IMG/VR virus record: IMGVR_UViG_3300046314_000297
Reading direction: 5' to 3' (one strand)
DNA: 64,000 nucleotides
Source: an uncultured virus (IMG/VR IMGVR_UViG_3300046314_000297)
Taxonomy: Duplodnaviria; Heunggongvirae; Uroviricota; Caudoviricetes
Shown: piece by piece, positions 1 through 64,000 of the stretch
How the letters are laid out: each line of letters begins with the position of its first letter
How positions within the stretch are numbered: the first letter of the stretch is position 1
The notes under the pieces: generated by a model
Told to the model about the DNA's origin: nothing
The model's database searches: none
What the model saw: only the letters and a program-made list of their open reading frames with translations
Program-made: the position numbers and the translations under genes

Positions 1-2
1 TT

Positions 3-1829
3 ATAGACCTGGTTGGCTATAAGGTCTATTACAAGTATGCAAGTGCTACTGGCGCTTATACCTTTGCATCTGACGTTAAAGTCAATAGTGCCAAGCTCAT
101 GGGATTGCCTTCTGATGTACCTATGAAATTTGTAGTTACAGCATATGACAAGACCAAGAATGAGTCCGCATACTCTACTGAATTCGCACTAACTACGGCT
201 AAGGGTGCACTAGAGCTAGATGTCGCATCTAAACCTACGGTGAGCAGTCGACTCGGAACAATAACTATAACGTGGGACGGAAAAAGCAGCTCGGGCGCTA
301 ATATGTCTGGTAGCCAGTCCTTGGCTTTTATTCGCGTATATCGCGGCACTAGTGCAACTTTTGTTCCTGACCCAGCCAACTATATTGGCGCGTTTGCCCA
401 AGGGCAGTTCTCCTATATCGATGCTAAGACTGACTATGGTGTGACTTACTACTATAAGATAATTCCAATCGACTCTTTCGGTAATGCCGCCTCGGCATCG
501 GCTGCATCCGATGGTATTGCGACCGCTAAACTAGTAGACACCGATGTGATTGCAAATACGCTAACTACCTGGCCATTCTTAGGGCAAGTTGTTGACGCCA
601 ATGCTTTGGCTGATGGTTCTGTAAGCGGTTCTGCCTTGGCTGCAAATGCTATTACCGCTAGTAACATTAATAATGTCTTTGAGGCCGATGCTATTAGAGT
701 CAATATTGGCGCTTTTGGTGGCCTAGGGGCCGATGAGATTGCTGCTGGAGCTATTGTTGCTGGGAAGATTGCAGCAAATGCCATTACCGCTGGAACTATC
801 GCTGCAGAAGCCGTCGAAGCAGGTAATATAAAAGCCAACTCGATTACAGCCGCTCAGATTGATACTGGGTATCTTTATGCAGGGGTTATTGATGCTGGCC
901 AAATTACTGCAGGAACAATCACTGGTAGAACACTGCAAACTGCTGATGCCGCTAGTAATGCAGTTCCCAAAGCGGTAATTGTAAATGGTTCTGATAATAG
1001 TATCGACTTTAAGGTAGATGGTCTCGTATCTTACCATCTGACTGCTGGTGTCGGTAATAATATTAGCGGAGCTGGGCTCACTATGGGGTATGGAGAGTCA
1101 GCAACAAATATAAATAACTCCAGACTTTTTATAAAGCAAGACTCCTTAGAGCTTACCACTGGGAATAATAATACCGAAGGCATGTATATGTCATCTCCCG
1201 GAGACGGTACGGCAGGGTCTACCTGGATCATAGGCGGACAGCTAGTTCTACTAGGTGGAGATTATGGCATCCAACTAGGGGTAAGTAATACTATATTTTT
1301 TAATAAAGATAATTCTACGGCATGGTATGCCAATAACGGTGCCCACATGGTGGCTGGTGGAGGTATGTTCCTTACTGGTAGCGGAGCTTCTGGAGTTTAC
1401 CCGATGGGGATATCTAGATTGGATACTAACGGTGCTGCAATTAACTTTTTTAGAGGTACGGCTGGTGTAGTCGGGCACATCGATGTAACTACCACTAGCA
1501 CAGCATATATAACAAACTCTGACTATAGACTTAAGGAAAATGTAGTTCCTTTATTGGGTGCTTTAGATAGGCTAATGGCTCTTAAGCCTAGTAGATTTAA
1601 TTTTAAATCTACCCCAGAATTAACAGTAGACGGGTTTCTAGCTCACGAGGCTGGTTTGGTAGTGCCAGAAGCAATTTCAGGTATTAAGGATGATATCGAT
1701 GAAGATGGTGAAATGGTTCTGCAAGGTATTGACCAGTCAAAGCTTGTCCCACTGCTGACTGCAGCGCTCCAAGAAGCAGTAAATAAGATAGAAAACCTAT
1801 CTGATAGAATTGCAACTCTAGAAGCATAA
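3..1829 (+). CDS. Tail/fibre protein (5' truncated): FN3-like repeats, low-complexity I-T-A repeats, C-terminal peptidase S74 intramolecular chaperone
   Basis: Frame is open from position 3 (IDLVGYKVYY), so the start lies outside the window; YYYKIIPIDSFGN FN3-like strand; SDYRLKENV autocleavage motif, GFLAHE, C-terminal coiled coil. Confidence 0.8.
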   Translation: MDLVGYKVYYKYASATGAYTFASDVKVNSAKLMGLPSDVPMKFVVTAYDKTKNESAYSTEFALTTAKGALELDVASKPTVSSRLGTITITWDGKSSSGANMSGSQSLAFIRVYRGTSATFVPDPANYIGAFAQGQFSYIDAKTDYGVTYYYKIIPIDSFGNAASASAASDGIATAKLVDTDVIANTLTTWPFLGQVVDANALADGSVSGSALAANAITASNINNVFEADAIRVNIGAFGGLGADEIAAGAIVAGKIAANAITAGTIAAEAVEAGNIKANSITAAQIDTGYLYAGVIDAGQITAGTITGRTLQTADAASNAVPKAVIVNGSDNSIDFKVDGLVSYHLTAGVGNNISGAGLTMGYGESATNINNSRLFIKQDSLELTTGNNNTEGMYMSSPGDGTAGSTWIIGGQLVLLGGDYGIQLGVSNTIFFNKDNSTAWYANNGAHMVAGGGMFLTGSGASGVYPMGISRLDTNGAAINFFRGTAGVVGHIDVTTTSTAYITNSDYRLKENVVPLLGALDRLMALKPSRFNFKSTPELTVDGFLAHEAGLVVPEAISGIKDDIDEDGEMVLQGIDQSKLVPLLTAALQEAVNKIENLSDRIATLEA

Positions 1830-1844
1830 ACACAAGGACATAAT

Positions 1845-1997
1845 ATGGATACCCAAATCAACGTAGAAGTAGTGCTAAAAAGCCTCCGCGAGCAGATTGG
1901 TGCTCAAGCTCAGGAAGTAGCGATGCTGAAGGCTACGATTGCCGCACTCAATGATAAGCTCGCTGAGACTAAGGCAACCTCGGAAGCATCCGAGTAA
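1845..1997 (+). CDS. 50-aa coiled-coil protein, absent from the ORF track
   Basis: AAGGA RBS upstream; MDTQINVEVVLKSLREQIGAQAQEVAMLKATIAALNDKLAETKATSEASE; TAATG overlap with next gene. Confidence 0.75.
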   Translation: MDTQINVEVVLKSLREQIGAQAQEVAMLKATIAALNDKLAETKATSEASE

Positions 1998-2467
1998 TGT
2001 TCGAGGTAAAAGATGGAGCACGTACACTCCAATTCAATGGAACACTGCTGGCTAAGTCATCTTCCAAAAGATCTGACTCATATCGTTGGATAGAGTTTGA
2101 GCTCTACCGTACTGAGAGCGGATCTTACGTTCTCTCTCGTATCGGCGTCTCTACTATTTTCCATGGTGCAGCCTGCCAGCTAGTGTCTAGATATGGGCTT
2201 CAGGAAAAACCTTCTGCTACTCTAGCTTCTAACTTTCTCCCTTGCGAAGAGTGTGATCCGGACTCTAGCCTAGATCTAGTTTTCCCGGAGAAGAACCGCT
2301 ACTGGGCCCAGGTGTCAGAAGAGGCTTCAGCTGTACTAGATGCGCTATATAAGTATGATGACGGTGGAGCTCGCTACCTTACTAATGTTGCTCAGCGGCT
2401 GCTTGAAGAGGCCTCTGACTCCGATAGAAACATTGCTAGCGTCTATAGGGTTGAAATAATTCCATAA
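1997..2467 (+). CDS. Hypothetical phage protein with CxxC
   Basis: 156 aa ORF, translationally coupled; RWIEFELYRTESGSYVL; CEEC. Confidence 0.7.
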   Translation: MFEVKDGARTLQFNGTLLAKSSSKRSDSYRWIEFELYRTESGSYVLSRIGVSTIFHGAACQLVSRYGLQEKPSATLASNFLPCEECDPDSSLDLVFPEKNRYWAQVSEEASAVLDALYKYDDGGARYLTNVAQRLLEEASDSDRNIASVYRVEIIP

Positions 2468-2503
2468 ATGCTATAAAGTAGAACCACCTTACGAAAGACA
2501 AAA

Positions 2504-4330
2504 ATGACAACAGGATTAGATGGAGTAAAGCTCGAGCTAGTTGATAGCGTAGAGAAGGCTTCACAGTTTTTAACTTGGATTGGTGAACGCCGTCCGCTAA
2601 ATGCAATCGCAGTAGACATTGAGACTGGCGAGTTTCCAGGTAACCATCGGGACGATGCATTCTCACCTTGGCATGGTTGTATTCGTCTAATCCAGGTCGG
2701 TGACGGCATGACCGGATGGTCCATCCCCTGGGAAGAGTGGAACGGTGTCTTCTATGAAGGCATGCGTCGCTTTGACGGCCAGATTGTTTGCCACAACATC
2801 GCTTTCGAAGCCCGTTGGTTTGCTGTCAAATCTAAGTGGGACCTACCTTGGCACCGTGCTCATGACACCATGATTATGGCCCACCTCATCGACCCATTGG
2901 GCTCTGGTGCTTTGAAGCGTCTAACTTCTCAGTACGTGGATGCTAATGCTGCTCGCATGCAGCAGGTTTTAGATGATGGTATGTCTAAAAATGGTTGGAC
3001 CTGGGGGACTGTTCCTATCAACTACCAGCCTTACTGGGCCTACGGCGCTCTAGACACCGTGCTCACGATGCGCCTATTCGAGAAGTTCTGGGAGAAGTGC
3101 GGCCCAGGGCAGGCGTATAGCGTGGCGTATGAGCTAGAAATGAACACTCGCCGTATTGCTACCCGCATGGAGCTCAATGGTGCTCGTCTTGACCTTGATT
3201 ACTCTAAGAAGAAGTACCAAGAACTTGTTGACTACACCGAGCAGGTTAAAGTGTGGGCTAAAGGCCGATATAATGGGATGTCAATCACTAGTAACGTTCA
3301 GTTAGTTCGACAGCTAGAGCTTCTTGGCGCGGAGATCACCGAGTTTACCCCTTCAGGTAATAAGTCTGCATCTGCTGACCAGCTAAAGTTCTTGGCACTA
3401 AACGGGACTCCCGAGGTACAGGAGCTGGCATCCACGGCACTGAAGCAGCGTAAGGCAGATAAGCTAGCCTCTACATACTTCTCGAACTTCATCACTGACA
3501 ACATCAATGGTTTTGTGCACCCATCTATTCGCACAATGGGTGCTCGTACTGGACGTATGACTATTCAAAACCCTGCTTTGCAGACCCTGCCAAAGGGTGA
3601 TGATACTGTACGCCGTGCGTTCATCCCTCGTGACGAGGACCACCTAATCATCACCTCCGACCTTGACCAGGTTGAGTTTCGCATGTTTGCAACTATGTCT
3701 AATGATCAAAATCTAATTGATCTATTTAATATGGCAGATGCTACTGGCTCTGACCCATTTACTGAGATTGGCCGTGAGGTCTATCAGGACCCGACTATGG
3801 TCAAGTCAGACAAGCGACGAGGACTTATCAAGGGAGTAGTCTACGGACGCCTCTACGGGGCTGGAGTAGCTAAACAGGCTATGACTGCTGGTGTGCCAGA
3901 GGATCAGATGCGTGCAGTATCTGATGCTTTTGATGTCAACTATCCAGGCATGAAGTTTTTTCAGAAGCAAGTGGAAGAAGTAGGCATGCAACGCCTACGT
4001 GACGAGGGGCAGGCATATGTAAAAACCTGGACCGGGCACCGTATTCCATCTGACGATGATCGAATTTATTCACTTACGAATTATCTTATCCAGGGCTCGG
4101 CAGCTGAAATCTTTAAGTCGAACCTAGTAAAGCTGGACCAGGCTGATTTGACTGAGTTAATGATTGTTCCAGTGCATGACGAAATTGTTCTCAATGCACC
4201 TCGTGAAGATGTTGAGGAGATCAAGCAGCTAGTTCGTCAGTGCATGACTACTACTGAGGGGTGGGCGGTCCCGCTTACGGCTGATGTTGAAGGCGGCTAT
4301 ACCACCTGGGGTAGTAAATATGAGGGGTAG
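2504..4330 (+). CDS. polA: Family A DNA polymerase with 3'-5' exonuclease, no 5'-3' exonuclease domain
   Basis: Exo motifs DIETG, HNIAFE, YGALD; RTGR..QNPALQTLP; motif A SDLDQVEFR; motif B RGLIKGVVYGRLYG; NYLIQGSAA; motif C VHDE. Confidence 0.95.
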   Translation: MTTGLDGVKLELVDSVEKASQFLTWIGERRPLNAIAVDIETGEFPGNHRDDAFSPWHGCIRLIQVGDGMTGWSIPWEEWNGVFYEGMRRFDGQIVCHNIAFEARWFAVKSKWDLPWHRAHDTMIMAHLIDPLGSGALKRLTSQYVDANAARMQQVLDDGMSKNGWTWGTVPINYQPYWAYGALDTVLTMRLFEKFWEKCGPGQAYSVAYELEMNTRRIATRMELNGARLDLDYSKKKYQELVDYTEQVKVWAKGRYNGMSITSNVQLVRQLELLGAEITEFTPSGNKSASADQLKFLALNGTPEVQELASTALKQRKADKLASTYFSNFITDNINGFVHPSIRTMGARTGRMTIQNPALQTLPKGDDTVRRAFIPRDEDHLIITSDLDQVEFRMFATMSNDQNLIDLFNMADATGSDPFTEIGREVYQDPTMVKSDKRRGLIKGVVYGRLYGAGVAKQAMTAGVPEDQMRAVSDAFDVNYPGMKFFQKQVEEVGMQRLRDEGQAYVKTWTGHRIPSDDDRIYSLTNYLIQGSAAEIFKSNLVKLDQADLTELMIVPVHDEIVLNAPREDVEEIKQLVRQCMTTTEGWAVPLTADVEGGYTTWGSKYEG

Positions 4331-4355
4331 AGACTTACACCTCAGTAAACTACTT

Positions 4356-4364
4356 TGATATACT
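4356..4364 (+). promoter_or_regulatory. Extended -10 promoter (TGATATACT), leaderless geometry
   Basis: TGn-TATACT, then 6 nt, then ATG at 4371; no RBS. Confidence 0.65.
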
Positions 4365-4370
4365 AAATAT

Positions 4371-5030
4371 ATGGCCAGCTTATATGTACTATGCAGAGAG
4401 TCTTCTACGGAAGATGTCCGATATGTTGGAATTACTAAATATGAAGACGTAGAGATTCGACTACGAGCCCATAAGGAAAGGGCGCATGCCGGGACAGTTA
4501 GACCAGTATACTCTTGGATGCGTAAGTACGACGATGTGATTGCTATAAAAATCTTAGGTGAGCTTACATGGGATCGGGCTTGCGAAGAAGAAATCTATTT
4601 AATTAAGAACTTACGTGAGGCAGGAGCTAAGCTTCTAAATATGACTGATGGCGGAGAAGGCACCATGGGACATAAGGACTCCGAAGAGACTTTAGCTAAA
4701 AAGCGAGAAAAAGCTTTAGGTAGAAAGCATTCCGACTATACAAAGAACAAGATCTCTATGTCTAATTCTGGAAAAAAGCGCACTGATGAGGCCAAGAAAA
4801 AGATGTCTGATGCCAAAAAAGGTAAAAAGTTATCGCCAGAACACGTAGAGAAACTTATTGAAAGTCGTACTGGTAGGCCATGCTCTCCAGAAACTGCAGA
4901 AAAAATATCTAAAGCTCAGCGGGGTAAAAAACTATCTCCAGAGCATTTAGCTAAACTGCAGGCGGCTCAGAAAGCTCGTCGTGAACGTGAGCGCCTAGAG
5001 AAAGAAGCGAGGACAGAAGATGACTACTAA
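4371..5030 (+). mobile_element. Free-standing GIY-YIG-type homing endonuclease with NUMOD3 repeats
   Basis: N-terminal LYVL...RYVGIT, RLRAH, E..LI...LLNMTDGGEG; repeated S/T-x-E/Y-T/A-x-x-K-I/M-S NUMOD3-like units; lies between polA and the RuvC-like gene. Confidence 0.8.
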
Positions 5031-5493
5031 ATGGGTATTGGCAGTTGATCCAGGTAAAGCCACTGGACTAGCGCTATTCAGCTACGAGAAGGGCAGCGAC
5101 CCTATTCTTCTTTGGTCCGATGAAGTGCAGCAAGACGAATATGCGAAGCCGATTCGCGAAGCTCTAGCTCTGTATGGGCCAGAAGAAGGCGGAATCGAAG
5201 TAGTCTGCGAGCGATTCACTATCAACGCTCAGACTGTTCGCAACTCCCAGGCTCCGTATTCTCTAGAGCAGATCGGTATTCTTAAGCAATGTCTTATGGA
5301 TGTCGGTCGCGCTCCAGACGACATTTACTTTCAGAGTCCAGCTGATGCTAAGGCGCTATTTCCCAATCCTGCGCTGAAGAAGCTTGAATATTGGCACAAG
5401 GGTGGCGAAGGTCACGCGATGGATGCAATCCGACACGGACTACTTCGACTTGTAAAAAGTGGTTGGAAGCCTATAGGATTACTTGAGCAATAA
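5020..5493 (+). CDS. RuvC-like Holliday junction resolvase
   Basis: N-terminal VLAVDPGKATG, central VVCE, C-terminal HAMDAIRH acidic RNase H-fold pattern. Confidence 0.75.
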   Translation: MTTKWVLAVDPGKATGLALFSYEKGSDPILLWSDEVQQDEYAKPIREALALYGPEEGGIEVVCERFTINAQTVRNSQAPYSLEQIGILKQCLMDVGRAPDDIYFQSPADAKALFPNPALKKLEYWHKGGEGHAMDAIRHGLLRLVKSGWKPIGLLEQ

Positions 5494-5532
5494 AAAGTAT
5501 TAGCAAAAATAAATACCAAACTAGTTTTTTTC

Positions 5533-5541
5533 TGCTAATAT
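5533..5541 (+). promoter_or_regulatory. Extended -10 promoter (TGCTAATAT)
   Basis: TGn-TAnnnT in the AT-rich gap before the helicase. Confidence 0.45.
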
Positions 5542-5570
5542 ATTTATACAACGACAACGAAAGATTAAAA

Positions 5571-7388
5571 ATGCCAGTACTTGTAGAACTCGATGAATCG
5601 GGTGAGCACATTGTTATCAATGCAGAATGGCGTCTAAAAGAACTCTGTAAGGGACTACCTGGTGCTTCTTGGTCAGCTAAAGAGCAGGTGTGGCGTATTC
5701 CTACCTCCTGGGGCGGCTGCTTGGCGCTACGCTCTACTTTTAAGGCTGAACTAGTCCTAGGTCCGAACCTATCTGCTTGGGCCACCAAAGAGCGTACAGA
5801 GCGCGTAGACCCGGCTAACCACCTCCGTGATGTAGACGTCATGGAAGACGGAGATGCAGACCTTTTCCCTCATCAGCGTGCTGGAGTAGAGTTCCTAGCC
5901 ACTGCTCGCCGTGCACTTCTTGCTGACGAGCCTGGACTAGGTAAGACCGCTCAGGCTATCCGATCGCTTAAGAAGTTACATGACCGAGGAGAAGCAGTAT
6001 TTCCGGCTCTTGTTGTCTGTCCAAACACTCTTAAGAAGAACTGGGAACGTGAGTTCGACAAGTGGTGGCCTGGGGTCAACGTCACTGTTATTGGCGGTCC
6101 ATCTAATAAGCGCAAAGCCTTGTTTGACCAGAACAGTGATGTAGTCGTCATTAACTGGGAGTCGCTACGTAGTCACTCAAAGCTGTCATCTTATGGCTCG
6201 ATTGCCCTGGCTCGCTGCCTGGACTGCAAGGGCCACGACTCTCGAGTCACTCCTGGCCGCTGTGAAGTCCACCAACGTGAGCTAAACGAGATCGACTTCA
6301 AGGCAGTAATTGCTGACGAGATCCACCGCTCAAAGGACCCTAAGTCTAAGCAGACCCGTGCTCTTTGGGCTGCTACTGGAGATGCGGACATTCGTTTTGC
6401 TCTTACCGGTACGCCTATTGCTAATGACGTAGTTGACCTATGGCCGATTCTTCACTGGATTGCTCCAGAAGAGTGGCCGTCAAAGACTAAGTGGATTGAC
6501 CGAATGATTGACACCATGCTCAATGCTTTCGGTGGGATGATGGTTCTTGGCGTAAAGCCTCACATGGAGCAGGAGTTCTACGCTGCAATCAACCCTCGTA
6601 TGCGCCGCATGCTGAAGGCTCGCGTGCTTCCTTGGTTGCCTGAGGTAATCAATGAACGCCGTGATGTCGAGATGGGTGCTAAGCAGGCTAAGGCCTACAA
6701 GCAGATGGCAGAGCACATGATTGTGATGCTAGAGAAGGAGGAGGGAGATGCGACCGGCGATGTTGTCGTTGCCGCTAACCCTCTGACTCAGGCCTTGCGA
6801 CTACTCCAGTTCGCTAGCTCTTACGCTGAAATTACAGTTGATCCATCCTCTGGCGATGAAAAGGTTATTCTGTCCGACCCGTCCTGTAAGGTCGATGCTC
6901 TTATGGATGATATGAAGAATGGTGACTTCGGCGATGACTCAGTTGCAGTCTGTGCTGTATCTCGCCAGCTGATTGACATCCTCAGCGCACGTCTGACTAA
7001 GGAAGGTATCAAGCACGGTCTAATCACTGGTGCTCTAGATGCAGACGAGCGTCAGCGACACATTGATGATTTCCAGGCTGGGCGCACTAAGTGGATCCTT
7101 TTCACTGCTCAGGCTGGTGGTGTGGGTGTCACCTTGACAACTGCGCGTCGCCTTGTTATGCTTCAAAGGCCATGGTCTCTTGTAGATTACAAGCAGGCCC
7201 TGGACCGCGTACACCGCATTGGCTCCGAGATTCACGATTCAGTAATCATTACCGACTATGTGACCGAGGGAACTATGGAAGAACGTGTTATTCAAGCACT
7301 AGACACAAAAGCTGGAAACTTCGAGCAGATTGTCCGCGACAAGGACCAGCTACTCAAGATGCTTAAAGAAAGCGTTGGAAAGAAATAA
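5571..7388 (+). CDS. SNF2-family (SF2) helicase
   Basis: LFPHQ; LLADEPGLGKT; IADEIH; LTGTP; AGGVGVTLT; QALDRVHRIG. Confidence 0.92.
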   Translation: MPVLVELDESGEHIVINAEWRLKELCKGLPGASWSAKEQVWRIPTSWGGCLALRSTFKAELVLGPNLSAWATKERTERVDPANHLRDVDVMEDGDADLFPHQRAGVEFLATARRALLADEPGLGKTAQAIRSLKKLHDRGEAVFPALVVCPNTLKKNWEREFDKWWPGVNVTVIGGPSNKRKALFDQNSDVVVINWESLRSHSKLSSYGSIALARCLDCKGHDSRVTPGRCEVHQRELNEIDFKAVIADEIHRSKDPKSKQTRALWAATGDADIRFALTGTPIANDVVDLWPILHWIAPEEWPSKTKWIDRMIDTMLNAFGGMMVLGVKPHMEQEFYAAINPRMRRMLKARVLPWLPEVINERRDVEMGAKQAKAYKQMAEHMIVMLEKEEGDATGDVVVAANPLTQALRLLQFASSYAEITVDPSSGDEKVILSDPSCKVDALMDDMKNGDFGDDSVAVCAVSRQLIDILSARLTKEGIKHGLITGALDADERQRHIDDFQAGRTKWILFTAQAGGVGVTLTTARRLVMLQRPWSLVDYKQALDRVHRIGSEIHDSVIITDYVTEGTMEERVIQALDTKAGNFEQIVRDKDQLLKMLKESVGKK

Positions 7389-8326
7389 TGACAACTGAGC
7401 CAGTACGCATCTCCAACTCGGAGATCCAAACCTTTAAAGACTGCCGCCGCCGCTGGTGGTTGACTTACTACCGCCGTCTAAAGCCAAAGATGCAGACCTT
7501 TACCGGTCCTCTAGCACTGGGGTCTCGTATCCACGAGGCACTCGACCAGTACTACACCTCTGGCATGGAGCGTGACCTCCTAGAGATTCACGCCGAGCTA
7601 ATTAAGATCGACATGAAGCTTCTCACCGATGAGTACCGCGACACCACTGACTTAGAGTCAGAGGCGGAACTCGGTCGCATCATGCTTGAGGGCTACCTAG
7701 AGTGGGTCGAGCTTGAGGGTATCGATGCAGATCTAGAGATGATCTCTACAGAAGAAGTTATCGAGCGTCCTATGCTTGACGGTCGTGTGACTCTTCAGGG
7801 CAAGATTGATATGCGTGTTCGTCGTAAGATTGACGGCGCTCGTATGCTTCGTGACTTCAAGACTGTTGGAGGCTCATTCGCTGAGTTCAACTCCATCGCT
7901 CACATGAACGAGCAGGTCCTTACTTATATGCTTCTCGAGGAAGCCCAGAATAAGGAAGGCGAACGGTCAGACGGCGCTATCTTTACGATGCTTCGTAAGG
8001 TTAAGCGTGGCGCTTATGCTAAGCCGCCGTTCTATGACCAGACTACTGTTCGTCACAATGCGTTCGCACTTCGATCTTTCTATCAGCGCCTTGAAGGCAC
8101 GCTAGAAGACATGATGCGCGTACGTGATGGCCTTGACGATGGCGTAAGCCACCTAAAGCTTGCTTACCCAAAGCCGAGCCGTGAATGTAAGTGGAAGTGT
8201 CAGTTCTTCGCTATCTGCCCACTTATCGACGATGGTTCCGCCGCCGAGGCAGCCATTAGCGACTCGTTCACTGAGTCAAATCCTTACGACTACTACAAGG
8301 GTTCAGAAGCTAAGGGCTCAGAGTAG
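7388..8326 (+). CDS. Cas4/RecB-like PD-(D/E)XK exonuclease
   Basis: N-terminal SNSEIQTFKDC, GSRIH, GKID, DFKT, Q..TY, C-terminal CKWKCQFFAIC Fe-S cysteines. Confidence 0.85.
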   Translation: MTTEPVRISNSEIQTFKDCRRRWWLTYYRRLKPKMQTFTGPLALGSRIHEALDQYYTSGMERDLLEIHAELIKIDMKLLTDEYRDTTDLESEAELGRIMLEGYLEWVELEGIDADLEMISTEEVIERPMLDGRVTLQGKIDMRVRRKIDGARMLRDFKTVGGSFAEFNSIAHMNEQVLTYMLLEEAQNKEGERSDGAIFTMLRKVKRGAYAKPPFYDQTTVRHNAFALRSFYQRLEGTLEDMMRVRDGLDDGVSHLKLAYPKPSRECKWKCQFFAICPLIDDGSAAEAAISDSFTESNPYDYYKGSEAKGSE

Positions 8327-8402
8327 CGAAAAAGTTTCCAAAGTAGTATGCTTTGGGATATCAAATAAAAACAACAATCAATAAGAAAGGAAGTGAGTAG
8401 GA

Positions 8403-9164
8403 ATGTCAGAAGTCGATCGCAGCTTAACATTAATGGTTTATGGCGAATCTAAGGTTGGAAAGTCAACCTTTGCAGTGACAGCACCTTACCCACGCCTAAT
8501 GCTTGATGTTGAGGGTGGACACCGTTTCCTCCCTATCAACGTCAAGTACTGGGACCCCATCCGTGAAGAGCCACCAGTGGCTGACGGAACATGGGATACC
8601 GTTGTAGTCCAGGTTCGTGACTACGACATCGTTATGAAGACCTTCGCATGGCTTCAGAGCGGTAAGCACCAGTTCAAGTCTTTGATCATCGACTCAATCT
8701 CTGAGTTGCAGGTCAAGTGCATGGACAACATTGCAGGTAGCGAGCAGATGAAGATGCAGCAGTGGGGCGAGCTTTTGCGCCACATGGGTGCGCTACTTCG
8801 TGACCTACGCGACCTAACAATGCACCCTACACAGCCACTAGAAGCTGTAGTACTGACTGCAATGGCACGTAAGGGCCAGGATGGCGTATACCGTCCTTAC
8901 CTACAGGGCCAGCTTGCAATTCAGGCTCCATACTTCTACGATATTCTTGGAGCGATCACGGTGGAACAGGTACCAAATCCTGACCCATTGCAGCCTCCGT
9001 ATAAGGTACGACGCATGTATGTTGAGCGTACACCTGAATACGAAGCTGGAGAACGCGTCCAGGGACGCTTGGGAAAGATTGTCGAGCAGCAGGACCTCGG
9101 GGTTGAGCGTATGCTAGACATCATTTTCGGCGAAAAGACAAAAACCACAAAGAAGAACAACTAA
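8403..9164 (+). CDS. AAA_24 / Sak4-like P-loop ATPase (ssDNA annealing)
   Basis: Walker A YGESKVGKST, LDVEGG, Walker B LIIDSISE; between nuclease and SSB. Confidence 0.8.
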   Translation: MSEVDRSLTLMVYGESKVGKSTFAVTAPYPRLMLDVEGGHRFLPINVKYWDPIREEPPVADGTWDTVVVQVRDYDIVMKTFAWLQSGKHQFKSLIIDSISELQVKCMDNIAGSEQMKMQQWGELLRHMGALLRDLRDLTMHPTQPLEAVVLTAMARKGQDGVYRPYLQGQLAIQAPYFYDILGAITVEQVPNPDPLQPPYKVRRMYVERTPEYEAGERVQGRLGKIVEQQDLGVERMLDIIFGEKTKTTKKNN

Positions 9165-9175
9165 GTTAGGAAATC

Positions 9176-9769
9176 ATGAGTTCACTCAACTGGTCAGACC
9201 TCGTTAAAGAGGCTGGCGAAACTACAAGCTACGAACCGCTACCAGATGGCGACTACGAGCTAAAGGTTACCGAGTCTAAGGCCACTGTGTCTCAGTCTGG
9301 TAAGACCATGTTCAAGATCACCACTGAAGTTCAGGGTGGTCCTCACGCCAAGCGTCGCATTTGGGACCAGCTTGTCATCTCTCCTGAGAACCCTAAGGCT
9401 CTCACCATGTTCTTCGTGAAGATGGGTGCACTAGGTTTGGGTAAGGACTTCTTCGAGTCAAACCCAACCAACGCTCAGATTGAGGCAGCTCTTCTACACC
9501 GCGGCTTCCGTGGCACCATTGGTAAGCGCACCTACAACGGCAACGTAAGCAACGAGATCAAGAACTACCACCGTATCGTTGTAGACGCCGCTGTAGCCTC
9601 TGTAGCGGCCGTTGCAGCTCCTGCACCAGCTCCAGCACCAGCTGCAGCTCCTGCACCAGCTCCAGCCCCTGCAACCCCGTTTGATGGTCCTTCAGTGGCT
9701 GTTGCAGCACCGGCTCCGGCCCCAGCTGCACCAGTTGCTCCAGTTGGTTCAGAAGACTCTCCGTTCTAA
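9176..9769 (+). CDS. DUF669-like ssDNA-binding protein with Ala/Pro linker and acidic tip
   Basis: YEPLPDGDY, SQSGKTM; (AP)n tail; C-terminal EDSPF resembling SSB-Ct. Confidence 0.8.
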   Translation: MSSLNWSDLVKEAGETTSYEPLPDGDYELKVTESKATVSQSGKTMFKITTEVQGGPHAKRRIWDQLVISPENPKALTMFFVKMGALGLGKDFFESNPTNAQIEAALLHRGFRGTIGKRTYNGNVSNEIKNYHRIVVDAAVASVAAVAAPAPAPAPAAAPAPAPAPATPFDGPSVAVAAPAPAPAAPVAPVGSEDSPF

Positions 9770-9780
9770 TAGAGATCAAG

Positions 9781-9811
9781 GAAGGGGGCACCGAACTGGT
9801 GTCCCCTTTCT
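9781..9811 (+). terminator. Intrinsic terminator after SSB
   Basis: AAGGGGGCACC-GAACT-GGTGTCCCCTT stem followed by pyrimidines. Confidence 0.7.
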
Positions 9812-9828
9812 CACTACCTAGGGATAAT

Positions 9829-10839
9829 ATGAAAGTTCTATTTACGGGAATGACCTCCGCTCACTGCAAGCAGCCAACGGAGTCCACAAACAAAACATTT
9901 TTTACTGTCTTCTCTAGCCTTTTCGGTACCATTGTTCCGGACGCAGAGGTTATATGGCAGTCTCCGAGCTTGACTTGGACTGAAGACTACCTAGATCAAT
10001 TTGATCTAGTGTTTGTAGGGGTTGTACCCCCTACCGCGCTAAGCGCAAATAAGATTTACGGAGCACTATCCGTTATAGATATCCTGTACAGCTCGCCTAA
10101 GTTGCACATGATTATCGACAATCCTCAGCTTTGGCAGTTCGAGACAGGATTTGCAGCGATTGCTAGAGACCCTAAGTACATTACTAGTGGGTTCTTCTCT
10201 AAGCGTTTCGAGAACAAGCTGGCGCAGTCTGAGAATGTTCAGGCTAGGCTCAAGGCGATTTCTGAGAAGCTACTTTCCGAGCAGTGGCCTAAGACCGTCT
10301 ACCCGAAGCTTCCTTGGAAGTCAGAAGAGTCCGTTGAATACCAGCTACCAAATGCTCGCGGAACGCTTATTGGTGTGAACCTAGATGCCTATCTCCTAAA
10401 CGAGGAGTTCGTAGTATTCCACGGTAGTCGAGATGGCTGGGCTATCGACACCAACGTGACTAAGTGGTCTAAAGGCATCTCTAAGATTACTGGACTGCCT
10501 GCTAGGAAGATGAAAGCTAGCATGCGAGCCTCTGATGATGAGGTCTATGATAACCTACGTGACTCCATTGGTGCTCTAATCTCTCCGCAGGATCGAGGAG
10601 TCGGAACTTGGTGGTCTTATCGCTATATTCAGGCTATGAATGCAACCTCACCGATTGTTACTGATTGGAAGGAGTCTAGCAAGTTATCCCACCACTGGTC
10701 CCACCTGGCATATCAGATCGAGGATATGACTGAGAGTGAGCGGTTTAATGTTGCAGCTAAGCAGACTGACACGTATTACGATGCCATTCCAACAAAGCAG
10801 GACATCTCTGCTCAATTTGAAGTATTATTTAATCTATAA
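9829..10839 (+). CDS. Hypothetical protein, possibly a GT-B-fold glycosyltransferase
   Basis: Start moved to ATG 9829 (MKVLFTG); C-terminal WWSYRYIQAMNATSPIVTD resembles the GT-B R..EA.A.G.PV motif; function is a weak guess. Confidence 0.35.
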   Translation: MKVLFTGMTSAHCKQPTESTNKTFFTVFSSLFGTIVPDAEVIWQSPSLTWTEDYLDQFDLVFVGVVPPTALSANKIYGALSVIDILYSSPKLHMIIDNPQLWQFETGFAAIARDPKYITSGFFSKRFENKLAQSENVQARLKAISEKLLSEQWPKTVYPKLPWKSEESVEYQLPNARGTLIGVNLDAYLLNEEFVVFHGSRDGWAIDTNVTKWSKGISKITGLPARKMKASMRASDDEVYDNLRDSIGALISPQDRGVGTWWSYRYIQAMNATSPIVTDWKESSKLSHHWSHLAYQIEDMTESERFNVAAKQTDTYYDAIPTKQDISAQFEVLFNL

Positions 10840-10851
10840 AGATAGGAAATC

Positions 10852-11280
10852 ATGCCTGAAGTAAATTTTGAATGGGTGCGAGCTCAGCTAGCCGAGGCAA
10901 AGGCTAAAGTCGGTCCTGGGAATGCAGTACTCCAGCTACTCGAAGTCTGGGAGCAGCAGTCTAAGCTAACCCCTAACCTTGCCAAAGAAGCTGTAGAGAT
11001 GTTCAGTAAGCTTGCACTAGGACACTCCTTGAAAGAAGAGCAAGTAGCTACTGATGAAACCTGGATCCTAGTTCAGCCTGGAAACATTAAGGTTGGCGAT
11101 GAAATTCGAGTCCTATCAGATGCCTTCCAAGATGCCTCTGGAACCCTACATAATGGTCGACGTGGTCGTATTGTAGCTATCCGCTATGGAGATGTAATTA
11201 TGAACTCTACTGATAATAAGACACCTCCCCTAAACGGAGTCCACTATTCACCGTACAAGCTAGAGAAGCGAGTCAAGTAA
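10852..11280 (+). CDS. Hypothetical protein
   Basis: AGGA RBS; 142 aa; SH3-like IKVGDEIRV segment. Confidence 0.7.
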   Translation: MPEVNFEWVRAQLAEAKAKVGPGNAVLQLLEVWEQQSKLTPNLAKEAVEMFSKLALGHSLKEEQVATDETWILVQPGNIKVGDEIRVLSDAFQDASGTLHNGRRGRIVAIRYGDVIMNSTDNKTPPLNGVHYSPYKLEKRVK

Positions 11281-11522
11281 TGCTACGTATTGCTTTTAAT
11301 ATTAAGTTCAATGCAGATACCGTAGCTGAAGCTTTGGTAAAAGCTGACGAGCTAGTAGCTGAGTTTTTAGATATCCCAACAACTCAGGTTGCTGATCGAG
11401 TAAATAGTGAGCTACGCGTGGAGCTAGCCGAGGCTAAGGACGGCGTTGCACCTTCCGCTAGATTTGTGATTACAGTTATTGGTAATCTAAAAAATGGGTT
11501 TGTATTCACTCCTGCAGTATAA
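11280..11522 (+). CDS. Hypothetical protein
   Basis: TAATG coupling; 80 aa. Confidence 0.65.
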   Translation: MLRIAFNIKFNADTVAEALVKADELVAEFLDIPTTQVADRVNSELRVELAEAKDGVAPSARFVITVIGNLKNGFVFTPAV

Positions 11523-11568
11523 ATTGTAATTCACGGTAAACGTAACTTAACCTAGGGATTCGTCAAGA

Positions 11569-11574
11569 TACAAT
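11569..11574 (+). promoter_or_regulatory. -10 element TACAAT, leaderless geometry
   Basis: 6 nt upstream of ATG 11581; no RBS. Confidence 0.55.
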
Positions 11575-11580
11575 CTTTCT

Positions 11581-11922
11581 ATGAAAGATTCTCGTATTGG
11601 CGAGTCCCTTTGGTTTATTTGGGACACTGACAATCAGGCAATGTCTGACGGTTTGATGCTACATACAGAAGGTCATGTTGATGTCGAGCACGAAGTTGTG
11701 CGTAGGGCATTGGCTTCTGCATTGCAACGTGAAGGCATTGCACTTTCTCTAAGTCAAGGATTCATGATGATTGATCGTGGCGAGATTACTCATGGCTATG
11801 CCGGAACATCTGAAGAAGACTCTACAAGTGTTGTCTCTTGTGATGCTGACGGTGATAATCCTGAAGATCTAGTTCTAGAAAATATAGTTCCAACTACATG
11901 GGTTAAGGTTTACGACTTTTGA
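11581..11922 (+). CDS. Hypothetical acidic protein
   Basis: 113 aa ORF overlapping the whiB start. Confidence 0.65.
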   Translation: MKDSRIGESLWFIWDTDNQAMSDGLMLHTEGHVDVEHEVVRRALASALQREGIALSLSQGFMMIDRGEITHGYAGTSEEDSTSVVSCDADGDNPEDLVLENIVPTTWVKVYDF

Positions 11923-12395
11923 TTGAATCTCCAGACTGGCACGAAGATGCAGAGTGCGCTAAGCCAGTAAATGCTAAGCATATAGAAAGCTTCTTTGCCA
12001 ACAAGCCATCCCAGCAGTTCGAGGCTAAAAAACTATGCTTTGAATGCCCTGTTCGAGCTGATTGTGCCAAGTGGGCTCTAGAGACTAAGCAGGTCTGGGG
12101 GATCTGGGGTGGCCTAGATTACAAGAAAATACGTAGAACCTTGTCAGTAAACTGGGAAGGCCAGGAGATGCGCCACAAGCGTTTCCCTTTATGCCCGTAC
12201 TGTAAGGCAAAAACATCTTCACTAACTACTAATACCATTGACCGACCTAACGGTGGACGCTGGTCTACTATGAAAATGGTTGAGTGCCTAGACTGTAAGT
12301 TCAGCTGGCAGAGCCGCACTAGTGCAAACGCTGTTGAGGCTTATCACTCGCAAGCTGCTAGGAAGAACAAGCAGCAAGGTAAAAGTCAAGATTAG
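11919..12395 (+). CDS. whiB: WhiB-family Fe-S transcription factor with C-terminal zinc ribbon
   Basis: W...AEC...AKKLCFECPVRADC..WAL...WGIWGG; extra CPYC...CLDC. Confidence 0.9.
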   Translation: MIESPDWHEDAECAKPVNAKHIESFFANKPSQQFEAKKLCFECPVRADCAKWALETKQVWGIWGGLDYKKIRRTLSVNWEGQEMRHKRFPLCPYCKAKTSSLTTNTIDRPNGGRWSTMKMVECLDCKFSWQSRTSANAVEAYHSQAARKNKQQGKSQD

Positions 12396-13446
12396 TCTTT
12401 AGACGAATATCTTCTTGATTCAACTCCACGGCCTTGGCACCATACTCTGCAGCTTCTTGATACTTGCCTAAGTTATAAGCAGCAATAGCTGCTAGATCAT
12501 AAGGCAACTCTCCCCATGCAAAGTCCTCGCATAGGTAATCTAGAGGCTTTTCTGCAATCCTCAGTGCCTCGGTAGAAACTTCATAGCACTTTTCCCAGTT
12601 CTTCTGATCATACATAAACTGAGCGTACTCAACCAAAGGTTCCCGACGGCCTGGCGCTTGAGCTATCGCCTTGTCTAGCCACTCCAGCTTATTAGCTGGC
12701 TCTACCTTTGCCAGATATCTCATGGATGCAGCACGCTCTGGTGCCCAGGTGGCGGTAGGGATAGACAAGTGACGCTTAAACTCTACTGCTGCTTCATCAT
12801 AGTGGCCGTAGAAGAATAGCTCTCTGGCATAGTAGAACGCACTGCGGTCATCCTGAGGGGTCTCCTTAACAGCTAGCTTCAATAGCGGTAGATACTGTGA
12901 ACGACTCTTTGTAGGGTCAGCTCGGTGGTGCAAGACTACCTTTGGAATAGTAATCCTATTCTCCGGCCCTTCGGCTTCCCAGTAGAGCGTCTCATGGCAA
13001 GGCTGACGCCAGCGATAACCAAAACGTGAATGTACCTTGTCTGCATAGAACTGGATTCCAGGAGTTACTCCGTCTTCCTTCCAGTTCCAAATGTAGTCGT
13101 AGGCGATTCGTTGAATGTTGCCGTCGTGAGCATCCCAGGCTGCTTGGATAGCTTCTACCCAGCCAGGCTGTAGATACTCATCTAGGTCGATGCTTAGACA
13201 GATGTCAATATCAGCGGGGATTAGGCTTAGGGCCGTATTGCGAGGAACGTCAAAACGCCAGGGCTTCTGACTAATCTCATAGACTACTGCTCCGCGTTCC
13301 CGTAGACGTTCTACAGTTCCGTCAGTTGATCCGGTGTCACAAACAAGTACTAGGTCAGCACCTTCGTTTGCATCCATAAATAGGTCTACGTGCTTGATCT
13401 CGTTTAGGGAGATAGCGTATACGCAAGTCTTTACTTTATTTGTCAT
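12358..13446 (-). CDS. GT2-family glycosyltransferase with C-terminal TPR repeats
   Basis: VYAISLNE, DTGSTDGT, PWRFDVPRN, SIDLDE (DxD), HE; TPR-like helices (YYAREL, AEYGAKAVELN). Confidence 0.9.
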   Translation of the reverse strand: MTNKVKTCVYAISLNEIKHVDLFMDANEGADLVLVCDTGSTDGTVERLRERGAVVYEISQKPWRFDVPRNTALSLIPADIDICLSIDLDEYLQPGWVEAIQAAWDAHDGNIQRIAYDYIWNWKEDGVTPGIQFYADKVHSRFGYRWRQPCHETLYWEAEGPENRITIPKVVLHHRADPTKSRSQYLPLLKLAVKETPQDDRSAFYYARELFFYGHYDEAAVEFKRHLSIPTATWAPERAASMRYLAKVEPANKLEWLDKAIAQAPGRREPLVEYAQFMYDQKNWEKCYEVSTEALRIAEKPLDYLCEDFAWGELPYDLAAIAAYNLGKYQEAAEYGAKAVELNQEDIRLKTNLDFYLAACSS

Positions 13447-14485
13447 TTGCTTCCTCGTACCACTTAAGGTTGGCTACCAACCTTTGATTTTCTGGATCTA
13501 ATTCTAAAGCTTTTTTGCCATACTCTAAAGCCTCGTCTGGCTTACCAATATAGTAAGCGGATAGTGCTCGTAGGTCATACGGGATGGCACCCCATGCCGC
13601 TGAGTCATATGTGAAGCCATCTCGCTTTTCTGTGATAGCTAGACAATCTACCGCTGCGTTATATGCTGATTGATGGTTCCCTAGTGCTGAATGTAGTTTT
13701 GCTATAGCGAACAAAGTCTCTCGCTCTTTACTCTGCTCTAGGCTTACATCTAGCCACTCTAAAGCAGATTCGACATTTGCTTGTTCTTGATAATTTGCTG
13801 CGATGTTCTTAGCTATGTAAGACTTTACAATAGGCCCCTCGGTGCAAGCAGCGTAACTTTCGGAACGCCAAAAGATTGCAGAATCTAAGTTGCCAATATT
13901 CTGATAATCATTAGCTAGGAAATACCTAGTGCGCCAATCCGTATCTCCCTCTTTAATCTTCTTGTGTAGAAGATCAAGGTAGCTTTTACGGCTTTTTGAA
14001 GTGTCCTGCCACTCATCCAGATAGATATTCGATGACCATAAGGTCTTCTCATCTCCTGCCCAGGTAAGCGTTTCATGAACCGCTCCAGTCCAGCGGCAAC
14101 CTTTACGAGCGTGAATCTTAGAATGCCACTGCCATGCGCCGCCGTTATGGCGGTACTTGTGATTGAGAATAGTCGCATCTGGCTCCCATGTCTTCTCCAA
14201 CTCCTCGCGCCAGCCAGGGAGTAGGACCTCATCCATATCCATAGACACTGCAACGTCAATATCTGCAGGGAGTAGTGATAGTGCAGAGTTCTTGGCATCG
14301 TCGAATCGCCAAGGAGATACTTTAATCTCAAAGGTGTTGATGCCTAGTTTTTTAGCTGCCTTAACTAGACCATCTGTAGAGCCAGTATCAGCAATCAAAA
14401 TGTAGTCTGCTTCTTTAGCGGAGGCATACCAACGCTTTAAGAAGTTCTTCTCATTTAGGGCGATCGAGTAAACCGCTACCTTCAT
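13436..14485 (-). CDS. GT2-family glycosyltransferase with TPR repeats (paralogue of the downstream gene)
   Basis: VYSIALNE, DTGSTDG, PWRFDDAKN, SMDMDE, VHETL; KKALELDPEN. Confidence 0.9.
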   Translation of the reverse strand: MKVAVYSIALNEKNFLKRWYASAKEADYILIADTGSTDGLVKAAKKLGINTFEIKVSPWRFDDAKNSALSLLPADIDVAVSMDMDEVLLPGWREELEKTWEPDATILNHKYRHNGGAWQWHSKIHARKGCRWTGAVHETLTWAGDEKTLWSSNIYLDEWQDTSKSRKSYLDLLHKKIKEGDTDWRTRYFLANDYQNIGNLDSAIFWRSESYAACTEGPIVKSYIAKNIAANYQEQANVESALEWLDVSLEQSKERETLFAIAKLHSALGNHQSAYNAAVDCLAITEKRDGFTYDSAAWGAIPYDLRALSAYYIGKPDEALEYGKKALELDPENQRLVANLKWYEEANDK

Positions 14486-14486
14486 A

Positions 14487-15689
14487 TTAAGCCTTTACAG
14501 ATAGAACACTTAGGTGCTCGCGAGCATCGTAGCTCCCGCCAAACACCATAGTGAGTAGTCCCGCACGCGATTGAGCGCCTGCACGGTCACGGTACCAGTC
14601 AGAGCCTGGGTCAGTAGTTGGGCACTGGCACCATAGGCGGTCACCAATGTCCATAGAGCGGAAGTTGTGGAAGTGTCCCGAAATCCAAATATCTGCGCCG
14701 CCTAGAGCGGTCTGACCTAGTGTCTGGTTTGCAAGATACTTCTCGATATTATTCTGGTTAGCCTGGTGACCGTGGAACATTCCCAGGTGTACACCGCAAA
14801 TCTCTGTTACAAGGGTTTGGTGGCCTGAAGATGGAAAGCGGAACTCTACGTGTTGTAGAGCTGGGTTTTCTGCACAGGCGTCTTGAACGGCTGAAGCAAT
14901 CTCAGTATTCCAGCCATCGGCTGGGTCAGTTGCAACATAGCGACCAGCTTCATCATGGTTTCCGTTGATGACTGGGACAATCATGTTCTGAGCAAGAGGT
15001 GCGTGCGCCTTAATCTGTGCCATAAGCAAGCGACGTGCAACACGCACCTGTTCGGTGATACCTAGATCTGAAGCTGCAAGACCCTGTAGTCGGCCACCCT
15101 GAGAAGTATTACCCTCTACATGGTCACCAGGGAGGCCTAGTGTGATAGTTCCTAGGTTCAGGCCCATCTTCTGGTAGGCCTTAAAGCGCTGTACAGATGA
15201 CTCGGTAAGATGTAGTAGCCGGTCAATAGTCTGCTGGGTTCCGCCAGAAGCTGCCTTCTTACCAATCTGCTGATCAGCAGGGAATAGCGCGTAAGAGCCT
15301 TCACCAGTAGCGGTCTTGATTCCAGTCTGGGGACGCCACTTCTTTACTTCATCGATGAGCTTCTCGGCATCTAAGTGGTCTTCGGCAGAAAGCTTTGATG
15401 GGATGACATTTACACGCTGAGACTCTAGGTACTCGCCATCATACTTCTGCCACTTACCTAGTCGAACAGATGTAACCTCCCATGAGAGGGGGTCTAGCCC
15501 GAAGTCCTCTAAGACCTGACGGGCATCTGAGGACTGTCCTTCTGGCTTTGGCTCAGAAATAAGAAAGCCTCCAGAGACACTATCGATGTCCATTCTTGGA
15601 CGCCAGTTCTCTGGAGTGTTAAGAGCTTTAAAGTCTGACCCTGACTTACCCGGGGAGGCCAGAGCCTCTAAGCGATCTGATAGGCCCAT
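14487..15689 (-). CDS. Calcineurin-like metallophosphoesterase
   Basis: ADQQIG, GDHVEG, GNHDE, FHGH, GHFH; start moved to MGLSDRL (TAATG overlap). Confidence 0.85.
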   Translation of the reverse strand: MGLSDRLEALASPGKSGSDFKALNTPENWRPRMDIDSVSGGFLISEPKPEGQSSDARQVLEDFGLDPLSWEVTSVRLGKWQKYDGEYLESQRVNVIPSKLSAEDHLDAEKLIDEVKKWRPQTGIKTATGEGSYALFPADQQIGKKAASGGTQQTIDRLLHLTESSVQRFKAYQKMGLNLGTITLGLPGDHVEGNTSQGGRLQGLAASDLGITEQVRVARRLLMAQIKAHAPLAQNMIVPVINGNHDEAGRYVATDPADGWNTEIASAVQDACAENPALQHVEFRFPSSGHQTLVTEICGVHLGMFHGHQANQNNIEKYLANQTLGQTALGGADIWISGHFHNFRSMDIGDRLWCQCPTTDPGSDWYRDRAGAQSRAGLLTMVFGGSYDAREHLSVLSVKA

Positions 15690-15958
15690 TAGTTCTTGAC
15701 CGCCTGGTGGCATGCGCAGTCAAGGCGGCGGTGTCGATCTACGGCACTATTGCTAATGTCGTGACCTTCTTCACGGAGGATCTTGCCCAGCACTGTATTA
15801 GGTACGCGCGTAGGGTCATCCGGTGCGGCTGCTAGAACAGCAGTCAGATTCTTTTTGTCGGTAGCTGAGAGTTCTGAGCCAGAAAGAAGTACACCGATTT
15901 TACATAATTTAACAGCTGATTCGTCAACCGCTGCTTTGAGCTTGTCCCCAAAAGACAT
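15689..15958 (-). CDS. Small putative HTH / metal-binding protein
   Basis: AGGAGAG RBS; ILREEGHDISNSAVDRHRRLDCAC. Confidence 0.6.
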   Translation of the reverse strand: MSFGDKLKAAVDESAVKLCKIGVLLSGSELSATDKKNLTAVLAAAPDDPTRVPNTVLGKILREEGHDISNSAVDRHRRLDCACHQAVKN

Positions 15959-16015
15959 TGTCTCTCCTAGTGTGTAATTTAGTCACTAGGAAAATGTTAC
16001 TACATGTTTTCGCGT

Positions 16016-16357
16016 TTAGCTAACTTTTTTTGCACGAGTTTTGCGAATTGGTGTAAGAGTTGCATCGCCAAATCTATTCCCCGAAGTAATGAAGTCTCTA
16101 ATTACGCCAACTTCAGCAGCAGTTTTTATGCTATGAGCTTCGATAATATTGACTCGGTCAGCTAGAGAGCTGCCACCGTTTTCCCAGAGTTGGTGCTCTA
16201 CACGATCTAGACGCTCTGCAAGGGTACGTCCATTTTTATCCACGCCGATGGAGTCGCTAATCTTTTTAACGAATCGGTAAATCGCGATGAGGCCACCAAT
16301 GATGACTCCGACAGCGGTAATAACGGCTGCAATAGTAAAAATAATCTCGTTAGTCAT
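16016..16357 (-). CDS. Membrane protein (N-terminal TM helix plus coiled coil), possibly holin-associated
   Basis: IIFTIAAVITAVGVIIGGLIAIY TM; NGGSSLADRV motif of the kind seen in actinophage membrane proteins. Confidence 0.55.
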   Translation of the reverse strand: MTNEIIFTIAAVITAVGVIIGGLIAIYRFVKKISDSIGVDKNGRTLAERLDRVEHQLWENGGSSLADRVNIIEAHSIKTAAEVGVIRDFITSGNRFGDATLTPIRKTRAKKVS

Positions 16358-16405
16358 GACCTATAATAGATTCTCTAGGGACAGCAATTAAGTTTGCTTC
16401 TTACA

Positions 16406-16414
16406 ATTTTACCC
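16406..16414 (-). promoter_or_regulatory. GGGTAAAAT -10 motif driving the leftward operon
   Basis: Same nGn-TAAAAT core as the cassette promoters of the array. Confidence 0.5.
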
Positions 16415-16496
16415 TATAAGGGTCGTCCTTATTTGACGGGCTGTTAGATCGAGCCGCCAGTAAGTAGGCAGTTCTGCCTCGAAAAAATGTTTCAAC

Positions 16497-16525
16497 TTGC
16501 AGATGCCCGCATTCGGGTGTATGCT
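16497..16525 (+). promoter_or_regulatory. SigA-like promoter for primase: TTGCAG-17 bp-TATGCT
   Basis: Canonical 17-bp spacing; spacer holds inverted repeat GCCCG-CATT-CGGGT. Confidence 0.55.
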
Positions 16526-16583
16526 GATTTTTATCTACTGGAGAGCATATGAATTTCTTTAACGACGACAAGGCGGACCACTA

Positions 16584-19226
16584 ATGAGCAGCTGGGAGAG
16601 CGCAGGCAATGGTCGGCTAGCACAGGGTGCTGCTTGGTACGCCAAAAAGGGTTGGGTATTGCTCCCAGTTCACGGTATTGATGAGGGTGGTCGTTGTACA
16701 TGCGGTAAGCCGCATGGCGACTCCAAGGATGTAGGCAAGCACCCAGCGCTACACAACTGGAACACTGAGGCATCTAGTGACCCTGCCATAGTAGCTAAGT
16801 GGTATGAACAAAACCCTGACTACAACATTGGTGTTTTCTGTAAGCCATCTGGATTCTTTGCCATCGATGTCGACCCACGCTCGGGTGGTGACGACTCTTT
16901 TCAGATTCTTGAAGAGCGTGCCGAAGGTAACCTACCTCCAACAGTAGAAGCCATCACCGGCGAATACAACATTCGCGGCAAGATTGTTCGTGGTCGTCAC
17001 CTTATCTATAAGTGCAACCCGAATGAGAAGTTCCTAGGGAACCTAGACAAGTCTGGTCTCAAGGGCATCGATATCAAGCACAACGGATACATCCTAATCA
17101 CCCCTTCGCGCCACTTCTCTGGGACTACCTATGACTGGAAGGAAGGGCACGAGCCATGGAACATGGAAATTGCAGAAGCTCCTGAAGAGCTTCTCGCGGT
17201 CCTACGTGCTAAGGCTTTGCGTACTGGAAGCGGTAGTAACTACCGTGAAGGCAGCTGGGACTGGATGTCCGACCTTGAGTTCGGTGGCGAAAAGGTTGAC
17301 GTTGACAAGATTCTTTCTGAAGGTATTCAAGAAGGTCACCGTGCTGTTGAGATCTACCGTCTAGCCTGTGCCCTAGCTAACAAGTTTGGTACGGACGACA
17401 AGGGCCGTCTAGCTATTGAATCTATGATGATTCGCTTCAACCACGAGATGGTTCACCCTCCTATGGAACTAGAGGGAGTCAACTCGCTACTCATGCACAC
17501 TCACCGTGCGATTGACTTTGTTGCTAATAACCCTAAGATTGACCGCTCGTGGCCGGGACTCACCGACTGGGTAGCAAATCAGGGTGCAACCTGGGCACAG
17601 AATGCCTCAGAGCAGCCGCAGGAGAGCGCTCCAGAGGGTTCTGTATTCGATCGAGAGCTTATGCCTGTTGCTAGTGGCGGAGCCGTAGGTTCAGCTATTG
17701 CTGAACTAGTTGAGCAGGGCATGTCTGTATCGGATGCTACTAGCAATGGAAACTTGCTACTGCCTAATGACGTTGATGCTCTAGAAGATGCCGATGGAGG
17801 CCGTCCGGGATACCGCACCCTAACTGATGTTGGTAATGGTCGTCGTCTAGTTGATACCTTTGGCTCTGCAATTCGCTACACTGCTGGTCTAGGTTGGTTC
17901 CACTGGAATGGCGGGTACTGGTGTCCAGACTCAGAGGACCTAAGGATTCAAGAACTTGCTAAGAAGCTATCTCCAGTTATTGCTGGTGAAGTTGCTAACT
18001 ACCCAGCTAGCGATGACACTAAGCGTCAGGAGCTAGTCAGCTGGGCTAAGAAGGCCAAGTCAAATGCAGTTATTACTGGAACCATTAAGAATGCTAACTC
18101 AGACCCGCGTATCGTCACTGGTGTTGAGCGTTGGGATGGCGATGCGCACTTGCTTGGTGTGCTCAATGGTGTAGTTGACTTGCGTACTGGTGACAAGCTT
18201 GAAGGCCGTCCAGACCTCTACATTACAAAGCGTGCTCCTGTGTCGTACACTCCTGGCCTACGTAACGTGCGCTGGGAGCAGTTCATTGACTATGCAACTG
18301 GTGGCGACAAGGAGCTTCAGGAGTGGATCCAGCGAGCAGCTGGTTATACCTTGACTGGCCTCAGCAACCAGGATGTTCTGTTCTTGGTTTACGGTCCTCC
18401 AGGTTCTGGTAAAAATACATTTGTTGAGACTATTGTTAACGCACTTGGTACCGAGCAGTATGCCGGTAAGTTGCCTTCAGAAATCATGGCAGCTGGTAAG
18501 GGCGGTAATGACTCGTCTGCTCAGTACTACATGGCTGAGCTGCGTGGTAAGCGTATGATCTGGATCGATGAGTTGCCAGAGTCTGAACGTCTAAACGAAA
18601 ACCAGATTAAGCAGATGACTGGTTCCTCTACTATTCAGGGTCGTTCTCCAGGTGAGAAGCCATTCACTTTTAAGGCTCAGGGGAAGATGTGGGTTACTAC
18701 TAACCACCGCCCGATTATTAATGATGATGCTATGTGGCGTCGTCTCCGTCCAATCCCATGGTTGAACATCCCTGAGACCTCAGACCCTGACCTCAAGGCA
18801 TACCTATCTGATCCAGAGGGTGGACTTCCTGCTGTTCTTTCATGGGCTGTTGAAGGTGCTATCAAGTATCTAGGCTCTAGTGCACGTGACCCTCTAGGTT
18901 GGTGTGCTGCAGTTCGCGATGCAGCTGACATCTACCGCAAGAATGAAGACCGTATTGGACTCTTCCTAGATGAGGAGACTAAGGAGTCTGATGGTACTTC
19001 AGTCACTATCAAGAGCCTCTATAGTGTCTATCGCATGTGGTCAGATGAGCGTGGAGAGCGTCCTATGACTCAGATTGCATTCCAGCGTAAGCTATCTGAC
19101 CGTGGCCTAAATGTTGTAGGTCAAGGCGTACGTGCTGAGATTAAGGACCGTACTCTGAACCCTCGCGCTGTGCCTAGCGGTGAGGTAGATTGGGGCACTA
19201 CGCTTCGAGCTGCAAAGAGCTTCTAG
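16584..19226 (+). CDS. Bifunctional primase-polymerase fused to D5-like SF3 helicase
   Basis: C-x-C...GKHP, NIG, IDVD, GRHLIY; TDVGNGRRL; Walker A GPPGSGKNT; IDE; TTNHRP; DDAMWRR. Confidence 0.92.
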   Translation: MSSWESAGNGRLAQGAAWYAKKGWVLLPVHGIDEGGRCTCGKPHGDSKDVGKHPALHNWNTEASSDPAIVAKWYEQNPDYNIGVFCKPSGFFAIDVDPRSGGDDSFQILEERAEGNLPPTVEAITGEYNIRGKIVRGRHLIYKCNPNEKFLGNLDKSGLKGIDIKHNGYILITPSRHFSGTTYDWKEGHEPWNMEIAEAPEELLAVLRAKALRTGSGSNYREGSWDWMSDLEFGGEKVDVDKILSEGIQEGHRAVEIYRLACALANKFGTDDKGRLAIESMMIRFNHEMVHPPMELEGVNSLLMHTHRAIDFVANNPKIDRSWPGLTDWVANQGATWAQNASEQPQESAPEGSVFDRELMPVASGGAVGSAIAELVEQGMSVSDATSNGNLLLPNDVDALEDADGGRPGYRTLTDVGNGRRLVDTFGSAIRYTAGLGWFHWNGGYWCPDSEDLRIQELAKKLSPVIAGEVANYPASDDTKRQELVSWAKKAKSNAVITGTIKNANSDPRIVTGVERWDGDAHLLGVLNGVVDLRTGDKLEGRPDLYITKRAPVSYTPGLRNVRWEQFIDYATGGDKELQEWIQRAAGYTLTGLSNQDVLFLVYGPPGSGKNTFVETIVNALGTEQYAGKLPSEIMAAGKGGNDSSAQYYMAELRGKRMIWIDELPESERLNENQIKQMTGSSTIQGRSPGEKPFTFKAQGKMWVTTNHRPIINDDAMWRRLRPIPWLNIPETSDPDLKAYLSDPEGGLPAVLSWAVEGAIKYLGSSARDPLGWCAAVRDAADIYRKNEDRIGLFLDEETKESDGTSVTIKSLYSVYRMWSDERGERPMTQIAFQRKLSDRGLNVVGQGVRAEIKDRTLNPRAVPSGEVDWGTTLRAAKSF

Positions 19227-19233
19227 TAGATTA

Positions 19234-19267
19234 GAGAAGGCCAGGCGAGAGTCTGGTCTTTTCTTTT
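19234..19267 (+). terminator. Intrinsic terminator after primase
   Basis: AAGGCCAGGC-GAGA-GTCTGGTCTT stem followed by TTCTTTT. Confidence 0.8.
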
Positions 19268-19283
19268 ATGCGATAATTGAAGG

Positions 19284-19410
19284 GTCCATTGTTGCCCGTA
19301 AGGAATCTAGTGAAACTTAATAACAGCGTAAATAATTCGTATCAATGTGCAATTTGCAAAGAGAATTTTGTTGTTAGGTCCCTCGCTAGAGTGTGCGAAG
19401 AGCAACATGA
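19284..19410 (+). ncRNA. Candidate structured non-coding RNA (~125 nt rod)
   Basis: TGCGATAAT extended -10 at 19269-19277; nested helices 19290-95/19402-07, 19306-13/19383-90, 19315-26/19368-79, 19334-38/19363-67 with several G-U pairs. Confidence 0.5.
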
Positions 19411-19415
19411 AAAAG

Positions 19416-20345
19416 CTACAGCCCCCAGCGCTGAGTAACGCGTCTATTTTTAAAATCTAGCCCAGCAAAGTTGCCATAGTCTTCTAGAGTGCGCTCCGTG
19501 CCTAAGGCATCGTCTCCAATTCGAGCATTGTTAAATATGTCAATAAGCTCTAGCTTAGATAACATATCTAGCTCTGGCCAAAGATCCGGATAATCTGCCC
19601 AAACAGACTCCCTGCGTGTAAACCCATCTGGCTGAGTATCGAAGTATAGGTGCCACAGTAGGTGATGAACAGGCAATACTGGAGTGAAGCCATGAGTAAA
19701 TGCTCTAGCTGCAATTAAAATCTCTTCCCCCCAGAATGCTATCTTCTTATTTGGTTTTATTTTTGCAAAATCCCCTACGGTAAAAATTAATCCTCCAGCA
19801 ACTGACGTACCATATATGCAACCTTTCGGGGCCACTACGGCATCTTGAGACGGTATATAGGACTTCTCAAACGCAATAGGGTTTTTTAAAAATGACATTC
19901 TAGTTGTGTGAAATACTGTTTTATCTTCTAGAACTTCTGTATCTTCACGGTAGTGATAACTAGGCGGATAGCCAGATATTAAAGGCTTTTTTATGCCCAA
20001 ATCTTGATAGTACTTAAGATCTGCTACTGCAATCTCATCCCAGTTAGGCATAAATCTCATGTGAGCATCGATCTGTAAGTAGTAATCTTCATCGGTGTAT
20101 AGCTCGTTAGCAATATGTCTAGATAACTGCAATCCTATATTGTTGGGCGCTATACTTTCTACATATTTAATTGTAGCTAGGTCAGATTCTATAAAAGGAA
20201 TTAGTATTTCGCCAGAGTATGCGATGCAGCTGTGTATGCCAAAAACAAGCCTATACTTACCAGAGGCTTTTGCTACTGCATCTACTATTGTCTTAGGTAG
20301 CTCTAAATCTCTATATGAGGGTATTTGTATAAAAATACTATCCAA
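19416..20345 (-). CDS. GT60-like (Pfam GlcNAc / Gnt1-type) polypeptide N-acetylglucosaminyltransferase
   Basis: SIFIQIPSYRD, DYYLQIDAHMRF..NWD (DxH), FWGEEILIAARAFTHGF, LWHLY, LGTERTLEDY..FAGLDF. Confidence 0.8.
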   Translation of the reverse strand: MDSIFIQIPSYRDLELPKTIVDAVAKASGKYRLVFGIHSCIAYSGEILIPFIESDLATIKYVESIAPNNIGLQLSRHIANELYTDEDYYLQIDAHMRFMPNWDEIAVADLKYYQDLGIKKPLISGYPPSYHYREDTEVLEDKTVFHTTRMSFLKNPIAFEKSYIPSQDAVVAPKGCIYGTSVAGGLIFTVGDFAKIKPNKKIAFWGEEILIAARAFTHGFTPVLPVHHLLWHLYFDTQPDGFTRRESVWADYPDLWPELDMLSKLELIDIFNNARIGDDALGTERTLEDYGNFAGLDFKNRRVTQRWGL

Positions 20346-20357
20346 GATATGGGCCCA

Positions 20358-20588
20358 CTACCACTTATGAAGCGGACACTCTGCGCTAGCAAGTTTGGTT
20401 TTCTGCTGCATAAAGCATAAGCATTCACTGCATTGTTTTGTTACTTTTATGAGCTTATCGCACCCTAAGCAGATATCTAGCCTGGTTTTAGCTTTTTTAT
20501 CATCTACGCGATCGGCAGCTGGGTTCAACATGTCCCATGGGCGAGAGGTGCCTAACTTCTTCTTATACTCTTCCCAGGGGGTAGCCAT
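20358..20588 (-). CDS. Small Cys-rich protein
   Basis: RLDICLGC...QCSECLCFM..KTKL..AECPLHKW; TAATG coupled. Confidence 0.7.
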   Translation of the reverse strand: MATPWEEYKKKLGTSRPWDMLNPAADRVDDKKAKTRLDICLGCDKLIKVTKQCSECLCFMQQKTKLASAECPLHKW

Positions 20589-20797
20589 TAGTAGTCCGAT
20601 GGTGGGGTAAATGTGCTGCCATCATATGTCCAGCCTAGGGTGACAGGAGAGTTTTCTTCTATCTCGACAATAATAGGCTTCGAGGAAAATCCCGCTGCAT
20701 GTCGCGGACCGCTAGGGTTTACTTCAGGGTCATCATCAAATATTAGTATGGTAAATACATCTTCACCAGCCACTGCTGCAAATTTTCTTGTTGCCAT
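20588..20797 (-). CDS. Small protein, possibly a fibre-assembly chaperone
   Basis: GAGGA RBS; C-terminal LGWTYDGSTFTPP. Confidence 0.6.
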   Translation of the reverse strand: MATRKFAAVAGEDVFTILIFDDDPEVNPSGPRHAAGFSSKPIIVEIEENSPVTLGWTYDGSTFTPPSDY

Positions 20798-20839
20798 TAT
20801 TTATCCTCTATTTTGTTCATGTACATTCATATACTACAA

Positions 20840-23647
20840 CTATATTGCACAAATCCTATTTGATCCAGTCCCCATCACAACACCACCACATGCGGCACAG
20901 TTGCTTAGGGTGATATTATTACATGAACTAGTTGCCGTAGTTGCCGTAGTTGCCGTAGTTGCCGTAGTTGCCGTAGTTGCTGTAGTTGCTGCTGGTGACG
21001 ATAGGATAGTTCCTGATTGAACCCAGCCGGTAGTTCCGTAGAAGTTAGTTGCTCTAGAGAATGCCGAGAAATAGAATGCTGGAGAAGATGCATCATATGT
21101 TGTGACTGTATATGATGTAGAGGTATTCCCCGATGCCTTCGTCAGGTTGCTCGAAAGGACTGGTGTAGAAGTACTAGCGTTTATTATAGTTTCTACGCTA
21201 TCAGCGCCTGACCATCCACTAGCTGTTGCAGTTAGAGATGTACCAGCAACTCCAGTACCACTTAGAGATACAGAACCTCCAGTTGGTGCAGTGCCAGCGG
21301 TAGTGGTGATAACTCCAGATGATACCCATGCAGAGGTTCCACCATTATTAGTAGCTCTAGCATATGCTCGAAACTGTACTAGCGGAGGTAGTGCATCAGT
21401 ATTTATGATCGTGGTGCTAGTGGATGAAGTTCCTGTAGCTCTAGCAACACTAGATTCCGTTGGGGTACTAGTAGATGCTACAATCTTGATTTCATAGCTA
21501 TTTACATTGCCCCAGCCGCTTGTACTAGCGTATAGGGTAGATCCGACAGTACTACCGCCAGTAAGTGATACGGTACCACCAGATGGTACTGGTATAGGGT
21601 ATGACTTAATAATAGTGTCAGATCCTACCCATGCTGAAGTTCCGTTTGCATTTGTAGATCTTCCAAATGCGCGGAAGTAGTATGGAGGGTCTGCAGCATC
21701 TTCTGTAGTAATTGTGTACTGCACGGAGTTATACAGGCTACTTGCTTTGGTAATGTTGCCTTCTACTGGTGGATTGACAGTACTAGCTACAATCTTTGTC
21801 TCGTAAGAAAGAGGCGCGTTTCCCCAGTTGCTGGTGGTAGCCGTTAGTGTAGTTCCTGCCATACCAGTTCCAGAAATACCAGACTGACCTCCAGTAGGCG
21901 GTCCTAACGTAGTCAAGCTAACTGAAGCACTGCCCGATGGGTCGCTCAGTGTGACTGTATATGTGACGCCTGGAGTAAGTCCAGTTACAGTGTATTGCGT
22001 ATCTAAAGTTGCCCCCTCCAAGACTGTATAGTCTGTCTTAAAAACATTGTTTGCAGATACGCTGAAATATCGTTCGTAGCTAGAGATAGCTACTTGGAGT
22101 CTTACTTTTAAACTAGTAGTAGTTGCAGTCCCTGCAACTTCGCTGATACTGATAGCCCCTACCAGTGGTTGTGCAATTAGAATTGCGCTAGATGGGTACC
22201 AACCAGAGACACCATTAGCATTGGTAGCACGTACGAATGATCGATACCTGTTTGGCGGTGGATCAGTGTCAAGTTTGGTAATTTTGTATGATGCCTGAGA
22301 CTCTCCAGTGGCTACTATTGGACTGGACTCAGTAGGATCATAGCCATATGTAGATGTAATTTTTGTCTCGTAGGCAGTTGGATTATTAGTCCAGTTTTGA
22401 GCAAACGAAGTTATAGTCGAGCCAACCGTTGTATCTCCAACTAGGTTTATCTGACCTGGTGCAGACAAGGGTAAGGTAGTTGCAGTGGTAGTAGCATCTA
22501 CTTGCCCGTTGGCTAGAGTAAACGAGTACTCAACACTAGCGATCAATCCATTGAAAACAAAAGTCTCGTCAAAAGCTACATCTGCTGCTGCAGTATATGT
22601 AGCCGCATAGCTGAGTGGTAGTCCAGTTTGGCCATAATATAGGTCATATGTTACTTCGTATGGGTATACGGGTGCAGTCATATGTACCGAAATGCTGCTA
22701 CCGCTTAGTGGTGTAGCGGATATCTCGTGTAGGTTAGGTGGATTTCCCTGAGTAGTTACTGTAGCCGACGCTGGTTCTGAATTTCCGTACGCATTGGTAC
22801 GAATAACTTCTACCTTATATTTAGTTCCGTACTCTATGTTTCCGCTAAATGTTACTGGAGATTCGGCTGTAGATTCTCCAACAATCATTTCTGTATTAAA
22901 ATCTGTCAGAATTACGGTTGTAGAGGTTACTGGAGACCCACCGGTACCGCCTGCTGCAGCAAATGTAACTGTAACTGTATTATTGAGCGCCGTAAAACTT
23001 CCGATTGAGGCTTTTTCTGGAGCGGTATATACCGTTACTGATGAAGTCGGATCAGATAGCCCGGTAGTGCCCTCATTATTAGAGGACGCGGCCTTGACTG
23101 TATAAGTACTTCCGCCCTGCAACCCTGTTACCAATCCTGGAGATGTAGTGAAATACGCTACTGGACCGCTAGGAAAGGGAATTGCAAAGATAGTTACAGG
23201 TGGACTTCCCCCATCCGCAGGGGGAGTAAAGGGGAGGCTTATAGCGCCATCACCGTAAAATCTGCCAGGCTCGTTAGTTGGAGTCCCTAGTACCGGGATA
23301 GCCGGGATAGTCTTTACTTTTACTGCAGGTGATAAAGCTGACCATGGAGAAATGCCAGCAGCATTAATTGCTCGTATCTTGAACTGATAGGTTACGCCGC
23401 CAGTAAGGCTGCCAACCAGTATGGTCTCTCCCGGAGCGTATGTGTTTTGATACGACCCCGATGAGGAGACTATCTCGTAAGAAGTTGCTGGTGATCCGTT
23501 TGGATTAGGGGTATATGACAGCATCAACATTCCGTTGCCGAATGGTCTGCCGCTCACGTTTAGTGCGGTAACGTTGGTTGGTGCTTTAGGAGCAAGAAAT
23601 GATTTACTATTTTGAGAAGCCTCTACACCGTGGTGATGGTTTCTCAT
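20840..23647 (-). CDS. Large FN3/Ig-like repeat protein with Thr-rich linker and Cys-rich tip
   Basis: YQFKIRAINAAG and other FN3 strands; four repeats ending RA/ST-NxxG..W; (TAT)n; terminal 4-Cys segment. Confidence 0.8.
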   Translation of the reverse strand: MRNHHHGVEASQNSKSFLAPKAPTNVTALNVSGRPFGNGMLMLSYTPNPNGSPATSYEIVSSSGSYQNTYAPGETILVGSLTGGVTYQFKIRAINAAGISPWSALSPAVKVKTIPAIPVLGTPTNEPGRFYGDGAISLPFTPPADGGSPPVTIFAIPFPSGPVAYFTTSPGLVTGLQGGSTYTVKAASSNNEGTTGLSDPTSSVTVYTAPEKASIGSFTALNNTVTVTFAAAGGTGGSPVTSTTVILTDFNTEMIVGESTAESPVTFSGNIEYGTKYKVEVIRTNAYGNSEPASATVTTQGNPPNLHEISATPLSGSSISVHMTAPVYPYEVTYDLYYGQTGLPLSYAATYTAAADVAFDETFVFNGLIASVEYSFTLANGQVDATTTATTLPLSAPGQINLVGDTTVGSTITSFAQNWTNNPTAYETKITSTYGYDPTESSPIVATGESQASYKITKLDTDPPPNRYRSFVRATNANGVSGWYPSSAILIAQPLVGAISISEVAGTATTTSLKVRLQVAISSYERYFSVSANNVFKTDYTVLEGATLDTQYTVTGLTPGVTYTVTLSDPSGSASVSLTTLGPPTGGQSGISGTGMAGTTLTATTSNWGNAPLSYETKIVASTVNPPVEGNITKASSLYNSVQYTITTEDAADPPYYFRAFGRSTNANGTSAWVGSDTIIKSYPIPVPSGGTVSLTGGSTVGSTLYASTSGWGNVNSYEIKIVASTSTPTESSVARATGTSSTSTTIINTDALPPLVQFRAYARATNNGGTSAWVSSGVITTTAGTAPTGGSVSLSGTGVAGTSLTATASGWSGADSVETIINASTSTPVLSSNLTKASGNTSTSYTVTTYDASSPAFYFSAFSRATNFYGTTGWVQSGTILSSPAATTATTATTATTATTATTATSSCNNITLSNCAACGGVVMGTGSNRICAI
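20931..20984. repeat. 9-bp tandem repeat GTTGCCGTA (5 perfect + 1 degenerate copy) encoding (Thr-Ala-Thr)n
   Basis: Read directly from sequence. Confidence 0.95.
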
Positions 23648-24918
23648 TATGCGCTCAAATCACCGAGTAGTAGCCAAGTTCCGTTAGAGCGTTTAATTAG
23701 TGATGCGGATGACCAGCGATCACGTAGCTTAAGTCCTGGAGTTCCATACACTGAGACGCCAGAACCCGCCACTGATACTCCTCCAGTATTCACTCTTACA
23801 ATAGTAATTTGAGCACCAGTCATAAATACTGCGCCGCTAGGTACACTAATCACTACGTCCTGAGAGCTATTTACTTCGATGACCTTGCCATCATCCGAGG
23901 CAACTAGAGTATAGCTAGCTGTCTGAGCATTAAACTCTAGGTGAGAAACTATGTTTCCGTTAGCGCTTACGCTAGCTAGAACGGATGTCCCGGCTGGGCT
24001 CTGCCATTCCTGTATGTTTGCTGTGTTAGAGGACGCACCTTTAACAATCAATGCCTTAGCTGTAGACGAGGCAGCTGTAATAGTCTGCGTACCAACTAGA
24101 GATAGTGACGTACTCTGGTTAAACCCTATAGTTGATGTATTAACATTGAACGTAACTGGTGAAGTAGCAACTAAACCGCTAAGGCCTCCAGGTCCAGTTG
24201 GGCCCGTGGTGCCTGTTGGACCCGTCGGGCCATCTGACCCATTTATACCATTAGTACCGTTGGTGCCACTCGCTCCCGTAGGGCCAGTTGGTCCATCGTC
24301 ACCTTTGTCACCTGTGCGTACGAAGGTAATGTTCACATCTTGGCTGTTTGCCCAAGATGTCACGTTTCCGTCTAGGTAAGATATTGGCACTTCATAATAC
24401 GAGTCATGTGCGTAGTGATACCCAGTAATTGCATAATATACATAATTATCTGGATTACCAATTTCAGAAATTTTAAAGTGGCCCTTGATCGCGGAGCTAG
24501 AGTCATCAATTGTTTCCAAGTAAGCCTGAGCATCTGATGCATTGAAATCAAACCAGCTTATATAGAGCATGGTAGCTGTAGTTAGAGTGTTGTCAAATCC
24601 TAGGTTTCCCGATCCTGGATTGATATCTACAGTGCTAGTGATGTAGTTGTACTTGAACGTAGCTCCACCAAAGGTCCCCTGCGGCCCTACTGCTCCAGTT
24701 GGACCTGTTGGCCCCGTGACATTTGAAGCTGCACCTGTTGGTCCAGTTACACTAGGTCCGGTTGGCCCAGTTGCACCTGTACCGCCCTGTGGTCCGGTTG
24801 GTCCTAGTACAAAAGTAGTTAGTTTTACGTCCCAGGTAGCGCCATTCCAAACCCACGTACGATTATCATACGTAAATTCATCATTTACTGATGGAGAGTT
24901 TGGGAAATTGATGGCCAT
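23647..24918 (-). CDS. Collagen-like fibre: MAINFP N-module, G-X-T stalk, C-terminal '...LLGDL' domain
   Basis: MAINFPNSP...WVWNGATW; GPT repeats; QTASYTL..SDDGK...WLLLGDL. Confidence 0.85.
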   Translation of the reverse strand: MAINFPNSPSVNDEFTYDNRTWVWNGATWDVKLTTFVLGPTGPQGGTGATGPTGPSVTGPTGAASNVTGPTGPTGAVGPQGTFGGATFKYNYITSTVDINPGSGNLGFDNTLTTATMLYISWFDFNASDAQAYLETIDDSSSAIKGHFKISEIGNPDNYVYYAITGYHYAHDSYYEVPISYLDGNVTSWANSQDVNITFVRTGDKGDDGPTGPTGASGTNGTNGINGSDGPTGPTGTTGPTGPGGLSGLVATSPVTFNVNTSTIGFNQSTSLSLVGTQTITAASSTAKALIVKGASSNTANIQEWQSPAGTSVLASVSANGNIVSHLEFNAQTASYTLVASDDGKVIEVNSSQDVVISVPSGAVFMTGAQITIVRVNTGGVSVAGSGVSVYGTPGLKLRDRWSSASLIKRSNGTWLLLGDLSA

Positions 24919-24945
24919 TTATGTCCTATACAAAGTATTATGTCT

Positions 24946-24954
24946 ATTTTACCA
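24946..24954 (-). promoter_or_regulatory. Cassette promoter TGGTAAAAT(AGAC)
   Basis: Recurrent motif upstream of 24918. Confidence 0.6.
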
Positions 24955-24977
24955 TGATAAAAACTGCAGTGTAGAGG

Positions 24978-25793
24978 CTATTTAGGGTAGCGGACTATTA
25001 CAATCCCTGAGCCGCCATTACCTCCAGCAGCAAATAGTGCACCTCCACCGCCACCGCCAGTATTAGTAGTACCAGATGTAGCCGGAATACCACCAGAGTA
25101 GTTATTACCGTTACCACCACCGCCATACCCACCTAAAGCGCCATAGCGACCGCCCGCTCCGCCACCAGCATAATAGACAGTACCCGAAACATTTTGTCCA
25201 GTAGTTGTAGCAAGGCCCCAGCTAGAGAATACCGCTGAGCCTATACCACCAGCTTGCCCGCCCGAGGTTCCACCAGCTCCTCCTCCACCACCATAGTTTC
25301 CTGGTGAACCTGCGTAACCTTGACCTGCTACCCCAGAACCTGGGCTGTGAATACTTCCTCCACCGCCAGAACCACCACTACCTGCAGAGAAGTAGTAATT
25401 ATCGCCAACACCGCCGCCAATAGCCTCAGCGCGTGAGCCCAGTCTGGAGTTAGTTCCATTCGTTCCTTGGCTAACGTTTCCATTAGACGGGATACCACCA
25501 CCACCAATAGTTACAGTATAGGTTCCGGTAGCCAAAGATACCGCTGGGTCAGATAGAAGTCCACCTGCTCCACCGCCACCATTCTGGTCATTACCACCGC
25601 CACCACCACCAGCTATAACAATCATGTCGGCAATAATACTTCCACCAGTTATTGATAGAGATCCGCTTGAAGTAAATACTATGTAGTTATAGCTAGCATC
25701 TGAGTACAATGTTCCGCCAGTGACTACTGGCTTAGGAATAATATCAAGCCAGCCTCTTGCAGATGCTGCACCCGCTGTTGAGAGTAGAGGCAT
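24978..25793 (-). CDS. Glycine-rich domain protein with MPLL N-peptide
   Basis: IAGGGGGG...GGGGAGG...YYAGGG...NTGGGGG...GGSGIVIVRY. Confidence 0.8.
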   Translation of the reverse strand: MPLLSTAGAASARGWLDIIPKPVVTGGTLYSDASYNYIVFTSSGSLSITGGSIIADMIVIAGGGGGGNDQNGGGGAGGLLSDPAVSLATGTYTVTIGGGGIPSNGNVSQGTNGTNSRLGSRAEAIGGGVGDNYYFSAGSGGSGGGGSIHSPGSGVAGQGYAGSPGNYGGGGGAGGTSGGQAGGIGSAVFSSWGLATTTGQNVSGTVYYAGGGAGGRYGALGGYGGGGNGNNYSGGIPATSGTTNTGGGGGGALFAAGGNGGSGIVIVRYPK

Positions 25794-25804
25794 TAATCTA
25801 CTCC

Positions 25805-29700
<3,896 letters not shown>

Positions 29701-29701
<1 letters not shown>

Positions 29702-30063
29702 TAGCGTGTTACCTCCGCACGTACCGTAAATTCGCCTTGAAGAACAGTAGTAACTTCAGAAGTTTCTGTTTCTGTTAGGTCTAGATCGTAGACATAGTCA
29801 CCAGCTGGCATTTCAGTCATAACCGCAGCTGAAATGTAGAGCTCAATTAGCCCCTTGGTCCCGTCTAGCTTGATTAGACCATTCTCGGTAGAAAGCTCTA
29901 GCAAGATAACTGGAGATGTAGCTCTAGTTCTAATCTGCATCAGTCCAGTGTGCAGCCCGAAGGTAATTGGCTTCTTGGCTGTGGTCTTAAGAACGATGTG
30001 TCGCTGAAAAGTTGCACCTTGGTCTGCAATAATGTCATATATATTGCTAGAAAAGCACGACAT
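29701..30063 (-). CDS. Small beta-sandwich virion protein (BppU_N-like); paralogue of 59498..59857
   Basis: [11 protein letters not shown]...QIR...LELSTENG.I...YVYDLDL...LQGEFTV..EVTR. Confidence 0.7.
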
Positions 30064-30092
30064 AACGGTCCTTAAGGTAGAGTATTACCTCT

Positions 30093-30101
30093 ATTTTACC
30101 G
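30093..30101 (-). promoter_or_regulatory. Cassette promoter CGGTAAAAT(AGAG)
   Basis: Recurrent motif upstream of 30063. Confidence 0.55.
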
Positions 30102-30139
30102 CATTCACTACTTACTGACTGTCCTTAGTTGCTCAGGAT

Positions 30140-31477
30140 TTAGAAGGTAATTGAGCCTGAAGCAGTCCAAGTATAGACGCGGTAGCCGTTGACAAAAGTG
30201 ATCATAGGATTGCCAGTTACAGCCGCTGGAGCTGTGTAGGTGTCTGGGTAACGGATAGCTACGAGGCCCGAACCGCCAGTAGCGCCTCCGTTTCCCGTGG
30301 CACCGGCTCCACCACCAGTATTAATAGTACCTGGGTTTGCAGCAGCATTAGCTATGGCACCATTGCCACCACCGCCAAGGCCGCCTATACTATTAGTCCC
30401 AGAGCCAGTGTTGAGTCCGCCACCACCACCACCAGCATAATAGGTAGCGTTACCTGAAAAAGTATTTACAATACCATTTCCGCCATTTCCAGGGACTGTG
30501 GCACTAATTGCGTTTCCACCTACCTGACCTGCCCCGCCGCCACCGCCACCAGGGTAGTTTGCTACCCCAAAACCACCGTTAGTTCCACCTGCATAACCTT
30601 GACCAGCAATCCCTGTTCCACCGTACGAGGTTGCTCCACCTACCTGAGCACCACCACCACCTGACCCACCGTTGTTTCCAGAACCAGCGTTATTGTTTCC
30701 TGCACCACCTCCACCACCACCGGTAGCAGTTATAGAAGAAAATACAGAGCTGGACCCATTACCTCCAAGAGTAATTCCATTTCCAGAACCAGCCGCTCCT
30801 CCCCCGCCAATAGTAACTGTTAGAGGAGAGCCAGGGGCCACAGAGAATCCAGATGCAGTTAGAAGTCCTCCAGCTCCACCACCTCCCTGGTTAGAGCCAC
30901 CTCCGCCTGCAACTACAAGGTAGTCAACTGCAGGAGTGGCTCCTAAAGATGCTGTAGGAATACGATTAACACCATAAATAGTCACTGTACTTCCAGCAAT
31001 AAAGTTGGAAGAGTTTCCATCTGTAATATCGATACGGTTAATAGCTGTAGTAGAGTTCCAAAAACCCGTACCTACTCGCATGTAACTAGTAGCTCCGTTA
31101 GTTTCTGAAGCACTATCCATAGCGCAAACCTTGGTATTGCTACTCGTATAGTTTGGGATAGACATTTGCCAGGTACCAAAAGTATTTGTAGTAGCAAAAC
31201 TAGAGACGTTAAGAATGTAACCAATACCGTTTGCTACTGCAAAGTTAGAACTTCCATAGGCACCGTTTCCGTTACCTTCAAAGCCGCGCACCTTATAGTT
31301 AGCACCAGTATCGTTATTAAATGTGACCTGAAGGTCAGCTCCTGGGTCTGTATTTGCTCTAGTGGTTCTAATAGTTGCAACAATAAGCAAATCAGTATAA
31401 ACCTGAGATAAATTCTGAAAAGTAAAAACATTAGTTGGCGACGACAAAGTTTGTTTAGCTATTTGTACATAACTCAT
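30140..31477 (-). CDS. Trio subunit C (YTDL domain) plus circularly permuted glycine-rich domain
   Basis: QVYTDLL..., IPNY; C-terminal Gly-rich ending YTWTASGSITF. Confidence 0.8.
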   Translation of the reverse strand: MSYVQIAKQTLSSPTNVFTFQNLSQVYTDLLIVATIRTTRANTDPGADLQVTFNNDTGANYKVRGFEGNGNGAYGSSNFAVANGIGYILNVSSFATTNTFGTWQMSIPNYTSSNTKVCAMDSASETNGATSYMRVGTGFWNSTTAINRIDITDGNSSNFIAGSTVTIYGVNRIPTASLGATPAVDYLVVAGGGGSNQGGGGAGGLLTASGFSVAPGSPLTVTIGGGGAAGSGNGITLGGNGSSSVFSSITATGGGGGGAGNNNAGSGNNGGSGGGGAQVGGATSYGGTGIAGQGYAGGTNGGFGVANYPGGGGGGAGQVGGNAISATVPGNGGNGIVNTFSGNATYYAGGGGGGLNTGSGTNSIGGLGGGGNGAIANAAANPGTINTGGGAGATGNGGATGGSGLVAIRYPDTYTAPAAVTGNPMITFVNGYRVYTWTASGSITF

Positions 31478-31956
31478 GCTAGTACTCCATACAGAATAAA
31501 CGTAGAACCAATACCATACGTATCAGTGTTAGTAGTTGTTACAGAGAGCGAAGTAACCGAGCTAGTAGAGGCCCAACGGCCTACAGTTAAGTTCTCACTA
31601 TCGGTAACTGAGTGAGAGTGGGTAATTACAGTCTTATGTTTATCTGAAGCACTGTAGTCCATTACTCTAAATACTACATACTCTCCAGATGACGGGCCGT
31701 CGGTAAAGAGAGCTGTTTCCGGGGTAACGTAAAACCCCGTAGCAGAAGTACCATTGCCACGTAAACCTACTCGTGAGTAGTTTCCTGAAGTAGCATCGCC
31801 GTTAAAACGAAGACTCGGGTACGCAGATACGGTGGAATTCTGTAAAGTTACTACTAAAATTAGATCCCTATAACTTTGAGTCAAGTTAGTAAATACCACG
31901 GCTGTCTGGGCCGTGGTAAGGGTTACCTGGCCTATTTGAACTTGAGCATCTGGCAT
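31474..31956 (-). CDS. Trio subunit B (YRDL domain)
   Basis: QSYRDLILV, FNGD, DYSASDKHKT, LYGVLA. Confidence 0.8.
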   Translation of the reverse strand: MPDAQVQIGQVTLTTAQTAVVFTNLTQSYRDLILVVTLQNSTVSAYPSLRFNGDATSGNYSRVGLRGNGTSATGFYVTPETALFTDGPSSGEYVVFRVMDYSASDKHKTVITHSHSVTDSENLTVGRWASTSSVTSLSVTTTNTDTYGIGSTFILYGVLA

Positions 31957-31958
31957 AG

Positions 31959-33368
31959 CTATCCTCTCATACCATACAAAGAAACGCGAGTTCCAACAGC
32001 TAAATTACCAATAGCTGAGAAGACAGATATCGAAGTAATTGGAGCTGTGCTTAACCAAGCTCCAGAAATATGATTAGCAATTCCAGTACTAGCACTAGTT
32101 CCTACTACTCCATTAATAAGCCTAGTGACCTTATTATTAGTAGAACTAAAAGCATTGAGTATATCGATAATGCTTGCACCATATGCACCAGCCGTGGCAC
32201 CAGCACCTGCAAAACTTCCTATGTAGGTTCTGGTTTGTGAAGTACCATTTCCGGTACCTACTGCACTGTTGTAAGAGTACAGCTGATGATATGTATAGTT
32301 TGAGCCAGAATCGCCGTTAAATTGCATCCAAAAATCTTGAGTAGCTGCACCACCATCTGCCCTAGCTGCCATTCTTATTTGCAAGTGTGCGTATTGGCTA
32401 GACGGGATTCCTGAGAATACTGCTGCAGCCTGTGCAGTGGTTACGTTAATAGTTCCGATAAGTTCATAAGCACTAGTAGAAGGTAGAACTGCAGTTTTTA
32501 AGTACCTAACGATAACTACACCCGAACCGCCAGCACCACCTGCACTTACACCGCCTTCTCCGTTAGAACCTCCACCGCCGCCAGTGTTAGCAACTCCAGC
32601 ATTTGAGGCACCATTTCTAACTCCTGCACCTCCACCGCCTGCGCCTCCAGAGCCGTTAATACCTCCAAGGTAGCTACCTGCACCTCCACCGCCAGCATAG
32701 TAGCCAGATACGCCAGTACCAGTCGCAGTTGCCCAGGCTGCGTAGGTGTTTAATCCTATCCCACCATTTCCAGAGCTAGTACTAGTACCGTTACCACCTA
32801 CGCCTCCAGCACCTCCACCACCACCCGCGCCATAATTAGGGGCAGAGTATGTACCAGTACCACCAGCAAAACCTTGTCCAGCTGTTGGGGTTCCGCCAGC
32901 ACCTGTAGGGGCAGCTGGGTTGTTTCCACCACCACCACCAGAGCCGCCATCTAATCCGTTAGCATCGCTAGTCCCCGCTCCACCACCGCCTCCACCGACA
33001 GCAATAGTTGAATTTCCAAATCTAGATTGGGTACCGCTACCCCCTCGCCCTGGATTGACAGGACTACCACCCGCACCAACAGTGACTGTATAAGAAGTTG
33101 GAGTTAGACTTTGGCTTGGCAGTGGTACAAAACCACCAGCACCACCCGCGCCACCACGGTCTTGGCTACCAGCGCCTCCACCAGCAATGACGAGTACATC
33201 GGCATTTAAAACTCCGCCAGTTACTGTAAGTGTAGAGCTACCCTTAAAAGTCCGGTAAAAGTAAGTAGAGTCCTCGGAAAGAATTCCACCTGTAATAGCT
33301 GATGGCTTAGATCCAGCTTTTAAAAATGCTAAAAGTCCGCCAATACCTGCGACGCCCAAAAATGGCAT
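31959..33368 (-). CDS. Glycine-rich domain (MPFL N-peptide) plus trio subunit A domain
   Basis: Gly-rich N-half; YELIGT...YAHLQIR...SLYGMRG. Confidence 0.8.
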   Translation of the reverse strand: MPFLGVAGIGGLLAFLKAGSKPSAITGGILSEDSTYFYRTFKGSSTLTVTGGVLNADVLVIAGGGAGSQDRGGAGGAGGFVPLPSQSLTPTSYTVTVGAGGSPVNPGRGGSGTQSRFGNSTIAVGGGGGGAGTSDANGLDGGSGGGGGNNPAAPTGAGGTPTAGQGFAGGTGTYSAPNYGAGGGGGAGGVGGNGTSTSSGNGGIGLNTYAAWATATGTGVSGYYAGGGGAGSYLGGINGSGGAGGGGAGVRNGASNAGVANTGGGGGSNGEGGVSAGGAGGSGVVIVRYLKTAVLPSTSAYELIGTINVTTAQAAAVFSGIPSSQYAHLQIRMAARADGGAATQDFWMQFNGDSGSNYTYHQLYSYNSAVGTGNGTSQTRTYIGSFAGAGATAGAYGASIIDILNAFSSTNNKVTRLINGVVGTSASTGIANHISGAWLSTAPITSISVFSAIGNLAVGTRVSLYGMRG

Positions 33369-33377
33369 GTGTTACTC

Positions 33378-33950
33378 CTAGGCGAATTTGACTTGAGTTG
33401 CGTATACGGTGTAAGTTGCTGAAGCCGTCTTTACAATAGTGAATGCATAGCGGTCAATAGATGATGCATTTCCACCAGTAGGAGCAGTGCCGCCATTCCA
33501 TTTAGGGGTTACAGAAGTGCCGTCAATAGTGAAGCTAGTTGGGTAATAAGCACTCGAACCGTTAGTAATGTCCAAGATGATGGATATAGCGGTGTTAGTG
33601 GCCATGAAAGAGTTTAGGGTAGTAGTTGAATTGCCACGGATAGCTAGGGCACCATTAGCAGTTGCGTTTGCTGTAATGTACTGAACCGCGCCGGAGATAA
33701 CATCAAAAGTATAGCCAGCAAAACCAGTCCCAGAAACAACAATAGTTTCCTGACCTGCGCCTGTGATAACTGGGTTATTCATTACACCAGAAAGACCGCC
33801 GTAAGCAAGGGAGTTCCAAGCGGTAGAGCCATTGCCAAGCTTGAACTTGTTTGTATCAGTCTCGTAGGCTGCTTCACCAGCCGCGAGGACTGGGTTAGCT
33901 GCGGTCCAGTTAGCCGCTGTATCGCGACGCCATTGTATTTGAACTGCCAT
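33378..33950 (-). CDS. Mtd_N-like N-terminal domain plus '...KFA' domain
   Basis: [43 protein letters not shown]...KFA. Confidence 0.8.
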   Translation of the reverse strand: MAVQIQWRRDTAANWTAANPVLAAGEAAYETDTNKFKLGNGSTAWNSLAYGGLSGVMNNPVITGAGQETIVVSGTGFAGYTFDVISGAVQYITANATANGALAIRGNSTTTLNSFMATNTAISIILDITNGSSAYYPTSFTIDGTSVTPKWNGGTAPTGGNASSIDRYAFTIVKTASATYTVYATQVKFA

Positions 33951-34186
33951 TAGTTTCCGCTCGCATTTCCGCCAGATATGGCTGTAAGACCGCTATAGTT
34001 ACTAGTTGCGGACCCTCCATCAAGGTTACCATACGGTGCACCTGCGGTACCAGCTGGGCCAGTTGGTCCAATTGCAACGGCAGTAACTAGGTCCCAGGTT
34101 GAGGCGCTAGAGTTCCACGAATAGGTAGCTGATCCAGCTACAAAAGTCTGCCCGTTTGTTGGGGAGTTTGGGAAATTAATGGCCAT
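33950..34186 (-). CDS. Mini-protein: MAINFP module plus GAPYGNLDGG tail
   Basis: 78 aa; leaderless; TAATG overlap with Mtd_N gene. Confidence 0.8.
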   Translation of the reverse strand: MAINFPNSPTNGQTFVAGSATYSWNSSASTWDLVTAVAIGPTGPAGTAGAPYGNLDGGSATSNYSGLTAISGGNASGN

Positions 34187-34192
34187 ATATAA

Positions 34193-34201
34193 ATTTTACC
34201 T
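34193..34201 (-). promoter_or_regulatory. Cassette promoter AGGTAAAAT, leaderless
   Basis: TAAAAT lies 6 nt upstream of ATG 34186. Confidence 0.6.
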
Positions 34202-34226
34202 TATTTAGATTGCTGTGACGGTCTAG

Positions 34227-35027
34227 TTAGACTCCCCATTTATTGAACAAATAGTTTTCTACTAAGTTTCTATCTGTTGTAGATAGCGGAGCGCTGTAGA
34301 TGATGAGCTCTGCTACATACGTTCCAGAGTATGAAGTCACTTCTTGACAGCCTATAGAGTTACTAGGGTTGGCTGGTGTACCCGAGTAAGATGCGGTACC
34401 ATCATCAGTTCTTGATTGCCTATAAGCTATTGTCGATCCATTCCAAGAAGCATTAATACTATAAAAATTTGATGTATTGAAGGTAGCTACGGAAGATCCC
34501 CCCATCCATGCAACCCCTGAATGTAAAAGTGTCTGCCTTGCTGCTGTCTGCCCTGGCAAGCAGTATGCTAGAGCATTGGTAACCCCCTGAGACCCATAAA
34601 AACCAGTAGTCTCGTTTGCTAAAACATTTTTACTCTTAACTACAGCAAAAATATGAGTGTTTTTGCTGCTGTGGGTGACTGGGTTAGCTATGCTCAGGAA
34701 CGTAGAGTTTGCAGCCGTGAATTCCATAGCCGGCAGCCCGTTCTGTGCGTTAGTGGTATATAAAGGTTGCTGTCCTGATATGCCTTGAGCGGCATGTCTA
34801 CCATTGCCGCTTTTGTCTAGAAGACTAGATACTTTACCCCCCGAAACTGTGACAGAGGACGGATCTGCAACGTCATACCAAGATAGTAGATTAGTGCGTA
34901 CGGGTAGCGTCAAGCTGGCCCAAGAGTTAGCTTTTATAGCTGCGTACTGCTCTTCTACACGCCAAATCCCACTAGAAGACGAGCTTGTAGAGTTGTTAGC
35001 CGGGCCTAGAACCCCTCCATTAGGCAT
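34227..35027 (-). CDS. LamG/ConA-like lectin-fold tip protein
   Basis: Start moved to MPNGG; WYD...DKSGNGRHAAQ...NGLP..F...ELIIY...VENYLFNKWG. Confidence 0.75.
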   Translation of the reverse strand: MPNGGVLGPANNSTSSSSSGIWRVEEQYAAIKANSWASLTLPVRTNLLSWYDVADPSSVTVSGGKVSSLLDKSGNGRHAAQGISGQQPLYTTNAQNGLPAMEFTAANSTFLSIANPVTHSSKNTHIFAVVKSKNVLANETTGFYGSQGVTNALAYCLPGQTAARQTLLHSGVAWMGGSSVATFNTSNFYSINASWNGSTIAYRQSRTDDGTASYSGTPANPSNSIGCQEVTSYSGTYVAELIIYSAPLSTTDRNLVENYLFNKWGV

Positions 35028-35029
35028 TT

Positions 35030-36058
35030 TTACCTCACCCAAATCAAACCAACGCCGTTGGTATAGTAATTTCCAGACACCTGAGTCGCCGTATTTCCTA
35101 GGAAGTTTTTACCGCTAGTGCCTGCTGCAGCACGCTGAGAGTTCCATTGACAGCTGAACCCGCTAGTAGAAGTTGTTGGAGGGGAGATAGTTGCTGAAGC
35201 ATTTCCACCGTCCCATGCAAAACTTTGACCAACAGGAACGCCGGAAAACGCGTAGTCTCCAGACATACCCCATCCGCCAATCTGATTACAAGTATCTGCA
35301 CCGGTTGTCGTATCTGGAATCGAGTTATACCAGAACCGGAATACGTCATTGCTTGCGCCAGAATCTACGTGTGATCCTACATTTAAATGTAGGTAAGCAT
35401 TAGGAAAAAATGTATTGTCTGTAGAAGCAGCTTTAGTCCAACGATATGCGCTAGTAGTGTAGCCATTCCAAGTTCTACCTCCATTTTCATGGTAAGCCGA
35501 GGTCGAGTTCTGCTTAGCTGCCAGAGTAGTTCCAATTTGACTTGGAGAATTTCCCGCTGAGGGCTGGGTGTATCTAGCAATAGCAGTACTAGCAAATGTG
35601 GAAGCACCATACCCGTACTCAAGCATAATCTCGGTATGAGGGTAATACCCATATACTGCTGTTTTTACTTCACCCGTAGTTCTGGCATTAGACGGGGCTG
35701 CTGAATAGCTAGCTGCATTTTCCCACCAAGTAGGGTCAAAGTAGTGACGAGTAGTGCCTGTACCAAGATTAGAGTCTAGGCGCATTGCGAGCATCCAGCC
35801 ACCGCCTTGAGTAGTCAGATCGCAATAAACTTGAGTAGGCCCTACTGTAGGCAGATTGATGTAGTATAGGCCACTAGTGGTATTGCCAGCAGCGACTAAA
35901 GCAGCAGCACTAGCTGCTGGGTTAGCGGCTGAGCCTAAAGGTAGCCATGAATTCGATGAAGTTAACATCTGCTGAGTCCTCGCAGAAAAAACTCCGCCAG
36001 TAGATCCAGTGCCAGAGGCTCCTATATAGCCCCCGTTTGCTCTATGCCCCTTAGGCAT
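35030..36058 (-). CDS. Fibrinogen-like (YCD) domain tip protein
   Basis: Start moved to MPKGH (TAATG); SGLYYI...VYCDLTTQGGGWML. Confidence 0.75.
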   Translation of the reverse strand: MPKGHRANGGYIGASGTGSTGGVFSARTQQMLTSSNSWLPLGSAANPAASAAALVAAGNTTSGLYYINLPTVGPTQVYCDLTTQGGGWMLAMRLDSNLGTGTTRHYFDPTWWENAASYSAAPSNARTTGEVKTAVYGYYPHTEIMLEYGYGASTFASTAIARYTQPSAGNSPSQIGTTLAAKQNSTSAYHENGGRTWNGYTTSAYRWTKAASTDNTFFPNAYLHLNVGSHVDSGASNDVFRFWYNSIPDTTTGADTCNQIGGWGMSGDYAFSGVPVGQSFAWDGGNASATISPPTTSTSGFSCQWNSQRAAAGTSGKNFLGNTATQVSGNYYTNGVGLIWVR

Positions 36059-36417
36059 TATGCAAGGATCTCGTACGAGCAAACCGCACTTAGATATGAG
36101 TTTACTGAAGCGGTTAGGCGAAGAGAGTCACCCTCTTCTAGATAGATAGAAGATGTCTTGTCTAGTACAACTAAGGTAGCGCCTGCCGGAACTGAGATTA
36201 CGTGAGCAATTTTGTATTCTACAGTAGATCGGAAAATAGAAGCTGTTATTGTTGCGGCGGCGGTTCCATTTACATTTGCAATTATTAGATCGTTTATCTT
36301 AACTATTGTCGACGACGCGGCTGAGTTAGTGACAATATCGGCTGGAGTAGTAGTCGGCAGCTGAACTGCAGTTTTGCCTAGAATACTAGTTACGTTTACG
36401 ATGTTTGGATTAGCCAT
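36058..36417 (-). CDS. Small beta-sandwich adaptor-like protein (MANPNIV type)
   Basis: IANVNGT...ISVPAGATLVV...IYLEEGDSL...SYE. Confidence 0.7.
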   Translation of the reverse strand: MANPNIVNVTSILGKTAVQLPTTTPADIVTNSAASSTIVKINDLIIANVNGTAAATITASIFRSTVEYKIAHVISVPAGATLVVLDKTSSIYLEEGDSLRLTASVNSYLSAVCSYEILA

Positions 36418-36420
36418 TGC

Positions 36421-36867
36421 TTAACCTCCGAAAATAATTGACATAGCAATGATTTTGCCTGTCGCTGCTAGGGGGCCAGTTGGCCCTGTTGCGCCGTTAA
36501 TACCGTTGGTCCCGTTAGCGCCTGTCGCTCCAGTTACTCCGGTAGGTCCCATGTTTGCACTACCAACCTGAACCCACTGAGAGCTATCACCATCAGTGTA
36601 GTAAACATATGTAAATCCACGGATGCTATCAAACCAAGCATCGCCTGTACTAGGTGAGACAGGGGCAGTATCGCTAGTTGTAAACTTGCCTTTTGCACCA
36701 GTTGCTCCGGTAGGCCCTGGAGCTGTAGAAGTCGGACCTGTAGGCCCAGTTGGACCTTCAATAATAGCACCCTTAGACTTCCAAGTGGCACCAGACCAAG
36801 TCCAGGTAATACCATTCGCAACTACGGTTTGACCGACAGTTGGGCTAGCTGGAAAATTGATTGCCAT
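36421..36867 (-). CDS. Short collagen-like protein: MAINFP module, GDxWF module, hydrophobic TGKIIAMSIIFGG tail
   Basis: Motifs read from translation. Confidence 0.8.
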   Translation of the reverse strand: MAINFPASPTVGQTVVANGITWTWSGATWKSKGAIIEGPTGPTGPTSTAPGPTGATGAKGKFTTSDTAPVSPSTGDAWFDSIRGFTYVYYTDGDSSQWVQVGSANMGPTGVTGATGANGTNGINGATGPTGPLAATGKIIAMSIIFGG

Positions 36868-36905
36868 TGATATCCTAGGTAGAAGGGCTACTCTATTTTA
36901 TCATG
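36851..36905. repeat. 55-bp exact direct repeat, copy 1 (promoter + RBS + MAINFP codons on minus strand)
   Basis: GGAAAATTGATTGCCATTGATATCCTAGGTAGAAGGGCTACTCTATTTTATCATG identical to 49489..49543. Confidence 0.95.
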
Positions 36906-36928
36906 TAAATCAAGTAGTTGGGTTGATT

Positions 36929-38485
36929 CTATACACCAAAGCGAGATCGGAAGGTCTCGAAGTTCTGAGAGATTTCCCCCGTAGTCAGTATTCGGTTATA
37001 TACCCAGAAGTTGGCTAGGTTTCCAGCCCATGGGCCACCACCACCTGGCTCATCGCCGATTACACGACCAAGTACGTAAGATCCCGACGGGGCTCCAGCA
37101 TTTGAACCACCGTAGCTACCAATAAAAGTAGTGTTCTTATATACGCTCGGGACGCCAGATCCATCAAGAATCATGGTAACCATCTGCCAACCAGTGTTCC
37201 ACTGAACGCCTGTACTAATCCAGCGAATACCTGAGAAAAGCATAATGGCCTCAGTGCCGGTATTTGAGTAATAAGTTGTTCCCTGCCCTACCGAGTAGCC
37301 GACTCCATTACTTCCTAGGCGGAAAAATGGCCCCTTACGTCCAGCTTGGACATTTACCCATCCTTGAAGTGTTACATTAGAGATTGCAGTTGTAGGGAGT
37401 GTGCCTGATACGTAGTCATCAACTCCATCAAAGACAATGCTCCCACCATTAGCAGCACTGTATGTCGGGCCATTTAGAAGAGTTCCGTGATAGTTATTCC
37501 CGCTGAGATCTGACCAAGTTGTTCCAGAGCCCGAGTAAGAGGTAGATTTAGCGGCATCAAGATTTAGAATAAGTCCGCTAGAGATAGGGGATAGTACAGC
37601 TGGAGCTGACCCACCAGCGCTAGGTGTTAAGTATTTAATAATTACTACACCAGACCCTCCTGAACCACCGCCCTGTGCCCAACCTTTTCCACCACCACCT
37701 GAGCCAGTATTTGCAGATCCAGTTGGATCAATCTGAATGTTTTGAAACTGAGGATAGTTGTATCCAGAAGTTCCACCGCCGATACCATTGCCGCGATCGC
37801 CGTAGTAGAACCCTGCACCTACACCACCAGCCGCATACCAAGTAGCAGTACCTGAGATAGAAAGCTGCAAACCTTCACCGGCACCACCGGGAGAGTTACG
37901 GAATCCACCTGGACTTTGACGGTCATAGCCAGCACCGCCAGCGCCACCACCACCACCTGCACCAGAGTCAGAGCCACCAGCGTTAGCAGAAGATGCTACA
38001 CCGCCAATATTTCCTTGGTCTACAGTTCTAGCACCACCGGCACCATTTGTAGGGCCACCACCACCACCAGATCCTCCCGCACCACCAGTTGCATAGTATG
38101 AGTTTGCACCAGTTCCGCCACCTACAGCTGTATAGGTGCTAAAGGTAGTGTTGCTACCCTGTGAGTTTAGGCCGCCACCACCGCCGATTACAATAGGTAA
38201 GATTCCAGTTAGGACTACTGAGGTTGGTTGAAGAAGACCACCAGCACCTCCACCACCGCAATAGTTGGCACCACCATTACCGCCACCTCCACCACCAGCA
38301 ATCACGAGAATGTCTGCAGTGATACTACCGCCAGTTATAGATAAAGTGTCGCTAGCTGTAAATGTTCGGATTGTGTAAGCTCCGCTAACAACTGCAGTTC
38401 CGCCAGTTACTGTAGGTCCGGAAGCACCGCCACTACCTTTAAAAGCTCTAGCTGCAGAGTTACTAAATGTCTGTAATACAGGCAT
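36929..38485 (-). CDS. Glycine-rich domain (MPVL N-peptide) plus LamG-like domain
   Basis: Gly-rich N-half; GLILNLDA..SYSGSGTTWSDLSGN...FDGVDDYV...YNRILT..EI.QNF. Confidence 0.8.
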   Translation of the reverse strand: MPVLQTFSNSAARAFKGSGGASGPTVTGGTAVVSGAYTIRTFTASDTLSITGGSITADILVIAGGGGGGNGGANYCGGGGAGGLLQPTSVVLTGILPIVIGGGGGLNSQGSNTTFSTYTAVGGGTGANSYYATGGAGGSGGGGGPTNGAGGARTVDQGNIGGVASSANAGGSDSGAGGGGGAGGAGYDRQSPGGFRNSPGGAGEGLQLSISGTATWYAAGGVGAGFYYGDRGNGIGGGTSGYNYPQFQNIQIDPTGSANTGSGGGGKGWAQGGGSGGSGVVIIKYLTPSAGGSAPAVLSPISSGLILNLDAAKSTSYSGSGTTWSDLSGNNYHGTLLNGPTYSAANGGSIVFDGVDDYVSGTLPTTAISNVTLQGWVNVQAGRKGPFFRLGSNGVGYSVGQGTTYYSNTGTEAIMLFSGIRWISTGVQWNTGWQMVTMILDGSGVPSVYKNTTFIGSYGGSNAGAPSGSYVLGRVIGDEPGGGGPWAGNLANFWVYNRILTTGEISQNFETFRSRFGV

Positions 38486-39012
38486 TATGCGTACTTTGTT
38501 TGAGAGCCAATAACGTTATAAGCGTTTACGCCAACTTTAAAAATAGATAGCGTGTACACATCGAGAGCGTTAGCATTTCCACCGGTAGGAGTAGATGTCC
38601 ACTTAGGTACGTAAGCCACGCCATCAATTAGGTACGAGGTTGGGTAATAAGCAGTACCAGCATTAGGAACCATGAGGGTAATTGTCATAACCTGACCTAC
38701 AGCCATAAAAGCATTTAATGACTGAGTTGGACTGGCGGTAACTCTCAATGAGCCATTAGCTGTAGCCGTATTTGCTAGGTATTGGATAGCACCATTAGAG
38801 ACTGCGTAGAAATCATAACCTGCAAATCCAGACTCATTAACATAAAAGTTTTCTAGAGCCTGACCGCTAAAAACAGGATTAGCAAGCGTAGTTGCTAGAT
38901 TACCAATTACACCATTAGCAGCAGTAATAGACCCAGCAACTAGTGATCCAACAGCCTCTGAAGAAAAAGCTACAGGCTCGTCAAAGTTATGGTTAAGCTT
39001 GTTCAGACCCAT
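38485..39012 (-). CDS. Stand-alone '...KFA/KYA' domain protein
   Basis: GFAGYDF...YYPTS..IDG...PKW..PTGGNANALDVY...KYA. Confidence 0.75.
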   Translation of the reverse strand: MGLNKLNHNFDEPVAFSSEAVGSLVAGSITAANGVIGNLATTLANPVFSGQALENFYVNESGFAGYDFYAVSNGAIQYLANTATANGSLRVTASPTQSLNAFMAVGQVMTITLMVPNAGTAYYPTSYLIDGVAYVPKWTSTPTGGNANALDVYTLSIFKVGVNAYNVIGSQTKYA

Positions 39013-39024
39013 TAGGGACTCCTT

Positions 39025-42000
39025 TTAAGCCTGAGCCTCAGACCATGATAGACGGCCTAGTACGTCAATAGCTGATGCACCGAGGTTAGTTACTGAAATG
39101 GTTAGAACGTCTGGACCATCTGGGTAAATATTTGTGTTGGAGTTGGCTCCACCACCACCCAGAATCGAGTTACCAAGGTCACGAACCTTATCCAAGTCTA
39201 CCGAAGTAGTTCCTGATACGAAGAATCCGCCAGTAACTTCACCATTTGAAACGGTAGTAGTTCCACCAGCGTAGTCAGCAAGCTGAGCAAGTGAAGAGTT
39301 AGCTACACCAGTAGCATTTTTAACTGCGTTAGTCCATGCCGTAGCTGAAGATGGAGTTCCATTAAGAACAGCTGTTACAAGGAATGTAGCACCTGTGGTC
39401 TTAGTAGTAACGTCTAGCGCACGGAGGATGAGCTGCATGCGGTTAACAAGTTCACGAGCACCGAATGCTGCAGGAGTACCGTTATCTACCGATGGTGAAA
39501 CACGGATAGAGAACAGGGCCTTTGAAGCACCAGCAGTAATGTTAGTGAAGGTAGTCTGACCAAAGGTGAACAAGAGAGACTTGTCATCGTCGTAACGACC
39601 ATCCATAATAACCGAGGTACCCCAGTGGCTAATGCTTGGGGCATAGGTTGGGTATGCCTGCTCAACTGCGATTGGTGCAGTTGCTGAGAAGGTAAACGCC
39701 TGAGCTGCTCCGGCCATAGGTGCAAAAATAACTGAAGTAGGGTTAGCTACAACAGCAGCATTGCTAAATGTGATGGTAGTTCCCGAGATAGCTGAAACAA
39801 AGGTATTGTCAGGGAAGTTAGTGTGCACAACGCGCTGACCAACCTGAATACCTGTGCTAGCCGAGACAGTTCCAAGGTTTGACCCAGCAGCAATAGTTAC
39901 GTTAGTTGTTGCTCCAGCCTGAGCACGGGTTAGTCCGGTGAATGATGTTGTAGTAACACCGGTGTAGTTTACATACTCAAAAGCTGTAGCGCTGCGAATT
40001 ACGATAGTTCCTGTAGGAGAGAATCCGCTAGTAGAACGAACATTGATTGAAGTATCAGTTGCGCCAATTGATGAAGTGATTTGAGTAATCTTTGAGAAAG
40101 TATTTGACTCGTAGCGGGCTGGAAGGTTTCCAGAGCGCATGTATGCTTCATTGTTGATGTTGTTGTTAGGCATACGGTGTACATACACTACGTTACCGTT
40201 TGGACCACGAAGACCCCAACGAACATATCCCGCACCATACCAGGTGTAGTCAATATAGAACATCTGCATCTTTGATAGGTCGATGCTGTAGCCTGAAGGC
40301 CCGGTTCCGTCCATCTTGTCGATGTTCCACTGCGACTGAGGGATACGAGTCTCTACAGTCTTTGACATAGTGACGTGGGTAGTAGTGGCACCGCGATATG
40401 CAGGGGTGATTGTCAGTGAGGTGTCAGAAGCAATGTCCTGCACACGGTATGACTGTCCGCGAATGACAATAAAGTCACCAACAGCTAGCTGCTTATTGAA
40501 GGTAGTTGCATAGGATGCGTCAGTCTGTGAAACAGTAGTAGAACCATTAACTACAGAAACACGACCTGCTACCTGATATGTGGAGCTGCGGCGAACAGCA
40601 TAAAGAGCCTGACCGTCATACTCGAAGAACAAGCCATTCTGGTTGTCAAAAGTTCCTAGACGGTTAGTTGCGCCGTACCATGAGGTAACTGATGCATAGA
40701 ATTGACCTGAAGCAGGGGTTGCCGAAGGGGTTGAAAGAGCCGTGTACTGGAAAGTGTTGAATCCAGTAACGTTGGTCACTACAAACGTACCGTTGTAGGC
40801 AGACTCATTAGCACCCGAGATGGTTACTGAGGTTCCAGGCTGGATGTTGTGCTGCTCTTTAGTCTGAACAGTAACAGTAGTTCCAGATGAAGTCAAAGCA
40901 TCTAGCTGTAGAGCTGGCTTTAGGATGGTACCAGATGAGATCTGGATGCCCTTACCTGACTGGTAACGGAAGTAACGACGAGTCTGGCGGATAGCTTGCT
41001 CGTTGTTTGAGGTTCCGTTAGAGGTGAAAATAACTCCACCGTCAAATGGTCGGTGTAGGAACTGTGCCTGAGGACGAGCATAAATAGCTGCTGAGCCATA
41101 GCCAAGAGTACCAGTTGGTGCTGCAGCTGCATAGTATACGAAGGATACTGCACTAAGTACCGAGGCAACAATGAATGAGCCATTAGGTGCGTTAGTAGAT
41201 GCAGTAGTGCCAGTAACAGCAATCTCATTACCGATTGAAAGTCCGTGAGCTACAGTGGTGGCTACAGTAATTGCAGTACCGCTGTAAGTCATGATATTCG
41301 GTGCTCCACCAATCTGAGCACCGCTGTAGATGCTTCCCTGGTAGATAGCGGTCTTGTTAGCATCAAAAATTGCAGTAATGGTCGAGCTAGTGTTGATTGC
41401 ACGAGCAGTAAATGTGAAGGTAGTAGAGCTAGGAACGGTCTCAATGATGAAGTTACCGTTGGCAATGTTTAGGTAAGTATCCTGAACAGTAATTGCCTGC
41501 CCTGCTGAAAGACCGTGGTTAGCTGAAGTAGTAACAGTTACGGTGCGGCCATTCTGTGGGAATGCGATACCTGAAATATTTGGGATGAATACAGGGTAAG
41601 CGTAAGCAAATGGGCGGTTGTTGGTCATAGCCAAGTTTTCCCACTTAGATACCTGCATACCGTACTCGAAGTCAGTGTCAATAAGCGCCTGAGGCTGCGA
41701 TACACGAAGCTTGTTAGTTGGGTCTAGCTGAGTGTCAGCAGGCGTAAATGACTCTGCAAACTCATCAACCGTAATCTGAAGCTTGTCAGTAGATGACATT
41801 GCAGTGGTGTTGTAGTTCAAGACAATAGTTGTCGACTCAACCATGTTTGCAGTCGAGCTTGTATATGAAGTTGCCTTCAAGGCGATATCAGAGAAGTTAT
41901 AAATCACCTGGTTGGTAGTGACGTTGGTAATTAGGAGTAGGCGCTCACGGGCAATGAACTTCGGAATAACGATAGTTCTAGTAGACGGCGTAAAGGTGTA

Positions 42001-42030
42001 CGCGGTGTCTAGGATGATTTTTCTAGCCAT
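39025..42030 (-). CDS. Large beta-rich virion structural protein (MARKI type)
   Basis: 1001 aa; LRVSQPQALIDTDFEYG; repeated T...H-G/N-L/I..G..I.V units; RYFRYQSGKG. Confidence 0.75.
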   Translation of the reverse strand: MARKIILDTAYTFTPSTRTIVIPKFIARERLLLITNVTTNQVIYNFSDIALKATSYTSSTANMVESTTIVLNYNTTAMSSTDKLQITVDEFAESFTPADTQLDPTNKLRVSQPQALIDTDFEYGMQVSKWENLAMTNNRPFAYAYPVFIPNISGIAFPQNGRTVTVTTSANHGLSAGQAITVQDTYLNIANGNFIIETVPSSTTFTFTARAINTSSTITAIFDANKTAIYQGSIYSGAQIGGAPNIMTYSGTAITVATTVAHGLSIGNEIAVTGTTASTNAPNGSFIVASVLSAVSFVYYAAAAPTGTLGYGSAAIYARPQAQFLHRPFDGGVIFTSNGTSNNEQAIRQTRRYFRYQSGKGIQISSGTILKPALQLDALTSSGTTVTVQTKEQHNIQPGTSVTISGANESAYNGTFVVTNVTGFNTFQYTALSTPSATPASGQFYASVTSWYGATNRLGTFDNQNGLFFEYDGQALYAVRRSSTYQVAGRVSVVNGSTTVSQTDASYATTFNKQLAVGDFIVIRGQSYRVQDIASDTSLTITPAYRGATTTHVTMSKTVETRIPQSQWNIDKMDGTGPSGYSIDLSKMQMFYIDYTWYGAGYVRWGLRGPNGNVVYVHRMPNNNINNEAYMRSGNLPARYESNTFSKITQITSSIGATDTSINVRSTSGFSPTGTIVIRSATAFEYVNYTGVTTTSFTGLTRAQAGATTNVTIAAGSNLGTVSASTGIQVGQRVVHTNFPDNTFVSAISGTTITFSNAAVVANPTSVIFAPMAGAAQAFTFSATAPIAVEQAYPTYAPSISHWGTSVIMDGRYDDDKSLLFTFGQTTFTNITAGASKALFSIRVSPSVDNGTPAAFGARELVNRMQLILRALDVTTKTTGATFLVTAVLNGTPSSATAWTNAVKNATGVANSSLAQLADYAGGTTTVSNGEVTGGFFVSGTTSVDLDKVRDLGNSILGGGGANSNTNIYPDGPDVLTISVTNLGASAIDVLGRLSWSEAQA

Positions 42031-42585
42031 TTAAGCTCCTAATAGGATATCCGCTGCATTGAACGGATATTGACTTGGTGTTGATACAGTTGCTGCTCCA
42101 GGAAGCACACGCCCGTCGAAAGTTGCTCCTGCAGGAATAGGCTCAGTGAAAGAAATGTATCCCTCTAAGTCTACCATAAAACCGTCTTTGGATAGGCCCG
42201 ACTGCCATACGTATTCCGGGAATGTTATTTTCTGAGCAATACCATTTATAAAGATAAGCAGTTTATAAGGATTTGCTACTGAAATAGGAGTTCCCTGATA
42301 TGTAGGGATAAATCTAGTAGAGAGCCCATCAAAAACTGGCGTATCTATAGGGTATAGCTGATTGTCTGCAAGTAGTGCATAACGAGTGTCATTTACAGTG
42401 TTCTCTGCAGTACGATCTAGGCCAACAACTTTTGTATTTGAGTCATATGTTATTGGCGATGTCGCGCTTACTACTCCAGATACATAGCCAGATGCCTTCC
42501 AGGCATAACCGTTCCAATACCAGGTACGGCCATCTGACGTGTAAGTCTGGTTTAGAGTTGGAGAACTAGGGAATGTCATAGTCAT
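42031..42585 (-). CDS. FP.SP-module protein with PFNAADILLGA tail
   Basis: Start moved to ATG 42585 (MTMTFPSSP...WYWNGYAW). Confidence 0.75.
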   Translation of the reverse strand: MTMTFPSSPTLNQTYTSDGRTWYWNGYAWKASGYVSGVVSATSPITYDSNTKVVGLDRTAENTVNDTRYALLADNQLYPIDTPVFDGLSTRFIPTYQGTPISVANPYKLLIFINGIAQKITFPEYVWQSGLSKDGFMVDLEGYISFTEPIPAGATFDGRVLPGAATVSTPSQYPFNAADILLGA

Positions 42586-42586
42586 A

Positions 42587-43864
42587 TTAGCCACCTACGC
42601 TTGCTTTTGTATAACGGATGATAACAATACCAGAACCACCGGAACCGCCTGCCCCGCCGCCACCGCCAGTGTTTACTACAGCGTTTGAAATGGCATTATA
42701 AGCAGTATTGACTCCCGTACCGCCACCACCGGCACCACCGGCATAGTTAGCATATGTACTACCTTCGGGTGGATACCCAGCTCCACCACCTCCGCCAGCA
42801 TAATACCCGCTATTAGCACCGGTAGTAGTTGCTGTAGCAAAAGCAGAATACTGCTTTCCGGCTCCGCCGACTGGACCACCTACAGCGTTGTAATTACCTC
42901 CGGCCGCGCCAGCTCCACCTCCACCAGATGCATAGGGCTGAGAGTTGCCTGACGTTCCACCGGCATTACCAAATCCGGTAGAGGCGTATGTTCCTACCCC
43001 ATCGCTTGTGGTGGACGGCTGTGTTGCCGCTGAGCCGGGGTACCCTGGATACCACTGTCCGGCACCAGAACCGCCAGAGGTAGCGTTATTAGTGGTGTCG
43101 TTATATCCACCGCTTCCTCCGCCAAGAGCAGTAATTGTTCTACCGTTTCCGGACAGTACTGTATCTACACCCTTAGCAACTGCCGTTCCGCTAGCACTAG
43201 CGCCTCCAGAGCCTACCGCGATTGTGTAGCTGCCAGCAGGCATCGTGTACGAAGAGATATAGATGAGACCGCCTGCTCCACCACCAGCACCACGCTGTGT
43301 TTGTCCAGTAGCCACTGCACCACCGGTACCACCGCCGGCAACCATAAGAATATCTACTGCAATCGGTAAAGAAGATACTGACAAGCTGCTAGATGCTGTA
43401 AATGTCCGATAATAATATGTTGAATCGGACGATAAAGTTCCTCCTGTTACTACTGAAATAGCAGGAAGATCCCCCGATAGGCGATATTGACCGGAGGCAA
43501 CACAGTTAACGTCAACTTTAGAGTATTGCGCACGCGTAGAAAAACCAGCTGGGCTTAGAAGAGTAACTCCAGAACCAGCACTGAAATTGACAGTACCTGT
43601 TCCATCTTGGAAAACCGAAGTGACACCTCCAACGTTTAGAGCGTTGTTTATGGTGAAAATTTGAGCTGAGGATCCGGTAAAACGGATAATCTGATTTTCG
43701 TCTGCTGATGATAGTGAATAGTTTGCCGACTTGTCAGAAACGGTGCGTGTAGTAATGGCAGCAGTTCCTTGAGCCTGCCAACTAGAGCCATTCCAAATCC
43801 AACTACGGCCTGCATATGCATAAGTTTGATTTAGAGTTGGTGATCCTGGAAATGAGATAGCCAT
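42587..43864 (-). CDS. Three-module fusion: MAISFP module + GDL domain + glycine-rich domain
   Basis: MAISFPGSP; NYSL...QDGTG.V.F.AG.GVTL...QYS...LSGDL; Gly-rich C-half. Confidence 0.8.
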   Translation of the reverse strand: MAISFPGSPTLNQTYAYAGRSWIWNGSSWQAQGTAAITTRTVSDKSANYSLSSADENQIIRFTGSSAQIFTINNALNVGGVTSVFQDGTGTVNFSAGSGVTLLSPAGFSTRAQYSKVDVNCVASGQYRLSGDLPAISVVTGGTLSSDSTYYYRTFTASSSLSVSSLPIAVDILMVAGGGTGGAVATGQTQRGAGGGAGGLIYISSYTMPAGSYTIAVGSGGASASGTAVAKGVDTVLSGNGRTITALGGGSGGYNDTTNNATSGGSGAGQWYPGYPGSAATQPSTTSDGVGTYASTGFGNAGGTSGNSQPYASGGGGAGAAGGNYNAVGGPVGGAGKQYSAFATATTTGANSGYYAGGGGGAGYPPEGSTYANYAGGAGGGGTGVNTAYNAISNAVVNTGGGGGAGGSGGSGIVIIRYTKASVGG

Positions 43865-43866
43865 AT

Positions 43867-45492
43867 TTAACCTACATACATCTGTGCTGGGGGAGTAAAT
43901 GCTCCTGTGTATTTAGCCGCTCCAACGTAGAAGCGGAAATCTTGGATGTAACCAGAAAGTCCCTTGGCTACTGGCCCTGGGAAATACTGATAGCTACCGA
44001 TGCGGAAAGTCTGAGAAGCAGGGATACCAATGTTGTTGTTTGATGTCACTGTTCCAACCTGAGTACCGTTTAGGAACATACGAACTACACCGCTTGCTCG
44101 AGTTACAGCTACGTGATGCCAGGTGTTAGCTGTAGGAGTTGTAGAGGTAGTTAGGGCTATACCCCAGCCGGTGCTGCCAGCAGTGCAAGCATAGAATGCC
44201 AGGGTTGTATTTGCCTCAAGAATCATAACCCAGCCGGGCTGCTGATCTCCGCTGTCGCCAGCATGAGAAGCCATGCATTGATAGCCTCCGCTTACCGACG
44301 TGCTGGTGAAGTAGTACCAGCCCTCGATTGTGAAATCATTAGTACCGATTTGAAGATTTGCATTAGTAGGAGTGCTTATATATTTGTTTTCTAAGTAGCC
44401 GCCCATAGACAGGGAGCTACCATAATACTTAGAAGAAATAGTTTGAAATGCAGGAGAGTTTACTGATGTCATTACTCGATTGACGCCACTTCCGGCTATA
44501 GTTGCAGAATAATCATTGAAGCTAAGATCAGCTGAAAGCGGCGTTGCGATTTTAAGAGAGGTAGAAGCCGAGTCAGTTCGCCATATAGTGCTGTTTACTA
44601 CGGCAGACTTTAAATAGCGAACAATAACAACGCCAGATCCTCCTGAACCACCATAAACTCCTTCAGGAGTTGAATACGCACCTCCACCGCCACCTCCACC
44701 GCCAGTGTTTGCTCCCGCCGAAATACCTATTCGAGAGGTTGCAAATGGTGACCCGTTACCGCCACCACCTAGACCGCCCTGACCTACTGTGGTAGTGCTA
44801 TTAGTATTTCCATTACCGCCAGCACCGCCGCCAGCATAATATGAGCCGTTTAGCCATTGTAGGCCAGCTCCGCCGTTGCCTCCGTAAGTTGATTGAGGCG
44901 CACTGCCCGCTGTACTAGCACCACCACCACCAGCAGCGCTATTCACTGCTACGCTGCCTGCAGCTCCTGCAAAACCTTGACTAGCGGTACCCTGCCCGGC
45001 GGTATTAATATCGCGCCCCCCGCCTCCACCAGAACCGCCATTAGTAGCTGCAATTGAAGAGCCTCCTGTAGCACCCTTACCTCCACCGATGGCTGTAAAT
45101 GTGAAGGCAGAAGTATCTCCTCCAATAGTAGGCTCGTAGTTAGCGGTAGAGCCTCCAGCTCCAACTGCGATAGTGTATGCGCCAAAAGCAGCATAATTAG
45201 CTACGGTTAGGTAACCTCCAGCACCGCCGCCACCGCCGCCCGCATGGTAGCCACCAGTTGGGGCAACACCGCCACCGCCACCGCCGCCAGCTACTACTAC
45301 AGCATCGATGGTAATAAGGCCGCCAGAGATAGTTAGTGTCCCGGAGGCAATAAAAGTCCGATAGTAATATGTAGCATCAGCACTGAGAACCCCTCCGGTT
45401 ACTGTTGGAGGCGGGGAATAGCCAGCTTTAATGCTCTTATAGCGAGCAAATGTCTGGATACCAGATCTGGTTATAGAAGACGCGTATTGCAT
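43867..45492 (-). CDS. Glycine-rich domain plus LamG-like domain
   Basis: Gly-rich N-half; DFTIEGWYY...WHHVAVTRASG..RMFLNG...GYIQDFR. Confidence 0.8.
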   Translation of the reverse strand: MQYASSITRSGIQTFARYKSIKAGYSPPPTVTGGVLSADATYYYRTFIASGTLTISGGLITIDAVVVAGGGGGGGVAPTGGYHAGGGGGGAGGYLTVANYAAFGAYTIAVGAGGSTANYEPTIGGDTSAFTFTAIGGGKGATGGSSIAATNGGSGGGGGRDINTAGQGTASQGFAGAAGSVAVNSAAGGGGASTAGSAPQSTYGGNGGAGLQWLNGSYYAGGGAGGNGNTNSTTTVGQGGLGGGGNGSPFATSRIGISAGANTGGGGGGGGAYSTPEGVYGGSGGSGVVIVRYLKSAVVNSTIWRTDSASTSLKIATPLSADLSFNDYSATIAGSGVNRVMTSVNSPAFQTISSKYYGSSLSMGGYLENKYISTPTNANLQIGTNDFTIEGWYYFTSTSVSGGYQCMASHAGDSGDQQPGWVMILEANTTLAFYACTAGSTGWGIALTTSTTPTANTWHHVAVTRASGVVRMFLNGTQVGTVTSNNNIGIPASQTFRIGSYQYFPGPVAKGLSGYIQDFRFYVGAAKYTGAFTPPAQMYVG

Positions 45493-45821
45493 TAGACAAT
45501 CTCCACACCTGAAACTAGGACGCTCATGGTGTTGGTTGACATGTAGACAGTAATAACGTCTGTTGCACCTAGAGATAGCGTAATTCCTGGGTTAATAGTG
45601 TCGTTAGCTCCGATAGGAGTGTCATAAGCGATGTAGTGCTGAGCGGCTAGCGTAGCTCCAGCTGGGCGAACGGCAATACGAAAAGAGCCAGCCCCGCTAG
45701 CCTGGTTACACACAGCAATGCTGTTAACGATAGCTTGAGTTCCGGCAGGCACGGTGTAGGCAGTAGTGGCAGTAGTGGCTGCAGGGTTTACCTGACCAAG
45801 AATCTTATATGTGGTAGCCAT
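45492..45821 (-). CDS. Small adaptor-like protein (MATTYKILGQ type); paralogue of 55773..56105
   Basis: YKILGQ..P.ATTAT..YTVPAG...FRIAVRPAG...YIAYD...GITL...DVITVY. Confidence 0.75.
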   Translation of the reverse strand: MATTYKILGQVNPAATTATTAYTVPAGTQAIVNSIAVCNQASGAGSFRIAVRPAGATLAAQHYIAYDTPIGANDTINPGITLSLGATDVITVYMSTNTMSVLVSGVEIV

Positions 45822-45829
45822 TTATTTTC

Positions 45830-46162
45830 CTATACCGTAAAGAATGGGTGAATGTAGTTAGTGACGCCTGGGCCTGTTGGACCAATCAGGTTCGCGTTAG
45901 GTTCCATCCATGCACCACTGAAGTATATGTATAGTTTACCATCTTCAGTATTAAACCAAGCCTGCCCCGCTGACGGCGATGAGGGTGCTGTAGCAGATAC
46001 GGAATATGATCCATCGATTCCAGCAGGGCCTGATGGCCCAGTTGGACCAGGAGCACCTTGATAGAAAACAGCTTCCCAGCGGGTGCCATTAAAAGTCCAA
46101 CTTCGATTGCCAGAAGTGAAAGTTTGCCCGTTAGTCGGGGAGTTTGGGAAATCCAGAGCCAT
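45830..46162 (-). CDS. Short MALDFP-module protein with HPFF tail
   Basis: MALDFPNSP; short collagen; GQAWFN module; YIHPFFTV. Confidence 0.8.
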   Translation of the reverse strand: MALDFPNSPTNGQTFTSGNRSWTFNGTRWEAVFYQGAPGPTGPSGPAGIDGSYSVSATAPSSPSAGQAWFNTEDGKLYIYFSGAWMEPNANLIGPTGPGVTNYIHPFFTV

Positions 46163-46905
46163 TAATCTACCGCCGTCTTAAGATATCTAATCATAACAAA
46201 TCCAGAGCCACCGTTGCCACCACCGGCGTAGCCACCTCCGCCGCCAGAGCCAGTTCCGCCCTGACCGCCACCCGCGAAACTAGAGCCAGTTCCAGCACTT
46301 CCACCGCCACCTCCACCAATACCGCCGGCACCAGGAACCTGAGAAGTGCCACCCTGAGCACCTCCACCACCGCCACCACCAAAGTAACCATCACCGCGAA
46401 GACCAGTTGTAGTTACCCAGGTTGAGAAAGAGTTAGTTCCAGGACCACCTGCACCACCATTGTTGCTTCCAGCAACACGGCCGCCACCGCCGCCACCGTT
46501 ACCAGAACCGCCAGCACCACCGCCCTCGCTGCCTAGGCCACCGCCACCAGCGGAACCAGTACCCGGAAAAGACGAAGTTGACCCTGAAGCACCGGAGAAT
46601 CCATTACTGTTTTTGGACCCAACCCCGCCGCCGCCGACTACAAGACTATACGTCCCGACAGTTAGAACTTTGCCAGAAAAATAAGAGACTCCGCCTGCTG
46701 CGCCACCAGTTCCAATGTTACCTCCACCGCCGCCGCCGCCCCCATGAATGAGTACCTCTACGGTTACTGGAAGAACTGAAACAACTAGATCGCTGCTTCC
46801 GTAAAAAGTTCGATAGTAGTAAGTTGCATCTGAGTAAAGCGTTCCACCGGACACCATAGCTTTAGTTTTGTGACTGCCTGTAGTTCCAACCATAAAAGGG
46901 CTCAT
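46162..46905 (-). CDS. Glycine-rich domain protein
   Basis: [15 protein letters not shown]...HGGGGGGGG...[10 protein letters not shown]. Confidence 0.8.
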
Positions 46906-49505
46906 ACGACTAGATCACCTAGCAAGACATATAGCCCAGAAGCCACGCACATAATAGTTGCCGGTGAATACTGAACGTTGGTTTTAAACTTGCTTGCAGC
47001 TGAGTTTAGAGTTACCCCAGTGCCTGCTACGAATGTGATTTGGCCAGCTCCATACTGAATTACGTCAATCTGCTGTCCGGCTACAAGATTATTATCAACA
47101 GTAATGGTGTACGCCGTAGCTGAGGTAGAGCGTAGAACAGTTCCGGCATTTGCGGAAATAGTCGAGTAAGTCCCAGCTACGTCTGTGATTGTCGAGAAAA
47201 GGTATGGACCGGTAGGTCCTGTAGTTCCAGTTGGGCCGGTGACCTGAGACGCTGCTCCCGTCGGGCCTGTCGGACCGGTTGGTCCAGTTGGTCCGGTAAC
47301 GCTTGGCCCTGTTACACCAATCGGACCGGTAGGTCCTAGAGGTCCAGTTGGGCCGTTGATGTTAGATGAAGTTTCGACCCAATAGCCATCGTACCAAATA
47401 AACATCTGGCTAGTATTAGTGTCGAACCAGGTCTCGCCGATAGCTGGGTTGGTTGGTGCAGTAGATGTTGCTGCGTAGCGTCCAGTTCCAGTAGGCCCTG
47501 TTGCCCCGGGCGCACTGATGTTTGAAGTTGTCTCGACCCAAGCAGTTCCGTACCATAGGTACATAGTTCCGTCGGTAGAGTCAAACCAAGTGTCGCCTTC
47601 GGCTGGGTCCGATGGTGCGGTGGCAGAAACGGTATAAACACCATCTGCACCAGTTGGACCTGTTGCACCCTGAACACCTTGCGCACCAGTTGGGCCAGTT
47701 GGGCCTGCAATATTTGCATCTGCTTCTACCCAGAAGTCACTGTAGTAGACATAGATGATGCCCTCGGCTGAGTTAAACCACATGTCTCCGAGGACTGGAG
47801 ATGGTGGTGAGGTATCTGAAACCGTGTAGGTACCCTTTGCACCAGTTGCACCGGTTGCACCTGCCGATCCTGTAGGTCCTGTAACGGTTGAAGCAGCTCC
47901 GGTAGGGCCTGTTGCACCAGTAGCACCAGTTGCACCCTGGATACCCTGAGACCCAGTAGGTCCTGCAACAGTAGAGGCTGCACCCGTTGCACCTGTTGCA
48001 CCAGTAGGTCCAACTACCTGAGAGTTCTTCCATAAACCAGTTGCTGAATCGTAGCGTAGAACGTCGCCATCTGTTTTTGATGTAATCGCTACATCATGAA
48101 GCTCGTCAACCTCGAAACCGTTCTGAACCTTGACAAAAATTTCACCATTAGTTGCATGTGCACGGGTAACAATACCAATAAACACCAAGTGCGCTGGCGC
48201 AGAAGGCTTAGTAGTCGAACCGCCGTAATGCCAGAAGATAAGGTCACCTGCAGTGCCCAACCAAACAGCATCACCAGCAGTAGCACTTCCAGTATCTAAA
48301 CCAGTAAGTAAACCTTCAGTAATTACATTTACAAAAGCATTAGTTGAACCACCAGACTCAAGCAAGCCCATAGTCTTAGATGAAGTAGTCTCAGCGGCAT
48401 TCGAAGCCTTAGAAACAATCATGTTAGTTCCGTTAGAGGAACTTACGTAAACAGCCTGACCCTTAGCAATTGCTTCACCAAGTTTCACCTCATGCTTGAT
48501 AACTGACGTATAGCCAGCTGAAGGTGCGGTAGAAGTCCAAGTTGTGTTGTAGTCAGTACCATCAACCTTGGCAAGGAACTGTCCAGTAGAACCGCCAGTT
48601 GCAACGCCAGGGCCTGCAGGTCCAGTGGCTCCCTGAGCACCAGTTGCACCTTGGGGGCCAACAATCTGACCAGCGTCAGTCCAGCTTGAACCATTCCAAA
48701 CATAAAGGTTGCCATCAGAATCAACAATATAGGCATCATTATTCGAGTTACCAGTGCTCGGTAGTGCGCCTACAGTAGACACGGACCCAATGAAGTGGAT
48801 GTCTGTACCCTGCGGTCCCGTAGCGCCTGTCGGTCCGGTTGCACCATCCGCACCAACATATCCGTCTGCACCTGTTGCACCAGTTGCACCTGTTGCACCT
48901 TGGATTCCCTGTGATCCTGTTGCACCTGTTACACCTTGAATGCCTTGTGCTCCAGTTGGCCCAGTTGCACCTATAGCACCAGTAGCACCAGTTGCACCAG
49001 TAGGTCCGGTTGCACCATCCGCACCAACATATCCGTCTGCACCTGTTGCACCAGTTGCACCAGTTGAACCAGTAGGTCCAGTTACGTTAGAGTCAGCTCC
49101 GGTTGGTCCAGTTGCACCTTGAAGGCCGGTTAGTCCGTACTCACCAGTTGCACCAGTTGGGCCAGTTGCTCCCTGAATGCCGGTTGGGCCAGTAGTTCCC
49201 TGGATTCCCTGAATGCCTTGATCACCAGTTGGACCTGTTGCGCCTTGTGTACCAGTTGGGCCAGTTGCACCATCTTGACCATTTGTGCCATTTGTGCCAG
49301 CAGCTCCAGTTGGTCCAGTTACAAATGAGTCAGCTCCAGAAGGGCCAGTTACTCCTTGGCTACCTTGAGATCCAGTAGGACCTGTAGGGCCATTAGCATA
49401 CTCAAGTCCAGTAGTCTTCCAGACAACGCCAGTCCAAATCCAGGCAGCGCTACCTACTGTAAATACATCATTTACAGAGGGTGAATCCGGAAAATTGATT
49501 GCCAT
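46902..49505 (-). CDS. Collagen-like fibre (867 aa): MAINFP module, stalks, three GDxWF modules, GDL C-domain
   Basis: GPT/GAT repeats; internal IAKGQAVYV...GL domain; C-terminal QYS...LLGDL. Confidence 0.9.
48832..49061. repeat. 59-bp exact direct repeat (48832-48890 and 49003-49061) inside a collagen stalk
   Basis: GGTCCGGTTGCACCATCCGCACCAACATATCCGTCTGCACCTGTTGCACCAGTTGCACC occurs twice, offset 171 bp. Confidence 0.9.
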
Positions 49506-49543
49506 TGATATCCTAGGTAGAAGGGCTACTCTATTTTATCATG
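49489..49543. repeat. 55-bp exact direct repeat, copy 2 (contains TGATAAAAT promoter on minus strand)
   Basis: Identical to 36851..36905. Confidence 0.95.
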
Positions 49544-49544
49544 G

Positions 49545-49901
49545 TTACTCGGTTGGTGTAGGTAGCTCCACTACGATCCATGATAGAGATTCTTCATCCC
49601 ATGAGTAAATCTGACCATCAGTTGGCATAGCTTCTGGAGCTTCCCATAGTGCTGTCTCTGGGTTTAGGTCCCATGACTCAAATGGCTTTGGTGGTACGAA
49701 TGCATCGATAGATGCGTCGTAGGTGTAGCCAATGCCTGCATAGTTCTTACGAATGTTGCCATTGTAAGAAGTTTTAACCCAGGTTCCACCGAGGTTGTCA
49801 ACTAGCCACTGGTAACCTTCGTCACCGTTTGGGTCATTGTTGTCTGTAACAAGTACGCGTAGTACTACGTTGTTCTCATCAATTTCAGCGAAATGTGCCA
49901 T
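49545..49901 (-). CDS. Phage protein of MAHFAEID type, possibly a fibre-assembly chaperone
   Basis: WVKTSYNGNIRKNYAGIGYTYD...PPKPFESW...WDE; GGAG RBS. Confidence 0.7.
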   Translation of the reverse strand: MAHFAEIDENNVVLRVLVTDNNDPNGDEGYQWLVDNLGGTWVKTSYNGNIRKNYAGIGYTYDASIDAFVPPKPFESWDLNPETALWEAPEAMPTDGQIYSWDEESLSWIVVELPTPTE

Positions 49902-49910
49902 TTTTTCTCC

Positions 49911-50147
49911 TTAAGGAACTAGTAGTGCTGCTTCTTCAGCAGTTAGTTTTGCGCCAGTAGTAAGTTTAGTGATTGCAGATGCCTTTAGTGCGGCAATACG
50001 TGCAACTTCTGCTTCGCGTGCAGCCTGCTCTTCGGCAGCTGCTGCAATCTGAACTTCGCGTTCAGCGATCTCCTCTGGGGTGAGCGGAACGATAGTCTGC
50101 TCTCCAGTGTTGCCGTCCCATACGGCCTTGGTTAGAACTTCACTCAT
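49911..50147 (-). CDS. Small helical protein
   Basis: PLTPEEIAERE...SAITKL...LTAEEA; AGGA RBS. Confidence 0.7.
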   Translation of the reverse strand: MSEVLTKAVWDGNTGEQTIVPLTPEEIAEREVQIAAAAEEQAAREAEVARIAALKASAITKLTTGAKLTAEEAALLVP

Positions 50148-50156
50148 AATATTTCC

Positions 50157-51497
50157 TTAGAATGTGATTGAACCTGATGCGGTCCAAGTATAGATCTTGT
50201 ACCCATTAGTATAGTTTACCACAGGGTTTCCTGTTGTGGCTGTTGGATTTGCAAAGATGTCTGGGTAGCGGATAACTACTACACCAGAGCCACCAGCGCC
50301 ACCGGCAGCCTGATTATTACCTCCACCGCCAGAACCAGTTGTCATAATTGCAGACCCTGCAGCGCCACCGCTATTAGTACCGGCACCACCACCGCCAGAG
50401 CCACCAGCAGCAGAAGTATTGCTGCCTCCACCGCCACCGCCGGCTCTAATAGTAGCAAAACCAGTTATTGTGCTGGATATTCCTGAGCCTCCAGCGCCGC
50501 CTACTCCAGCAGAAGTGCCAGTTCCGTAGCCGTTTGCGCCTACTGCGCCTGCCCCACCGCCACCGCCTCCAGCGCCGTATGAGGTATTGTCAGTTCCTCC
50601 AGCGCCACCAGCAAATCCTTGCGCTGATGTCCCAGTACCACCAGCATCGGTGCGTCCAGAGGTTCCACCACCCGAGCCACCATTGCCACCAATCTTTACA
50701 TAACCAGCACCCGAGCCACCGCCGATAGATGTAATGCTTGAAAATACTGAGTTTGAACCAGCACCGCCATTTGCGTTGCTTGAACCGCCAGCGCCTCCTG
50801 CCCCAACTGTAACCGTGTATGCGGTTCCCGCAGATACTGAGAGTTGAGGCTCTGGCGATGAATTAGCCCCAGAAGTTCCAGCGTTAGTTCGATAACCACC
50901 AGCACCTCCTCCACCACCATGACCGGAACCGCCACCGGCACCACCAGCGACTACCAAATACTCAACAGTAGGAGTAGCGCCAGAACCAGAGGGAGCGAGC
51001 CTGTTAATACCGTAAAGAGAAGCTGTTGAATACTGCACGAAGTTGGCAGAACTTTGTAGCGTAAAAGAGAGGCTAGTGATAGCAGCAACGTTAGACCATA
51101 GTCCAGACACAAGCATGTCATATGCTGTAGTCCCGTTATTTTCTACAATTGTCTGAATCTCGTAGTTTTTATATGCAGCACTTGCGTAGTTAGGGATATA
51201 TACGCTAGACGTAGTGAACACGTTGGAGGTAGTACTAGTGCCGTTAACATCTCCAAAATAGTTAGGCACGCCATCTGAGTTTGAACTGGCTGTAGCGCCA
51301 TTGCCATAAAGTCGCCTATTGCTAAATCCAGTAGCATTGCCATTGAATGTTACGTAACTAGAAATCCCATTGCCGGTGAGGTCTGTCCTAGCAGAGATTA
51401 CTAAATATAAATCAGTATATACCTGAGGAATATTAGAAAAAATTATAGTAGAGGTACTAGCATTTAATGTCTGCGTAGAGATAAGTGTGTAACTCAT
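50157..51497 (-). CDS. Trio subunit C plus circularly permuted glycine-rich domain; paralogue of 30140..31477
   Basis: Start moved to ATG 51497 (ATGA overlap); IPQVYTDL, IPNY; ends YTWTASGSITF. Confidence 0.8.
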   Translation of the reverse strand: MSYTLISTQTLNASTSTIIFSNIPQVYTDLYLVISARTDLTGNGISSYVTFNGNATGFSNRRLYGNGATASSNSDGVPNYFGDVNGTSTTSNVFTTSSVYIPNYASAAYKNYEIQTIVENNGTTAYDMLVSGLWSNVAAITSLSFTLQSSANFVQYSTASLYGINRLAPSGSGATPTVEYLVVAGGAGGGSGHGGGGGAGGYRTNAGTSGANSSPEPQLSVSAGTAYTVTVGAGGAGGSSNANGGAGSNSVFSSITSIGGGSGAGYVKIGGNGGSGGGTSGRTDAGGTGTSAQGFAGGAGGTDNTSYGAGGGGGGAGAVGANGYGTGTSAGVGGAGGSGISSTITGFATIRAGGGGGGSNTSAAGGSGGGGAGTNSGGAAGSAIMTTGSGGGGNNQAAGGAGGSGVVVIRYPDIFANPTATTGNPVVNYTNGYKIYTWTASGSITF

Positions 51498-51997
51498 GCT
51501 AGAACTCCGTAAAGTGTGAAGGTAGAGCCAGCGGTGAATGATGCCCCACCTGTATACGTCGTCATAGATATTGAAGTGACGGGAGCCAACGACGTCCATT
51601 TTCCAACTTCAAGCACTTGAACTGAGTTTGGCTGAGTACTTACTACAATAAGTGTTTTTTGCTTATCCGAAGCCGAATATTCCATGATGTTAATCCTCTG
51701 AGTGTTCCACACATTGCTCGCTCCGGTGGCTCCGACTGAAGTAATTGGAATTAGGTTAGCGGAATTGCCTCCGAAAGCAGAAGAGTTATTGCCCACTAAG
51801 TCCACTCTAGAGTAGTTAGATCCTGAATCGCCGTTGAAATACATATAACCGTAGTCCTCTGTGTTTGAAGCAGTACTTCTGCTTGAGACGACTAATACTA
51901 GGTCAGCATACGTTTGTGGGACATTGCTGAATAGTACGGTAGGCGAGTCGACCGTCAGGGTGATTTTCCCTATTAAAGCTTGCGCATCGGACATCAT
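51494..51997 (-). CDS. Trio subunit B
   Basis: VPQTYADLVLV, FNGD, EYSASDKQKT, LYGVLA. Confidence 0.8.
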   Translation of the reverse strand: MMSDAQALIGKITLTVDSPTVLFSNVPQTYADLVLVVSSRSTASNTEDYGYMYFNGDSGSNYSRVDLVGNNSSAFGGNSANLIPITSVGATGASNVWNTQRINIMEYSASDKQKTLIVVSTQPNSVQVLEVGKWTSLAPVTSISMTTYTGGASFTAGSTFTLYGVLA

Positions 51998-53370
51998 TAA
52001 CCTCTAATCCCATATAGAGAGATACGTGAACCAGCAGCAAGTTGGCTGGTAACACCTGCATAACACTTTACAGTGAGACTAGTGACCGCGGCTGTCGATA
52101 CCCAAACGCCGGACCCTAAAGTAACTTGTTTTTTATACGAGTCCGTAGCACCGCTGATAGATCTAACTGTTTTATACTTTGAGGTATTCGCAAAGTCGTA
52201 GATGTCCGCAATGATGACGCCATAATTTCCTGAAGAATAATTTACGTCTGGAGTATTGATAGAGATATTCACGCCAGGGAAGTTTGTTGATTGAAACTTA
52301 CCCGAGCTAGCGCTGGTTCCGTCACTAGTAAGCCAGTGTGAGTTGTAGTTGGTATACGTAGTGTCTGCGTTGAAACTTATAGCTACGTTATCGCCTCCAG
52401 CGTTTCCAGTATTACGTGGAGTAATACGAAGCTGTAAATGCTTATATTGGCTAGCCGGGAGTCCTGCAAAAGTAACTGAAGTCTGCGCCGAGGTAAGTCT
52501 AACTGTTCCAATAAGTTCGAAGATGTCAGTGCTAGCTGTGATTGCTTCCTTAGCATATCGTACAACAACAATACCGGAGCCGCCGTTGCCACCACCGCCT
52601 CCCCAAGCGCCTACGGTGTTGTTACCGCCACCACCATTACCGCCGTTACCAGACCAAGCCGCTGCTGATGCTCCAGCTTCTTGTCCGCTAGCGCTTCCGC
52701 CATCGCCGCCCGTGGCATAGGTGCTTGAAGTTCCAGAAATGGTACTGGTTGCTCCTGCACCCCCGCTCTGCCCGCTTGCTGCAGCAGTTTTACCACCGCC
52801 ACCAGCGCCAACGCGGCTGGAAGTTCCCGCAGACTGAAAACCTGCATTACCTTCGCCGGAAATACCTGTACCAGCTAGAGCGCTGTAACCACCGTTACCA
52901 CCACCAGAACCACCATTACCACCAGCAGAGCCGGCACCATTAGCACCTCCACCTCCACCAGTAGTTGAAAAACTTGAAATGCTTGAAGATCCACCTGAAG
53001 GAGATGCGCCATCTGCTGACCCTGTTGCAGCAGGGTTGCCTGGACCACCGGCTCCAACTAGAACTGACAAAGAGCCGGTCAGTGTAGTTGCCACTACTTT
53101 CATACCACCAGCTCCACCACCACCACCACCGCGAGCTGAACCAAAGCCAGGGCCACCGCCACCGCCTCCAGATATTAATAATATGTCTGCAGTCAATGAA
53201 CCGCCAGAAACTGATAGCGTTCCGCTAGTTAGAAAAGTTCTGTAATAGTAAGTCGAGTCCTCGGATAGGTTTCCACCAGAAACTACGGGTGCGATTGTAG
53301 TACCAGTAGATATATTTCGATATCTGATTGGAGCAGCTATGTTGCTCTTGCTCATTCTATTTACGGTCAT
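51997..53370 (-). CDS. Glycine-rich domain plus trio subunit A domain
   Basis: Gly-rich N-half; FELIGT...YKHLQLR...SLYGIRG. Confidence 0.8.
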   Translation of the reverse strand: MTVNRMSKSNIAAPIRYRNISTGTTIAPVVSGGNLSEDSTYYYRTFLTSGTLSVSGGSLTADILLISGGGGGGPGFGSARGGGGGGAGGMKVVATTLTGSLSVLVGAGGPGNPAATGSADGASPSGGSSSISSFSTTGGGGGANGAGSAGGNGGSGGGNGGYSALAGTGISGEGNAGFQSAGTSSRVGAGGGGKTAAASGQSGGAGATSTISGTSSTYATGGDGGSASGQEAGASAAAWSGNGGNGGGGNNTVGAWGGGGGNGGSGIVVVRYAKEAITASTDIFELIGTVRLTSAQTSVTFAGLPASQYKHLQLRITPRNTGNAGGDNVAISFNADTTYTNYNSHWLTSDGTSASSGKFQSTNFPGVNISINTPDVNYSSGNYGVIIADIYDFANTSKYKTVRSISGATDSYKKQVTLGSGVWVSTAAVTSLTVKCYAGVTSQLAAGSRISLYGIRG

Positions 53371-53376
53371 AGGTCT

Positions 53377-53385
53377 ATTTTACCT
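53377..53385 (-). promoter_or_regulatory. Cassette promoter AGGTAAAAT(AGAC), leaderless
   Basis: TAAAAT lies 6 nt upstream of ATG 53370. Confidence 0.6.
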
Positions 53386-54677
53386 TACGCGTAACGGATT
53401 ATGACGACCCCGGAACCACCAGCAGCACCAGAATACCCGCCACCACCACCAGACCCAGTGTTTGCACTTGCAGCTGTTCCAGCTACCTGTGGGGAATACT
53501 TGCCACCAGACCCACCGCCAGCAGTGCCAGATCCGCCAGTGCCGGTATTGTAGACACTACCACCACCACCACCAGCGTAGTAGTTATTAGATCCAGTACT
53601 AGTTGCCGAAGCCCATGATGTGTGTGTGGTCAGTCCGGCTCCACCGTCTCCACCGACCGAGGTCGTGCCGTTAACGCCGACAGCGCCAGCACCGCCACCG
53701 CCACCGCCGCCATATGCTCCACCGGTTTCGTTCGCTGCACCACCGGCATAGCCTTGCCCCGCTGTTCCAGCGCCAAAAAGGTCTCCAGAACCAGAGCCAC
53801 CGCCAGAACCACCAGAGGTACCAGCGATATTATTATTACCACCACCACCACCACCGCCAACTGCGATGAATGAGTTAAGAGATGAGTTGCCACCAGTCCC
53901 GCCAGCGGCACCGCCAGAAGCATAGTTTGCGCCTGCGCCGCCTGCGCCTACAACTACAGAATATGCTGCTGAAGCTGTCAAGGTTTGAGTGTTTGCAATA
54001 AAACCACCAGCTCCACCGCCACCAGCAATTTCAGAACCGCCACCGCCACCGCCAGCAATAATAAGGGTTTCGGCCGAAAGCGTAGTTGACGGTGTAAAGG
54101 TTCCTGAAGACTTGAAAACATGATAAGTGTATGCACCAGTCTGGTATATATCTCCCCCAGTTGCCTTAGCAGCCTTGCCGCCAAATGGCACTTTTGAGAT
54201 GCCGTAAAGAGTTGCGGTTGAATACTGCACGAAGTTGGCGTTTAAACTTAATGAGGTAATGGCTGATGTATTTGACCACAGCCCAGCGCCAATTAAGCCT
54301 AAGAATGCTGTGCCATTGTTTTCAGCAGTAACGTCCCAGGAAAGGACTTTACTATTACTGCCTGCGTAGGCTGTAATGTCAAGTTGCATATTACCGAACT
54401 TGCTGGCGGTTGAGCCATTTCCATTAGTCCATAGCTCAATTGCAGAATAACTTGTAGATACCGGGGTTGAGCCAGTTGTATACAAATACCTTTCAGTTTG
54501 GTTTGTAGATGCGCCATTAATCGAAAGAAGAACTGTTTGGTAAGCTCCAGCACCATCGCTAGTTCTGCCGCTAAGAACAAGCTTAAGGTCAGTATAGATT
54601 TGAGGAATCGAGTTAAACTGAATTGATGACGCACCACCAGCACCTACAGTAACTTCTGCAATCTTTGTCATGCTCAT
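53385..54677 (-). CDS. Trio subunit C plus glycine-rich domain
   Basis: IPQIYTDL; ATGG...YTYHVFKSSG...GGSGVVIIRYA. Confidence 0.8.
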   Translation of the reverse strand: MSMTKIAEVTVGAGGASSIQFNSIPQIYTDLKLVLSGRTSDGAGAYQTVLLSINGASTNQTERYLYTTGSTPVSTSYSAIELWTNGNGSTASKFGNMQLDITAYAGSNSKVLSWDVTAENNGTAFLGLIGAGLWSNTSAITSLSLNANFVQYSTATLYGISKVPFGGKAAKATGGDIYQTGAYTYHVFKSSGTFTPSTTLSAETLIIAGGGGGGSEIAGGGGAGGFIANTQTLTASAAYSVVVGAGGAGANYASGGAAGGTGGNSSLNSFIAVGGGGGGGNNNIAGTSGGSGGGSGSGDLFGAGTAGQGYAGGAANETGGAYGGGGGGGAGAVGVNGTTSVGGDGGAGLTTHTSWASATSTGSNNYYAGGGGGSVYNTGTGGSGTAGGGSGGKYSPQVAGTAASANTGSGGGGGYSGAAGGSGVVIIRYA

Positions 54678-55168
54678 GCTAGAACTCCATAAAGTGTAAA
54701 TGTTGAGCCTGGTAAGTAGTCTCCGCTAGTTCCCGAAATGTAAAATTGCAAACTAGTGATTGCTGCCGTCGAAGCCCACCTAGACGCATAGGCGCTTACT
54801 GGATTGTAGCTGCTGCCTGCTCTAACCAGAAAAGTTTTATGCTTGTCTGTTTGTGTGTAGTCAAATATCTGCATAGTAGAAGTAATTATCGTGCTTGTGG
54901 AAGTGCCAGGCGCTGCATAATATAGAGAGTTTGTAGTGGCAGTTCCAGACACAGCGGAGCTGCCACTACCGTCCATGTATACAAGCGATATGTTGCCAGA
55001 GTCGCCATTTGGGTACAGGTGAGACTGCTTATCATTCGTGCTGTTATGCATGACACTGATTACAAGAACGAGGTCCCTATAATTTTGTGGGATATTGGCA
55101 AAGGTCACGCCGGAGGCATTTGCACTTAGAGTAATATTTGCAATTGCTTGCATTGCTGGAGCGGCCAT
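54674..55168 (-). CDS. Trio subunit B
   Basis: IPQNYRDLVLV, DYTQTDKHKT, LYGVLA. Confidence 0.8.
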   Translation of the reverse strand: MAAPAMQAIANITLSANASGVTFANIPQNYRDLVLVISVMHNSTNDKQSHLYPNGDSGNISLVYMDGSGSSAVSGTATTNSLYYAAPGTSTSTIITSTMQIFDYTQTDKHKTFLVRAGSSYNPVSAYASRWASTAAITSLQFYISGTSGDYLPGSTFTLYGVLA

Positions 55169-55761
55169 TATTTAGCACCATATAGAGAGAAACGTGTACC
55201 AGAGGCTAAAGACGATCCGCCATACCCAGATAGAGTTATTGATGAGATTGCAGCAGTTGACGACCAGGAGCCAGAGCGCAAAACGATATAATTTGCGGAC
55301 TGAGCCATGCCAGTTAAGCTTTTAACGGTTTTATTCTTTACAGTTGAAAATGAGTCAAGAATGTCGATAATTGCAGCTCCAAAAGCGTAAGCAGCTCCTG
55401 TAGAACCTGGTGCTTCGCCGATAGTCATCGATGTCTGTGCACTAGTATTTCCAGAAGCTAAAGCAGAGCTCCCGTTGCCATATAGCAAATGAGTCCAATA
55501 AGTTGCTCCCGTGTCATTATTAAAATTGATAGAAATATTTGAATCTGCTACAGCCTGAGTAGTTCTAGCAATTGCACGGATTTGAAGATGCTTATACTGA
55601 CTGTACTCCTGCAAATTAGCAAATGTGACTGAGGTTTGTGGCGAGGCAATAACCTGTGAAGTAATCAGCTCGAAGTCGCTAACTTGACCGTTACCGGCAG
55701 CAGCATTAGAGTATTTAATCCAGTTGTTGATACTGGAGTTTGCAAGAGAGTAGATGCCCAT
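55168..55761 (-). CDS. Trio subunit A without glycine-rich domain
   Basis: FELITS...YKHLQIR...SLYGAK. Confidence 0.8.
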   Translation of the reverse strand: MGIYSLANSSINNWIKYSNAAAGNGQVSDFELITSQVIASPQTSVTFANLQEYSQYKHLQIRAIARTTQAVADSNISINFNNDTGATYWTHLLYGNGSSALASGNTSAQTSMTIGEAPGSTGAAYAFGAAIIDILDSFSTVKNKTVKSLTGMAQSANYIVLRSGSWSSTAAISSITLSGYGGSSLASGTRFSLYGAK

Positions 55762-55772
55762 GGCTACTCCTA

Positions 55773-56105
55773 CTAAGCGATTTCAGAACCGAAGATGTTG
55801 ATGCTAAAGTTCGAGCTTGAAGTGTAGACGGTCACGATATCAGTTGCTGCAAGTGTAATACCCAGAGTCAGAGTGGTCGAGTCAGAAGCTGCAACTGGAA
55901 CATCATACGCAAGGTACTGAGCATTAGTCAAGGTAGCACCTGCTACGCGCACGGCAAGACGAAAAGACCCCACTCCTGTGGCACGATTAGCAATCACGAT
56001 GGTGGAAATGACTGCGGATTTTCCAGCACCGACAGTGTAGATGTCAGTAGCTGTAGTCGCTCCAGGAGCAGACTGTGCTAGAACTTTATATGTTGCGGTC
56101 GCCAT
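55773..56105 (-). CDS. Small adaptor-like protein (MATATYKVLAQ type)
   Basis: Aligns end to end with 45492..45821. Confidence 0.75.
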   Translation of the reverse strand: MATATYKVLAQSAPGATTATDIYTVGAGKSAVISTIVIANRATGVGSFRLAVRVAGATLTNAQYLAYDVPVAASDSTTLTLGITLAATDIVTVYTSSSNFSINIFGSEIA

Positions 56106-56108
56106 GCT

Positions 56109-56513
56109 TTATGCACCCATCAGTAGGAATGAACTAATTACTTCGCCACCACTTGCAGCGGCACCATTTACCCAATTTGTACCGTCGTAGGTTAGGGTCT
56201 GACCTGTAGCTGCAGATGTGATGACTACGTCTGTCAAAGAGTCTAGGTTAGTAGTGGCTACGCCGTTTACCCAGGCAGTTCCGTTGTACTTGATAACATC
56301 GCCAGTAGTTGCGCTAGTTACCGTAACGTCAGTTAGGTCATCAATTGTTTGACCTGGTTTGAAATATGCAAGTGAAGTCCACGTAGTTACACCATTTCCA
56401 AGCTTTAGCTTGTTGGTATCGCTCTCGACTACTAGCTCTCCAGACGCAATCACTGGGTTAGCAGCAGTCCACTCAGCCGCGGTTCCGCGTCTTAGTTGAA
56501 TTTGTACTGCCAT
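56109..56513 (-). CDS. Mtd_N-like domain, two LTDV repeats, FLLMGA tail
   Basis: IQLRRGTAAEWTAANPVIASGE; LTDV...G..(I/L).Y.GT.WVNG twice. Confidence 0.8.
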   Translation of the reverse strand: MAVQIQLRRGTAAEWTAANPVIASGELVVESDTNKLKLGNGVTTWTSLAYFKPGQTIDDLTDVTVTSATTGDVIKYNGTAWVNGVATTNLDSLTDVVITSAATGQTLTYDGTNWVNGAAASGGEVISSFLLMGA

Positions 56514-57130
56514 TAGAAGCTACCTACATTTCCGCCGTCAAGTGGTGAGATACCGCCATAAATACTTGATGGGGTTCCTCCATCTATGTTACCATACGGT
56601 GCACCTGCCAAACCAGTAGGCCCTGTTATAGAGGCCCCTGCTGCACCAGTTGCACCTTGTACCCCCGTTGCGCCTGTTAGACCTGCCGTACCGGCTGGAC
56701 CTGTAGGACCTGTTGCACCATTTACGCCAATAGTTCCATTAGTTCCAGCTGGGCCAGTTGGTCCAGTAACACCTTGAATACCCTGAGTGCCTGTTGGACC
56801 TGTAACAGATGGTCCAGTTGGGCCAACACCACCCTGAGGCCCTGTTGGGCCTGCATCGTTTTTTACTGGCTCGATCCAATATGAATCGTAATAGATGTAG
56901 GTTGCACCCTCGGTTGAGTTAAACCAAACATCGCCAGCGGTTGGGTTTGTAGGAGGTGTATCTGAGATTGTGTATGAGCCACCGCCACCTTGTAGGGGTT
57001 CCCAGACTGTACCGTTATAGACGTATACAGTTGACTCGTCTGTTCTAAAAAAGAGATCGCCAGTTCGACCTACCGACGGGTTAGTTACTCCGGTCGGTAG
57101 GCCTACTGGTGTTAAAAACTTTTTTGACAA
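56513..57130 (-). CDS. Short collagen-like protein with [10 protein letters not shown] tail
   Basis: GAGGA RBS, TTG start; GDVWFN module; GPT repeats. Confidence 0.8.
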
Positions 57131-57160
57131 AGTAGTCCTCAGTTAGGTATTACTTCTATA

Positions 57161-59179
57161 TTAGCCAATGATTACAACTTGGTAGCTGTTTGCAGCTACT
57201 GTTGTTGCTGCGACCCAGGAGAGGGTTACAGTGCTAGTGTTGGTACGCTCGATGTCAACCTCGACCTCTTCAAATCCAGCTAGGTCATAAACTTGAACTA
57301 GAACGGTACGAATACCTAGGTTGTGAGATACGGTCCAAGTGACAACATCGCTTGAAGGAACTAGCTCGGCGTTTGTCTCGGTGAACTTAGTAGTTGCACC
57401 AAGGTTTGCGCGAGCGCCAGCAGCAGTTGAAGCACCGGTACCACCATCTGCTACAGCAATGTCAGTGCCATTCCAAACACCAGTAGTGACTGTTCCAAGG
57501 GTGGTAATCGAAGTCTGACCAACATAGTTTTCGCTAATGTCAACACTGTCAGCATTTACGTGAATTCGGTCAGTGGTGCCGATTACGTCAAGCTGATTTC
57601 CAGTTTTGGTAATGCCAGCGCCTGCAACAATCTGGGCTGCACCAGAGAACTGAACCCAGTCCTGGTCAGCAAAGCTGGTTAGGTAAGTATTGCCCTGAGT
57701 CCAAGCTGACTGCCCGTAGGTAGTTCCTTCTTGGACGAATACAGTTGCACCCTTTAGTTCGGTGTATACGTCTGAATCTGTAGGACGTGTAAGGGTATAT
57801 GCGGTTCCGTTGTCCGCGTAAACATAGATACCGTTTTCGGTGTCTGTTGTCTGAGCGGTCAGCAAGATGCGGTAGCCAACATGCGTAGAGTCTAGAGATG
57901 CGTGACTATCGATTACTAAAGTGTCAGTATCGCCAGTCAAAGCAACGTTAGAAGTTGCAAGCAAGTGTACTGCTGGCTTCCAAGTTAGACCTGCAACAGC
58001 ATTATCAACGTATGCCTTGTTAGCTGCATCACTTGGGTCAGTCGGAGTTCCGAGGTTAGTGACCTTGTATCCGTCAGCGTCGAGGTCAGCACCAAGTGAG
58101 CTGGTAGCTCCAAGGACCTTGTTGGTTAGAGTCTGAACCTCGGTGGTACCAACGATCTCGCCCACACCGTGAGTAGAGGTGTCCGAGGCGTGGTCCGAAA
58201 GAATGCCGTCAGCATAGCCCTTAGTTGCAGCGTCTGAGTCAACCGCTGGAAGGCCTAGGTCTGTAATGGTGTTGCCATTAGCATCTACATCAGCACTAAG
58301 AACTGTGCCAGTGCCTAGAGTCTTGTTGGTTAGAGTCTGAGCGTCAGTGTCTCCAACAACGTTTCCAGTAACGCCATGAGCAGAGGTGTCACTAATGTGA
58401 GTTGACAGGTCTCCTGCAACAGTAGATACGTCGCTAGCTACAGAGGCAATTCGGTCAGTAATGGTATTACCAGTCGAACCGTTTACAGTGTTGTCACCAA
58501 TATAGGAGTCAAGTCTGCCCTGAGTGATAATCTCGTTGCTGGTGGTGACCGAGCCCTTGTACACATTTCCATCAGCATTTAAAACAATGTCGCCATTGGC
58601 TGAAGTAATGTTTACGTCTTGATTGGCAGAGATATTGATGTCATTGCCGGCTGTAGACGTAATGTTAAGGGCAGAGTCCTCGAAAATGTTACCGGCAGTC
58701 TGAACTACAATCTCATTCGCTGTGATCTGTCCAGCTGCAAAGTTTCCGCTACTGTCGCGCTTTACAACCGTGTCTGGAGTGTTAGTAGAGGTAGCAGAGC
58801 CACCAACAGCAGCAATTGCACGCTCATTGGTAAAGTACATAGTGCCCGAGCTAGTCGTGGCATTAGGGTCTTCGGCTAGATCTGCAGTAGTTGAGTCAGC
58901 AACGCCGTTCTCAGCAACGAAGCTGTAGGTTCCAGTGTTGGTGTCAAATGAAACAGTGATGTTTGTTTGAGTGCCGGTGGTTAGCGCAGTCTGTAGCTCG
59001 GCTGCAGTGGTATACGTGATCCACGCGGAACCATCGTACTGGCGTAGGTGGCCCAGTGCGGTGTCAAAGTAGATCTGACCAGTTCTTGGACTAGCCGGAG
59101 CATTGGCTAGGTTCTGGATGCGTGCATTTAGAAGCTCATTCTTATTAAGATTGAGCGACGTTAAGTAATTACGTGCCAT
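57161..59179 (-). CDS. Fibre-like virion structural protein
   Basis: DAA(T/N)K.Y(A/V)D repeats, QTLTNK repeats, GGTGASTAAGARANLG, C-terminal WTVSHNLG. Confidence 0.75.
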   Translation of the reverse strand: MARNYLTSLNLNKNELLNARIQNLANAPASPRTGQIYFDTALGHLRQYDGSAWITYTTAAELQTALTTGTQTNITVSFDTNTGTYSFVAENGVADSTTADLAEDPNATTSSGTMYFTNERAIAAVGGSATSTNTPDTVVKRDSSGNFAAGQITANEIVVQTAGNIFEDSALNITSTAGNDINISANQDVNITSANGDIVLNADGNVYKGSVTTSNEIITQGRLDSYIGDNTVNGSTGNTITDRIASVASDVSTVAGDLSTHISDTSAHGVTGNVVGDTDAQTLTNKTLGTGTVLSADVDANGNTITDLGLPAVDSDAATKGYADGILSDHASDTSTHGVGEIVGTTEVQTLTNKVLGATSSLGADLDADGYKVTNLGTPTDPSDAANKAYVDNAVAGLTWKPAVHLLATSNVALTGDTDTLVIDSHASLDSTHVGYRILLTAQTTDTENGIYVYADNGTAYTLTRPTDSDVYTELKGATVFVQEGTTYGQSAWTQGNTYLTSFADQDWVQFSGAAQIVAGAGITKTGNQLDVIGTTDRIHVNADSVDISENYVGQTSITTLGTVTTGVWNGTDIAVADGGTGASTAAGARANLGATTKFTETNAELVPSSDVVTWTVSHNLGIRTVLVQVYDLAGFEEVEVDIERTNTSTVTLSWVAATTVAANSYQVVIIG

Positions 59180-59189
59180 TTAGGGTTCC

Positions 59190-59498
59190 TTATGAGAGAT
59201 GAGCTTTTCCAGAAATTGGAGCTGAAAAAGTTATTGTTAGGGATTTATTGTTGATGTGGTTTACATCCCCTTCGCACTGCGTTTCGCCACTGTCATAAAC
59301 AGTAACTGCAGGGAAGAAGTCTAGGTTGTGTACAACTGTCCAGGTCTGAAGTGCAGATATTTGGCGGTGAACGTAGGCAACCAGAGTAGGAATACTTTCG
59401 GCACCAAGACCCGCGGGGCCTTGAGGGCCAGGAGCTGAGACTGTTACAGTCTGCGCATACTTTCCAGTTACAACTTTGTTAGGTGCATCACTAGCCAT
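59190..59498 (-). CDS. Small virion protein with W.V.HNL domain
   Basis: GPQGPAG; WTVVHNLDFFPAVTVYD resembles the C-terminus of 57161..59179. Confidence 0.7.
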   Translation of the reverse strand: MASDAPNKVVTGKYAQTVTVSAPGPQGPAGLGAESIPTLVAYVHRQISALQTWTVVHNLDFFPAVTVYDSGETQCEGDVNHINNKSLTITFSAPISGKAHLS

Positions 59499-59857
59499 TA
59501 TCTAGTCACCTGTGCTTTCACGGCAAAGTTTCCCTGTACCAATCGGTATACATACTCACTGGAGCTAATAAGTTCTAGGTCATATACATATTTATCTGCT
59601 GGAATGACGGCAGTCTCTTGGCTAGTAGCCTTGATAGTTATGCTGCCATCTGTTGCGCCAAGCTCAATATGCCCATTATCAGTGGTGAACTCAGCAACTA
59701 CAGTCTCGCTAGATACTGAAGTTCGGATCTGGAGACGAGCCGAGTAGCCACCCAATTTAATTGGTTTGTTAGCCGGATCTTTCCAAAGAATGATTCGCTC
59801 TAAAGCTGAACCCTGAGTAGCTACGATATTATATAGACCTGCTATATAATGGGTCAT
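59498..59857 (-). CDS. Small beta-sandwich virion protein (BppU_N-like); paralogue of 29701..30063
   Basis: YNIVATQGS...ARLQIR...YVYDLEL...LVQGNF.V..QVTR. Confidence 0.7.
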   Translation of the reverse strand: MTHYIAGLYNIVATQGSALERIILWKDPANKPIKLGGYSARLQIRTSVSSETVVAEFTTDNGHIELGATDGSITIKATSQETAVIPADKYVYDLELISSSEYVYRLVQGNFAVKAQVTR

Positions 59858-59892
59858 AAGCGCCTCGTTCTAGGGAAGATGTAGTCCCTTTT

Positions 59893-59921
59893 ATTTTACA
59901 ACATTTAGAGTTTGGTAAGAT
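59893..59921. promoter_or_regulatory. Divergent promoters: TTGTAAAAT (minus, 59893-59901) and TGGTAAGAT (plus, 59913-59921)
   Basis: Plus element is 5 nt upstream of in-frame GTG 59927. Confidence 0.55.
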
Positions 59922-59926
59922 TGACT

Positions 59927-60868
59927 GTGGTAAACTACCCCCTTTTCTCTGAGCTCGGCGGAAGTACGCGTCAAATAAGACGCTTGCCGGACCCTGATGA
60001 CAAGAACTGGTCTGCCTTTAATCCGTCTATTGCGTGGTCTCCTAAGGGGTACGCAATGGCCATACGCTCCAGTAACTACGTAATCATGCCACCTACGGAC
60101 GAGATTTACGTTGTAACTACTGGCCCTATCCGCAACCGAGTCTGGTTCTGTGAACTAGATAGTGACTTCTCTATAAATAAAAGTACTTTGCGTCAAATTG
60201 ACTTTAACTCTGGAGAGTACAACATAGTTTTTAAGCGTGGGGTGGAGGATGCAAAACTGTTCTGGCGCGGTGCTTGGTGGTTTACTGGAGTCATTCTTGA
60301 GCGTGAAGTCCCTACTGCTCGCATTGGACTCTTTGAGATTGTAGAGAACACTGCAATTCTCAGGGAATTTTTAGACTACAGCTGGATGAATCCAAAACGG
60401 GTTGAGAAAAACTGGATGGCTTCTTATGAAAAGAATCCGCATTTTGACTATGTATATAGTCCGACATCTGTAGTACATCGCGGTGAGCTAAAAGAAGTAC
60501 GTGAAATGACAGACGCTCTTATTGGTATTAGAGGTACTAGCCACTTGTGGGGGTTAGGAAATGGCAGCTATCTAGCAATTGTGCATAAGATGTACCCTAA
60601 GCCAATCGAGGTATGGGATCCACGGACCTTCTCGTACCGCAAGAGCGACATAAAAAACTACACGCACCTATTTGCTAGGTATAGCGCTGAAGGCGTCCTC
60701 ACGGGGCTTAGCCAGGAGTTTCAGTTTGACTCTAGCGGGATTGAGTTTGCTGCTGGGGTTGTGGTAGATGGCGGAGATGTCCATATCTCGTACGGTAGTA
60801 AAGATGTATCAAGTCATATCGCGACCATTAAACTTAAAGCAGTGATGAAACTGATCGAGGAGGTGTGA
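59927..60868 (+). CDS. Putative five-bladed beta-propeller glyco-enzyme (GH130/GH43-like fold)
   Basis: FNPSI, GVEDAKLF, EKNWM, IRG, IEFAAG, ISYG..D motif series; start moved to GTG 59927. Confidence 0.6.
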   Translation: MVNYPLFSELGGSTRQIRRLPDPDDKNWSAFNPSIAWSPKGYAMAIRSSNYVIMPPTDEIYVVTTGPIRNRVWFCELDSDFSINKSTLRQIDFNSGEYNIVFKRGVEDAKLFWRGAWWFTGVILEREVPTARIGLFEIVENTAILREFLDYSWMNPKRVEKNWMASYEKNPHFDYVYSPTSVVHRGELKEVREMTDALIGIRGTSHLWGLGNGSYLAIVHKMYPKPIEVWDPRTFSYRKSDIKNYTHLFARYSAEGVLTGLSQEFQFDSSGIEFAAGVVVDGGDVHISYGSKDVSSHIATIKLKAVMKLIEEV

Positions 60869-61086
60869 TGAGTACCGACCTACTTGAAAAAGTCAAAAGA
60901 GACGAGACTACTGGTGAAGAGAAGTTTGCTCACTATGCCGAAGCAGCTTCAGTTACTGAGGGCTACGTCATGGGTACCCCTGTTTTGGCAATATGTGGTA
61001 AGGTTTTTGTCCCATCTAGGGATCCAGAGAAGCTTAGAATCTGCCCGATTTGCAAAGAAATTGCGGATGCACTATTCTTAAATTGA
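60868..61086 (+). CDS. DUF3039-like actinobacterial metal-binding protein
   Basis: FAHYA...EGYVMGTPVLAICGKVFVPSRDP...ICPICKEI. Confidence 0.8.
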   Translation: MSTDLLEKVKRDETTGEEKFAHYAEAASVTEGYVMGTPVLAICGKVFVPSRDPEKLRICPICKEIADALFLN

Positions 61087-61102
61087 GCTTCTAAATTTGC
61101 CT

Positions 61103-61184
61103 TATACTAGAACTCCGCCTCCCAGGTTTATCTGAAAAATCTGGGAGATTTTTAACCTCTAAATCACCCTGAAAGGGTCTCCCA
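61103..61184 (+). promoter_or_regulatory. nrdH leader: -10 TATACT plus alternative hairpins
   Basis: 61119-29 pairs with 61137-47; alternatively 61142-53 pairs with 61173-84 over the SD. Confidence 0.45.
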
Positions 61185-61412
61185 ATGCCGATTACTGTTT
61201 ATACTCTGCCTTCCTGTGTCCAGTGCGACAGCACCAAGCGAGTATTGACTAAGAACGGTATCGAGTTCAATACTGTAGATCTTTCTACTGATGAGACTGC
61301 CATGGAAATGATTAAGACCCTGGGCTACCAGGCAGCTCCAGTTGTAATTGCTGGCGACGACCACTGGTCAGGCTTCCGCCCTGACAAGCTAAGCGCCCTA
61401 ACTGCAGCTTAG
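61185..61412 (+). CDS. nrdH: Glutaredoxin-like NrdH
   Basis: ITVYTLPSCVQC; QAAPVV; HWSGFRPD. Confidence 0.95.
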   Translation: MPITVYTLPSCVQCDSTKRVLTKNGIEFNTVDLSTDETAMEMIKTLGYQAAPVVIAGDDHWSGFRPDKLSALTAA

Positions 61413-61427
61413 TTAACGGCGATTGTC

Positions 61428-61853
61428 ATGTATGACATCGTCTATTTCTCGAGCGTCTCGGAAAATACAAAGCGATTTGTAGAAAAGCTACCCCCTGAGA
61501 TAAGCTTGGCACGAATCCCGCTCAAGTGGGCTGAGGAAGCTCCACTACTCGTCAATCGAGAATATGTTTTAGTACTCCCTACCTATGGTGGCGGAGAGTA
61601 TGAAAAAGCCGTTCCTAGGCAAGTAGTTAAGTTTTTAAATATACAAAGTAACAGAGACCTTATCCGTGGCGTTATTGGCACAGGGAACACCAACTTTGGT
61701 GAACACTACTGTCTAGCCGCGGATGTCGTTGTAGCGAAAACGGGAGTTCCGTTGCTACATCGAGTAGAAATTCTTGGAACACCCGACGACGTAATAAAAG
61801 TAAGCGAGAGGCTGGAGCAGCTATGGAAAACAAATACAGTTACCACGAACTAA
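61428..61853 (+). CDS. nrdI: Flavodoxin-like NrdI
   Basis: [26 protein letters not shown]. Confidence 0.95.
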
Positions 61854-63940
61854 ATGCAATGTTGAATCTTTACGATGATGAAGGAAAGATTCAGTTTGGT
61901 AAAGATAAAGAGGCAGCACGCGCTTACTTTCTGGACCACGTAAACCAGAATATGGTATGGTTCCATAACATCGAAGAGAAGTTGACCTACCTAGTAGACA
62001 ATGACTACTACGAAAAGGAGGTCCTAGACCAGTACTCACCTGAGTTCATCAAGTCTGCTTTCCAGGCTGCGTATGCCCACAAGTTCCGCTTTGAGGCATT
62101 CCTTGGTGCATACAAGTTCTACACCTCATATGCTCTTAAGACTTTCGAAGGTGACCGCTACCTAGAGCGGTTTGAGGACCGCGTTGTTATGAATGCCCTT
62201 GCTCTTGCACGTGGTGACGAGGAGCAGGTTCTAAACCTGATTGACGAGATCATCTCTGGTCGTTTCCAGCCAGCAACTCCAACCTTCTTGAACTCAGGTA
62301 AGAAGCAGCGCGGTGAGTTCGTCTCGTGCTTCCTTCTTCGTATTGAAGACAACATGGAATCTATCTCTCGTGGCATCAACTCAGCTCTGCAGCTCTCGAA
62401 GCGTGGTGGCGGTGTTGCTCTGAACCTGAGCAACCTACGTGAGTTTGGTGCTCCAATCAAGAAGATTGAGAACCAGAGCTCGGGCATCATCCCAGTGATG
62501 AAGCTTCTTGAAGACTCATTCTCGTACGCGAACCAGCTTGGTGCACGTCAGGGTGCTGGTGCTGTCTACTTGAATGCTCACCACCCGGACATCCTCCGTT
62601 TTCTAGACACCAAGCGTGAGAACGCCGATGAGAAGACTCGTATCAAGACTTTGTCTATTGGTGTGGTTATCCCAGATGTGACTCTTGAGTTAGCTAAGAC
62701 TAACGAAGACATGTACCTTTTCTCTCCTTATGACGTAGAGCGCGTGTACGGCGTACCTTTTGGGGACATCTCAGTCACTGAGAAGTACCAGGAGATGGTT
62801 GATGATGCTCGCATCAAGAAGACCAAGATCAAGGCTCGTGTTTTGTTTGAGCGTATTGCTGAACTTCAGTTTGAGTCTGGCTACCCATACATCATGTACG
62901 AAGACACCGTAAACGCTGCTAACCCTGTAGAGGGTCGCATCAACATGTCGAACCTCTGTTCAGAGATTCTTCAGGTAAACACCCCGTCTACCTTTAAGGC
63001 AAACCTTGACTATGACGAGATTGGTAGCGACATCAGCTGTAACCTTGCATCTCTAAACATTGCTAAGGCTATGGAGTCCAAGGACTTTGGTATGACTATA
63101 ACTACTGCTATCCGTGCTCTAACTGCTGTCTCGGACCTCAGCTACATCGACTCGGTGCCTTCTATTGCTGAAGGTAACAAGCGTGCTCACGCAATTGGTC
63201 TTGGCCAGATGAACCTCCATGGCTACTTGGGCAAGGAGCGTATTCACTATGGTTCAGAAGAAGGCATCGACTTCACCAACATCTACTTCTACACTGTTCT
63301 GTTCCACGCGCTAGTTGCCTCTAACGAGCTGGCTATCGAGCGTAAGGAGACTTTCGTAAACTTCGAGAAGTCTAAGTACGCTGACGGTTCATTCTTTGAT
63401 AAGTATGTAAACCAGGAGTGGAAGCCAGCAACTGCACGTGTTGCTGAGTTGTTCGCAAATGCCGGTATTGCAATTCCTAACCAGCAGGACTGGGAAGTTC
63501 TTCGTGAGTCAGTAATGGAGCACGGGATCTACAACCAGAACCTTCAGGCAGTTCCGCCTACCGGTTCGATCTCATACATCAATAATTCGACTTCAAGCAT
63601 CCACCCAATTGCTTCGAAGATTGAGATCCGTAAGGAAGGCAAGCTAGGTCGCGTTTACTACCCAGCCCCTTACTTGACCAATGACAACATGGAGTTCTTT
63701 GAGGACGCCTATGAGATCGGCCCAGACAAGATCATTGATACCTATGCTGCTGCAACTCAGCACGTTGACCAGGGTTTGTCGTTGACACTATTCTTCAAGG
63801 ACACCGCAACCACTCGCGATGTCAACCGTGCGCAGATTTACGCATGGAAGAAGGGTATCAAGACCATTTACTACATCCGTATCCGTCAGATGGCACTCGA
63901 TGGTACCGACATCGAGGGCTGCGTCAGCTGCATGCTCTGA
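61823..63940 (+). CDS. nrdE: Class Ib ribonucleotide reductase alpha subunit
   Basis: [38 protein letters not shown]-terminal CVSC. Confidence 0.97.
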
Positions 63941-63945
63941 GTGTG

Positions 63946-63954
63946 TGGTACCAT
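63946..63954 (+). promoter_or_regulatory. Extended -10 TGGTACCAT, leaderless
   Basis: 6 nt upstream of ATG 63961. Confidence 0.55.
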
Positions 63955-63960
63955 AAATTC

Positions 63961-64000
63961 ATGGAAGAAATTTGGAAGTCTGTTTCAGGCTATGAAACTA
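63961..64000 (+). mobile_element. Start of a probable NUMOD4 (HNH) homing endonuclease, 3' truncated
   Basis: MEEIWKSVSGYET matches the NUMOD4 E.WK.(I/V).GYE start; only 13 codons visible. Confidence 0.55.

Follow-up and report, generated by a model that had tools for sequence, protein, structure and literature searches.

The window, by which we mean the whole 64,000-nucleotide stretch of uncultured phage DNA analysed here, carries a minus-strand block of 38 genes (g01 to g38), whose frames are all open, closely packed and mostly overlap-coupled. The initial annotation had called this a 38-gene fibre kit; the block is real, but it need not consist of fibre genes throughout (g13, g14, g22 and g38 differ). 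Homology to paralogues places the likely true starts of g12, g27 and g28 at 51497, 36058 and 35027, respectively, and with these corrections the odd overlaps with neighbouring genes vanish. The block contains Pfam Collagen, Mtd_N, Gly_rich_2 (10 genes), Laminin_G_3 and fn3 modules together with tail-fibre PHROGs, and the FP.SP start module is matched by HMM in the expected seven genes (g15, g17, g20, g21, g25, g29 and g37). The parts are as follows, where P is phrog_1084, Y the YK.L.Q connector, K the putative KFA/KYA docking domain, G the Gly-rich tip domain, X a jelly-roll domain and D a domain recognised by alignment.

g01, 59498..59857, minus: P (phrog_1084, E 3e-21), 37.5% identical to g34; may act as proximal anchor or as assembly factor for the collagen-start gene overlapping its stop
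g02, 59190..59498, minus: short, GPQGPAG collagen start and C-terminal domain (phrog_30556)
g03, 57161..59179, minus: fibre-like, 672 aa (phrog_2647, phrog_30390, phrog_1640); homologue at the kit start of the relative G002
g04, 56513..57130, minus: stalk, collagen segment (Collagen 35 bits) and GAPYGN[LI]DGG tail; TAATG overlap with g05
g05, 56109..56513, minus: Mtd_N start, two short repeats, ...SSFLLMGA tail (class LMGA)
g06, 55773..56105, minus: connector Y, main clade by tree, 110-aa jelly roll (phrog_1276; model pLDDT 92.9)
g07, 55168..55761, minus: connector-type N-peptide and X jelly roll (translation, HMM)
g08, 54674..55168, minus: X alone
g09, 53385..54677, minus: X and G (Gly_rich_2 75 bits)
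g10, 51997..53370, minus: connector-type N-peptide (like P0019 and P0020), G and X
g11, 51494..51997, minus: X alone
g12, 50157..51497, minus: X, G and ...YTWTASGSITF end; start moved to an internal Met; 45.6% identical to g33
g13 and g14, 49545..50147, minus: small accessory genes closing tip cassettes (g14 phrog_7759, E 4e-41); candidate fibre chaperones, with look-alikes following tip genes in other loci
g15, 46902..49505, minus: FP.SP start, long collagen stalk (Collagen 122.7 bits), C-terminal D (alignment)
g16, 46162..46905, minus: Gly-rich tip (Gly_rich_2), MSPFM start
g17, 45830..46162, minus: FP.SP start, short collagen, ...NYIHPFFTV tail (class PFF)
g18, 45492..45821, minus: connector Y, g18 clade by tree (phrog_1276)
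g19, 43867..45492, minus: connector-type N-peptide, G and Laminin_G_3 tip (Gly_rich_2 74.6 bits; Laminin_G_3 73.4 bits)
g20, 42587..43864, minus: FP.SP start, D fused directly to G (Pfam/HMM, D alignment)
g21, 42031..42594, minus: FP.SP start, unknown domain, ...ADILLGA end (translation, HMM)
g22, 39025..42030, minus: 1001-aa virion structural protein (phrog_5838, 1090 bits; 174 phage records), also present in T4-like cyanophages
g23, 38485..39012, minus: putative K (phrog_5906)
g24, 36929..38485, minus: MPVL plug, G and Laminin_G_3 tip (Pfam)
g25, 36421..36867, minus: FP.SP start, collagen, ...IAMSIIFGG tail (class FGG)
g26, 36058..36417, minus: connector Y, clade III by tree (MANPNIV)
g27, 35030..36058, minus: tip with fibrinogen-C-like stretch (Fibrinogen_C 26.2 bits, residues 63-103 only); start corrected
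g28, 34227..35027, minus: second tip after g26 (phrog_10356), start corrected; the G002 homologue has a Laminin_G-like HMM match
g29, 33950..34186, minus: FP.SP start, short collagen, GAPYGNLDGG... tail (HMM, translation)
g30, 33378..33950, minus: Mtd_N (59.9 bits) and K
g31, 31959..33368, minus: MPFL plug (disordered in the model), G and X; matches Pam3 gp24
g32, 31474..31956, minus: X alone
g33, 30140..31477, minus: X, G and ...YTWTASGSITF end
g34, 29701..30063, minus: second P protein (PHROG match)
g35, 25805..29701, minus: 1298-aa collagen stalk (Collagen 279.7 bits), K at the end
g36, 24978..25793, minus: MPLL plug and G tip (Gly_rich_2 66.3 bits)
g37, 23647..24918, minus: FP.SP start, collagen, D (Pfam, HMM, D alignment)
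g38, 20840..23647, minus: 935-aa fibronectin-III-like repeats (fn3 59 bits), Thr/Ala repeat near the end; 9-nt tandem repeat at 20911-21000

Along these tail-fibre genes, particular protein ends keep occurring together with particular starts of the protein that follows, and all five observations of the initial annotation are borne out on the 38 translations. Paralogues in the window are only 25-50% identical, and their repeats are therefore old duplications rather than independent events, so that the chance test rests on other phages. There, the adjacency enrichment proposed earlier as a check holds for four junction types (K, Y, DGG/Mtd_N and P), although many of the compared loci are kin to each other and the counts given below are not independent events. 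Inherited synteny could also yield conserved adjacency.

The K domain (about 134 aa, 45-60% identical) is common to g35, g30 and g23, which end in ...SKFA, ...VKFA and ...TKYA, and each is followed by a Gly_rich_2 gene: g36 (MPLLS), g31 (MPFLG) and g24 (MPVLQ). Of 21 unique proteins with K, 20 have it at the C-terminus. The opening M(S)P[LIVFR][LWVF], sought as a regular expression, is found in 16 of 17 genes after K versus 4 of 1234 other ORFs. Thirteen other IMG/VR loci extend beyond K, and in all of them the next gene begins M(S)P..., about 10 nt later; 11 of these genes have a G domain by HMM and one is Gly-rich without an HMM match. The post-K gene of locus L005 bears the same N-peptide, but on an X domain. 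The second junction is formed by the GAPYGN[LI]DGG... tails of g29 and g04, which run through a TAATG overlap into the Mtd_N genes g30 and g05 (54.3 bits in the latter); a DGG tail lies directly before an Mtd_N gene in 10 of 14 cases, eight of them with a stop/start overlap. In all 11 other loci, the P gene overlaps the start of its downstream neighbour, which is a collagen-start gene in nine of them.

The Y junction is tripartite. Genes g18 and g06 (50% identical) lie directly after g17 (...HPFFTV) and g05 (...SSFLLMGA) and before g19 and g07, both of which have an S...S.I....[RK]Y....AG N-peptide; likewise, g25 (...IAMSIIFGG) leads to g26 (MANPNIV) and then to g27 and g28. Y is an 8-strand jelly roll in its predicted model (pLDDT 92.9). 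Its best fold matches, the trimeric cement protein 7dou (Z 9.7) and Ena spore-appendage subunits (Z 8.6-8.8), are generic jelly rolls. Of the unique Y genes, 76 have an ORF upstream within the locus; this ORF ends within -10 to +40 nt in 63, and a hydrophobic ...G[AGMY] tail (regular expression) is present on 51 of the 63 versus 5 of 810 control C-termini; seven of the 12 missed by the expression are visible variants. The downstream ORF adjoins Y in 75 of the 76 cases having one, 47 of them via a 1-nt overlap. The S...S.I N-peptide is present in g19 and g07, but among 75 genes that follow Y only 4 have its strict form, S...S.I....[KR][YH], versus 5 of 1128 controls, and the N-peptides downstream of Y fall into several classes. 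An exception is g10, which has a Y-type N-peptide yet is preceded by g09 and not by a Y gene.

Tail class (FGG, MGAY, PFF, HPFLL or LMGA) tracks Y clade, which is what cognate pairs would predict. On a tree with clade supports of 0.84-0.99, and in raw counts that ignore kinship, clade III has an FGG tail upstream in 3/4 cases, clade II a GAY tail in 4/5, the g18 clade a PFF tail in 2/2, the MPQ clade an HPFLL tail in 5/5 and the main clade an xxG[AGM] tail in 43/47. Three such matched pairs lie in the window, and in 11 of 13 contigs with at least two Y genes all of the Y genes come from different clades.

In the g31 model (pLDDT 90.3, with plug residues 1-18 below 50), the G domain matches the cyanophage Pam3 fibre gp24 (Z 15.4, rmsd 2.6, 179 aligned, 28% identity) and the Bxb1 tail tip (Z 14.6), while the fold matches of X are weak (Z 6-7). 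Pam3 gp24 is described as a fibre of the virion that forms trimers and recognises the host through its TNF-like and Gly-rich domains (PMC9608196). Of 17 G+X homologues of g31, chosen by eye from the 120 listed, 10 start with a K-type plug and 7 with a Y-type plug: the same tip body is found with both.

We consider it likely (probability about 0.7) that this block supplies a large contractile-tailed phage with its receptor-binding genes, as a multi-chain kit with three joint types and clade-specific connectors. It would encode some 8 or 9 separate fibre chains, each of several polypeptides joined in gene order. A chain would start with the FP.SP N-module, or with a P protein and then a collagen-start gene, and run on as a trimeric collagen-like stalk to one of three joints: a globular K domain that takes the flexible M(S)P-L-L peptide with which the following protein begins; a ...DGG... 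tail and then an Mtd_N domain; or a short hydrophobic ...LMGA-type tail held by a separate 100-120-aa Y jelly roll, which would in turn carry one or several tip proteins by their N-peptides. The tips would comprise Pam3-gp24-like TNF-like and Gly-rich receptor-binding domains, X jelly rolls and lectin-like or fibrinogen-like domains. The anchor, stalk, socket and tip chains proposed earlier thus gain partial support from the adjacencies, the tracking of tail by clade, natural fusions and plug swaps, with binding between the proteins as a prediction. The analysis establishes the modules with their folds and places in the proteins, the adjacencies, the tie of tail class to Y clade and the fusions; mutual binding of the conserved ends, stoichiometry and virion presence of all the proteins are what we infer.

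It is possible, but unlikely, that Y is instead a chaperone acting on the hydrophobic C-terminus of the stalk, like Tfa, T4 gp38 or Pam3 gp25, and is absent from the mature virion, with the tips attached otherwise. A fibre chaperone is typically encoded immediately after its fibre, of which it folds the C-terminal part, T4 gp38 is required for gp37 folding (PMC3004832), and Pam3 gp25, which has a beta-sandwich domain, is reported as not detected in virions (PMC9608196); Y is likewise a small beta-sandwich right after a stalk. Family profile searches, however, found no Tfa-like family match for Y, and the usual chaperone place after the tips is taken by other small genes (g13-like, g14-like, phrog_7759). 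Moreover, Y is found joined to plug+X or plug+G (P0001-P0004), as the N-terminus of long tips (e.g. P0164) and as the C-terminus of longer proteins (P0233, P0236, P0242, P0247), which fits an integral domain more readily than a chaperone that is released, and its fold relatives in S-SCSM1, S-TIM5, MaMV-DC and phiPsal1 are annotated as virion (structural) proteins.

Less probable still is that the conserved gene ends serve mainly as linkers in recombination, for stalk and tip swaps, and that adjacency reflects inherited cassettes without specific docking. The sole long non-low-complexity DNA repeat between paralogues does cover both DGG-tail/Mtd_N junctions (33802-34064 versus 56365-56627, 70% identity), the same tip body is found with either plug, and the fibre region of a cultured relative sits in a hypervariable genomic island (PMC10202952). 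What is conserved is nonetheless protein sequence, in loci whose proteins share only 50-70% identity and among paralogues that are 25-50% identical; a plug disordered in the model and a K domain at the protein end are the pattern expected of docking elements; and a linker role, itself compatible with docking, does not require tail class to track Y clade. That much of the block lies outside the virion, as spare or decaying paralogues or in another role such as surface modification, is very improbable: ten Gly-rich genes plus nine X domains make a large set for a single particle, but the frames are open, packed and coupled, the modules match tail-fibre families, and G matches a fibre protein found in Pam3 virions by mass spectrometry (PMC9608196).

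Many other freshwater phages show the matched-joint pattern. The same joints are present in G002 (95 kb, about 99% complete), whose 502-aa ORF we take to be a tail sheath from its N-terminal motif, and in two cultured actinophages, phiPsal1 and E7; a WhiB gene suggests an actinobacterial host. The initial annotation knew of no description of this pairing logic, but precedents exist. T4 long fibres are built of several chains (PMC3004832), and in Klebsiella phages the docking (branching) domain of one receptor-binding protein has been shown experimentally to pair with a conserved N-terminal peptide of the next (PMC13352976). The principle is already known from these two cases. In this phage, the conserved joints probably let the parts (stalks, small connectors and host-binding tips) assemble in the order of their genes, and if distinct Y clades accept distinct tail classes, three connector joints could share one virion without cross-assembly.

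Thirty-eight tightly packed ORFs (g01–g38 in transcription order) fill the minus strand of the window between positions 20840 and 59857. Neighbours mostly overlap by 1–4 nt or lie no more than 15 nt apart, with gaps of 30–76 nt solely after g03, g14, g24, g28, g33 and g36. Promoter and terminator scans of the block returned no more sites than shuffled sequence, and none marking the borders of the chains proposed below. The flanking genes encode a family-A DNA polymerase, a helicase, a primase, exonucleases, a WhiB-like regulator, glycosyltransferases and a ribonucleotide reductase; such gene content marks the phage as large, and WhiB suggests that it infects Actinobacteria. Megablast found no match to 24 kb of the block among phage records. 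The block shows synteny to the collagen-rich region of Actinomycetia phage DSL-LC01. The IMG/VR entry of the window is a 47-kb fragment (28% complete by CheckV). A near relative, G002 (95 kb, ~99% complete), carries a 502-aa ORF which we take, from its N-terminal motif alone, to be the tail sheath, and on that reading the group would be contractile-tailed. Three glycosyltransferase genes adjoin the fibre block (window 12358–14485 and 19416–20345), and the corresponding position in DSL-LC01 is taken by glycosyltransferases and a UDP-galactopyranose mutase; the enzymes beside the block may modify the host surface or add sugars to virion proteins. Far from the block and on the opposite strand, a further tail-fibre-like ORF (window 3–1829, plus strand; phrog_18345 and phrog_19195) runs off the window start. 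The DNA polymerase ORF (window 2504–5030) aligns to PHROG profile positions 663–1235 only and a homing-endonuclease gene follows it; this may be a split polymerase. Near the 3′ end of g38, a 9-nt tandem repeat in seven copies (window 20911–21000) encodes a Thr/Ala repeat just before the Cys-rich end.

The block is built from nine recurring modules, for which HMMs were made from the window's own paralogues.

Recurring modules of the fibre block
A: FP.SP N-terminal module
M: Mtd_N
K: KFA (or KYA) domain
G: Gly-rich domain
X: ~165-aa domain with the end ...LYG
Y: small YK.L.Q protein
L: lectin-like domain
P: phrog_1084
T: ...YTWTASGSITF end

Because these paralogues are only 25–50% identical, and hence old duplications, recurrences within the window cannot be counted as independent. 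Pfam Collagen (PF01391) is above cut-off in g04, g15, g35 and g37 and below it in g25 (25.1 bits; cut-off 27.2). Mtd_N (PF18454) covers residues 5–43 of g05 (54.3 bits) and g30 (59.9 bits; curated cut-off 26.3) and is N-terminal in 14/14 proteins of other loci. Gly_rich_2 (PF21722) is found in ten genes (g09, g10, g12, g16, g19, g20, g24, g31, g33 and g36; 42–76.9 bits, cut-off 24.3), Laminin_G_3 in g19 and g24, a short fibrinogen-C stretch in g27 and fn3 in g38. Tail-fibre families were matched among PHROGs, and g22 belongs to phrog_5838, 'virion structural protein' (1090 bits); other matches are phrog_1084 (g01/g34), phrog_1276 (g06/g18), phrog_5906 (g23/g30) and phrog_7759 (g14). NCBIfam named none of 11 tested proteins, no usable match came from PDB sequence searches, whether queried with the K, G and X profiles or with g14 and g34, and the ESM Atlas returned only unannotated viral clusters for K and X. 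A reading of the D domain (the C-terminal domain of g15 and g37, also in g20) as a diverged K was dropped (hhalign probability 2.3%).

The initial annotation had reported five recurrent motifs or pairings: a KFA domain before an MP-x-L start, a DGG tail before an Mtd_N gene, a hydrophobic tail before a YK.L.Q protein and then a shared N-peptide, an FGG end before a MANPNIV protein, and an FP.SP start common to several genes. All are in the sequence as described. The adjacency enrichment in other phages that it proposed as a check was found for the K/plug, tail/Y and DGG/Mtd_N pairs, by counts among IMG/VR loci (15 containing a K domain, 79 containing a Y gene; 95 non-self loci overall) in which ORFs were called on the strand of the match and annotated with the module HMMs. 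In 13/13 other loci with downstream sequence, K ends the protein (...[KR]FA) and the next gene follows ~10 nt on, starting M(S)P[LIVR][LW], a peptide we call the plug. The HMM finds G in eleven of these next genes; of the other two, one is rich in glycine but has no HMM match, and one (locus L005) bears the same N-peptide on an X domain. Across all loci the plug regular expression hits 16/17 unique proteins after K against 4/1234 others.

The second joint involves Y, a stand-alone small protein in these loci (81/81 matches start within 25 residues of the N-terminus), where the M and A modules are likewise invariably N-terminal. An upstream ORF is present in the locus for 76 of the 80 unique Y proteins, and in 63 of these it ends −10 to +40 nt from Y. 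A hydrophobic run closing in G[AGMY] terminates 51 of the 63, with seven more visible variants, as against 5/810 control C-termini. The ORF downstream of Y is adjacent in 75/76 cases and overlaps by 1 nt in 47. The N-peptide (S...S.I....-type) said to follow Y is present in g07 and g19, but as a strict regular expression it is rare after Y elsewhere (4/75). A connector-type N-peptide (MTVNRMSKSNIAAPIRYRN) also begins g10 (window 51997–53370), yet the gene before it is g09, not a Y gene; a single connector may serve more than one tip, or else the rule admits exceptions.

In a tree of 83 Y proteins (clade local supports 0.84–0.99), tail class follows Y clade.

Upstream tail classes by Y clade (clade members with an adjacent upstream ORF; counts without correction for shared ancestry)
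Clade III (M.APNIVNV..., 119–135 aa): tail ...AM..[IV]FGG, 3/4
Clade II (MATT[TS]K.LARTAAATS, 100–106 aa): tail ...MGAY, 4/5
g18 clade: tail ...NYIHPFF, 2/2
MPQ[TA]HKVLGQ clade: tail ...HPFLL..., 5/5
Main clade: tail of ...[LM]G[AGM] type, 43/47

Three of the classes are represented in the window by one pair each (g05/g06, g17/g18 and g25/g26), and in 11/13 contigs with at least two Y genes all the Y proteins come from different clades. Docking pairs that exclude one another would be expected to give such a pattern.

Two further joints were counted. DGG lies in the last ~35 residues of the gene before an Mtd_N-start gene in 10/14 unique cases, eight with a stop/start overlap; in the window, the TAATG overlap noted by the initial annotation is present at both gene pairs. 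A joint absent from that annotation involves P: in 11/11 unique cases the phrog_1084 gene runs into the start of the gene after it, which begins with a short strand-like N-peptide followed in 9/11 by a collagen run, a pattern that g01–g02 and g34–g35 fit in the window. The conserved gene ends could also serve as recombination linkers, a possibility consistent with a 263-nt DNA repeat of 70% identity (window 33802–34064 and 56365–56627) that spans both DGG-tail/Mtd_N junctions and is the sole long non-low-complexity DNA repeat between paralogues. A linker role is compatible with docking, and it leaves the class matching of tails and Y clades unexplained.

The modules also occur in fused and swapped forms. 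There are rare natural fusions of Y to plug+X or plug+G (proteins P0001–P0004); among the best 150 family representatives, Y also occurs in tandem pairs, C-terminally in longer proteins and N-terminally on long tips; and g20 is the D domain of g15/g37 fused directly to G, which after g15 is a separate gene. Through these fusions, stalk, connector and tip become parts of a single physical chain. The peptides themselves change places: 17 relatives of g31 with the same G+X body, chosen by eye from the best 120, carry a K-type plug start in ten cases (MPFLGVAG..., MPILETWAN...) and a Y-type N-peptide in seven (M..NR.SK.S....KYRN..AGN). Both families are large (8596 representative clusters for Y at E ≤ 0.001; more than 2600 relatives of the g31-type tip at E ≤ 1e-10), their members being nearly all unannotated and from uncultured water phages. 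A hidden Y at the N-terminus of g22, prompted by the g21 end ...ILLGA, was considered and dropped (hhalign probability 0.05%).

The notion that Y could be a chaperone for the stalk C-terminus is opposed both by the Y fusions and by separate chaperone-like genes. Searches of Y, g13 and g14 for known fibre chaperones (Tfa, gp38, Pam3 gp25) gave no Pfam or NCBIfam match; g14 had no PDB sequence match, and the Y fold matches generic jelly rolls. Tip cassettes are regularly closed by g14-like genes (MAHFAE.D.NN..., phrog_7759) and helical, g13-like small genes. Standing after tip genes, at the usual fibre-chaperone position, they are candidate chaperones; neither family matched a known one.

g13/g14-like genes (also in loci L004, L006 and L009)
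Window, 49545–50147
Window, 20588–20797
G002, 29036–29386
G002, 33576–33809
Pontimonas phage phiPsal1 (L103), 6239–6619
'Ca. Planktophila' phage E7 (L104), 8657–9264

Structure prediction gives Y as an eight-strand jelly roll (pLDDT 92.9; 60-sequence alignment). Among known folds it is closest to a trimeric cement protein of a phage (7dou; Z 9.7, rmsd 2.9, 103 aligned), with a turret protein from an archaeal virus and spore-appendage (Ena) subunits (Z 8.6–8.8) also among the best matches; none is clearly above generic jelly rolls. Polyubiquitin matches in a PDB profile search, which were sums of weak repeats (~14 bits per unit) and contradict the jelly-roll model, were rejected. Relatives of Y in BFVD are mostly uncharacterised ~110-aa phage proteins; a few carry the database label virion (structural) protein (S-SCSM1, S-TIM5, MaMV-DC), and some lie inside proteins labelled 'tail fiber-like' (S-CAM1, P-SSM2). 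For S-SCSM1, the phage's paper reports 45 proteins detected in virions. The g31 model (33 sequences) has a pLDDT of 90.3, falling below 50 over plug residues 1–18. Its G domain (residues 34–294) resembles Pam3 gp24 (7ypx_A; Z 15.4, rmsd 2.6, 179 aligned, 28% identity) and the Bxb1 tail tip (9d93_Qa; Z 14.6), with 28–30% identity over ~180 residues for both and a Foldseek E-value of 5.8e-5, and more weakly the ALK glycine-rich domain (Z 7.0). On this model, G has the TNF-like plus glycine-rich fold of receptor-binding tips, in which beta-sandwich strands run into a glycine-rich loop lattice. An 8.5-kb gene of DSL-LC01 (L001 12688–21249) that ends in a g22-like region is annotated 'ALK tyrosine kinase receptor', a name that probably stems from glycine-rich domains akin by fold to that of ALK. 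The X domain gave weak jelly-roll matches (Z 5.5–7.0) to Pgp3, Caprin-2 C1q, collagen VIII NC1, Cbln1 and GITRL, mixed with GH32 beta-sandwiches (Z 6.6–7.3; the query was a 469-residue model).

The pairing observation is confirmed and generalises beyond the window; our best reading of it, a probable one, is ordered assembly by docking. Seven chains would open with an A module and two with P and a collagen-start gene; each would proceed as a collagen-like trimeric stalk and end in a K, DGG or hydrophobic-tail joint that would hold the next polypeptide. The modules, their positions and adjacencies, the class matching and the fusions are seen directly in the data, and binding, stoichiometry and presence in virions are inferred.

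Proposed chains (arrows, order of attachment; brackets, genes grouped at one step)
g04 → g05 → g06 → (g07, g08, g09; g10, g11, g12)
g15 → g16
g17 → g18 → g19
g20
g21 → g22 → g23 → g24
g25 → g26 → (g27, g28)
g29 → g30 → (g31, g32, g33)
g34 → g35 → g36
g37 → g38

Up to three plug-bearing tip genes follow one Y gene (three in phage E7, two in the window). Complete runs of X genes in other loci number 3, 6 or 9 in 15/21 cases, four in three and one in three. The occurrence of X genes in threes, taken with the weak C1q/TNF-like fold likeness, suggests heterotrimeric heads. Three such triplets lie in the window (g07–g09 and g10–g12, 50157–55761; g31–g33, 30140–33368) and one in phage E7 (L104 7051–8647). 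In its fullest form, to which we give roughly three chances in ten, the scheme becomes a combinatorial clip system: Y and the hydrophobic tails would form at least five mutually exclusive peptide-connector pairs, one trimeric connector might hold up to three different tips, the X genes in threes might build heterotrimeric C1q-like tips, and one virion would show many different receptor-binding heads, with tips exchangeable between phages and the stalk untouched.

The initial annotation knew of no described system with this pairing logic. The principle is in fact known, from T4 and from Klebsiella podophages, but searches of the open literature on Gly_rich_2/PF21722 and on fibre connectors found no description of the tail/connector joint. 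For phages KP32, K11 and KP34, the receptor-binding protein (RBP) study describes an RBP1 branching domain and a conserved RBP2 docking peptide as experimentally specific partners; loss of either element abolishes assembly, and tips can be swapped (PMC13352976). The K/plug joint has the same layout, a C-terminal domain and then a conserved N-peptide on the next gene, disordered in our model; binding between the two is putative. The Klebsiella proteins, however, are depolymerase tailspikes, whereas the tips here are Gly-rich or jelly-roll domains on longer chains (up to about six polypeptides) with a separate connector protein. No family in the profile libraries scanned ties these modules to tailspikes, and family profiles (Pfam, PHROGs) gave no match in the 38 proteins pointing to KP32-type anchor or branching domains. 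The T4 long fibre is described as gp34, gp35, gp36 and gp37 from genes that lie together (PMC3004832). The likeness is in several different polypeptides from clustered genes with a small protein at the joint (gp35 and gp36 in T4); here, by contrast, stalks resemble collagen, a 110-aa jelly roll, putatively recognised by a hydrophobic tail of six to eight residues, would act as connector, and one genome holds several matched connector classes. None of the T4 gp34–gp38 families is among the Pfam matches of the 38 proteins or their listed PHROG matches (the best five per protein for some).

In S16-type phages (T2/S16 gp38), a glycine-rich adhesin caps the fibre end. Pam3 gp24 is likened to S16 gp38 in the Pam3 paper, which reports it as a trimeric fibre found in virions by mass spectrometry and as the only fibre protein, attached straight onto the baseplate via an N-terminal helical bundle (PMC9608196). 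In the block studied here, the tip domain of Pam3 gp24 (7YPX) and Bxb1 chain Q (9D93) instead carries short plug peptides, is often fused to X or lectin-like domains and would sit on multi-chain stalks. Y also resembles the small jelly rolls of the Bacillus endospore appendages, Ena1B (7A02, Z 8.8) and Ena3A (8PDZ, Z 8.6), and the ExsF/anchor-peptide complex (9H3D) is a weak Foldseek match (E 1.2e-2). On Ena/ExsF-type jelly rolls, terminal peptides of neighbouring subunits or collagen-like filaments dock. This likeness is at the level of fold, with scores near those of unrelated jelly rolls, no sequence relation and a different biology. The docking principle is not new; the set of parts differs, comprising collagen stalks, a stand-alone jelly-roll connector, several matched classes and Pam3-like, plug-bearing tips.

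The tail/connector joint is present in two cultured systems, which makes the idea directly testable. In phiPsal1, an 86-aa protein ending ...ALMLMGG is followed by Y ('putative virion structural protein'), a 298-aa plug+G ORF and a g14-like gene; for the plug+G ORF (L103 5343–6239), GenBank has only a shorter version (locus 5530–6003). In phage E7, a 559-aa protein ending ...FMLMGA precedes Y and three plug-bearing tips (G+T, G+T and X), after which come two more X genes and then g13-like and g14-like genes. Should the joints prove to be true docking pairs, a large fraction of hypothetical fibre genes could be read by rule: the order in which proteins attach to one another, the end that carries the host-binding tip and the points at which tips can be swapped. 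Such a rule, if true, would aid host-range prediction for phages of abundant freshwater Actinobacteria and would offer compact, mutually exclusive peptide-domain pairs for phage fibre engineering.
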